A stretch of 32,000 bases of DNA from an uncultured bacterium (GCA_964640155.1 CAZXEQ010000007.1:1-32000); one strand, 5' to 3'. Positions 1 through 32,000 are shown, numbered from the stretch's first letter. The notes: generated from the sequence alone by a model not told the origin. Numbers and translations are program-made.

Positions 1-3000
1 CTCAAAGGTGAAACAGACAAAGTTACGGAGGATGCAAGTACGGAGAAATTGCTAACACTTGTAGCTGTACCGCCTGATGTTGTAACGGAAATTTTTCCTG
101 TGCTGGCGCCGACAGGCACAGTGGTTGTGATTTGAGTTGCAGAATCTACCGTAAAGATTGCAGACGTTGTATTGAATTTGACGTCCGTAGCACCTGTAAA
201 ATTTGTTCCTGTGATAGTGACAGATTTGGCAAGTCCACCACTGGTTGGAGTAAAGCTAGTAATGGTTGGAGGAGGTACGGTTACGGTCAGATTTAAAGTT
301 AATGGGCTGATGGTGATGCCTTCAGCACTTCCAGTCACTGTAAGTGTACTAGACCCTCCAGGTGTATTCGCAGTTGTATCAATGGTGAGCGTTGAACTAT
401 TTTCTGTGTTTTCATCTGCAGGGCTGAAAGTTGCTGTAGCCCCTGTTGGAAGGCCATTAACACCAAGGGTCACGCCATCTGTGAAATTGGTTCGATTTAT
501 ATTAATTGTGTAAGTTGTGCTTGCTCCCATTAGCACAGTTTGGGATGTGGGAGTTGCTGAAAGAGAAACAGAAACTGTAGGAGTTCCTCCGTCGGGCATT
601 CCATCATGGATAACCACATTTAGGACTTTTTCAAGAGCTTCTAGTACTCTCAAGTTTCTTTGATTATAGCCGTAGCGAAGACCTGAAGGTGTGAGGTTAG
701 AGGCATCCGATGAAGGATAGGAAGTTAAATGTAAACCATCTGAATCCATTCCTTGATTGAGCATATTTGGATCTTGCAAAGCTTTCCAAAAATTCATCAC
801 AGGAATTTGCTGGGCTTGTGCAACATCAATGATCATTTGATTGTATGCTGCGACACGAGATCCAAAGGTAGTATTATCCAAACGTGGGGGAATCGTGCTT
901 AAAACAGGTATGACGCCTGCATTGATTGTATCCATGATAATTTGATTAAGATTATTTTGAAAAGAGGTTAAGTCATTATAATTTTCCAAATCATATGTTC
1001 CATACATAATGACTGCGATGCTGGGTTTGGTTAAGTAAAGCTCGCATTTTAGAGCTGTATTATAAGGAGCAGGGCAAGAGGCGGAAGAAATAGCACCTAA
1101 TGCTCCATGAGTGCTCCATCCCTCGTCTGCTGAAACAGTACTTCTGTTAAATGAGTTAGGAATTCCACACCAACTGCCTCCACCTGTAACAGAGGTTGTA
1201 CGAAAATAATTGATCACGGTAGAAAGATGATTGGTATCACTGTCAAGTGTTTCAGAACTACACCCAACGTCCGATAAAAAGGCTCCGGATGCTGTAGCTG
1301 AATCTCCAATTTTTGCAAAAACACCTGAACGATTTCCTGCAGATTGGCCAGCCAAAAAAATGGCTTTCAATCGGGCTTTCATTGCAGAATCGATGTTTGG
1401 AGTGATGGGCATGTTGTCGGGGGTGTTCCCACCACTGGTTGTGATTAAAAAGTTGGTAGAACTTGTAGCCATGCCACCTGCGCTTGTAACATGGATGGGG
1501 CCCGTCGTAGCATTTGCGGGAACAGTTGCTGTAATCTGAGAGTCAGAATCGATTGTAAAAGTTGCACTCGTTGTATTGAATTCCACAGAAGTTACATCAG
1601 ATAAATTTGTTCCCGTGATGACAACAGAAGTACCTGCTTCTCCACTTGCGGGGCTGAATGAAGAAATAGTAGGAACAGGATGATTGATAGTCAGTGTTGC
1701 GGTGACGGGTGCAATGGTGATACCAGAAGCTGTTCCACTAATTGTAAGTGTTCTAGATCCTGTAGATGTACTTGCGGTTGTGTCGAGGGTTAATGTTGCG
1801 CTTGCCCCAGAGTTTGCTCCTGATGGATTAAATGATGTTGTAATGCCACTGGGTAAACCTGAAACACCGAGTGTTACATCCCCCGTGAAATCAGTGCGAT
1901 TGATGGCAATATTATAAGTGGCACTTTCGCCAGTCGTAATGGAATGACTTGCTGGAGTTATAGATAAACTTACAGAAGGGCTCGTAACAGTAAAAGGAGT
2001 CGAACTTGTAGCAGTTCCTCCCAGAGTTGAGACGCTGATAACACCTGTAGTGGCCCCCGATGGAACCACGGCTGTGATTTGAGTTGAAGAGTCAACTATG
2101 AAAACCGCTCCGACATCATTGAACTTAACAGAAGAAGCATTGGATAAATTTGTTCCTGTAATAACCACTGAAGTTCCAACTGTTCCACTTGCAGGACTGA
2201 ATGAAGAAATTGTAGGAACAGGATGATTGATAATCAGTGATGCTGTGACGGGTGCAATGGTGATACCAGAAGCTGTTGCAGAGACAGTCAGTGTGCTTGA
2301 GCTTATGGGTGTGTTAGTTGTTGTATCAATAGTTAACGTTGCGCTGTTTCCAGAATTTGTGCCTGTTGGGTTAAAAGAAGCTGTAGCCTCATTGGGTAAA
2401 CCTGAAACACCGAGTGTTACATCCCCCGTAAAATCAGTGCGATTGATGGCAATATTATAAGTGGCACTTTCTCCAGCCATGATTGTGTTGCTTGAGGGAG
2501 TCATGGATAAGCCAACGGAAGGAAGAGTCACGATAAAATTTGAAGAACTTATTGCAGCGCCCCCCGCAGTAGTTATAGAAATAACGCCTGTACTAGCGCC
2601 ACTTGGAACTGTTGTCGTAATTTGAGTTGTAGAATCAATGATAAAAGTAGCACTGGTGGTATTAAATTTGACAGAAGATGTATTCATTAAATTAGCACCT
2701 GTAATGATGACAGAAGTTCCCACAGATCCACTTGCGGGACTGAAAGAAGAAATCGTTGGAACTGGTGCATTTACAATAAGAGTTGTTGTTACAGGACTAA
2801 TGGTAATACCTGAAGCAGTCGCACTAATAGTAAGAGTGCTTGATCCTGTTACAGTATTCGTTGTTGTATTAATGGTGAGTACCGAACTATTTCCTGTCGT
2901 TGGGTCAGGACTGAAAGAAGCTGTTGCCCCGCTAGGTAATCCACTGATAGATAAATCAACGTTTCCAGAAAAATCTGTGCGATTAATAGAGAGAGTATAT

Positions 3001-6000
3001 GTCCCACTTGCTCCTGCAATGAGAGTATTGCTTGCCGGAGTAATGGATAAGTTTACAGATGGATTGGTGACTGTAAAATTACTACTACTGGTAGCAGTAC
3101 CACCTGCAGTGGTTACACGAACTAATCCAGTACTAGCTGCACTTGGAACTGTAGCTGTGATCTGAGTTGCAGAATTCACCGTGAATGTAGAATTTGTGTT
3201 ATTGAAAGAAACAACAGTAGCGCCCGTAAAATTAGTACCTGTTAAAACAACAGAGGTTCCAACAGGTCCACTTGTTGGAGTAAAAGAAGCAATTGTTGGA
3301 GCAGGGGGAGTCACTGTCATCCCAACAGTAATGGGATTAATGGTTAAACCAGAAGCCACACCACTAACCGTTAAAGTATTAGAACCAGTAGGAGTATTTG
3401 CATTCGTAGTAACAGTCAATGTAGCATTGTTCCCCGTGTTAGCTCCAGCGGGACTAAAAGAAGCAGAAGTATTTGCAGGAAGCCCTGTAGCAGATAAAGT
3501 TACCCCCCCTGTAAAGTTGTTACGAGACATATTAATCGTATAAGTAGTGCTAGAACCCACTACCACATTTTGAGAAGTAGGAGTTGATGATAGAACAACA
3601 GAAGGAGTTGCTCCACCATCTGGAGCGCCGTCATTGATAATGATTCTCATGATTTTTTCAAGAGTTTGTGTCGCTGTTAAATTTCTCTGATTGTATCCAT
3701 AGCGTAATCCCGCTGTTGTCCAAACAGCGCCATCTGCACCATTTAAAATATTAGGATGAACCCCATCTGTGCTTACACCTTGATTGATGATGTTAGGATC
3801 TAAAGAAGTTCTCCAATAATTGAGTAATGGGATTTGCTGAGTCTGAGCCATGTCGATAATGGCTTGATTATATGCTAAAACACGAGATCCCATCGTTGCA
3901 CTATCCAATCGAGGAGGAATAGTACTTAAGACAGGGATGACACCTTGATTGATAGTATCCGTAATAATTTTATTCATTTGAGTTCGGAATGCATTCACGT
4001 CATTGTAACGCTCTAAATCATTGGTTCCATACATAATGATTGCAATACTGGGCATAATAGTTTTAAGTTCACATTTTAAATAGGTATTGTAAGGAGCGGC
4101 ACAAGCAGAAGTGTTTGCATTAGCAGTGTCCGCGCTCCATCCCATGACAGCGCACATACCAGCTCTATTAAATGAATTAGACATACCACAACCACTTTGA
4201 GAACCCGGAACAGTCGTAGCCCTAAAATAGGTTAGAGTAGAAGCTAAACTTGTATTGGTTCCCAAATCTTCCCATCCGCAACCGACATCCCACAAGAAAG
4301 AACCAGACTCCGTAATGCTGTCACCGATTTTTGCAAACACACCTGGGCGATTACCCATTGCTTGACCTGCTTGAAGAATGGTTCTAAGTCTTGCCTTCAT
4401 AGCAGAGTCAATGTTTGGAATAATGGGCATGGTGCTAGGAGTAGAACCGCCTGATGTTGTTACACTGAAACTTGTGCTACTGGTAGCTGTACCACCTGCA
4501 GTTGTCACAGAAATAGTGCCTGTAGAAGCACCACTAGGTACTGTTGCTGTGATCTGAGTTGCAGAATTGACAGTGTAAGTAGCATTGGTTGTATTAAACC
4601 TAACAGCTGTAGCTCCTGTAAAATTAGCTCCTGTGATAATGACAGAAACACCGATAGCTCCGCTGGTGGGAGAGAAAGAAGAAATGGTGGGAGGAGTTGG
4701 AGGAGGTGTATTAACAGTGAAATTAGTACTACTGGTAGCAGTACCACCCGAAGTGGTCACACGTATTAATCCAGTGCTAGCTCCACTTGGAACCGTAGCT
4801 GTAATTTGAGTAGCAGAATTAATTGTGAAAGTAGAATTAGTATTGTTAAAAGAGACTGCAGAAGCTCCAGAGAAATTAGTACCCGTAATCACAACAGAAG
4901 TACCAACAGCCCCAGATGTAGGACTAAATGAAGAAATGGTTGGAGGAGCCGGGGGTAGAGGATTCACGGTCATCGCAACAGTAATAGGATTAATGGTTAA
5001 ACCAGTAGCAGTACCACTAACCGTCAGAGTGTTAGAACCCGTAGGAGTATTTGCATTCGTAGTAACAGTCAAAGTAGCGCTATTGCCTGTGTTAGCTCCT
5101 GTGGGACTAAAAGAAGCAGAAGCATTCGAGGGAAGACCTGTAGCAGATAAAGTAACCCCCCCTGTAAAGTTGTTACGAGACATATTAATCGTATAAGTAG
5201 TGCTAGAACCCACTACCACATTTTGAGAAGTAGGAGTTGATGATAGAACAACTGAAGGTGTCGTGCTTGTAGCTCCTATATAAGCCCCTGGAGGTCCAGA
5301 CGCAGTTCTTGTATTTCCAGCCCTATCTAATAGAACAGCATTACTTAAATTTCCGACAGGTGCCAATGGAGGTTGTGCTTGATCACCGCTTGCAAAATCA
5401 GGAATGGCATAAGTTGTAGCGCTAAAAATATTTCCTCCAGCAACAGGAGTATAATCACCTGCGGCAGGATTCACCAATTGAGGCGTTCCCATACTTGTTT
5501 TATTAATGGCATTATCTGTTATAAGTTGAGACTCACTGCAGTTTGCGTCATTACATCCACTTCCCCCGTTGATATCTAAAGTGGCAGGTCCATTCCAAAT
5601 CACATTTCCTCTGATTCTTACATTGTTATCCGCTCGAGAAGGAGAAGGAATATTCATTCCTGCCGGAGGCGTGACAGATCCCGAAATCACAAAATGGGAC
5701 CATTGGCTTTGATATCCAGAAGGATTGTAGAGCACATTATTGTAAATATAAATATTTCTATTAGGAATAGATTCTGTGTTGCCTCCTGCATTTCTAGGGC
5801 CCCAGCCCCCTAAGTTGCTATTGATAACACATCCATTGTTATCGTTGTTGTCACAACTTCTCATTCCATGAAAAACTCCAATACCATGGTCACGACTACC
5901 CACGCGATATAAAGTGTTATAAGCCATTAAAATGTTGTAACCCCCATTCACTCCCATTCCAGCTCCTGATGAATCATGAATAATATTATTTACAAATTTA

Positions 6001-6947
6001 ATGTCATAAGCTTCGTAATGAATCCATGGGGAAGTCATAAATTCAAAACCTGTGCTTTGTCCCGCAAGAAACGCTCCATCAGAGCCACCACCACCGCAAT
6101 TATAAAATTCATTTCCATCAACAAGAAGGTTCGCAGATCCGCCCTTTAAATAAGTGCACCAGCTGTCTCCATCATGCATTTTGCTTTTAATGATATGACC
6201 GTACTGAACTCCTACAAAATCAATAGGATTTTCATAGCAATGAGAAATTTCTGTATCTTCAATGTAGACATATTGACTTTGATTCACCTTCAATGCTTCT
6301 TGAGTGCCAGATTTAGAACCCTGAATTTTGCATTGACGTAGAAGCATATGATTACAAGCTTCAAAGTGAACAACATCACCGCCTGTGGTTTGAAATTTGA
6401 TTCCTATGAAATAAACATAATTACAATGAGCCATGTTGATGTTAGCAAAAACAGGAGTTCCATCTCCGTCCGCGGCCTGAAAAATAATTGGGCGAGTAAA
6501 AGTGCCATATCTTAAATCCCAATAATTAGGCAGAGTGTTGGCAGGATAATTTCCTGCCGTAAGCATCACACGATAACCTGTTGAAGATAATGTGACATTG
6601 GATGGAATTCTTTGCCATGCGGCTCCAACTGTTCTTAATGCTTGAGCTCTCGTATTTCCACTGGCGCTGTCGCTTCCATTGACAGGATCTACCCAAATAT
6701 CTTGAAGGGTAGGGGTTCCCATATCATATGGGGTTGCTGCTTGGGCAGGTTTCAAATTGATCAGAGACAGAGCAATAAATGAAATAGCAATACTCAAAGA
6801 ATGCAAACGATGAAAAGATCGATGAGGTGAATGTTGTGAAGCTTGAAGAGGGATGAGTTTTTCTTGATCGAAGGTTAACGAGAAACATTCTACAAAAACA
6901 AAACAGATACTTCTTATTGCCTTAACTACTAACTGTAAGAAGTTCAT
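1..6947 (-). CDS. Giant modular secreted/surface protein, C-terminus beyond the left window edge (>=2315 aa): signal peptide, right-handed parallel beta-helix, then alternating Ig-like beta-sandwich and IPT/TIG domains with two SGNH/GDSL hydrolase domains
   Basis: Hand translation of the reverse strand from the ATG (6947-6945) is stop-free down to position 1 (codon first bases at pos mod 3 = 2). The ATG is preceded by an AAAGGGGA Shine-Dalgarno (reverse complement of about 6953-6960). Motifs read directly: IWVDPVNGSDSASGNTRAQALRTVGAAWQRIP; FAKIGDS; MYGTND; DGVHPN; and repeated PTISSFSPTSGxVGTSVVITGTNF...ATQITATVPSGASTG.I.VTT.GGTATS. The + strand track ORFs at 172-5196 are V/T/G-rich antisense shadows of this frame. 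The ORF is absent from the track because it has no stop inside the window. Confidence 0.9.
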   Translation of the reverse strand, partial: MNFLQLVVKAIRSICFVFVECFSLTFDQEKLIPLQASQHSPHRSFHRLHSLSIAISFIALSLINLKPAQAATPYDMGTPTLQDIWVDPVNGSDSASGNTRAQALRTVGAAWQRIPSNVTLSSTGYRVMLTAGNYPANTLPNYWDLRYGTFTRPIIFQAADGDGTPVFANINMAHCNYVYFIGIKFQTTGGDVVHFEACNHMLLRQCKIQGSKSGTQEALKVNQSQYVYIEDTEISHCYENPIDFVGVQYGHIIKSKMHDGDSWCTYLKGGSANLLVDGNEFYNCGGGGSDGAFLAGQSTGFEFMTSPWIHYEAYDIKFVNNIIHDSSGAGMGVNGGYNILMAYNTLYRVGSRDHGIGVFHGMRSCDNNDNNGCVINSNLGGWGPRNAGGNTESIPNRNIYIYNNVLYNPSGYQSQWSHFVISGSVTPPAGMNIPSPSRADNNVRIRGNVIWNGPATLDINGGSGCNDANCSESQLITDNAINKTSMGTPQLVNPAAGDYTPVAGGNIFSATTYAIPDFASGDQAQPPLAPVGNLSNAVLLDRAGNTRTASGPPGAYIGATSTTPSVVLSSTPTSQNVVVGSSTTYTINMSRNNFTGGVTLSATGLPSNASASFSPTGANTGNSATLTVTTNANTPTGSNTLTVSGTATGLTINPITVAMTVNPLPPAPPTISSFSPTSGAVGTSVVITGTNFSGASAVSFNNTNSTFTINSATQITATVPSGASTGLIRVTTSGGTATSSTNFTVNTPPPTPPTISSFSPTSGAIGVSVIITGANFTGATAVRFNTTNATYTVNSATQITATVPSGASTGTISVTTAGGTATSSTSFSVTTSGGSTPSTMPIIPNIDSAMKARLRTILQAGQAMGNRPGVFAKIGDSITESGSFLWDVGCGWEDLGTNTSLASTLTYFRATTVPGSQSGCGMSNSFNRAGMCAVMGWSADTANANTSACAAPYNTYLKCELKTIMPSIAIIMYGTNDLERYNDVNAFRTQMNKIITDTINQGVIPVLSTIPPRLDSATMGSRVLAYNQAIIDMAQTQQIPLLNYWRTSLDPNIINQGVSTDGVHPNILNGADGAVWTTAGLRYGYNQRNLTATQTLEKIMRIIINDGAPDGGATPSVVLSSTPTSQNVVVGSSTTYTINMSRNNFTGGVTLSATGLPANTSASFSPAGANTGNNATLTVTTNANTPTGSNTLTVSGVASGLTINPITVGMTVTPPAPTIASFTPTSGPVGTSVVLTGTNFTGATVVSFNNTNSTFTVNSATQITATVPSAASTGLVRVTTAGGTATSSSNFTVTNPSVNLSITPASNTLIAGASGTYTLSINRTDFSGNVDLSISGLPSGATASFSPDPTTGNSSVLTINTTTNTVTGSSTLTISATASGITISPVTTTLIVNAPVPTISSFSPASGSVGTSVIITGANLMNTSSVKFNTTSATFIIDSTTQITTTVPSGASTGVISITTAGGAAISSSNFIVTLPSVGLSMTPSSNTIMAGESATYNIAINRTDFTGDVTLGVSGLPNEATASFNPTGTNSGNSATLTIDTTTNTPISSSTLTVSATASGITIAPVTASLIINHPVPTISSFSPASGTVGTSVVITGTNLSNASSVKFNDVGAVFIVDSSTQITAVVPSGATTGVISVSTLGGTATSSTPFTVTSPSVSLSITPASHSITTGESATYNIAINRTDFTGDVTLGVSGLPSGITTSFNPSGANSGASATLTLDTTASTSTGSRTLTISGTASGITIAPVTATLTINHPVPTISSFSPASGEAGTSVVITGTNLSDVTSVEFNTTSATFTIDSDSQITATVPANATTGPIHVTSAGGMATSSTNFLITTSGGNTPDNMPITPNIDSAMKARLKAIFLAGQSAGNRSGVFAKIGDSATASGAFLSDVGCSSETLDSDTNHLSTVINYFRTTSVTGGGSWCGIPNSFNRSTVSADEGWSTHGALGAISSASCPAPYNTALKCELYLTKPSIAVIMYGTYDLENYNDLTSFQNNLNQIIMDTINAGVIPVLSTIPPRLDNTTFGSRVAAYNQMIIDVAQAQQIPVMNFWKALQDPNMLNQGMDSDGLHLTSYPSSDASNLTPSGLRYGYNQRNLRVLEALEKVLNVVIHDGMPDGGTPTVSVSLSATPTSQTVLMGASTTYTININRTNFTDGVTLGVNGLPTGATATFSPADENTENSSTLTIDTTANTPGGSSTLTVTGSAEGITISPLTLNLTVTVPPPTITSFTPTSGGLAKSVTITGTNFTGATDVKFNTTSAIFTVDSATQITTTVPVGASTGKISVTTSGGTATSVSNFSVLASSVTLSVSPL
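600..1435 (-). other. SGNH/GDSL hydrolase domain, copy 2 (block III Asn replaced by Tyr)
   Basis: Block I is FAKIGDSATASG (about 1296-1330). Block III reads IAVIMYGTYDL (about 990-1020), so it is GTYD rather than GTND. Block V is DGLHLT (about 728-745). Confidence 0.65.
1440..3069 (-). repeat. Three tandem ~543-bp coding repeat units, each encoding an Ig-like beta-sandwich plus an IPT/TIG domain
   Basis: Segment 1851-1932 matches 2394-2475 with 2 mismatches (offset exactly 543 bp). The track shadow ORFs 1684-1917 and 2227-2460 are near-identical. A third, more diverged unit sits at about 2526-3069 (same motifs around 2935). Confidence 0.8.
3085..3606 (-). repeat. Dispersed direct repeat, copy A (IPT/TIG C-terminal part plus Ig-like domain), paired with 4730-5258
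   Basis: By eye it is about 88-90% identical to 4730-5258. It includes a perfectly identical 98-bp core, 3502-3599 = 5155-5252. Confidence 0.8.
3605..4440 (-). other. SGNH/GDSL hydrolase domain, copy 1 (all catalytic blocks intact)
   Basis: Block I is FAKIGDSITESG (about 4310-4340). Block III is IAIIMYGTNDL (about 4020-4050). Block V is DGVHPN (about 3760-3777). All were read from the reverse-strand translation. Confidence 0.7.
4460..4957 (-). other. Two consecutive IPT/TIG domains
   Basis: Copy one reads PPTISSFSPTSGAVGTSVVITGTNFSGASAVSFNNTNSTFTINSATQITATVPSGASTGLIRVTTSGGTATSSTNFTV. It is followed by PPTISSFSPTSGAIGVSVIITGANFTGATAVRFNTTNATYTVNSATQITATVPSGASTGTISVTTAGGTATSSTSFSV. This is the classic IPT/TIG pattern. 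Confidence 0.7.
4730..5258 (-). repeat. Dispersed direct repeat, copy B, paired with 3085-3606
   Basis: Same alignment as copy A, with an offset of 1653 bp between the identical cores. The track shadow ORFs 3181-3543 and 4825-5196 translate almost identically. Confidence 0.8.
5290..6735 (-). other. Right-handed parallel beta-helix (pectate-lyase-fold / DUF1565-like) domain of the giant minus-strand protein
   Basis: The N-terminal motif DIWVDPVNGSDSASGNTRAQALRTVGAAW is typical of beta-helix surface enzymes. It is followed by repeated short N/G/I/V-rich rungs (e.g. IKFVNNIIHDSSGAGMGVNGGYNILMAYNTLYRVG, NIYIYNNVLYNP, VRIRGNVIWNG). The assignment comes from motif memory, not from a search. Confidence 0.55.
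6740..6800 (-). other. Sec-type signal peptide-like segment (LSIAISFIALSLINLKPAQA|A), located about 50 codons downstream of the first ATG
   Basis: A hydrophobic core is followed by an AQA-A cleavage-like site in the hand translation, preceded by the basic HRSFHRLH. There is no in-frame ATG between 6947 and this segment; only TTG codons are available. Confidence 0.5.
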
Positions 6948-7033
6948 GTCTTTCCCCTTTCGGTTAAGTGCTCTATTCAATTTACTGGAAGAATAGACAC
7001 GTTCACACCGAACGGGAAAAGAGAGGTCTCTTG

Positions 7034-7062
7034 AGATTAAAGAGTATTCACCTCTTTGGCAA
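7034..7062 (-). promoter_or_regulatory. Weak candidate sigma70-type promoter for the minus-strand giant gene
   Basis: On the minus strand: TTGCCA (7062-7057), a 17-nt spacer, then TAATCT (7039-7034). This would give a leader of about 85 nt. The -10 is poor. Confidence 0.2.
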
Positions 7063-7109
7063 CCTGGCGGCCCTTCTCTTTTTAAAGAGTCTCGGGTCCA
7101 TGGCTTTGC

Positions 7110-7133
7110 CCATGAACTAGATACAGTTCATGG
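7110..7133. promoter_or_regulatory. Perfect 8-bp inverted repeat (CCATGAAC-N8-GTTCATGG) in the divergent intergenic region; possible operator or hairpin
   Basis: Read directly: 7110-7117 CCATGAAC, loop tagataca, 7126-7133 GTTCATGG. Confidence 0.3.
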
Positions 7134-7419
7134 CTCCGAAGCTACTCGGAGGTCCTATCCTTCCAGATAGTTTGCCTTTTTCAAAGTACATCATTCAAAG
7201 AACAAGTATTCAATTTCTGATTATCATTCTCGTCCTCTTTTTCCAGAACTGCAAGAAAAAAGTAACAAAGATGAGCGCTCTAAAAAAAGTTTTTCCAATT
7301 CTGTATGAGAAGAATATTTTATAGACAAGATTGAAAGAATGAAGTTATAAAAAAATCAAAATATCGTTTATGGGGTTGAAAAATTTCAAAAAATTCTTTT
7401 AAAAAAATGATCCCAAAAC

Positions 7420-7447
7420 TTGAATTTTTCTAATTTTGTGCTATATT
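7420..7447 (+). promoter_or_regulatory. Candidate sigma70-type promoter with extended -10 for the 7521-15263 ORF
   Basis: TTGAAT (7420-7425), a 16-nt spacer, then TG-n-TATATT (TG at 7439-7440, -10 at 7442-7447). Upstream, 7345-7418 is rich in roughly helically spaced A-tracts (UP-element-like). Confidence 0.45.
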
Positions 7448-7520
7448 AAATCCTAACCTTTTAACGAGCTATTTACAAATGGCTTCAAATGAATGAGTTG
7501 TGAAAAAGGGGGCGGTTGTT

Positions 7521-10500
7521 ATGGACCGATTCAAACGTTTTTTTTCTTGTCTGGTTGTATGTATTTTTTTTCTAAATGATGTTGTTTTAAACTTCGCCAA
7601 CGTGGCAATAGAAAAAACGACTCCCACTCATCGAAATGCTTCTCAAATTTCTTTAAATTCCCACTCAAGTTTACATATTCCTTCTAAGCTGGGTCAAATT
7701 ACAGAATCCTTTGAAGGAAAATCCAATCAAACCGTCATTCAAATTCAAGATGTGCATTGTCATTTTGAAGCCCAATCCAATGTTGCAAGAATTTTAGATG
7801 AAATTTTAAAAAAGCATGAAGGCCATGGTCTAGAAGTGATTAACGTTGAAGGATCCAGTGGCCTTCTGGATACCTCTCTTTTATCTTTATTCCCAGACAG
7901 CAAAATCAAAAAGTCCTTAGCTCTTTATTATTTGAAAAAGGGAAAAATCAATGGCGCGGAATTTCTCTCTATTACTAAAGATCGTCCTTTAAAGTTAAAC
8001 GGTGCGGAGAATTTAAATCTTTATTTTGAAAATTTGAAATGGTTTGATCGTTCTTTAAAATTAAGAAGAGATGCCCAGGAAACGCTTGAAAAGACAACTG
8101 AGATATTGGATCAACTAAAAGAAAAAGTTTATAACCTTGAGCTTAAAAAATATTTAACCCAGAAGAATGACTATGAAGAAAGTAAAACAGATATAGAAAC
8201 ATATTTAAATGGAGTGCAAAAACTTTCTGAAGAGAAGAACGTTAAAATCAATGATTTAGTGAATGTAGGTTTTTTTCTTAAATCTTCTAGAATGGGCCGT
8301 GAAATTCAGTTTGATAAAATTGAAGAAGAGCGAGCAAAAGTTATTGAAAAACTTTTACCAAAGCTTGATAAAAGTTCCCAGGCAGAATTTCTCACCAAAG
8401 GTTTGTATCTGAGATTGGAAAAGATTACACCTGAAGAATATTATCAGTATTTTGAGAGTTTGCTTAAGCTTGCAAATATTGAAATTAGCTCTACAGAGAA
8501 AAACTTCAATCAATATATACAATATCTCAAAGTGTTTGGTCAGATTCAAAAAGGCAAATTATTTGATGAAATGGATGAGTGGGAGAACAGGCTTAAAGAA
8601 AAATTAATGCAAAATGAAGAAGAACACAATTTAGAAAAAGCCAGCAAATATGTGAGTTTTCTTAAGAATTTTTATCATTTGGAGTTGACTAGAAAAGATC
8701 TCCAGTTTTATCAAGACAGCAAAAAGGATTTTGGTATTCATCAATTAAAAGAGATTCTTGAAAAACAAACAGTAAAATACAATATTCAGTTAGGTGAAGC
8801 ATCTCATGTTGAAAAGCTTGAAAAAGATTTGGCAGATCTAGAGGCTTTTTATAAAGCAGCTATCGCTCGTGATGCAGTGCTTGTAGAAAAGACTCTAGAG
8901 TCTTTTCAGTCGCCAGTTACAACACGCACAACGCAAGACGCACCCCGCACGACTGTCTTACTCGCTGGAGGATTTCATACTGAGGGCGTGGCGCAGAAAT
9001 TAAAAGAGAAGGGTGTTTCCTATGTTGTGATTACCCCTCGTGTGACAGAAATTCGAGCTAAAACACCTTATATTTCTGTCATGACGGATGAAAGAAGTGA
9101 ACTCGAGAATATTTTGGTGAAGGAAATATTTAAAAAACAGTCGTCGGTCGTCAGTCGACAGTCTTCAGTAAAGATAAATGAGACTGAAGGCAAATCTTCC
9201 TCACCAACTACAAATTTAAAATTCGCGACATCCAATGGTCAGTATAAACTGACAACCATCAAAAAACGAAAAACAGTCATTTCCGATACAGACTCTACCC
9301 AGCAAAATTCTAATACGGCTCTTGCAACGATGAGTTCTTCCCAAAATATAGATGCCCTAACAGCTGTTGCAGAAGTTGTAAGAGCAAGTGATCTAGATGT
9401 AGCTGCTGCTGTAGATAGAAAAGCAGAGGCGCTAAAATTGGCGATTGCAGAACAGGCTTTGGTGGCAAGGATCTCTGTTCTTTTGGCAGATCAAAGTTTC
9501 TATTTTTCAGCGAATGGTATGAGGCTTTGGGAAAATGCTGTTAGAGACTTTGCGATTCGTCAAAAAAACGTAAGAGAAATTTTATCTACAGCAAATTCGA
9601 TTCGTGTTACTGCCCAGAGACTTGGTGAAAAAATTTATTTGACTCTATCAGATTCAAATGGACAGGAAGTAGCGGGTTTCATTGTCGGTGAAAATTTTTC
9701 GAGAGAAGGACTTCTTGTTTTAGAGGGAAATTCTCTTTCGCTGCGAGATTTTCGAAAGGAGAGAAATTCTGCAAGACAGTTGGCAGAAAAAACTAAAAGT
9801 TCCTCCTCTAAGCCAACCCCATTAGGAGATGCTCCCTATAGAACTTTAGCTGGATCACGTATTGAAGCTCCTTCGAGTCCCCAATCGCGCCCAGTTTCAA
9901 GGGGAATTGGGGGAGCATATGGAAAACGTTTATGGGTTAGCGATGTGGGAGCTATGCTTATGGTTGTTGCGGCTGCTTGTGGGCCTGCTGTGGGAATGAC
10001 TACTTCACCCTCTGATGCGGATCAAGATGGCATGATTGTTCCAAAAGATGTAAAGACCACGGATGCTTCAGATGTGGATGCCTCTTTGACAGAGACTGGG
10101 GTAGATGCTGTGGAGTCTGAACCGACGATGGATGTTGGCGTTGTAGATGGGCCTGTTGCTACAGATGGTTTTTCAGGTGATACGTCTTCAATGGATGCTT
10201 TTACGGATACACGAGACGCTGGCGTGGATCGCATCGATGTAAGTTCTCTCGATGGTAGAATGGACGCAAGAATAGATGCAGTTGGCGCCGACAGTCGTTC
10301 AGATGTCGGATCAGATTCAAGAACTGATATTCCAATGGATGTTCGTATCAATCCAGCTCTTACGCTTATTGCAGTGACGGGACCCAGTGTGAGAGTTCTT
10401 CCTCACACGGTTGAGCCTGTGCCGGATAATATTTTTGAAACAGGAACTAATAGCAGTTTCTTTGGTCTTATCAGGTTAGATGGATCTATAGTTGAGACCC

Positions 10501-13500
10501 CTTCTTGTTATTTAGGTCAAATGGCAGTCGGAGGAGCTATTGCAGAAACATTACGCATATCACGAGATCTTGCAAGTGGGACTGTGGGGACGGTTACCTC
10601 GGTAGGTCAGATTAGTGATTCTTCTGATTCAAGAGTACTTGTAACTGTGTACCCAGCTCCTGATCGATCTTTGTACCATAGGTCAGATCCAGGCGGTGAA
10701 GTTAGATTGATTTTTCGTTATGAAAGTGGGTCCAACGTAGGATTTGACTTGGCTTTAGAGGATAGAAGCCGTGTTGTATATGTCGTGCGGGATGTCAGGC
10801 CGACTTCCAGTAGAGAAGGTTCAATGTACCGACTTCGTTTTACAGGGCTACCCTCGTCTGCTCGATTAACCCGAGTCCAATATCAAATGAGAGGTACGGC
10901 TGTTTCGGCTTCCACACTTCTTAGGCCCGTTAGTTTAAGTTGGTATGGTTTTATGACAGATTTGGGTATACCCGGGGTGTTAGCAAGATTGTACACACCC
11001 AGTGACAGGCAGCCTGCTACTTTGGTTAGCTCAAGTGCAAGGGTCGCAGTTCTTTCACCTGTTCCTGCAGGAATGCCTTTAGGAAATGTAACGCTTCGGT
11101 CAAAGCCAGTTTTAGTGTCATCAAATGCTTCGGGGCAGCAATCGGTTACAGAAAGAAGAAGTGCCAAAAGTGCAAAAACAGTTTTAGATGTTTTCAGGGC
11201 TAAAGGACTTGGGAATTTGTTACGTCTTCTTGTTGCTTGTATGTTTTTTGCTGTTATGGGTTGTTCAAGTCAGTCACCCGGTGGACCCATTCTTGACCAA
11301 GATGCGGATCAAGACGTGATAGAAATCCCAGACGGGGATGCGTCTGTACCTCGCACAGATGCCGCCGACGCTGCTATTGATGGCCAAACGCCTGTGGATG
11401 TATCGCCGCGAGATGTGAGCGTGGATGTTGTCCCTAGTTCTAGTACGGTTGCAATGGCAAACATGGGGGGTGATGCTCCAACTATTTTTCTTGGAGTTAG
11501 CTTATTAGACCCTGTGACATCGGGAACAGGGACATTTATTGGTCAATATGAAATTGATACCCAGCTTATGACGATGGAAGTGCATCTTGGAGCAAATGAC
11601 TATCCAGCGAACGATTCTGAATGGCTAGAAATGTACAAGCGTTGGAGAAGAAGAATCCTTATAGGGGGTCATTTGGGTCCTGATGGTTCTATTGAAGTTG
11701 AGATGCGCGTTGATAATCCGAGAGCAAGACAAGCAATTGCAGCTCATATTGCAGCAGGACGCAATTTCATATTTGGTTTGGACGCCCTCTGGAATTCTGC
11801 GGGCGGAACCGTAGAGGCTATCAATGGGGCCATGCTGGTTTTTACAGATGCAGCTGGAAGAGTGGTTAAGACAATTAATGCCACAGAAAGTGATGGACGA
11901 CGTCAAGATTTTGGAAAAATTGTTTTCCCAGCCTCTGAATTCAACGGAATAGACTTTAATAGTATGTCAAGTGTAAAATTTGTTTTGCGTCGTGACCATG
12001 TAGGTTCCAATGGAGATTTTTCGATTGCTTTAGACCCTGGTTTTTATGGAGTTCCTTATTATGCAACATCCAATCGTGAAGGCCGTATTTTACCTTTTAC
12101 GATTACAACGCTTGATAGAGATATTCCAGGAAGACCCGATTATTATCCTGTAGGAACGCCCACTTTTCGGGGAGGGGTACTCAATACGACTGTTCGTACA
12201 GATGATGCGGCGTTTAGAAGAGAGGGGCGCTTAACGGTTGTTGCTAGGGGACAATCCCTGGATACGCTACCTTTTACTCCAACAGTCGATTTTCCAGCTT
12301 TGTCTGGAACGTTTGATCTGGTGACTTCAGCCAACCCCAATGGACTTGTTCATATTGCTGTTATGGCTCCTCAGGCAAGAGAAGGTGTTAGATTAGCTTT
12401 TCAAAATCTAGCTTCTACAGTTTTCTCTTATGTTTATGTTACTCCAGAATATGGCGGGGGTGCAGGTGGTATGCCAACTGTAGGGACTAACACTGCTACG
12501 TATCGCTATTTTGCTTTTCCGGCGGACACATTAGTTCGTAGAGGATCGTCACCTACAGAAACGGGAGTGAATCCTGCTGCGGTTACAGGAATGAGAGTTG
12601 GGTTAAACCTTTTATCGACTATGGATCGCAATATAGTAATAGGATTTGATGGTCCTTTCCGAGTTGGTCCCACCGCTTTGGGAAGAGGTAAAACGCGTCA
12701 ACAGAGAGCGGCACGAAAAGTGGCTCAAGGACATGAAAGGGTAGAGGTGGAACCTACAGTTGTAGGTAAGGGAAAAATTGAAAATGGTTCTTATGCAGAA
12801 GAAAGTGGGATAGGGAATAAGCATGCAAATCGGATGCAGCGGGCTTTGGCTAGGGCCATCAAAGAGAATTCTACACTTGCTAATGTGAACATGCTCGTAG
12901 AGTTCTACTCAGATTTAGATACAGATGCTGAGGTTCATTCTAACCATGTGCGATTTCGTGCAGGGGCTTTTGATGATGATGGTCTGGCTACTCCCTGGCA
13001 AGAGGGGACTGTCGACTTTATGCTTGCATTTAAAATTCGCCATGAATTAACACCGCATGATACTAAGTGGGGTGAAATTCTTCCCATGATGGGCGATTTA
13101 AGATTTTTTTACAATGCTACGCTTAAAGAAAAAAGAGAGTTTATTGAACGAGCTGGGAAAGATCCCTATGCGCGATTTATTTTAGAAAATTACAATAAAT
13201 CTTTTGATGAACAGTTAACTGCGGTTATTGGGTTTATCTTGGTGGATGAAAGTCTTCCTAAAGAAGAAAGAATATATCCTCCAGATCAAATTGCTAAAGC
13301 GAAACAATTTAAAAAGCTTCGTACACAACATGCGCAAGTGACCGAACTTCAAGAAAAATTATCTGCTTACCAAGTACATGCAACAGCTGCTGGAGAAGTA
13401 CAGATGGTCACTGGCTTTTTGGAATTAGGAAAGCTTACGGAGTTCTCGACAGGCTCGAACAGTAATACAGGTTTTTCTTCGAGAGAGGCTGAAGGCCGAG

Positions 13501-15263
13501 TCGAGAAGTCCCTTGGACAAAGAATTGTAGGAGCACTTTCTAGAATTATTCCAGTTTTTGCTGAGCCTATTGGTGGCGATCAGCTTAAAAAGCTTTTAAA
13601 AGCTGCATTAAGACAACTCGCCAATGATGTTGTTTCAGATGATGAAGCTTTGTTGAAAGCAATTGATGAGGCTATTGATCTTATTGCAACAAGAGGAGTG
13701 ACATTGGATCAATTGAATGAAAAAGTAACTGCGATTGTTGCAGCACGTCTGGCACAAGAAGATCAAAGAAATTCAGATGTTGGGCGTGTTCGAAAGGCCG
13801 CACATTTTATGCATAATGGAATCTTGGCGTCTTTACTTCAAATGGCGGATTTTTTAAGAGGAGGGAGAGTATCTCCAGTTTCTGTCTATAGACTAGTTGA
13901 AGAATATCGAAAAAGTTCTGGCGCGCTTGACGGGCAAAAAGGTCAGGCAACTTTGGAAAATTTGATGGCAACTCTTCCAGAAATATCAAGAACAGATGGG
14001 GCCCAAGTGACATATTATGCGGATAAGCGATCGAGAGATTTTCTGGGTTACTTGATTCGAGATTTAAATGAGTATTTTGTCTTTTTGGCAAAAGTATCTG
14101 AGGATACTAGGAACGGGCTCGGAAAGCTTGAAGCAAATCTTGGCTATTACAGTGCGGCCTCGGATTCGAAGTTGAAAAACCTTCTTTTGCAAACGCAAGC
14201 GCGTGTGATTGAAATTACTGAGGAAGGTGCAATCAAAATTGGATCTGAAATAATAGCTATTGAAGGGGCGTCTGAAAAGTTAGCCTCTTTGAGGGAAAAA
14301 TCTGGAGTCAGATACATTGATCTGGTTTCACAAGGAGTTGTGAGTCCTCAGAGATTTGCAAGAATTTTAGATGAGTTGTTGGCCTGGCCTTCACCTGCCC
14401 ATGGGGATGAAAAAATTATCACAGGTTTTTCAGATGAACATGCTGTTGAAATGAGAAAAGAAGGGGATTCAATTCGTGTGCGAGTGATCCCAGAAATTAA
14501 TTTTGTCGAGCGTTATCAAACCCGAGTTGGTGCCTTACAAGCTCAGTATCGAGAACGCACAGAACCCCAATTTCAAGTGTGGGGAGGAGAGACGCTTAAG
14601 CTTAGAGTCGCGCGTGATGCAAGCGGCCAACCTATTCGTGAAGGCGGAAAAGTAAAAGTGGTTGCAGATGCCCAGAGTTTTGCTGAGTTTTACCGTGCTT
14701 TTGGTAGTCTTAAAAATAGGAGTGATATCTTTGCTATTAATGTGATTATTTCTTTTATATTAGAAGAAGGAATTAGTCCTAGTGAGGTTGACGAAGATGC
14801 TGTTCTTAAATCTATTTTAGATGATTTGGGATATGCTCAAGCCAAAACAAATAGAAATGTAAAAGTTTTGCTCCATTCTTATGGATCACAGAATCTTGCT
14901 CGGGAAGCTTTAGTGGCGATAGTAAATTCTTTTTACTTGGGAATGGAAGAGATTTTCAATTCCTCCAAACAGGTTTTTTTTATCTTAAGTGAAGCAGAAG
15001 CCAAAAATTATGGAGATTTGAAGGATCTTGTGTATACGATTCTTACAGGTTCATTAGATGCCAAGAGTGCGTATCTTTTGGCTGAGCAATTGGCATCAGG
15101 AGGGGTGTTAGAAGAAGGTTCAGAACTTTACAATCTTTTAAGAAAAGCAGATCCTGAAACCTTGGCAGCATTGAATGATCATAAAACTTCATCTCTAAAA
15201 GAATCATTTGAATCTCTAGAACTTGGCATGAGATCTCACAAAGCTGTAGAGAGCATGGCGTAG
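7521..15263 (+). CDS. Very large (~2580 aa) membrane-anchored protein of unknown function with mosaic composition
   Basis: This is the track ORF 7500-15263. I prefer the ATG at 7521 because GGGGG (7508-7512) lies 8 nt upstream, whereas the GTG at 7500 has no Shine-Dalgarno. The N-terminus MDRFKRFFSCLVVCIFFLNDVVLNFANVA is a basic-then-hydrophobic anchor. The stop is TAG at 15261-15263. I found no convincing whole-protein family match from memory. Confidence 0.85.
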   Translation: MDRFKRFFSCLVVCIFFLNDVVLNFANVAIEKTTPTHRNASQISLNSHSSLHIPSKLGQITESFEGKSNQTVIQIQDVHCHFEAQSNVARILDEILKKHEGHGLEVINVEGSSGLLDTSLLSLFPDSKIKKSLALYYLKKGKINGAEFLSITKDRPLKLNGAENLNLYFENLKWFDRSLKLRRDAQETLEKTTEILDQLKEKVYNLELKKYLTQKNDYEESKTDIETYLNGVQKLSEEKNVKINDLVNVGFFLKSSRMGREIQFDKIEEERAKVIEKLLPKLDKSSQAEFLTKGLYLRLEKITPEEYYQYFESLLKLANIEISSTEKNFNQYIQYLKVFGQIQKGKLFDEMDEWENRLKEKLMQNEEEHNLEKASKYVSFLKNFYHLELTRKDLQFYQDSKKDFGIHQLKEILEKQTVKYNIQLGEASHVEKLEKDLADLEAFYKAAIARDAVLVEKTLESFQSPVTTRTTQDAPRTTVLLAGGFHTEGVAQKLKEKGVSYVVITPRVTEIRAKTPYISVMTDERSELENILVKEIFKKQSSVVSRQSSVKINETEGKSSSPTTNLKFATSNGQYKLTTIKKRKTVISDTDSTQQNSNTALATMSSSQNIDALTAVAEVVRASDLDVAAAVDRKAEALKLAIAEQALVARISVLLADQSFYFSANGMRLWENAVRDFAIRQKNVREILSTANSIRVTAQRLGEKIYLTLSDSNGQEVAGFIVGENFSREGLLVLEGNSLSLRDFRKERNSARQLAEKTKSSSSKPTPLGDAPYRTLAGSRIEAPSSPQSRPVSRGIGGAYGKRLWVSDVGAMLMVVAAACGPAVGMTTSPSDADQDGMIVPKDVKTTDASDVDASLTETGVDAVESEPTMDVGVVDGPVATDGFSGDTSSMDAFTDTRDAGVDRIDVSSLDGRMDARIDAVGADSRSDVGSDSRTDIPMDVRINPALTLIAVTGPSVRVLPHTVEPVPDNIFETGTNSSFFGLIRLDGSIVETPSCYLGQMAVGGAIAETLRISRDLASGTVGTVTSVGQISDSSDSRVLVTVYPAPDRSLYHRSDPGGEVRLIFRYESGSNVGFDLALEDRSRVVYVVRDVRPTSSREGSMYRLRFTGLPSSARLTRVQYQMRGTAVSASTLLRPVSLSWYGFMTDLGIPGVLARLYTPSDRQPATLVSSSARVAVLSPVPAGMPLGNVTLRSKPVLVSSNASGQQSVTERRSAKSAKTVLDVFRAKGLGNLLRLLVACMFFAVMGCSSQSPGGPILDQDADQDVIEIPDGDASVPRTDAADAAIDGQTPVDVSPRDVSVDVVPSSSTVAMANMGGDAPTIFLGVSLLDPVTSGTGTFIGQYEIDTQLMTMEVHLGANDYPANDSEWLEMYKRWRRRILIGGHLGPDGSIEVEMRVDNPRARQAIAAHIAAGRNFIFGLDALWNSAGGTVEAINGAMLVFTDAAGRVVKTINATESDGRRQDFGKIVFPASEFNGIDFNSMSSVKFVLRRDHVGSNGDFSIALDPGFYGVPYYATSNREGRILPFTITTLDRDIPGRPDYYPVGTPTFRGGVLNTTVRTDDAAFRREGRLTVVARGQSLDTLPFTPTVDFPALSGTFDLVTSANPNGLVHIAVMAPQAREGVRLAFQNLASTVFSYVYVTPEYGGGAGGMPTVGTNTATYRYFAFPADTLVRRGSSPTETGVNPAAVTGMRVGLNLLSTMDRNIVIGFDGPFRVGPTALGRGKTRQQRAARKVAQGHERVEVEPTVVGKGKIENGSYAEESGIGNKHANRMQRALARAIKENSTLANVNMLVEFYSDLDTDAEVHSNHVRFRAGAFDDDGLATPWQEGTVDFMLAFKIRHELTPHDTKWGEILPMMGDLRFFYNATLKEKREFIERAGKDPYARFILENYNKSFDEQLTAVIGFILVDESLPKEERIYPPDQIAKAKQFKKLRTQHAQVTELQEKLSAYQVHATAAGEVQMVTGFLELGKLTEFSTGSNSNTGFSSREAEGRVEKSLGQRIVGALSRIIPVFAEPIGGDQLKKLLKAALRQLANDVVSDDEALLKAIDEAIDLIATRGVTLDQLNEKVTAIVAARLAQEDQRNSDVGRVRKAAHFMHNGILASLLQMADFLRGGRVSPVSVYRLVEEYRKSSGALDGQKGQATLENLMATLPEISRTDGAQVTYYADKRSRDFLGYLIRDLNEYFVFLAKVSEDTRNGLGKLEANLGYYSAASDSKLKNLLLQTQARVIEITEEGAIKIGSEIIAIEGASEKLASLREKSGVRYIDLVSQGVVSPQRFARILDELLAWPSPAHGDEKIITGFSDEHAVEMRKEGDSIRVRVIPEINFVERYQTRVGALQAQYRERTEPQFQVWGGETLKLRVARDASGQPIREGGKVKVVADAQSFAEFYRAFGSLKNRSDIFAINVIISFILEEGISPSEVDEDAVLKSILDDLGYAQAKTNRNVKVLLHSYGSQNLAREALVAIVNSFYLGMEEIFNSSKQVFFILSEAEAKNYGDLKDLVYTILTGSLDAKSAYLLAEQLASGGVLEEGSELYNLLRKADPETLAALNDHKTSSLKESFESLELGMRSHKAVESMA
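7740..8990 (+). other. Possible TIKI/TraB/ChaN/EreA-like fold split by a long Lys/Glu-rich helical insertion
   Basis: Motif 1 is VIQIQDVHCHFEAQ (7740-7775), followed by EVINVEGSSG. Motif 2 is TVLLAGGFHTEGV (8955-8987). This resembles the strand-H / E / GxxH signature of that superfamily. About 380 aa of K/E/L-rich, helix-like sequence lies between the motifs. This is a motif-level resemblance only. Confidence 0.3.
9921..9980 (+). other. Internal lipoprotein-signal-peptide-like segment 1 (GKRLWVSDVGAMLMVVAAA|C), followed by DADQD and an Asp-rich linker
   Basis: Codon-by-codon read: KR at 9924-9929, hydrophobic core at 9951-9977, Cys codon at 9978-9980, and DADQDG at about 10014-10031. Confidence 0.45.
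11196..11273 (+). other. Internal lipoprotein-signal-peptide-like segment 2 (RAKGLGNLLRLLVACMFFAVMG|CSSQS), followed by DQDADQD and an Asp-rich linker
   Basis: There is a basic n-region, the hydrophobic core LLVACMFFAVM, and the lipobox-like VMGC with its Cys codon at 11262-11264. An in-frame TTG at 11217 lies 9 nt after AAAGGA (11202-11207). Confidence 0.55.
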
Positions 15264-15272
15264 TTAAAGTTT

Positions 15273-15327
15273 GTCCCACAGGGACTGCAACCCCAAAGGG
15301 GCTATGCTAAAGCACTGCAAAAGCCCC
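15273..15327 (+). terminator. Cluster of short GC hairpins just after the stop codon; weak terminator candidate
   Basis: Three stems are present: GTCCC-aca-GGGAC (15273-15285), CCCC-aaa-GGGG (15291-15301), and GGGGC...GCCCC (15298-15302 with 15323-15327). There is no clean U-tract; only tgtaaaatctt follows. Confidence 0.25.
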
Positions 15328-15355
15328 TGTAAAATCTTGAGGCTTGTAACAACAT

Positions 15356-15411
15356 GGCAATCTCGTCTGAACTTAAAAGTTAGATTGCTTCGGGGCAGCG
15401 TTCCTCGCAAT
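15356..15411. repeat. Small palindromic intergenic element (GCAATCT...AGATTGC TTCGGGGCAGCGTTCCTC GCAAT)
   Basis: GCAATCT (about 15356-15362) is the reverse complement of AGATTGC (15382-15388). ATTGC (15384-15388) pairs with GCAAT (15407-15411). One frame reads DCFGAAFLAMT, which resembles the spurious peptides I recall from a widely dispersed bacterial palindromic repeat. Confidence 0.3.
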
Positions 15412-15525
15412 GACTACTTTTTGGACAGCCTCTTCTAATGACAAATCCTTGGTTTGTAGAGTTCGATCTTAAATAATGGCATTCTTTTGTTTAACAGAGG
15501 GAGAAAAATATCAAAAATCATTCCC

Positions 15526-15554
15526 TTGACCCTGCCTGTTCAAGATGGTACAAA
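15526..15554 (+). promoter_or_regulatory. Weak candidate promoter upstream of the giant YD-repeat gene
   Basis: TTGACC (15526-15531), a 17-nt spacer, then TACAAA (15549-15554). Confidence 0.2.
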
Positions 15555-15653
15555 TAAGCGGTTGGTGCTGTATTTTGAGAAGCATTGTAAGCTCTTTATT
15601 TAGAAGTTGTTGCATGATTTTATCCGATTACCCTATAAAGAAACCTAGCTTCC

Positions 15654-15682
15654 TTGACAGGAGGCATTTTTTATGGTATCTT
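15654..15682 (+). promoter_or_regulatory. Candidate sigma70-type promoter upstream of the giant YD-repeat gene (overlaps an SD-plus-mini-ORF reading)
   Basis: TTGACA (15654-15659), a 17-nt spacer, then TATCTT (15677-15682), about 115 nt upstream of the ATG at 15802. Confidence 0.3.
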
Positions 15683-15801
15683 TGAAGTGAGGTTGATGGT
15701 TGTAGAAGATACTCTATAGGCCAAGCAAGCATTAATCTCCTAAGTGAGAATTCCGAAAGTTTCTTCATTAAGCATTGGGGCTAATAACGGAGTCACAGAG
15801 A

Positions 15802-18800
15802 ATGTCCTTTTTTGCGTCTGTTAAAAAAAGTTACTGGGCGAAGGGGGTAAATGTTGCTCTTTCGCTCGTTTTTATTATGTGGGATATCGCTTCCACAGGC
15901 TTCACGGAAGCTGTCTATAATAGTCCCACCAAAAGTCCTATTGAAGAACCTGCAGTAACAGCCTCCCAAGCCAAAACTCGAGCTGCCCATGAAGAAGAAA
16001 TGCAACGTCAGATGTCTGTTCAGGAACAACTCCGTAACCGAAGTCGTGAAAGTGCTGTTACTCAAATTGGACGGCAGGGTCTTTTAGCAAATCTTCCTGG
16101 GAATAGACTTGATAAACAAGCCGAACTAGATCGTATGCTTCAAGCTCAGAAATATCAGAATGAGAATGAATATATTGGTCGTAAGAACGGTGCAGATGAA
16201 TTAGGAAAACATATTGCATCATTGGGTATTAATATTACGCTTGGAAAACGAAATCTCGCCAGTGCTGCCTTAAATGTTCCTACAGGTATTTCTGGTGTTA
16301 ATCGTCAAAATATTACGAATGGTGCGATTCGTTCTGTTCCAGGGATGAGACCCAATGGTATTTTTAATATGCAAATTACTTTTGCTGGAAAACTTTTTGC
16401 TAATTTAAATCAGGAACAAATGCGTGGAAATGTGTTAGTGGGTATTACACATATGACAGGTCCAATCACATTGGAAGGTATTTCTGGTGCTGCATATGAA
16501 AATGGAAAACAGGTAGATATATTCAAGGCTCCTGATCTTTCTAAAGTTTTTATTTCTCAATACACAAATACGTCGATTGATCCTAAAGGAAATAAGATTG
16601 TTACAGATATCAAACAAAAATATACAGATACTCCTACCGAAAAGCAGCTTTTAGATAAACCTATCGATATTCTTTCCACAACTGTAGATGAGAATAAAGG
16701 TGTTACCACCAAGACACATACTTTTGATATTGATTATTATACGTCTGATGATGAAGCCAATGGAAAATTCAAAGGTTATCGCAGTGCTTATGAAAGTGTC
16801 ACAGAGTTAAGTTATGCACCCTTGGCTCCTATTCATTCCTTTGTTTCTGAGGTCAAGTATACAAAGAAATCCGTGAAAAGTGATTTGGAGGCTTTGGGTG
16901 TTACTGATCAACCTCAATTAGATGGAGACGATGGTAAGGGAAATCGTATTTTGGTGGATGATCAGGTTCAGGTGGATTATCAAAAGTTTGGATGTACCTA
17001 TGAGAATGCAGAGAGTTGCGATAATACACCTGTGACCACTTTCAAACATACGAAGTTCAATGAATACAATGTTTTTGGTGAAGTGGTTCGTTATACAGAA
17101 GAAGGTTTTAGAATTTTGGGTGGTGAACGAGCTGGAGACGTCCCCAGCAATATGAATATTGCTAATTTTAGTTCTCAAAGAGGACATTACCCTCAAGCCA
17201 TCGATTATGAAATTGAATTTAAAAATGCTGGGTATAATGCATTGGGTCAATTGATTGTGTTTGATCAAATCACTTTGGATGGTGGCTCTCGACTCACTCA
17301 GCACAGCACACGAGAATATGATTTATTTAATCGTGTGGCAAAAGCTGTAGATCAATTTACGGATGGAGAAGGAACGCGTTGGGTTGAAACCACAGAATTT
17401 CTTTCCTATTTTGAACGAGGTAGTGTTTCTGCAGGATTAGTAAGAGAACAAAGAAAAACGACGCATTATTTAAACAGCGATCAGCCAGATGTGGTGGAGA
17501 CACAAACTTTTACTTATGATGAACGCTTTGGTTTGATTGCAACAGCTGTGGGAACACGCGTCTCAGATGGGATTACGGAAGAATTTGAAAGTACTTTTGA
17601 ATATGATGATTTTGCCAATGTGATTTTTCAAAGATCGATACAGCATTATACGGGTTCTTCAGATATCGCTCCGGATGGAATTGATTTTACACGAACCACG
17701 GAAACCACTTCTGATTATGATCGCTATCGTCGTGTGACACGTAAAGAAACCTCAACTATAGAAGGTCCTTATCAGGGCGTAGACAATATTGATGGTTCTG
17801 GGGCTGGAACGACGCGGGAATTTTTTAATACAACTACCGTTGTTCAAACAGATTTTTCTTATTGTCATGGATGCTTCTTAGCGGTAGCGTATTCTGAATT
17901 GGAAACTCATTCGGGTTTAAGTACCTCTTTTGTTGGACCTATTTTTGATTTGGATGGAAGATTAATAGGTTATGGTCCAATGCAGACCGTAAATGTTAAT
18001 TATACTATCTCACGCCGCTACACAGATATTCGCTATGCCACGATCAATGGTCAGCAGACGCAATGGCCAACTTATATGAATATTGAAATTAGTGACAGTC
18101 GCTATCCCAATGTGAATGAAACAAGAACGGTAGAAAACTTTTCATTTAACTCTAGAGGATTTGTGACTTCTTCTAGAACAACTACCCATCGTTGGGGGTC
18201 TTACACCATTACGGATGTTTCAGATCCTTTGTTTGGTCAGGTTATCACTTTAGATGTTACGACCGTTGAAATTTTAGAAAGCGCTTCTTATTTTCCCAAT
18301 GGAGCTATTCGTACGTTTAGAAAAAGACTGATCGATGGAACAGGTCTTGAAATTATAGTTGAGCGTTTAGATACTTCTTATATTCCATTGGTTAATGTTC
18401 CTTCAAGAACCGTAGAAAGAACGAACAAACGAGGATTGATTTTTGTAGAGACTTACGAAGCTGTTGAAGTAGGTAGGGATTTACAAGTACATGCTTATGA
18501 TCTAAGAAGAGAATTGGGAGATCCGATGTTTAGGACGGAATTGACTCAACGCCGTAACATTATTATTAATACGTTGCTTGTTCCTGTTATGTTCACAGAT
18601 ACAGTGACCGTAACATCGGCGGCAGGGACGATGATCGAAACTCGCATCGAAAGAACACGTGTGACCGGTTTTGAAGATGGAACGGGTAGACAAATTTCAA
18701 GTCACTTTATCAGCGTTTCTCGAAGAGCAAATGGAGATATGATTACGATTCAAGATAATCAAGAACAAAGAACCAATGCCTTTGGTCAGGCTCAGGAGAC

Positions 18801-21800
18801 CATGACTTATCAAGAGCAAAGGACACATACAGCTGCAACCACTTTCGAGAGTATTTTTGTGAATCCAGCCTATTATCCAGATGGAACAACCGTTTTGCCT
18901 TATGCTGTGGCAAGTTCTGAACATACCGTAGATATTGTCTATCAGCCTTATGAACTTCCTAATACTTATACTCGAACAAGAAATGATTTTAATCCTAATT
19001 ATGATCAAAATGCAGATAGCACACTTGATGTGGCTGTTCGATCTGTGTTGGATATTACAACTCAAGTTCAGCGTTTAGCGACGACTCATCATTTTGGGCA
19101 AGAAGAAACTTTCCATGAAGTCATCACAGCTCCAGATGCTGCAAATGTCGGTGATCAAGTTGCTAAAAGAAATGCTAGAGCTGATGTAACGATTGATCGA
19201 CGACAAACAGCCGCTACGTTTAATACGACTACTTTTAATGTTGAAAGTTTTGTTCAGGTGACGCGTGAAACAGGAACAGATTCTGTCACAGGTGAAATTT
19301 TAGATGCAACCACTACCAATACAACAAGTAGCATCGCGGTTAATACATTAGGTCAATTGGTATCACAAAATGAAGTTTTAGACTTACCGACAGGTGATAC
19401 GGTAACGACTCAAACAACAGATACTACTTATAATGAACTTGGTTTAAAAACAGGTGAGACTCAAAGGATTTCAAGATCTGGTGAAACCGACAAATATGTT
19501 ATTCGAACTCTTTCAAATGGTGCCTATACAGTTGCTAATCAACTTTATAGTTTCACCAATGCAAGTACGACTTATATTGGAGGAGTTCAGGGGATCACTG
19601 TAACGGTGACGCGTGTGGCGGATACTGCTAATGGTGTAGCACTTGCGACACAGTTTGACATTGCCGGAAGAGAGACTCGAGTGAGTGAGTTTACTCGGAC
19701 CACAGGATCTGGAACAGACTCGATAGGAAACACGCTTTCAATAGATACTTTAGTGAAGGAATATACGCTTAACACTTACAACGCTGTGAGCCAGGTAACG
19801 TCTTCTGAAAGTTATATCTTGGATGACTTATCCGATGGAGTTGAGGATGATGCAGGGTCTGTTCAACATATTTCTAGAACCAGAACTTATAATCTTTTGG
19901 GCCAAGTTCAAACAGAAAGTGATGAAAGTTTTTCAACGCGAGCAGATGACTTGATTGTTCAAAATAGCAGGTCCTTGACGGATCGATACGCCAATGGTTT
20001 GGAAAATCAATATACAGCGACTGAAGTTAGGCAGCAAGTAACTGCTTCTGTGAACTTTGCTACGAAAACGTTTTCCTCGGCTGTTGTGGATCCTCCGGCT
20101 TTTAGAACGCGAGCTGTAACCACACGCGCTTCGACTTTATATTTTGATTCAACCAGTACATTTGGTGGAAAGCTCAGAGGTTTTGAAGAGGATGTTCAAG
20201 AAGCGTATTGGAATACAGGGACATTGGCTTATGTGAACTTTGATTATGAGACAAGAAATATTCGACTTTTTAATTCAACCGATGGATATAATACTTCAGG
20301 TAATGCCAATCATTATGCCAGTCACGAGATCAGAATGGATACTTTGGGTGGGACACAAGGTGATGAGTATTTAACTTATGATGTGATTGATCGACAAAGT
20401 ACAACGTATAATGTGTTTGAGCAAGTGTTTGGTTACACTCAAGTTACTTCAAATCTTTCGCCTCCTTTAACGCGTACAACTTTGGTTACAGGAGGAACCA
20501 TTTCTGCATTTCCTCCGACACTAACAACTCTTTCAACGTTGCCTACATTGCCCATTTCGTCTGCACCTGGAGTGCAAGAGACAACCGTTTTCAGTCGCGG
20601 TTTTTATAATGACCAAGGCCATTTATATAGTTCTCGTCGTGTGGATACCGATAATTTTACATCTGTTACAAGGACAACCAATCAAGTAAGTGCGAGTTAT
20701 GACATTCATGGTCGAGAAACAGGTTCAATTCAGACCATTGCAACATTGGCGTTGGATGGGACAACAACCGTTCTCAATACTCTTGTAGAGAGAACAACCA
20801 CAGGCATAACTTATGATTCAGCCAGTGGTACAGAAGACTTTGATTTGCTAAGGGAACAATCAGTTCAAACTCAAGATTTTGATGCAACGCTTACTACTCC
20901 TACGCCACTTCCTGTGACCACCTTAGAAGAAACTCGCAACATCGCTTATGATATTGCAGGGCGCCAAACAAGGTATATTCAGCTAACGGATCGGACTGCA
21001 GATGCTGGTTCTACTATACCTGATCTCCCAGATGGACTTCGTACTCGTTCTGTTGAGTCTCTAACAGGCATTACCTACAATGGATTTAATTTGGTGACGA
21101 GTCGCAGTACAACACGCAATGACTCTTCGAGGCCTTGGGCTTTGACTTCACGTGTTGAAGAAACGACTTATGATGTTTTTGGAAGATCGGAAGATACTTT
21201 AACTACAGACACTGAAATGTCTCATGAAATTTCAGGAATGGGATTTTCTTTGCCTGTTTCGAGTGGAACAACGCCCGATTTTTTAACAGCCTATTTTGCA
21301 CAAGGAGCTTCACCGAGTTATGGTGTAGATTTTCAGCTTTTGAGACAAGGTGTGTTTAGTTATACCGCTACAACCAATATGTCTGTAACGACCACAGGGA
21401 TAATTAATTTGGATACTGATAATGATGGGACGATTGAAGCAGGTGAGGGATATCTTAATGTGGATGTAGACGGAGATGGGGCAATCAGCGTTGCAGAAAG
21501 TGCAAGAAGAGTTCTGGCAAGTTATCGCTATACGGATTCAAGTGGAACTTATACGGTTAATTTGGACGTAGATGGAGATGGACGTTTAGATCAGGGAACA
21601 GAGTTTGATATCAATACAGGTCATTCTTTGAGCTATATTTGGCAAAATACTTCAGGAGGATCTGCAACAACGGTCAGCAATATGGTTTTCAATGATCAAA
21701 ATAGATTAACGCAATATTTTAATGGGACATCAACTGTCTCAGTAACTTATTCGACGGATCCTACGCTTAATGCTCATAGAGCTGAAATTCCTGAAGCAGC

Positions 21801-24800
21801 GATGACAGGAGTTCAAACCAATACTCCTTTTGTTGAAGATACTCCTGCTCTTCATGCCCCGTTTTTTGTATATCAGGAAAATGTGACCCGGACTAGAGAT
21901 ACAACTTTGGACAGAGATATTTATAATCGTGTTACAAGTCATTTAGAAGTTCAAAATGATGCTGCTTCTTTTGGAACAGTGAGAACCACTTTGGTCACTG
22001 ACATGACTTATAATGCTATTACAGGATTACAAAGTGCTGAGAACCGCGAGACTTACACAGCGGGTTCAAGGATTATTGAACCTGATAACGCAGGCTATTT
22101 TAGAAATTTTAGAGTGATTGATAATTTTAGTGATTCTACCTTTTCCTCTTCTTCGGGAGTCCATGTCAGAACTTTTGCTTATACCTATGATGCAACTCCA
22201 ACTGATTTATTTAATGGAGATGAATTAACTTTTACGATGCAGGTGACAGGAACGGCTGTACGTGGTAGTGGTCCTGAGCTACCTAACCTTGATGCCACAC
22301 ATACAATCAATGCTGCTATTAGTCCAGAGTTGTGGGTTCCAACACAAGTGACTTATGATGCGACGAATACATCTGGAACATCAGTACAATCAGGGACATT
22401 AGACTTGAGCTATGATGCAGATTCTGGAATGGTAAGCAATTTTACACATGTAGGATCTGAATTGGGTGGAGGAGCTTTTGATTTTACATTTACAGGTATT
22501 GCTTATGATGGAAATAATCGCATGTCGAGGTATACACTCACAGATGCTTCAGTTGGTGCGCCCCCTTCAAATAGCAATACCTACGCGATGGAATATTATG
22601 TCACAACACGCAGTGAAGATACAAATGGAAATGGGTCACTTGATGCAGGTGAAGATACCATTTATGCTAATGGAACACTCGATACAAACATTGTCGAGTT
22701 TTCTAATCCGGCTCGTGGAACTTTGGTCAGTCGCTATGATCCAGCAGACTGGAGCATCGATGGCTATGTTCGAATGTCGACACTTGGAACTGCAGATACT
22801 GAAGTTGCTCAAGCGGGGCCAACATACGGAAGACTTTTGGATGAAGATGTAGACGCAGATGGGATGTTGGAAGGTAGTGAGGATCAAGATGGAGATGGGA
22901 TGAGAGATGTTCGTGGTTCTACTATTTCTATTCCTCCTCCTGGTCTTTCTTTTGGCCTGGTTGGGGTGGGTTTAAGAATTCCTACTTTTGCTTATCAAGA
23001 AGTAAGAGAATTTACTTCCAGAACTTTTAATAGTTATGATATTCGAGGGTTTGAGTCCGAAAGAACGGATGTGGTTATTTCAAGCGACACACCTGGTATT
23101 CGAAGAACTATTGTGACTGAAACAACAACCTCCGATTCTGGATTTACAGCCAGCACCACTAGAACAGAAAGCCATGCACGAAATAGTTATCAAACAGGGG
23201 GTGTCAGAGGCTTGGCTTGGGATTCATCAGCTACTGCACTTCGTGGAACAGCTCGCAGCTTTTTCTTTGATGATCGTGATCGCGTTCAGCGTCAGGCGAC
23301 GAGTGTTACCTATTATGTAAGTTCTGCTAACGGAACGGATGTTGTGTCCGGTGGTTCTACACAACCTGTAGGAGCTGTAGCTGGATATACGGTGGGGGGT
23401 GTGGTCTATTCCAATATTGTTTATGATGTATCACCCACTTCTCAGAATTATGGCATGATGAGCGAGTTTACGAGAAATGCAATACCTTATGATATTACTG
23501 CTTTTGATAATCATGGTCGTCCGACAGCATGGACATTTGGTGCCAATACGGTAACAGCAGTAACTTATGATTTAGAAGATCAGGTGGTTGCGAATGTTTC
23601 TTCTACGGATGTGTCTCCGGGAGGTGGAATTTATCGCTATACTTTGAATGCGGGGGTTCCAGTAACGGCAACAGCTTTAACTGCACCTCTTGATGATTCA
23701 CTGATTGGAAACATTAACAGTGTTCTTTTTATGCAATATTCAACTCATGACACTCGCTCCGTAAGCGAATTTCAATATGACAATCAGGGAAGAACGATTT
23801 ACGAAGAAGTAACCAGTGTTGATGATCAAAGGCTTACTTCGAGACAGCAAGTGATTAATCGAACCAATGCTTGGCATTCCAGTGGACTTCCATTTTATAC
23901 TTCAACAAGTCAGTCTAGTATTGGAATGGATTTTACAGGTTTGGATTTATATGGAGCTACATATGACCCTTCTGATCCTTTAAGATTGACAGGGTTTAGC
24001 ATGTTTGTGAGATCTGGTCCGGGGCGTGTCAATACACCAACCAATCTTCCTGTCAACACAACAACTAATGAGGGAACAGTTATTACAGTGAGTGATATTG
24101 TGTGGGAAACTACTGGGACCGAGGATAGCACTGGGAGATTGGTCATACATCGACCTATCTCTTTTACATATAATGTAGATTTTCCTCCAAGCATGGGCAC
24201 AGATATTAATGGCGCTACATTTTCCTCACCCACTTATAATGAAACAGATTTTTTTGATCGTAATAGTGGTGCTATGACAGGTTTTACTTTTACGGAAGGG
24301 GCGGTAACGACAACAGTGACTGGGATTGCCTATGACAATATGAGAAGGTATTCCAACTATACTAGTTTTAATGGCACGACAACTACGACAACGCCCGTGA
24401 CACTTTATAACCCCGTGACAGGACGAGCTCAATCACCCTCAACTTTGACGGGTCTTCCTTCACTTCCCATTTTTTATTTTCAGGATGTTCGTAATTTTGT
24501 GGAAGACCTGAATGGTAATGAACAGATAACGGAATCTGTCATTGAGCATGATCGATATTTGAGAGAATTAAATGTAAGAAGTCATGAAGTTGAAAATGCA
24601 ACTCCTGCCTTGAGAATTTTTAGAGATACTCGAAATACCTATCGTCAGGGAGAGGCTGTACAGGTGAGGACCTTTGTAAGGAAAGTAGGAGACACAGAGA
24701 ATACCGGAGGGCTTCGCAGTGTGACGCGTTATGGAGCAGCTTCCCCGTATGCCAATAGAATTTCCGGGTATGAATATTTAAGCGTTTCTGGAACTTTGAC

Positions 24801-27800
24801 AGTTTCTAATATTACTTATTCAACGGAACCAGGTTTGGAAGATGTGATTGTTAGTTGGAATGTTTATGATGGGACTACAACTACTACTAATACCATGACT
24901 CCTTATACAACCACCATTACTGCATCTGGTCAGTTTGCGGGTCGACCTCAAGTAATTAATAATACCTATCGGGATACGCTTATTGACAGTATCGTTTATG
25001 AAAGTGGAGGGGTTGTTACTCCTGATACAGCCCGTCCGACAAGTTGGAATCAAGGGAATATGCAATTTGATGGTGTTACTGTAACTGGAACTTTCAGGAT
25101 GGCTATTTCAGGTGTCAGTTATGCTGCACCTGCAGCTGGAACTGAATTTCCTCCTATACTAACTGTTAGTTCGTATAGCATCAATCCAGGTTCTGGGGGA
25201 AATAGATCTATTCGATCTCCTGCATTAGGACTTTTGCGGGAACTTGATTGGTCGGTAGCGTATCCACCCGGATTCAAAAATGTGCGAAATACGGTGGATT
25301 TGCAAACTTTGTCTATTGAGAGAAGGGCAAGAGATATTGGAGGAAATATTATTGGGAGCTTTACAAAGGAGAGAGATCAGAGTAAACCAGGTTTAACGAC
25401 TTATCGCACAATAAGTCGAGGTTTTGGGAGCACAGGTCTTGCAATTCGAGAACGCGAAATTGCTCAGGAAAGGGGTTTTAATGTTTCATCTTTGTCCTTG
25501 CCGTTTGGAACGCTTATAGGTGCTACGTTTGCGAGTGGAGACTTGGATGGTGAGATAGATACGTTGCGTATGCGATTTAACTCAGGCTCCAGAACGATCA
25601 ATGCAACACTGAGCAATTTTGTCATTCCCCCGGGTGGTTTTTTGCCTACGCAATATGAAGTAGCGTTGACTGGGGTGGGGATTGGAGGATCGGTTACTCA
25701 GATAGTCTATATCAATCCGGACAGCGATTTTTATCAAACTTATAGCGACACGCGTACTTTCGGTAGACCCAGATCTTTTAGAGTTGAGACCATTTCTGGA
25801 AATGCAGAAAGCATGGTTTCTATTGAAGACATTCATTATGATCTAGAAAATACAGTGACTTCTCGGCGTGGCTTCCCAAGAGATTTTAGAATCAGGTGGG
25901 ATGAAAATTTGGTAGATGGTGTTAGAATTGACTCTACGGGTACGAATGTAGGTGGTACCCCCAGCGGAGATAATATATGGGGATATGATTATGATGCGAA
26001 TGGAGATGGTGATGTGGATGATCCAGGGGATATCGATCAAGATCCTACTATTCCTACGACATTTGATGGAATTCAAAGGGATTTCTTGGGGAATATTTTA
26101 GCCATGAGTTATTATTTGCCGAATGGTTTGTTTTCACCGTCTGTTCCTTATGGAGATGTAGACGGGGATAATATTTTAAGAAGTCCCATTGATATTACAA
26201 ATGCAACTTTAAGTACGACAGGACCAACAGCTAACAATGCAGGTCGTTATCAAAGTTGGGTGTATCATTTTCAAAGAAACAGTGGTTTTCAAGCAACAGG
26301 AACTTTTATCTATGATGCTCCTGGCTTTCCAGGAACGGATGGCTATACTGCGCAGCTTAACAATACTGCTCCCTCTGCTGGTTTTCGTCTAGGACTTGAC
26401 ACAGATGGGGTTCCTGCGACAATTGAAATCGATGAAGCTTTTGTTCAGGGAACATATACAGTTAGCTCGGGCGGTGTTGCTTATGATGATAACGGCTATG
26501 TTCGTACCCTGACTGTAGGTTTTGCTCCACGTGCAGATCCGTCTTGGGGCTCAATGCCTTCCAGAACATTCACCTATGACACAACCACAACCGATGATGA
26601 ATTTGGTAGTACAGGTTTAGCTGCTCAGATGCGTGCTTTTTTCTATCCAACCCATCGCATGTTTGGTTATCAAGTTTCAGCAGAACCTTTGAATTTGGGA
26701 ATTCAGTTTGATGCAGATGGCATAGGAGGAACAGATTCAGGGGCGCTTATGGCCAATCGCATGATCACCTACGATATTCTATCACGAGACGAGGTAACAG
26801 ATCGGCATATTTTTTATAACTCTAGGGACATTCCGTTAGGTACACTAAGTCGGAAGGTATCCAATTCGGCTTCTCGAGTAGTGACTTATGAGGACATTGT
26901 TCGCCATGGAAATAATCTAGGCCAAATTGATTATCAAAGGACCATGAAGCGGGATAGAGATATTGGGGCTTCTGCTACGTCAGCTGCTTGGTATACGGGA
27001 GATGTATTGACTCGAAAAAATCCTGAAATGATATTCAATGATGCAGCTAGTACTATTGCAGGTCAGCAAGATGAGTATGTCTATGAGTTACTGGGGATTG
27101 GACATGAAGTCACGGGCGGAGAATACAATTTTAATCTTTTAAACTATACTCCCGGTTTTGAAGTGAGTTATTTAAGTCCGACCATTACAGCTATTTTAGC
27201 TCAAAATATATTGGGTATTCGAGATGGCGGGCTCGGTTTTGCAACGGAGTTTGAGCAAGCGGCTGCACAGGTGGTTTCTGGAATAGGATTTAGTCCTTCA
27301 GATCCAGATCCTCTTTACACAACTCAAGGGACGGTTCTTTATGGAAATCCTGTTCCGGGAGGATCAGGTTCCATTTTTAATTATCAAATGTCGGGTTTAG
27401 AGTATTCCGAGTTGGCTTCTTCTTTTGATGAGCCAATCGATTATCTCTTAGGCTTTTCTCCTTATGTTCCGACGGAATATGGAGAGAGTACAACAAGGCC
27501 TGGATCAGCGGCAGGATTACGTACCCCTGTTAATTCTAATGTTCGAGCCTTCTTAAATGGTTTACATATTCAGCTTCGCGACACCATTCGTACCGATGAA
27601 ATCACAGAAGAAAGATTTGTGTTTAATGTTTTTGGTCAGGTCATTGCGCAGTTTCAAGAGATTCAAACAAGTCTAAATAATCGAGGCGGTTTAATTACTT
27701 TTGTTGAGCAAGCGATTTTCTTTAATGCTGCCGGTTTAATTGATCGAACGATTACAGAGACCAGAGAATTATCAAGACAACGTGCTGAAGAAATTGCTAA

Positions 27801-30800
27801 TGGCCGATTATCGGCAGATCAGATTCAAGCCGAGACCCGAGTCCAGGATGTGAATGCGCAACAGCAGGCTGAAGAACGGGGCCGCAGAATAGAATCTACG
27901 TCTCGTGAGTCTGAGCGAGGTGCTGAAGCGACGCTTGAAGGCGCAGACGAATCTACATTCAATGTACGCGCTCCGAGTTTTGGTGAATTAACTCTTATTC
28001 CCTATGAATCATATTTTGCATATTTGTTTTATGATCTGACGGGTTATCGTACCCGTGAAGAACCTACACGAACCCCTCCAGGAATTACACCTGGACGAGG
28101 TGAGAGTACAGCAGCACCTGCCCGTGTGTCTGAAACCAGAGAAACAGAAAGGGAACGAGAAAAATATACGTATACGGAAACACAGTTTAATTACAATCGA
28201 ATGGGGCAAGCAGTTGAAGAATATTCTTTGGAGCGTGGTTTAGATCGTGTTGAACGACGCACATTTACTTCCAGGCTTTTTGATCTTTTAGGGCGGGTTC
28301 GTTTTGAATTACGCCGGATTCTTGAACAAGATATCGATGGCATTGGCGCACGTCAAGCTGCTGCAGCTGCAAGAGGTAGAGGTCTCCAGCTTATGTTGGG
28401 TGCGATACAGGTACCTTTTGTGATGGGCGCAGGCATGATGGGTGGATTTTCAGTTCAAATGATGATGATGCGCTCGGGAAGTTTTTATGATGTTTCTGGA
28501 ATTGGTTTAGGAATGGGTTCAACTCTTTTGGGTGGAGCTCCTGCACCAATAGACGAATCTCCTGAGTTACCACAGGATGGAACTGTTGAGGGTCTTATGC
28601 GTCGGGCAGCAGGGTTGGAAGTTCAGCTTGTTTTGGGAGCCATGCTCAGATCGCCAGATTTAACTCCTCGGGATATAATGTCGCCGCCCGAAGTTGCGGA
28701 TGATGAACCGCTTCCGATTGGACTAACGCCAACTTCTCCGGGTGAAGGGATTGGAATTTCTCCTGAGGCAGGTACAATCGGAGAAACTGGATATAGTGAT
28801 GTTCGAAATTGGATTGATCGAATCATTCAACAAGGGCCCGCAGGTACAGGGGCCGAAAATCAAATCATGGTGAATTTGGTAGGTGCTCAATTAGGCAATA
28901 CCCGCGAGCGACCTCATGTGGCAGAAAATCGTGGAGTTAATAATGAAACCACAACCATCACTTGGTATAGCTATGATTATCGTGGAAGAATGTTAGGTCG
29001 AGATACCTATACCATTGATCGTTCTCGTCCTGCTTTAACACAACATAGTTCAGAGGTGTTGCATTATCGTGGCTTTAATGAGGCTTATCGGCGTGATTAT
29101 TCAAATGATAGTCATGGAATAGATTTTAATAATCCAGAGTTTCGCGATGCTCAGATTGTGAGTCGAGATAGAAACAATCTTGTTTTAAGAGCCAGAGACG
29201 GTACGCGTATCGAAGTTCAGATGGATCCTGCTCATCCGGATCGTATGCTGAGTCAAACACTTATTTATCCAAATGGTCAGCGAGAAACCTATAGTAATTT
29301 TGAATACGATGTGAATGGGCAAGTTACTCGATTTAGACATACAGATAGAGGTAGTCAAACAGTTCAGACGGACATTGCACGAGATGCTCGGAGTGGAGCC
29401 ATTACGGGTTACACAAAATCACAAGTGATTCCTGCTTCCAATGGGCAAGCTGAGCGACTTGAAGAGACTCGACGTGTGACCCAGATTATTGAGAATAATC
29501 GTGTTGTGGGATATAGCGTAAGAGAAGGCGGAGTTGGTGGTCCAACACAAGAATATAGAAATATTCAACAAGGCGGTGCTGCAGGGCAAGGCATAGCAAG
29601 TTTTCAACGTTGTGGAAGCGGAAATACAAATTGCGAGACGGTTACTAATCCATCTGCTGAAGATCAGGCATTTCTTCAAGGATTATCAAATCCTCTTCAA
29701 GGCCAGCGCACAGCTCCTCCAGTTGCTATTCTGAATTCTTCCAGCCGAGGAACACAATATCTTTACTATGATCAGAACCGTTCTGTTGTCTTCACTGCAG
29801 AGGTCAGATGGGATAGTTCCAGGCCTAATGCAGTCACTCAAGTTTATACAGCTTATAAATACAATAATTATGGTGAAGTGATTGATCAACAGAGTCTAAC
29901 AGGTGAAGGGACACCAGAACAAATAGGTGCTTTTGTTCCTCCTGCTTTAGATCAAGACTCAGATAGCAGAGGTTTGTCACGGGCTCAGACAGCTGGAAAT
30001 GTCAGACGACTTTTGCAAGAATCGCGAGCAGGTTCAGGAGGACCGGGAGAAAGACGTTCGCCAACTCCAGAAGATTTAGGTTCCATGGAAAGAGAAGATT
30101 TTATTTATCCGCCCGGTTTAGGTCCCGATCCAATTAGACCTAGAGAAAGTGATATGGGGTTAGGCGTACAACCGTTGAGTCCAGATGCACTGCAGCAAGC
30201 AGACCGTATCCAGCCAGGCCGTCCAGAGGGTTCGGGTCTTGTAGAACCCATTCGAACAGAAAATATTCTTCAATATCAAGTGACACCTTTGGAGGGTCGT
30301 GATGGCGACTTGACTCCAGGAGGAGCAGGTTTTCGGATGATTCAAGAAGATACAGGTTCTTTGGGGTCAGGATTAGGAGATTGGAATTTAGGAGGTGCTG
30401 ATTTTCAAATGGGAGGACTGGAAGACTCAAGGAATTTGGGAACAAGTGTTTCTCTTTTAAATCTTTTAATTTCTGGTTTAGAGAGATCTCCATCACAACC
30501 TGATTTTCAAATGAATCGTTTGATAGATGAAAGTCGAATGACGGTTCGAGAAGGCTTAAGAGGTCCAGATATCAGTGGAGTAGAAATTCCTGATCGTGGC
30601 AGTATTGAATTGTCGGGAGATATTTTACACCTTATGGCGGGTGGCTTAATGGATAGCAGAGGATTGGGTGCAGATATGACTTTAGGAGTAGCAGGAGCAG
30701 GGTTTGGTTTGGGTATTTTCAATTTTGAAAATGCGACACGTCAGACAGGATCTACGACAAGAACATCAACAATTAATTTTGTTTCTTTATTTCTTTTAGG

Positions 30801-32000
30801 CCCTGAGCCTTTACGAGGTGAACGTGGAGGATGGGAGGATTTTCGTGGAGAACAAGAGCAAGAAGGTGCTGAAGGAACGCCTGAAGAAATACAAGAACAG
30901 CCTGCCATATTCTCAAGTCGTACTGAAAGACAAGAAGGGAATCGACATATTGTTACTGAAGATACAATGGTAACCCGTGATGGCCGGACCACACGTACGC
31001 ATACAGAAATTACAACAGAAACTACAACCGATGCACAAGGTCGTGAAAGAACTCAAACAACGGTTCATCAGGTAATTGAGACCGAAGATCGTAGAGTTTC
31101 AAGAACATTTGTAACCGGGCCTGATGGACGAGTGACCGTTGCCACAGAGAGTCGAAATCTTAGAACAGGTGAGGTGGAATCAAGTCCAGCCTCTCCATGG
31201 CCAGAAGGAACGACAGTGACAACAAGGCAAGGTGAAAATGGTCCTGAGGTTGTGGTTACATTCCCTGCACATCCAGTGACTTCTACCAATGATCCTCATG
31301 TCGGACAACAGCGACAACTTCAAATTATTTACAACTCAGATGGAACAAGAACTCAAGTAGAAAATTATCGTTCAGCTGATGGGCGTACGACAACAGTTAG
31401 AGAAGACTATGACATCAATGGACGCTTTCAGCGGACAACCACTTCGGAAGGGCTTCCAGATGGGACTCGAATCAATACGAATGAACGTGGTGAAGCAACG
31501 GTCACACGTCCAGGCGCTCCTGAGCCGGCCCCTGCAAATCGTCAAGGTGTTCGTTGGACAAGAGAGCGTACACAATTTGGTTATGATGAACGTGGTCGTG
31601 TGGTATGGCAGTCCCGAGAGACAAGAGATAATTTTTCTTCTACAGTAACCAAGGTTGTCAGTCGCATGGCGTATGATCAATATGGCCGAGAGCGCGACAG
31701 GCAATCCAGCACTTTTGTGAATGGATATGATATTTCAGGTCTTGACGGAGAAGAAATTCTTAATCCAGTTGCTGATCCCAATGATCCTACAGGCAGAAGA
31801 CTGATTTCATTTGAAGTGCGTATCAATGGACAAGTCCATCGTGTTCAAAATATTCAATATTGTGGTCAAGGTGGAAATCAGATGTGCGGATACACCGTTC
31901 GAGATGCACGGGGTGGTGTTGTGATACAAGTCGAGAAAGCTTATGACGGACCTAATGGGGCTCTCTCAAGTACTCGTATTTTACAAAATGGGCAGTGGAC
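15802..32000 (+). CDS. Giant YD-repeat (Rhs/teneurin-type) protein with N-terminal membrane anchor; 3' end beyond the right window edge (>=5399 aa)
   Basis: I translated frame 1 by hand from the ATG at 15802 to 32000 and found no stop codon. GGAG lies at 15789-15792, 9 nt upstream of the ATG, and an in-frame stop lies at 15766-15768. The N-terminus is MSFFASVKKSYWAKGVNVALSLVFIMWDIASTGF. There are more than 35 YD-type hairpin motifs, including TQFDIAGRETRV, SASYDIHGRETGS, IAYDIAGRQTRY, TTYDVFGRSEDT, EFQYDNQGRTIYEE, SYDYRGRMLGRD, FEYDVNGQVTRF, DYDINGRFQRT, FGYDERGRVVWQ and MAYDQYGRERD. The ORF is absent from the track because it is not closed inside the window. Confidence 0.9.
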   Translation, partial: MSFFASVKKSYWAKGVNVALSLVFIMWDIASTGFTEAVYNSPTKSPIEEPAVTASQAKTRAAHEEEMQRQMSVQEQLRNRSRESAVTQIGRQGLLANLPGNRLDKQAELDRMLQAQKYQNENEYIGRKNGADELGKHIASLGINITLGKRNLASAALNVPTGISGVNRQNITNGAIRSVPGMRPNGIFNMQITFAGKLFANLNQEQMRGNVLVGITHMTGPITLEGISGAAYENGKQVDIFKAPDLSKVFISQYTNTSIDPKGNKIVTDIKQKYTDTPTEKQLLDKPIDILSTTVDENKGVTTKTHTFDIDYYTSDDEANGKFKGYRSAYESVTELSYAPLAPIHSFVSEVKYTKKSVKSDLEALGVTDQPQLDGDDGKGNRILVDDQVQVDYQKFGCTYENAESCDNTPVTTFKHTKFNEYNVFGEVVRYTEEGFRILGGERAGDVPSNMNIANFSSQRGHYPQAIDYEIEFKNAGYNALGQLIVFDQITLDGGSRLTQHSTREYDLFNRVAKAVDQFTDGEGTRWVETTEFLSYFERGSVSAGLVREQRKTTHYLNSDQPDVVETQTFTYDERFGLIATAVGTRVSDGITEEFESTFEYDDFANVIFQRSIQHYTGSSDIAPDGIDFTRTTETTSDYDRYRRVTRKETSTIEGPYQGVDNIDGSGAGTTREFFNTTTVVQTDFSYCHGCFLAVAYSELETHSGLSTSFVGPIFDLDGRLIGYGPMQTVNVNYTISRRYTDIRYATINGQQTQWPTYMNIEISDSRYPNVNETRTVENFSFNSRGFVTSSRTTTHRWGSYTITDVSDPLFGQVITLDVTTVEILESASYFPNGAIRTFRKRLIDGTGLEIIVERLDTSYIPLVNVPSRTVERTNKRGLIFVETYEAVEVGRDLQVHAYDLRRELGDPMFRTELTQRRNIIINTLLVPVMFTDTVTVTSAAGTMIETRIERTRVTGFEDGTGRQISSHFISVSRRANGDMITIQDNQEQRTNAFGQAQETMTYQEQRTHTAATTFESIFVNPAYYPDGTTVLPYAVASSEHTVDIVYQPYELPNTYTRTRNDFNPNYDQNADSTLDVAVRSVLDITTQVQRLATTHHFGQEETFHEVITAPDAANVGDQVAKRNARADVTIDRRQTAATFNTTTFNVESFVQVTRETGTDSVTGEILDATTTNTTSSIAVNTLGQLVSQNEVLDLPTGDTVTTQTTDTTYNELGLKTGETQRISRSGETDKYVIRTLSNGAYTVANQLYSFTNASTTYIGGVQGITVTVTRVADTANGVALATQFDIAGRETRVSEFTRTTGSGTDSIGNTLSIDTLVKEYTLNTYNAVSQVTSSESYILDDLSDGVEDDAGSVQHISRTRTYNLLGQVQTESDESFSTRADDLIVQNSRSLTDRYANGLENQYTATEVRQQVTASVNFATKTFSSAVVDPPAFRTRAVTTRASTLYFDSTSTFGGKLRGFEEDVQEAYWNTGTLAYVNFDYETRNIRLFNSTDGYNTSGNANHYASHEIRMDTLGGTQGDEYLTYDVIDRQSTTYNVFEQVFGYTQVTSNLSPPLTRTTLVTGGTISAFPPTLTTLSTLPTLPISSAPGVQETTVFSRGFYNDQGHLYSSRRVDTDNFTSVTRTTNQVSASYDIHGRETGSIQTIATLALDGTTTVLNTLVERTTTGITYDSASGTEDFDLLREQSVQTQDFDATLTTPTPLPVTTLEETRNIAYDIAGRQTRYIQLTDRTADAGSTIPDLPDGLRTRSVESLTGITYNGFNLVTSRSTTRNDSSRPWALTSRVEETTYDVFGRSEDTLTTDTEMSHEISGMGFSLPVSSGTTPDFLTAYFAQGASPSYGVDFQLLRQGVFSYTATTNMSVTTTGIINLDTDNDGTIEAGEGYLNVDVDGDGAISVAESARRVLASYRYTDSSGTYTVNLDVDGDGRLDQGTEFDINTGHSLSYIWQNTSGGSATTVSNMVFNDQNRLTQYFNGTSTVSVTYSTDPTLNAHRAEIPEAAMTGVQTNTPFVEDTPALHAPFFVYQENVTRTRDTTLDRDIYNRVTSHLEVQNDAASFGTVRTTLVTDMTYNAITGLQSAENRETYTAGSRIIEPDNAGYFRNFRVIDNFSDSTFSSSSGVHVRTFAYTYDATPTDLFNGDELTFTMQVTGTAVRGSGPELPNLDATHTINAAISPELWVPTQVTYDATNTSGTSVQSGTLDLSYDADSGMVSNFTHVGSELGGGAFDFTFTGIAYDGNNRMSRYTLTDASVGAPPSNSNTYAMEYYVTTRSEDTNGNGSLDAGEDTIYANGTLDTNIVEFSNPARGTLVSRYDPADWSIDGYVRMSTLGTADTEVAQAGPTYGRLLDEDVDADGMLEGSEDQDGDGMRDVRGSTISIPPPGLSFGLVGVGLRIPTFAYQEVREFTSRTFNSYDIRGFESERTDVVISSDTPGIRRTIVTETTTSDSGFTASTTRTESHARNSYQTGGVRGLAWDSSATALRGTARSFFFDDRDRVQRQATSVTYYVSSANGTDVVSGGSTQPVGAVAGYTVGGVVYSNIVYDVSPTSQNYGMMSEFTRNAIPYDITAFDNHGRPTAWTFGANTVTAVTYDLEDQVVANVSSTDVSPGGGIYRYTLNAGVPVTATALTAPLDDSLIGNINSVLFMQYSTHDTRSVSEFQYDNQGRTIYEEVTSVDDQRLTSRQQVINRTNAWHSSGLPFYTSTSQSSIGMDFTGLDLYGATYDPSDPLRLTGFSMFVRSGPGRVNTPTNLPVNTTTNEGTVITVSDIVWETTGTEDSTGRLVIHRPISFTYNVDFPPSMGTDINGATFSSPTYNETDFFDRNSGAMTGFTFTEGAVTTTVTGIAYDNMRRYSNYTSFNGTTTTTTPVTLYNPVTGRAQSPSTLTGLPSLPIFYFQDVRNFVEDLNGNEQITESVIEHDRYLRELNVRSHEVENATPALRIFRDTRNTYRQGEAVQVRTFVRKVGDTENTGGLRSVTRYGAASPYANRISGYEYLSVSGTLTVSNITYSTEPGLEDVIVSWNVYDGTTTTTNTMTPYTTTITASGQFAGRPQVINNTYRDTLIDSIVYESGGVVTPDTARPTSWNQGNMQFDGVTVTGTFRMAISGVSYAAPAAGTEFPPILTVSSYSINPGSGGNRSIRSPALGLLRELDWSVAYPPGFKNVRNTVDLQTLSIERRARDIGGNIIGSFTKERDQSKPGLTTYRTISRGFGSTGLAIREREIAQERGFNVSSLSLPFGTLIGATFASGDLDGEIDTLRMRFNSGSRTINATLSNFVIPPGGFLPTQYEVALTGVGIGGSVTQIVYINPDSDFYQTYSDTRTFGRPRSFRVETISGNAESMVSIEDIHYDLENTVTSRRGFPRDFRIRWDENLVDGVRIDSTGTNVGGTPSGDNIWGYDYDANGDGDVDDPGDIDQDPTIPTTFDGIQRDFLGNILAMSYYLPNGLFSPSVPYGDVDGDNILRSPIDITNATLSTTGPTANNAGRYQSWVYHFQRNSGFQATGTFIYDAPGFPGTDGYTAQLNNTAPSAGFRLGLDTDGVPATIEIDEAFVQGTYTVSSGGVAYDDNGYVRTLTVGFAPRADPSWGSMPSRTFTYDTTTTDDEFGSTGLAAQMRAFFYPTHRMFGYQVSAEPLNLGIQFDADGIGGTDSGALMANRMITYDILSRDEVTDRHIFYNSRDIPLGTLSRKVSNSASRVVTYEDIVRHGNNLGQIDYQRTMKRDRDIGASATSAAWYTGDVLTRKNPEMIFNDAASTIAGQQDEYVYELLGIGHEVTGGEYNFNLLNYTPGFEVSYLSPTITAILAQNILGIRDGGLGFATEFEQAAAQVVSGIGFSPSDPDPLYTTQGTVLYGNPVPGGSGSIFNYQMSGLEYSELASSFDEPIDYLLGFSPYVPTEYGESTTRPGSAAGLRTPVNSNVRAFLNGLHIQLRDTIRTDEITEERFVFNVFGQVIAQFQEIQTSLNNRGGLITFVEQAIFFNAAGLIDRTITETRELSRQRAEEIANGRLSADQIQAETRVQDVNAQQQAEERGRRIESTSRESERGAEATLEGADESTFNVRAPSFGELTLIPYESYFAYLFYDLTGYRTREEPTRTPPGITPGRGESTAAPARVSETRETEREREKYTYTETQFNYNRMGQAVEEYSLERGLDRVERRTFTSRLFDLLGRVRFELRRILEQDIDGIGARQAAAAARGRGLQLMLGAIQVPFVMGAGMMGGFSVQMMMMRSGSFYDVSGIGLGMGSTLLGGAPAPIDESPELPQDGTVEGLMRRAAGLEVQLVLGAMLRSPDLTPRDIMSPPEVADDEPLPIGLTPTSPGEGIGISPEAGTIGETGYSDVRNWIDRIIQQGPAGTGAENQIMVNLVGAQLGNTRERPHVAENRGVNNETTTITWYSYDYRGRMLGRDTYTIDRSRPALTQHSSEVLHYRGFNEAYRRDYSNDSHGIDFNNPEFRDAQIVSRDRNNLVLRARDGTRIEVQMDPAHPDRMLSQTLIYPNGQRETYSNFEYDVNGQVTRFRHTDRGSQTVQTDIARDARSGAITGYTKSQVIPASNGQAERLEETRRVTQIIENNRVVGYSVREGGVGGPTQEYRNIQQGGAAGQGIASFQRCGSGNTNCETVTNPSAEDQAFLQGLSNPLQGQRTAPPVAILNSSSRGTQYLYYDQNRSVVFTAEVRWDSSRPNAVTQVYTAYKYNNYGEVIDQQSLTGEGTPEQIGAFVPPALDQDSDSRGLSRAQTAGNVRRLLQESRAGSGGPGERRSPTPEDLGSMEREDFIYPPGLGPDPIRPRESDMGLGVQPLSPDALQQADRIQPGRPEGSGLVEPIRTENILQYQVTPLEGRDGDLTPGGAGFRMIQEDTGSLGSGLGDWNLGGADFQMGGLEDSRNLGTSVSLLNLLISGLERSPSQPDFQMNRLIDESRMTVREGLRGPDISGVEIPDRGSIELSGDILHLMAGGLMDSRGLGADMTLGVAGAGFGLGIFNFENATRQTGSTTRTSTINFVSLFLLGPEPLRGERGGWEDFRGEQEQEGAEGTPEEIQEQPAIFSSRTERQEGNRHIVTEDTMVTRDGRTTRTHTEITTETTTDAQGRERTQTTVHQVIETEDRRVSRTFVTGPDGRVTVATESRNLRTGEVESSPASPWPEGTTVTTRQGENGPEVVVTFPAHPVTSTNDPHVGQQRQLQIIYNSDGTRTQVENYRSADGRTTTVREDYDINGRFQRTTTSEGLPDGTRINTNERGEATVTRPGAPEPAPANRQGVRWTRERTQFGYDERGRVVWQSRETRDNFSSTVTKVVSRMAYDQYGRERDRQSSTFVNGYDISGLDGEEILNPVADPNDPTGRRLISFEVRINGQVHRVQNIQYCGQGGNQMCGYTVRDARGGVVIQVEKAYDGPNGALSSTRILQNGQW
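15844..15903 (+). other. N-terminal transmembrane anchor / uncleaved signal of the giant YD protein
   Basis: GVNVALSLVFIMWDIASTGF follows the basic KKSYWAK. I saw no obvious AxA cleavage site. Confidence 0.5.
21412..21591 (+). other. Cluster of three DxDxDG calcium-binding-like loops
   Basis: DTDNDGTIEAGE (21412-), DVDGDGAISVAE (21463-21480 core) and DVDGDGRLDQG (21565-21591). Confidence 0.5.
22615..22908 (+). other. Asp-rich calcium-binding-like loops (thrombospondin type 3 / EF-hand-like)
   Basis: EDTNGNGSLDAGEDTIYANGTLD (22615-22683) and DEDVDADGMLEGSEDQDGDGMRD (22840-22908). Confidence 0.5.
25984..26193 (+). other. Asp-rich calcium-binding-like loops
   Basis: YDYDANGDGDVDDPGDIDQD (25984-26043) and GDVDGDNILRSPID (26155-26193). 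Confidence 0.45.
27766..27951 (+). other. Highly charged helical (coiled-coil-like) segment inside the giant YD protein
   Basis: ELSRQRAEEIANGRLSADQIQAETRVQDVNAQQQAEERGRRIESTSRESERGAEATLEGADE. It contains no YD motifs, and its E/R/Q/A-rich composition contrasts with the flanking T/S/N/Y-rich sequence. Confidence 0.45.
28381..28548 (+). other. Gly/Met-rich hydrophobic, glycine-zipper-like segment
   Basis: GLQLMLGAIQVPFVMGAGMMGGFSVQMMMMRSGSFYDVSGIGLGMGSTLLGGAPAP. Confidence 0.5.
30622..30804 (+). other. Second Gly-rich hydrophobic, glycine-zipper-like segment
   Basis: ILHLMAGGLMDSRGLGADMTLGVAGAGFGLGIFNF ... INFVSLFLLGP. It is preceded by the Gly-rich GSLGSGLGDWNLGGADFQMGGL (about 30355-30420). 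Confidence 0.45.

Follow-up and report, generated by a model that had tools for sequence, protein, structure and literature searches.

The window analyzed here, the whole 32,000-nt stretch of DNA from an uncultured bacterium, is probably a piece of an Omnitrophota-type chromosome encoding three large cell-envelope proteins, which would be the products of independent genes rather than the parts of one machine; we hold this account, including the roles proposed below for ORF1, ORF2, and ORF3, with moderate confidence. The analysis shows the frames, the ORF1 domains, the riboswitch match, the membership of the ORF2 head in its family with its conserved residues, and the enrichment of YD motifs in ORF3; catalytic activity, localisation, topology, and any part in host or prey contact are inferences. 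Giant genes in Omnitrophota have already been described, and this locus is a typical instance of a known peculiarity that adds some new details, one more case of Omnitrophota-type bacteria investing in very long envelope proteins. A six-frame scan of the window identifies exactly three stop-free frames of at least 300 codons (3–7127 on the minus strand, 7497–15260 and 15772–31998 on the plus strand), which define the following layout.

6947..1, minus strand: ORF1, from its first ATG, at least 2315 codons, open at the left edge
7521..15263, plus strand: ORF2, complete, from its first ATG, 2580 aa (2587 aa from the alternative GTG start at 7500)
15264..15801: ORF2–ORF3 spacer of 538 bp, with one terminator-like site and several promoter-like sites
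15802..32000, plus strand: ORF3, from its first ATG, at least 5399 codons, open at the right edge

The ORFs (6947, 7743, and 16199 nt) fill 96.5% of the 32 kb, in agreement with an earlier note on this DNA, and the frame coordinates likewise bear out its divergent arrangement of ORF1 and ORF2 and its co-directional arrangement of ORF2 and ORF3. That only ORF2 appeared in the ORF track seen by that reader is an annotation artefact, given that ORFs crossing the window edge were not listed there. All three ATG codons are preceded by a Shine–Dalgarno-like motif (AAGGGGG, 7 nt upstream, for ORF2), and a hydropathy scan places a hydrophobic segment at the N-terminus of each protein, as the note had stated, and two more within ORF2. 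No tRNA, taxonomic marker, or secretion gene, no Type II secretion or pilus gene, and no glycoside hydrolase gene was found in the 32-kb window, which holds the three ORFs alone, and the ORF2–ORF3 spacer has no match in Rfam.

Frames of this length raise the question of whether ordinary genes have been fused through chimeric assembly, repeat collapse, or undetected frameshifts, and the earlier note had named mis-assembly of repeats as the result that would undo its proposal. ORF1 does contain diverged DNA repeats, composed of seven copies of a unit of about 540 nt and a super-repeat of about 3 kb and including 300-nt copies that are 91% identical (3307–3606 and 4960–5259), and an independent contig from the Logan assembly of SRR8893623, the only one returned by an exact-protein look-up of ORF2, stops within one such 91%-identical copy. 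However, that contig is 100% identical to the window over 10,896 nt (5223–16118), a span that includes the 5′ end of ORF1, the whole of ORF2, whose protein is identical, and the 5′ end of ORF3. The concern about mis-assembly is thereby mostly lifted for 5223–16118 and stays for the copy number of the ORF1 modules only. Neither ORF2 nor ORF3 contains tandem or dispersed DNA repeats, and internal similarity at the protein level is near nil in both, so that the description of all three proteins as repeat-rich applies to ORF1 but not to the other two. The codon-position GC pattern is the same in the three ORFs, with a GC3 of 0.27–0.29 that is even along all frames, and the length of ORF2 is typical for its family. 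Sequencing errors add stops, whereas about 250 expected stops are absent from the 16-kb frame; the chance origin of the 5409-codon stop-free frame of ORF3 at 42% GC is impossible. We consider an assembly or annotation artefact extremely improbable. Reassignment of a stop codon as the cause of the long frames was also rejected: no other genetic code reads more stops than translation table 11, and no codon reassignment is therefore needed.

ORF1 is, judging from its domain matches, an ordinary secreted multidomain surface protein with the following features in the protein and its leader.

Within aa 1–71, minus strand: signal or anchor
6084–6440, minus strand: right-handed beta-helix, aa 170–288 (Pfam Beta_helix, E 3.6e-8, 33.6 bits)
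aa ~669–809 and ~1215–1833, minus strand: TIG blocks (Pfam TIG, E 7.7e-46, 154 bits)
3750–4109 and 723–1187, minus strand: two GDSL/SGNH esterases, aa ~947–1066 and 1921–2075 (Pfam Lipase_GDSL_2, E 2.8e-25, 90 bits)
7055..7186, minus strand: predicted c-di-GMP-I (GEMM-I class) riboswitch aptamer, in the leader of ORF1 some 108 nt 5′ of the ATG
7000..7014, minus strand: terminator-like hairpin with a T-run, downstream of the aptamer and ahead of the ORF1 start (consensus scan and fold)

The TIG, Lipase_GDSL_2, and Beta_helix matches all exceed the Pfam gathering cut-off, and NCBIfam identifies seven copies of CoaZ_rpt_PGGG. The earlier note had mentioned adhesion and polysaccharide-active domains for very large anchored proteins; ORF1 does contain adhesion-type (TIG), esterase, and beta-helix domains, but ORF2 contains no adhesion, polysaccharide, or enzyme domain recognized by Pfam or NCBIfam. 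The note had also found no secretion-system, chaperone, immunity, or regulator gene between the ORFs; no gene is located there, but a cis-regulator, the riboswitch, had been overlooked in the ORF1 leader. The stop-free stretch 5′ of the ORF1 ATG (6948–7127) is non-coding leader RNA, and the leader fold has a z score of -4.9. The match to RF01051 covers the full model (1–87) at 37.5 bits relative to a gathering score of 35 (E 4.8e-4), with a 61-nt insertion in the first hairpin. Given that the clan sibling RF03167 (c-di-GMP-I-GGC) scores similarly (E 5.5e-6 in a local rerun), c-di-GMP is a provisional ligand for the predicted aptamer. The downstream hairpin and T-run form a candidate expression platform, as suggested by their position and predicted fold. 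We hypothesize that c-di-GMP probably gates ORF1 transcription via this GEMM-I riboswitch, which is predicted to bind the ligand; such gating would tie production of ORF1 to the usual attached/free switch of the second messenger and, in a lineage without cultured members, would link that messenger directly to a large surface protein.

ORF2 belongs to a protein family that is defined by its N-terminal region. The features of the protein are as follows.

7530..9200, plus strand: N-terminal anchor (aa 4–30) and conserved head (aa 31–560), from homologue alignment and an AF2 model
9936..10001, plus strand: internal signal-peptide-like hydrophobic segment 1, aa 806–827 (...MLMVVAAAC-G), followed by DADQD and a lysine-poor, aspartate-rich module
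11205..11273, plus strand: internal lipoprotein-signal-like segment 2, aa 1229–1251 (LLRLLVACMFFAVMGC-S), followed by DADQD and a lysine-poor module
12978..15260, plus strand: C-terminal tail, approximately aa 1820–2580, common only to the relative P0002 (25–28% identity)

Alignments to the 26 homologues of ORF2 (E 4e-168 to 1e-5) are confined to aa 1–560. The head occurs in 80 genome loci, 49 of which are labelled Omnitrophota, and its closest match among these loci shares only 35% identity; in nearly all of 82 loci no more than about 90 codons separate its start from that of the ORF, and some loci contain tandem arrays. Behind the head, relatives of ORF2 have bodies with PGM, PFK, UGPase, glutamine synthetase, kinase, and HEAT domains. 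The family plan, as read from these alignments, is an N-terminal membrane anchor and a conserved head of about 530 aa followed by a freely exchangeable body, found mostly in Omnitrophota metagenome-assembled genomes.

The AF2 model of the ORF2 head (pLDDT 82.5) consists of an alpha/beta core flanked by helices and split by a helical insertion of about 300 aa; the conserved D-x-H, E, and H lie at the ends of strands in its beta-sheet. H79, E110, R450, G483, G484, and H486 are invariant in 27 head sequences, and D77, conserved in at least 90% of them, is also invariant in a core set of 23. The only Pfam family that matches more than one core head sequence is PF04187 (ChaN, a member of the Tiki superfamily), and it aligns its C-terminal motif with that of the heads; it matches 5 of the 23–27 members, with a best E of 8.7e-5 and 12–14 bits relative to a cut-off of 27.7. 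The ORF2 head itself is matched neither by PF04187 nor by any other Pfam family. Foldseek searches with the model yield no match at E ≤ 0.001, with EreC and ChaN among the weak matches, and profile searches of PDB sequences return only calmodulin-type noise for the head and nothing for the core. The TIKI superfamily includes Tiki, TraB/PrgY, erythromycin esterases, ChaN, and RRSP and has a catalytic set of two histidines, two glutamates, and an arginine; the His-to-Glu spacing is 28 residues in RRSP and Bcr135, and the Arg-to-His spacing is 29 in RRSP (PMC6254334). The corresponding head spacings are 31 and 36 aa, in a comparison of residue pattern and not of superposed structures. The model, the conserved D-x-H...E...R...H set, and the weak ChaN matches suggest that the head is a predicted TIKI-superfamily hydrolase. 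We posit that it is most likely active, as a protease or an esterase, and that it may cut its own ORF2 body or other envelope substrates. A head that is conserved, can be aligned, is modelled with confidence, and has a complete TIKI-like catalytic set would provide a biochemical handle on the modular Omnitrophota proteins of 2–4.5 kaa (thousand amino acids) and, given that no Pfam model for it exists, a marker for finding them.

The hydrolase-like head is the sole recognizable part of ORF2, and the body in this representative would be composed of the two lipoprotein-signal-like, lysine-poor acidic modules and the tail. The tail shares the conserved stretches FLRGGRVSP and KADPET with P0002 and contains no known domain; PDB searches with its profile and with ORF2 itself were uninformative, and a scan with the tail alignment returned nothing. 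The three hydrophobic segments all look N-in/C-out, a topology that is inconsistent for one unprocessed chain. An alternative reading is that ORF2, and perhaps ORF3, are polyproteins whose internal segments, similar to signal peptides or lipoboxes, would function in export and cleavage and yield separate anchored or lipidated lysine-poor modules; the TIKI-like head, signal peptidases, or internal initiation at TTG1233, which has AAGGA 9 nt upstream, could separate the products. West-Roberts et al. (bioRxiv 10.1101/2023.11.21.568195) propose N-terminal peptidases as possible cutters of giant proteins. Both internal segments end in a cysteine (Cys820 and Cys1248) in a lipobox-like context and are preceded by basic and followed by acidic residues, DADQD coming after both, and lysine-poor stretches begin directly after such segments in ORF2, P0002, and P0019, in addition to the difficulty of threading three segments of the same orientation as a single chain. 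However, Sec is not known to use internal signal peptides once a large domain has already been translocated, the two modules have no BLAST-detectable similarity beyond the short motif, and the segments may be plain transmembrane helices, which are catalogued in Omnitrophota giants at approximately one per 370–600 aa. We regard polyprotein processing as possible but rather unlikely. The same doubt applies to its most far-reaching form, in which the head is an undescribed active TIKI-type peptidase that defines a mostly Omnitrophota polyprotein family, lipobox-like segments punctuate lysine-free exported modules that are cut and released at the surface by the head or by signal peptidases, and ORF3 is a separate product that is exported on the same principle. 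Segmental loss of lysine directly after internal signal-like segments may mark exported regions in such proteins.

The enzyme domains behind the head in relatives of ORF2 invite a different placement, as a scaffold that is tethered to the membrane and faces the cytoplasm, after the manner of a ‘multi-enzyme metabolic cluster’, rather than an envelope or surface protein. Nielsen and Lui describe such architectures, with transmembrane-only topologies and the bulk of the protein on the cytoplasmic face, and the lysine content of the ORF2 head and tail is normal. However, ORF2 itself has no enzyme domain, basic residues before the N-terminal anchor favor an exported head, and the middle modules resemble exported lipoprotein-type sequences, and we consider a cytoplasmic scaffold quite unlikely.

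ORF3 has the following features.

aa 1–31, plus strand: signal-like N-terminus
aa 32–560, plus strand: lysine-containing region, by composition
17482..27651, plus strand: body with sparse, degenerate YD/Rhs-type units, aa 561–3950 (consensus ..T.......YD..GR)
21412..21609, plus strand: predicted EF-hand/dockerin-like cluster of DxDxDG calcium-binding loops, aa 1871–1936, from a regular-expression scan
28369..28551, plus strand: Gly/Met-rich hydrophobic stretch, aa ~4190–4250, behind a charged helical region, read from the sequence

Beyond aa 560 the protein is rich in threonine and arginine and nearly free of lysine, including a lysine-free run of 1503 aa (aa 1458–2960); ORF3 shares its lysine depletion with the predicted secreted protein ORF1 and has four close cysteine pairs. 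YD-like motifs number 17 relative to an expectation of 0.61, a 28-fold enrichment over shuffled sequences, and YDxxGR occurs 8 times relative to 0.09; an iterated profile extends these to approximately 30 units, about one per 180 aa. Further DxDxDG loops lie at aa 2273, 2349, 2361, and 3396, and the matches of the loops are all below threshold (EF-hand_5, E 0.002; XopAW, E 0.02; PDB 3akb, E 0.15; Dockerin_1, E 1.3). The Gly/Met-rich stretch could be a membrane-active or membrane-embedded segment, as its composition suggests. A single-sequence AF2 model of aa 1180–1830 was unusable (pLDDT 30). ORF3 has no match above threshold in Pfam, NCBIfam, or the PDB. A word-index search with aa 1–2500 found no relative, and a HMMER search of 1.84 billion representatives, for which aa 4200–5399 served as the query, found no true one; these are weak negatives, given that ORF3 itself is missing from both libraries and that the word-index search with the ORF2 tail also missed ORF2’s own copy. 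Scans of genome contigs and metagenome contigs with the C-terminus gave no match. One candidate relative from the HMMER search, P0030, was rejected as spurious, its score having accumulated from a 29-aa match that recurs in 26 tandem copies.

The YD-like motifs suggest a comparison with Rhs/Tc-type polymorphic toxins, and the earlier note had already contrasted ORF3 with their shells: ORF3 is indeed longer and open at the window edge, but the comparison is founded on sparse, degenerate motifs, with no Rhs model and no core motif. If ORF3 were a true toxin of this type, a YD shell would surround a C-terminal toxin that is released by the aspartyl autoprotease of the Rhs core, and an immunity gene would follow beyond the window. 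The enrichment of YD-like motifs fits such a toxin, as does a profile built from ORF3’s own units, for which the Rhs structures 8h8a (E 2.8e-10) and 8h8b (E 3.5e-9) are the top two matches among 177,635 PDB sequences and Tse15 is a weak match; the core and toxin could follow past the open edge. However, the Rhs models (PF05593 RHS_repeat and TIGR01643 YD-repeat) do not match ORF3 at E ≤ 5 in Pfam or E ≤ 1 in NCBIfam, and neither DPxGL nor PxxxxDPxGL, the Rhs core motif, occurs in aa 1–5399. Rhs shells are built from a dense run of YD units, in contrast to the approximately 30 units in 5400 aa here, and ORF3 is already several-fold longer than a shell requires; its EF-hand-like loops and Sec-type signal differ from PAAR- or VgrG-linked N-termini. 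We judge a Rhs/Tc-type toxin unlikely. Our preferred reading is that ORF3 is a lineage-specific secreted giant whose body would consist of highly diverged YD/Rhs-type beta-hairpin units and calcium-binding loops; its most likely architecture is an extended, calcium-stabilized extracellular fibre or shell that may serve contact with other cells, possibly host or prey.

Comparison with related genomes, which the earlier note had recommended, does not extend the locus as a unit. A tblastn comparison with the 80 related loci finds no counterpart of ORF1, of the ORF2 body, or of ORF3, and the adjacency of ORF2 and ORF3 is kept neither in these loci nor in the closest relative, in which response regulators and Pst genes come next after the head gene. 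Given that the window holds no marker and that the best head identity is 35%, the assignment to a phylum follows solely from the distribution of the head family. The link to Omnitrophota that the note had drawn agrees with this distribution and with the literature, in which the giant proteins of this phylum are tied to attachment and cell-wall digestion (bioRxiv 10.1101/2023.11.21.568195); some have domains for attachment or carbohydrate activity, and Rhs-like beta-helical filaments and membrane-anchored architectures with several enzymes are also described (bioRxiv 10.1101/2023.11.21.568195; 10.64898/2026.06.07.730766). In ORF1–3, no divergent SecA DEAD-like, C39, S8, dockerin, or TSP3 domain scores above the Pfam threshold. 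The sections of the two papers covered here contain no mention of a TIKI-like head, lysine depletion, or a riboswitch.

Among known systems, the ORF1 leader resembles those of adhesin genes controlled by c-di-GMP-I riboswitches: the gene encodes a large surface protein, and its 5′ leader has an aptamer above the Rfam gathering score with a terminator-like hairpin downstream. It differs in that the ORF1 aptamer is barely over threshold and carries the long hairpin insertion. The ORF2 head shares with the TIKI superfamily the order acid-x-His, Glu about 30 aa on, Arg, and His about 30 aa on; the helix-flanked beta-sheet core of its model may correspond to the parallel-sheet alpha/beta fold of that superfamily, and variable appended domains are known there as in the ORF2 family. 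The head differs in the helical insertion that splits its core, in the Asp that replaces the first Glu, in the lack of an above-threshold match to any curated family, and in standing at the front of such long proteins. ORF3 shares with Rhs/YD-repeat proteins (T6SS Rhs effectors, Tc toxin B/C, and teneurins) a YDxxGR-type motif after a Thr-rich strand; unlike theirs, its units are sparse and degenerate, without a Pfam/TIGRFAM match or a Rhs core, in a protein with the length of several shells that adds predicted calcium loops, near-zero lysine, and a Sec-type signal. The published limits for giant proteins are at least 10,000 aa (Nielsen and Lui 2026, bioRxiv 10.64898/2026.06.07.730766) and more than 30,000 aa (West-Roberts et al. 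2023, bioRxiv 10.1101/2023.11.21.568195), with sizes up to 147,000 aa. ORF2, complete at 2580 aa, falls short of these limits, and ORF1 (at least 2315 aa) and ORF3 (at least 5399 aa) are both open at the edge, so that the sizes here are 2.3–5.4+ kaa against a catalogue of at least 10 kaa and headline cases of 30–147 kaa. In other respects, the Omnitrophota giants are like ORF1–3 in being very long and largely unannotated, with an anchored or signal-bearing N-terminus and hydrophobic segments hundreds of residues apart; in some of them, domains active in attachment or on carbohydrates and beta structures of Rhs-like type occur, and the ‘multi-enzyme’ class has the same Pfam set (PGM, PFK, kinases, HEAT, and HATPase) as the relatives of ORF2.

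A six-frame scan of the window finds just three stop-free stretches of at least 300 codons, at 3-7127 on the reverse strand and at 7497-15260 and 15772-31998 on the forward strand. From the first ATG in frame, these give three long genes:

ORF1, 6947..1, reverse strand, at least 2315 codons
ORF2, 7521-15263, forward strand, 2580 aa
ORF3, 15802-32000, forward strand, at least 5399 codons

The three genes cover 96.5% of the window, with spacers of 573 bp between the divergent ORF1 and ORF2 and 538 bp between ORF2 and ORF3. The ORF listing, which omits ORFs running off the edge, shows ORF2 alone. The codon-position GC pattern is alike in the three genes (GC3 of 0.27-0.29 over the full length) and a Shine-Dalgarno-like motif lies upstream of every ATG; given this agreement with the six-frame scan, the coordinates and arithmetic on which the earlier note based its giant-gene locus are exact. 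An identical ORF2 protein is present in the Logan assembly of run SRR8893623, and the Logan contig matches window 5223-16118 at 100% identity, so that ORF2 and both junctions are independently reproduced. Tandem Repeats Finder reports no tandem repeats in the 32 kb. Dispersed direct repeats within the window are confined to ORF1, which contains a ~540-nt unit in seven diverged copies (window 40-5259, 60-80% identity) and a ~3-kb super-repeat composed of a TIG block and a GDSL domain (copies 3307-3606 and 4960-5259, 91% identical). Because repeats are found only in ORF1 and the end of the Logan contig, at 5223, falls within copy 4960-5259, the ORF1 module copy number is the sole spot where the assembly could be wrong. 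An antisense ORF of 175 aa inside ORF1 (window 2638-3165, forward strand) is most likely a by-product of ORF1 codon composition rather than a gene.

Full-length ORF2 has no match in Pfam, NCBIfam or PDB. A homology search recovers P0001, the NCBI copy of ORF2 itself, from a contig of 185,047 bp, along with 26 further proteins that are 1812-4457 aa long, and the MAG labels of these relatives are Omnitrophota, Chlamydiota and Endomicrobium. In BLAST comparisons the homologues share only aa 1-560 of ORF2, i.e., the N-terminal anchor and a conserved head of ~530 aa; the sole exception is P0002 (JGI), which is 44% identical in the head and also shares the last ~700 aa of ORF2. The domains that follow the head in the relatives vary and include phosphoglucomutase, phosphofructokinase, UGPase, glutamine synthetase, FBPase/PGK, kinases, HEAT, and HATPase, a set corresponding to the "multi-enzyme" and signaling modules of long Omnitrophota proteins listed by Nielsen & Lui (bioRxiv 10.64898/2026.06.07.730766). 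Scanning GTDB with one genome for each species identified the head in 80 loci, consistently at the start of an ORF. By record title, 49 loci are from Omnitrophota, 15 from "uncultured Planctomycetia" third-party assemblies, nine from unclassified bacteria, and one each from Auribacter, Auribacterota, Elusimicrobiota, Endomicrobiaceae, Makaraimicrobium, Chlamydiae, and Deltaproteobacteria. The ORF2 head reaches at most 35% identity to these loci, and the species of the window is therefore not among them. Head-led ORFs are mostly 1.9-3.9+ kaa and some are stand-alone (~520-710 aa); at about 10 loci, a stand-alone head of this size is followed by a separate ORF. Several loci in Omnitrophota genomes (L028, L038, L047, and L060) contain co-directional tandem arrays of head-led large genes, and many head loci have a further co-directional ORF of at least 3200 aa upstream. 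The closest ORF2 relative has response regulators and phosphate-transport genes downstream, and tblastn detects no ORF1- or ORF3-like neighbors at the 80 loci; ORF1, ORF2, and ORF3 are not a conserved unit.

An alignment of 27 heads reveals invariant H79, E110, R450, G483, G484, H486, and P506 and a near-invariant D77. The AlphaFold2 model computed from this alignment (pLDDT 82.5, pTM 0.73) has an N-terminal helix followed by a β-sheet core (strands 70-77, 106-109, 158-162, 476-483, and 500-506) that is split by an all-helical insertion of ~300 aa (aa 165-460), and the conserved residues of D-x-H, E, and GGFH lie at strand ends. According to the RRSP structure paper (PMC6254334), the sheet of TIKI enzymes is parallel and five-stranded and carries a 2His/2Glu set along with a conserved basic residue; the corresponding residues of RRSP are E3900-x-H3902, E3930, R4001, and H4030. 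D77-x-H79, E110 (+31), R450, and H486 (+36) of the ORF2 family have the same order and spacing, whereas the helical insertion sets the head apart from RRSP and TIKI enzymes. Of all Pfam families, PF04187 (ChaN, Tiki superfamily) alone is matched by two or more core sequences (5 of the 23, with E 8.7e-5 at best), and its C-terminal R...GxxH region consistently aligns to the R450...H486 region. Foldseek gives no significant PDB match for the model; the weak matches include EreC, an erythromycin esterase, at rank 9 and ChaN at rank 32, and profile searches of PDB sequences with the head gave no match. Based on the residue pattern, the PF04187 alignments, and the weak EreC and ChaN matches, with all database scores sub-threshold, we posit that the head is probably a TIKI-superfamily hydrolase and predict that it is active. 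A TIKI-like domain is not mentioned in the available text of the two Omnitrophota giant-gene preprints or in a wider literature search. ORF2 would be anchored at its N-terminus and carry a hydrolase head that may process the modular body of ORF2 or have its substrates in the envelope.

The ORF2 body contains two signal-peptide-like hydrophobic segments in addition to the N-terminal anchor:

Segment 1, ORF2 aa 806-827, forward strand, ...MLMVVAAAC-G
Segment 2, ORF2 aa 1229-1251, forward strand, LLRLLVACMFFAVMGC-S

Both are preceded by basic residues and end with a cysteine in a lipobox-like context; DADQD and a linker rich in Asp follow each within ~12 residues. Window 9936-10040 and 11205-11320 (ORF2 aa 806-840 and 1229-1270) resemble a duplicated "module start" within one ORF. 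An SD-like AAGGA is located 9 nt upstream of TTG1233. Lysine makes up ~11% of the head, ~1% of aa ~800-1800 (window ~9920-12920), and again ~6% of the tail; in P0002 and a second homologue, P0019, a lysine-free stretch likewise begins directly after a signal-like segment. It is difficult in terms of topology to fit three N-in/C-out type segments into a single chain: the chain may be processed, some membrane crossings may have been missed, or the segments may be ordinary transmembrane helices, as cataloged for Omnitrophota giants by Nielsen & Lui (bioRxiv 10.64898/2026.06.07.730766). The tail (aa ~1820-2580) shares FLRGGRVSP and KADPET with P0002, and tail searches, including a PDB profile search, matched nothing known. 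The P0002 tail (locus L082, 387-10373) has a canonical HExxH, NHEIAHARGADE; ORF2 has HELTPH (HExxxH, window ~12980-13100) at the apparent position of this motif, as judged by eye and outside the tail alignment. HELTPH could be a degenerate metallopeptidase motif, and no family or PDB match supports this reading. The first 200 nt past the ORF2 stop (window 15264-15460) contain short inverted repeats, e.g., GGGGCT...AGCCCC and GCAATCT...AGATTGC, that match no Rfam family.

ORF1 and its leader, all on the reverse strand, contain the following features, the domains being Pfam/NCBIfam matches:

ORF1 aa 170-288, right-handed beta-helix
ORF1, seven stretches, TIG/IPT domains (E 7.7e-46)
ORF1, seven copies, "choice-of-anchor Z" repeats
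ORF1 aa ~947-1066 and 1921-2075, two GDSL/SGNH hydrolase domains
7055-7186, c-di-GMP-I riboswitch aptamer (Rfam, 37.5 bits; gathering score 35)
7000-7014, terminator-like hairpin and T-run, between the aptamer and the ORF1 start codon

Two hydrophobic stretches lie at the N-terminus of ORF1, and a signal-peptidase-like site (...KPAQA-A) closes the second. This is, as predicted from its domains, an ordinary large secreted adhesin/esterase architecture. The description of the locus as repeat-rich, with adhesion and polysaccharide-active domains, applies to ORF1 (TIG, GDSL/SGNH, DNA repeats) and does not extend to ORF2 or ORF3. The aptamer match, ~108 nt 5' of the ORF1 ATG, scores just over the gathering score; in a local rerun, c-di-GMP-I-GGC, a model from the same clan, is the one retained (E 5.5e-6), and the first hairpin has 61 nt inserted. 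The two models score similarly, so the putative aptamer could have the ligand specificity of either c-di-GMP-I or c-di-GMP-I-GGC. The leader is strongly structured (z = -4.9), and the stop-free stretch 6948-7127 is non-coding leader RNA. The earlier note found no regulator gene between the ORFs; this is correct, but the riboswitch match adds a cis-regulator in the ORF1 leader. We hypothesize that c-di-GMP controls the production of ORF1 and that the protein is exported to serve as an adhesin/esterase.

ORF3 matches no Pfam or NCBIfam family at permissive thresholds, sub-threshold EF-hand matches at aa ~1870-1930 being the sole signals, and no PDB sequence. No relatives were found in a word-index search of protein libraries with aa 1-2500, in DNA-level scans of genome and metagenome collections, or by tblastn against the 80 head loci, and aa 4200-5399, run with HMMER against the full set of 1.84 billion representatives, returned only a summed 29-aa artifact. 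Negative homology results for such long proteins are weak given that the searched protein libraries do not contain ORF3 itself and that the word-index search with the ORF2 tail missed ORF2's own copy; ORF3 is an "orphan" in that no relative was found in the collections searched here. Its N-terminus is signal-like, and its eight cysteines are arranged as four close pairs (398/406, 688/691, 4604/4611, and 5354/5362), which are typical of extracytoplasmic disulfide loops. Beyond aa ~560 (window 17482-32000), there are 21 lysines in 4840 residues (0.43%), including a lysine-free run of 1503 aa; Arg stays at ~7%, Thr is 12%, and GC3 is low. Internal similarity is near nil by BLAST. The motif [YF][DN]xxG[RQ] occurs 17 times (0.61 expected; maximum of five in 2000 shuffles) and YDxxGR eight times (0.09 expected), and an iterated profile finds ~30 units with the consensus ..T.......YD..GR. 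A profile of 20 of these units alone, searched against 177,635 PDB sequences, ranked the Rhs-family entries 8h8a (E 2.8e-10) and 8h8b (E 3.5e-9) first and matched the Rhs effector Tse15 weakly. Motif enrichment and retrieval of Rhs structures by the units' own profile support their assignment, at the sequence level, as YD/Rhs-type. Unlike in Rhs proteins, the units are sparse (~1 per 180 aa) and are not recognized by curated Rhs models, and the 5399 visible residues contain no Rhs core motif. DxDxDG loops cluster at aa 1871-1936 and also occur at 2273, 2349, 2361, and 3396, and a Gly/Met-rich hydrophobic stretch is present at aa ~4190-4250. Single-sequence AlphaFold2 of aa 1180-1830 gave no usable fold (pLDDT 30). 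ORF3 is probably exported and would build a long, calcium-stabilized beta structure on the cell surface.

Published giant and large anchored Omnitrophota proteins include examples as long as 85,804 aa and 147,155 aa (West-Roberts et al.; Nielsen & Lui), and West-Roberts et al. (bioRxiv 10.1101/2023.11.21.568195) link such giants to attachment and cell-wall digestion and describe Rhs-like antiparallel beta-helical tubules in their unannotated parts. These tubules are the nearest published analog of the beta structure proposed for ORF3. In contrast to the published giants, the window locus is modest in size and is without their marker domains or secretion-gene neighbors. Giant anchored Omnitrophota proteins are already known and the window locus is a further example; its apparently undescribed parts are the head family with TIKI-like features, the loss of lysine in stretches that follow internal signal-like segments, ORF3 as an orphan with YD-type units, and the riboswitch ahead of ORF1.

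Follow-up and report, generated by a model that had tools for sequence, protein, structure and literature searches.

Two lipoprotein-type signals embedded in a predicted 2,580-residue modular protein, probably from an Omnitrophota bacterium

Twice in the middle of one long ORF we found the standard layout of precursors of the Sec/SPII lipoprotein pathway (Lgt, LspA; PS51257). In both places a basic n-region leads into an h-region of 11–13 apolar residues and an x-x-[AG]-Cys motif, behind which come a long tether, probably disordered, and a globular part. Long and giant membrane-associated proteins with numerous TM helices have been described from Omnitrophota (West-Roberts et al. 2023, bioRxiv 10.1101/2023.11.21.568195; preprint 10.64898/2026.06.07.730766). 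The ORF resembles these giants in its Omnitrophota homologues, its exported or membrane-associated modular build and its place in a giant-gene cluster (the window, the whole 32,000-nt stretch analysed here, holds two more ORFs besides this one of 2587 aa, with at least 2375 and at least 5409 aa), and its family includes members with PGM, PFK, PPDK-type and kinase domains similar to those reported there. In contrast, its 2.6 kaa lie far under the 10–30 kaa thresholds of those papers, and SecA-DEAD, C39 and S8 peptidase domains are absent from it. Assignment as an 'Archaeovorin' or 'Dockerin-type' giant (West-Roberts 2023; >30,000 aa, with SecA-DEAD, TSP3, dockerin or C39/S8) was rejected, as the protein has 2,580 aa and matches neither a Pfam nor an NCBIfam family at E ≤ 0.1. 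Embedded lipoprotein-type signals are undescribed in those papers; the 2026 preprint (10.64898/2026.06.07.730766) treats internal signal-peptide calls as artefacts of chunking and suppresses them on purpose.

The ORF lies on the plus strand, as do all features below. Its stop-to-stop frame opens at 7497, and from the first listed start, GTG 7500, it spans 7500–15263 (2587 codons; residue numbers count from this GTG). We prefer ATG 7521 as the start: AAGGGGG stands 8 nt before it, a G-rich Shine-Dalgarno sequence (SD) of the same type as at both neighbouring genes, and the Logan gene call P0067 also begins there; the resulting gene for an exported modular protein, 7521–15263, encodes 2,580 aa. 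Codon-position periodicity is strong and the frame continuous (GC1 ~0.57, GC2 ~0.50, GC3 ~0.30), with no in-frame stop between the modules and no competing ORF at the gene, and promoter and terminator matches there did not exceed chance. The preliminary description of a single ORF of ~2580 aa with two embedded segments was exact. Because the MAG contig agrees with a Logan contig at all 10,896 bases of window 5223–16118, a stretch that spans both junctions of the GC-rich block described below, a chimeric assembly is unlikely. Taking these data jointly with those that follow, we favour on balance a reading in which 7521–15263 would be a single true gene, coding for a modular envelope protein of ~2,580 aa exported by Sec, and in which two native lipoprotein genes, once independent, would have become fused in frame to the gene upstream of them.

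The protein begins with a predicted Sec-type signal peptide or anchor (MDRFKRFFSCLVVCIFFLNDVVLNFANVA, 7521–7607; KD peak 2.13), and an equivalent n-region plus h-region, usually ending in AWA or SFA, occurs in 122 of 130 family members. It is followed by the conserved, family-defining N-domain (aa 54–571, 7659–9212), delimited by BLAST, invariant columns and an AF2 model (pLDDT 79). This AT-rich part of the gene encodes an alpha/beta core with QDxH (aa 83–86) and GGFHT (aa 490–494), interrupted by a ~300-aa helical insert. The 65–66 homologues found by BLAST (E-values from 3.7e-168 for P0002 down to ~1e-5) align over aa ~10–570 only, the exception being P0002, which also matches at the C-terminus; among the invariant family residues present in the target are Q83, D84, H86, E117, G118, G490, G491, F492, H493 and T494. 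At least 555 loci in GTDB genomes, mainly of Omnitrophota and several per genome, carry the N-domain, and the tails behind it are hypervariable, differing completely from member to member. Judged by these matches, the target belongs to an unnamed, multi-copy family of long proteins headed by the N-domain and found mostly in Omnitrophota, and the source organism is probably an Omnitrophota bacterium. The C-terminal region (aa 1728–2587, 12681–15260), which starts with a basic linker and was defined by BLAST and phmmer against P0002, is common to this one other family member over aa 1980–2587 (E = 3e-43). With three hydrophobic segments in the target and five in P0002, the conserved N- and C-terminal modules would lie on the same side. 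Neither a profile search nor Foldseek gave a significant match of the N-domain in the PDB. For the N-domain only, the ChaN/Tiki/TraB superfamily (PF04187) is a possible relative, with conserved His and Glu motifs and a weak match near the GGFHT of P0002 (E = 0.0048 full-length, 3.9e-4 for the N-terminal segment; one of ten members tested against PF04187 gives E = 3.9e-4), which is under the Pfam cut-off; the target differs by its ~300-aa helical insert.

Beyond an unconserved linker region without homologues (aa 572–807, 9213–9920), S/P/R-rich at its end and probably disordered, the frame runs into embedded signal 1, GKRLWVSDVGAMLMVVAAAC (aa 808–827, 9921–9980), with the codon of Cys827 at 9978–9980. 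Embedded signal 2, RAKGLGNLLRLLVACMFFAVMGC (aa 1233–1255, 11196–11264), ends on Cys1255 (codon 11262–11264), the in-frame translation of 11196–11273 being RAKGLGNLLRLLVACMFFAVMGCSSQ. Both translations agree exactly with the earlier account of two complete-looking lipoprotein signals inside the ORF. Signal 1 has a basic GKR and then the h-region VGAMLMVVAAA, signal 2 a basic RAK..R and then LLVACMFFAVMG; on a 19-mer basis KD reaches 1.81 in signal 1 and 1.93 in signal 2, and for the 12 residues ahead of Cys it is 1.96 and 2.59. Both match the permissive core of PROSITE PS51257, {DERK}(6)-[LIVMFWSTAG](2)-[LIVMFYSTAGCQ]-[AGS]-C, as GAMLMVVAAAC and VACMFFAVMGC, and both pass a strict lipoprotein-signal test (at least two K/R upstream, h-region KD of at least 1.8, lipobox Cys). 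The strict test found no internal segment in 65 homologues (193,402 aa), in 79 further family members (114,291 aa) or in the two neighbouring giant ORFs (~7,800 residues), and of 2000 shuffled versions of the target 6 had at least two core matches. The two signals are far from chance and exceptional in the family (~308,000 residues).

Several features nevertheless set them apart from known Sec/SPII precursors. The signals sit 827 and 1255 residues into the ORF instead of at the N-terminus, where the Cys of a precursor is expected at 15–35 residues, and their lipoboxes, AAAC (A at −3) and VMGC (M at −2), are permissive, matching neither the canonical [LVI][ASTVI][GAS]C nor L-[AS]-[GA]-C; a canonical L-V-A-C at aa 1244–1247 comes too early, within the h-region of signal 2. 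A further point against the lipoprotein reading is the hydrophobicity of both, which is in the range of the family's ordinary internal hydrophobic segments. At present the signals may serve as membrane anchors, as a signal peptidase II cleavage site, or for nothing.

Each signal is followed by an Asp-rich tether and an orphan body without homologues and with low AF2 confidence. In module A, the tether (aa 828–949, 9981–10346) has 25 D in 122 aa, with DADQD at 10014–10028, and precedes a body (aa 950–1215, 10347–11144) whose single marginal match is to a Calx-beta-like repeat (E = 1e-4); in module B, the tether (aa 1256–1327, 11265–11480) has 13 D in 72 aa, with DADQD at 11301–11315, and leads into the body at aa 1328–1727 (11481–12680). 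The Asp-rich linkers and the shared DADQD had been noted before and were recovered here, the motif lying at +12 and +13 from the two Cys and being encoded by an identical 14-mer, GATGCGGATCAAGA, at 10014 and 11301. Such tethers are unusual beside those of 19 native Omnitrophota lipoprotein candidates, with 10 and 12 D in the first 60 aa; the candidates average 3.7 there, and none exceeds 8. The beta-rich domain proposed after each linker was not confirmed, since its sole basis is a low-confidence model (pLDDT 33). The heads of the two cassettes resemble each other (SW 60 vs 30.8 ± 5.8 in shuffles; z = 5.05, 2/2000) and their bodies are unrelated (z = 0.26). In the favoured reading the block consists of two consecutive lipoprotein-style cassettes, in each of which a basic n-region leads into a short h-region and a lipobox Cys, followed by an Asp-rich DADQD tether and a presumed globular body.

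Alternatively, the protein could be a giant multi-pass membrane protein in which both segments are normal internal transmembrane helices, their likeness to lipoprotein signals being coincidental. Internal hydrophobic segments are common in the family (208 KD peaks lie beyond residue 600), the insertion free energies of signal 1 (+3.3) and signal 2 (+1.9), taken as simple sums, are within the family distribution (median +1.4), and numerous TM helices are what the literature gives for long Omnitrophota proteins. Against this, no internal family segment passes the strict test that both signals pass, an Asp-rich, DADQD-bearing tether follows each of them, their heads are similar beyond chance, and their apolar stretches, 13 and 15 residues long, are short. 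Moreover, charges favour N-in/C-out in both, which is impossible for two consecutive helices. We regard this alternative as fairly unlikely.

The preliminary description had explained the GC-rich block as foreign: an AT-rich host gene would have taken up lipoprotein modules of a high-GC bacterium, for instance one of the Myxococcota or Bdellovibrionota. The six hand counts of GC in that description were exact (30.0, 38.3, 23.3, 55.0, 60.0 and 46.7%), and block 9800–12900 is the GC peak among the window's 3.1-kb windows, albeit a modest one (46.1% vs a window mean of 41.8%; ORF flanks 35.7% and 40.1%). Capture would also fit the GARP-rich, K-poor amino acids of the block and the lack of anything similar in the rest of the family, and the transfer could conceivably be so old that its synonymous sites have since ameliorated. 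The higher GC, however, results from amino acids rich in G/A/P/R/V/D and poor in Lys, compared to the K/E/N/I-rich helical N-domain: the observed 0.461 stands against 0.457 expected from the block's own amino acids and host codon usage, and the largest deviation in any 100-codon window is 0.028. As the GC step vanishes after this correction, an outcome that the description itself had listed as refuting it, the foreign-DNA reading fails. Nor is the host AT-rich, AT-richness being confined to the helical N-domain. GC3, fourfold GC3 (block 0.304 vs 0.308) and RSCU (r = 0.82–0.90 against host ORFs) cannot be told apart from those of the rest of the gene and its neighbours, and a horizontally acquired compositional island was rejected because synonymous-site GC and codon usage match the host. 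The neighbouring giant ORFs of this genome also share the block's K-poor, R-rich composition with D over E: K/(K+R) is 0.18 for the block and 0.12 and 0.37 for the right and left giant ORF, respectively. The synonymous sites of the block are native, with no sign of foreign DNA. An exhaustive HMMER search of 1.84 billion cluster-representative proteins recovered only the block itself and GTDB representative genomes held no homologue, so that no phylum in either set offers a donor; neither set held a stand-alone lipoprotein relative of either cassette, and no orthologue was found. By these searches the block is a lineage-specific orphan middle of a hypervariable tail, and foreign capture is very unlikely. 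What stands of the proposed chimeric fusion of lipoprotein modules is the pair of in-frame cassettes, with circumstantial support for a fusion; the foreign high-GC source does not.

This circumstantial support comes from the similar heads on unrelated bodies and from a possible relic ribosome-binding site and start at 9909–9921, where GGGGGAG, 3 nt (CAT) and ATG (9919–9921) stand +1 nt off the ORF frame just before signal 1. One base added after ATG 9919 yields a canonical precursor, MGKRLWVSDVGAMLMVVAAAC continuing with G, and in this restoration the upstream ORF would stop at a TAG 20 nt downstream. The observation is post hoc, with a chance probability of roughly 2–4%, and SD+ATG sites of this type number 12 in 7.76 kb; relic starts are not a family-wide pattern (1/22 vs an 8.9% control rate), and the second junction has no comparable scar. 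The lack of an orthologue and of stand-alone relatives of either cassette in the sets searched likewise speaks against a fusion.

The same site could instead mark separate proteins, arising either because one base near 9921 is wrong in the assembly or the strain consensus or through internal initiation (near 9919 or at TTG 11217). An SD and ATG one base off frame lie exactly at the n-region of signal 1, and the in-frame TTG 11217 reported inside signal 2, 9 nt after AAAGGA (11202–11207), is exactly as described; SD-like motifs occur at 9 of the 152 in-frame start codons, two of these nine being at the embedded signals. However, signal 1 has no usable in-frame start, as the in-frame SD+ATG at 9960 leaves 8 residues before Cys and no n-region, and signal 2 has only the TTG with AAGGA, which would put its Cys at position 16 behind a 15-residue signal with a single Arg. 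Internal starts are thus weak. Together with the identity of the MAG and Logan contigs over 10,896 bases, the absence of any in-frame stop between the modules and promoter-like signals not above chance, this makes separate proteins unlikely.

Under the favoured fusion of native genes, the two former lipoprotein genes would have had related leader and tether heads on unrelated bodies. The first junction, where the SD and ATG persist one base off frame, looks like a one-base frameshift right after the old start codon, and the second like the loss of a stop codon. In the present protein, the N-terminal signal would export the N-domain, and signal 1 would act as a stop-transfer anchor or simply be translocated; as an anchor it breaks the positive-inside rule, with KR outside and the Asp-rich tether inside. 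Signal 2, more hydrophobic and with the better lipobox, would re-initiate export of module B and the C-terminal region, which would place Cys1255 on the outer face, within reach of Lgt and signal peptidase II.

In flavivirus and pestivirus polyproteins, internal signal peptides are cut by signal peptidase. The target is alike in having internal signal-like segments between exported modules of one long product; the viral processing, in contrast, is by eukaryotic signal peptidase I, and a literature search found no bacterial precedent for internal SPII-type processing. We give little probability to a polyprotein matured by the lipoprotein pathway, in which the signals would re-insert, be lipidated at Cys827 and/or Cys1255 and be cut by SPII. 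If true, the precursor would yield a membrane-bound N-terminal fragment and one or two lipid-anchored surface modules, and giant Omnitrophota ORFs could deliver several envelope proteins from one translation product.

Under the standard bacterial code, three giant ORFs occupy the whole 32-kb window, two of them running off its ends, which ruled out an alternative genetic code, an option prompted by the listing of just two ORFs of ≥150 aa. The left ORF (1–7127, minus strand; at least 2375 aa) carries seven IPT/TIG repeats, a beta-helix and a GDSL lipase domain, a combination that suggests a secreted surface enzyme, and the right ORF (15772–32000 and beyond, plus strand; at least 5409 aa) gave no Pfam match. 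The target ORF extends from 7500 to 15263 on the plus strand (2587 codons), with ATG 7521 as its likely start and AAGGGGG 8 nt upstream, a G-rich Shine-Dalgarno type that is also used by both neighbouring genes. For P0001, an identical protein, the start called by NCBI lies 27 codons after ATG 7521 (codon 35 of the ORF), and because this start is too late, the signal peptide is lost from P0001. ATG 7521 with its AAGGGGG is the better start and is the one used in the Logan gene call P0067. An AT-rich spacer (7128–7520; 26.7% GC at 7201–7500) separates the target from the divergently transcribed left gene, and nothing within the target pointed to a promoter, a terminator or a gene on the opposite strand.

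The target protein has 66 homologues, all of 1.5–4.5 kaa, of which the named ones are mostly Omnitrophota and some are labelled Elusimicrobia, Endomicrobia or Chlamydiae. Except for the closest homologue, P0002, they align to the target at aa ~10–570 only, and their tails consist of unrelated domains (protein kinases, UDP-glucose pyrophosphorylase, PGM, PFK, PEP-utilising, HD, metallophosphoesterase, TPR and others). P0002 is 44% identical in the conserved N-domain (aa 54–571) and is the sole homologue also sharing the C-terminal ~600 residues (E = 3e-43). Colinearity of the target's middle part with that of P0002 (~2,160 residues) was absent, the likeness between GLGNLLRLLVA and GLGRQLRALVVA scoring E = 34. 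The N-domain signature QDxH ... EG ... GGFHT (window 7659–9212) defines a very large multi-copy family, present at no fewer than 555 loci in GTDB representative genomes, nearly all of them Omnitrophota MAGs and often with several loci per genome. Because the best of these loci is just 37% identical, the target has no orthologue in the GTDB representative genomes. Many of the carrier MAGs bear the label 'uncultured Planctomycetia', the family being otherwise Omnitrophota.

A Sec signal peptide is typical at the N-terminus of the family (122 of 130 members), commonly ending in AWA or SFA; a lipobox was rejected as a family trait, since only 7 of the 122 N-terminal anchors carry one. The N-domain was modelled with a pLDDT of 79 as an alpha/beta core interrupted by a ~300-residue helical insert. 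It had no significant PDB match and no match in Pfam or NCBIfam, its sole other match being a sub-threshold one to ChaN/Tiki. Published long and giant proteins of Omnitrophota are exported or membrane-bound, with many TM helices and with sugar-metabolism and kinase domains; the target fits this context but falls well short of their length and has none of the domains that mark them. Complete-looking internal type-I signal peptides, each with a Met start and an AxA end, were seen in P0002 (aa ~1822–1862, MNPLNLFIGLGRQLRALVVAFMISLSSSLVFLFTPSLAMA|QE) and in a second homologue, P0004 (aa ~693–724, MRGASFQARAFAFATAMVLGLAATGAMA|QP), suggesting that embedded export signals may recur in the family in a non-lipoprotein form.

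The preliminary description had read a GC-rich block at 9800–12900 as foreign lipoprotein modules captured by an AT-rich host gene. Its six 60-nt GC counts and two translated segments (9921–9980 and 11196–11273) were all exact, and of all 3.1-kb intervals in the window the block does have the highest GC. The step is a modest one (46.1% versus a window mean of 41.8%), and the host is not AT-rich: the left and right ORFs each have 42.2% GC, and what truly stands apart is the AT-rich 5' portion of the target gene (35.7%). GC3 is flat along the target (0.19–0.38), the step being confined to codon positions 1 and 2. When GC content was predicted from the amino-acid sequence and from synonymous codon choice in the neighbouring ORFs and elsewhere in the gene, every 100-codon window fell within 0.028 of the observed value, with 0.461 observed and 0.457 expected for the block. 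Fourfold-site GC3 came to 0.304 for the block versus 0.308 for the remainder of the gene, and the RSCU of the block correlated with that of the rest of the gene (r = 0.90) and of the neighbours (0.82–0.88). The GC step thus reflects ordinary amino-acid composition and not foreign DNA; such a step within a gene can arise wholly in this way.

Lys is scarce in the block (1.7%) and Arg abundant (7.8%), as are G, A, P and V. An ancient transfer with ameliorated third positions could account for such a composition, but is countered by the neighbouring giant ORFs, which share it: the left ORF contains 1.3% K, and the right ORF 1.0% K and 7.3% R with Lys-free stretches of >1000 residues. Many 300-aa windows of the right ORF have no Lys at all, including those in aa ~1501–2850. 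Scarcity of Lys seems to be a general feature of the exported giant proteins of this genome, and because the neighbours are likewise K-poor and R-rich, the block is written in the native style of these proteins, the exception being the K/E-rich helical N-domain. A chimeric assembly, also raised earlier, is opposed by a Logan contig (an independent assembly, run SRR8893623) that is 100% identical to window 5223–16118 and covers the entire target gene and both suspected junctions. Because the same reads possibly underlie both assemblies, this contig excludes an assembler chimera and not a read-level artefact.

Within the block, segment 1 (9921–9980, Cys827) and segment 2 (11196–11264, Cys1255) both fit a PROSITE-type lipobox core and both passed a strict test that demanded at least two K/R upstream, an h-region KD of ≥1.8 and a lipobox Cys. 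The same test yielded no internal match in 193,402 residues of 65 homologues, none in another 79 family members from GTDB genomes (114,291 residues), and none in the left and right giant ORFs. Two or more core matches occurred in 6 of 2000 shuffles of the target. DADQD follows the two Cys at 11 and 12 residues, encoded by an identical 14-mer, and opens Asp-rich tethers (25 D in 122 aa in module A, 13 D in 72 aa in module B) that exceed in Asp all 19 candidate native lipoproteins from 1.17 Mb of Omnitrophota DNA. The rarity of strict-test matches, the shuffles and the shared DADQD and Asp tethers together indicate that the embedded signals are a real, non-chance pattern. Literature searches turned up no earlier example of an internal lipobox.

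Beyond the target itself, the block is an orphan. An exhaustive phmmer search with aa 800–1800 against 1.84 billion cluster representatives returned the protein itself and one marginal match, P0068, a Calx-beta-like repeat (E = 1e-4) that we judged not to be a homologue of the module. A back-translated scan of GTDB genomes with the block found nothing, the neighbouring giant ORFs contain no paralogue of it, and modules A and B show no BLAST similarity to each other. AlphaFold2 without an alignment gave an unusable model of the block (mean pLDDT 32.9).

How the two cassettes arose can be approached by comparing their parts. Their heads, spanning the h-region and the first ~60 residues of the tether, resemble each other more than composition explains (Smith-Waterman score 60 versus 30.8 ± 5.8, z = 5.05, 2 of 2000 shuffles), a likeness that resides in the Cys-x11/12-DADQD-xxIxP arrangement and not in the h-regions; the bodies of the modules are unrelated (z = 0.26). 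Similar heads on unrelated bodies fit two genes with a common type of leader and tether. Immediately upstream of the segment 1 n-region, GGGGGAG, CAT and ATG (9909–9921, plus strand) form a Shine-Dalgarno site and start codon lying one base out of frame. Insertion of one base after the ATG would give a textbook precursor, MGKRLWVSDVGAMLMVVAAAC|G..., and would end the upstream ORF at a TAG located 20 nt downstream. Such sites number 12 in the 7.76-kb gene, so that chance placement has a probability of ~2–4%, for an observation made post hoc. The second junction offers an in-frame TTG with AAGGA and nothing more; TTG 11217 does sit 9 nt past AAAGGA, as described before.

Relic Shine-Dalgarno and Met sites before internal hydrophobic segments were not enriched across the family (1 of 22 versus 8.9%), and the pattern is therefore specific to the target. 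A descent of segment 2 from the protein's own N-terminal signal was weak (z = 2.5) and was rejected. The out-of-frame ATG at 9919 is also the start of a +1-frame ORF of 26 codons (9919–9999, MENVYGLAMWELCLWLLRLLVGLLWE*), which overlaps signal 1, is hydrophobic too and is probably meaningless. The hydrophobicity of segments 1 and 2 lies within the range of the family's internal hydrophobic segments. Because the strict-test signals are unique in the family, the heads are similar and the Shine-Dalgarno site with its ATG lies one base out of frame, the two cassettes are, on this sequence evidence, probably former lipoprotein genes fused in frame rather than ordinary TM helices. Of the first interpretation, the lipoprotein cassettes embedded in the ORF, which probably are fused genes, are thus retained, and the foreign high-GC origin, AT-rich host and chimeric assembly are not.

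As to present working, we tentatively suggest that export of the N-domain is driven by the N-terminal signal. Segment 1 might then reach the translocon from outside and either stop transfer, which would break the positive-inside rule, or pass through. Segment 2, the more hydrophobic of the two and preceded by basic residues, could conceivably restart export, and Cys1255 would then perhaps lie at the outer face, within reach of the lipoprotein machinery. With three hydrophobic segments in the target and five in P0002, the conserved N- and C-terminal modules would share one side.

Modular exported long proteins are a known phenomenon in Omnitrophota, and how they originate, how they cross or are placed in the membrane and whether they are cut into pieces is a recognised puzzle; new here are unusually clean embedded signals and a possible one-base fusion scar. 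Internal signal-peptide calls in giant proteins should not be dismissed as artefacts. If the internal lipoboxes are used, this would be an unprecedented action of bacterial signal peptidase II at internal sites. In the target, a small and tractable example, two complete-looking export signals can still be seen within a long protein, possibly along with the scar; together, scar and signals would be concrete evidence that such proteins lengthen as neighbouring genes for secreted proteins are added on in frame.
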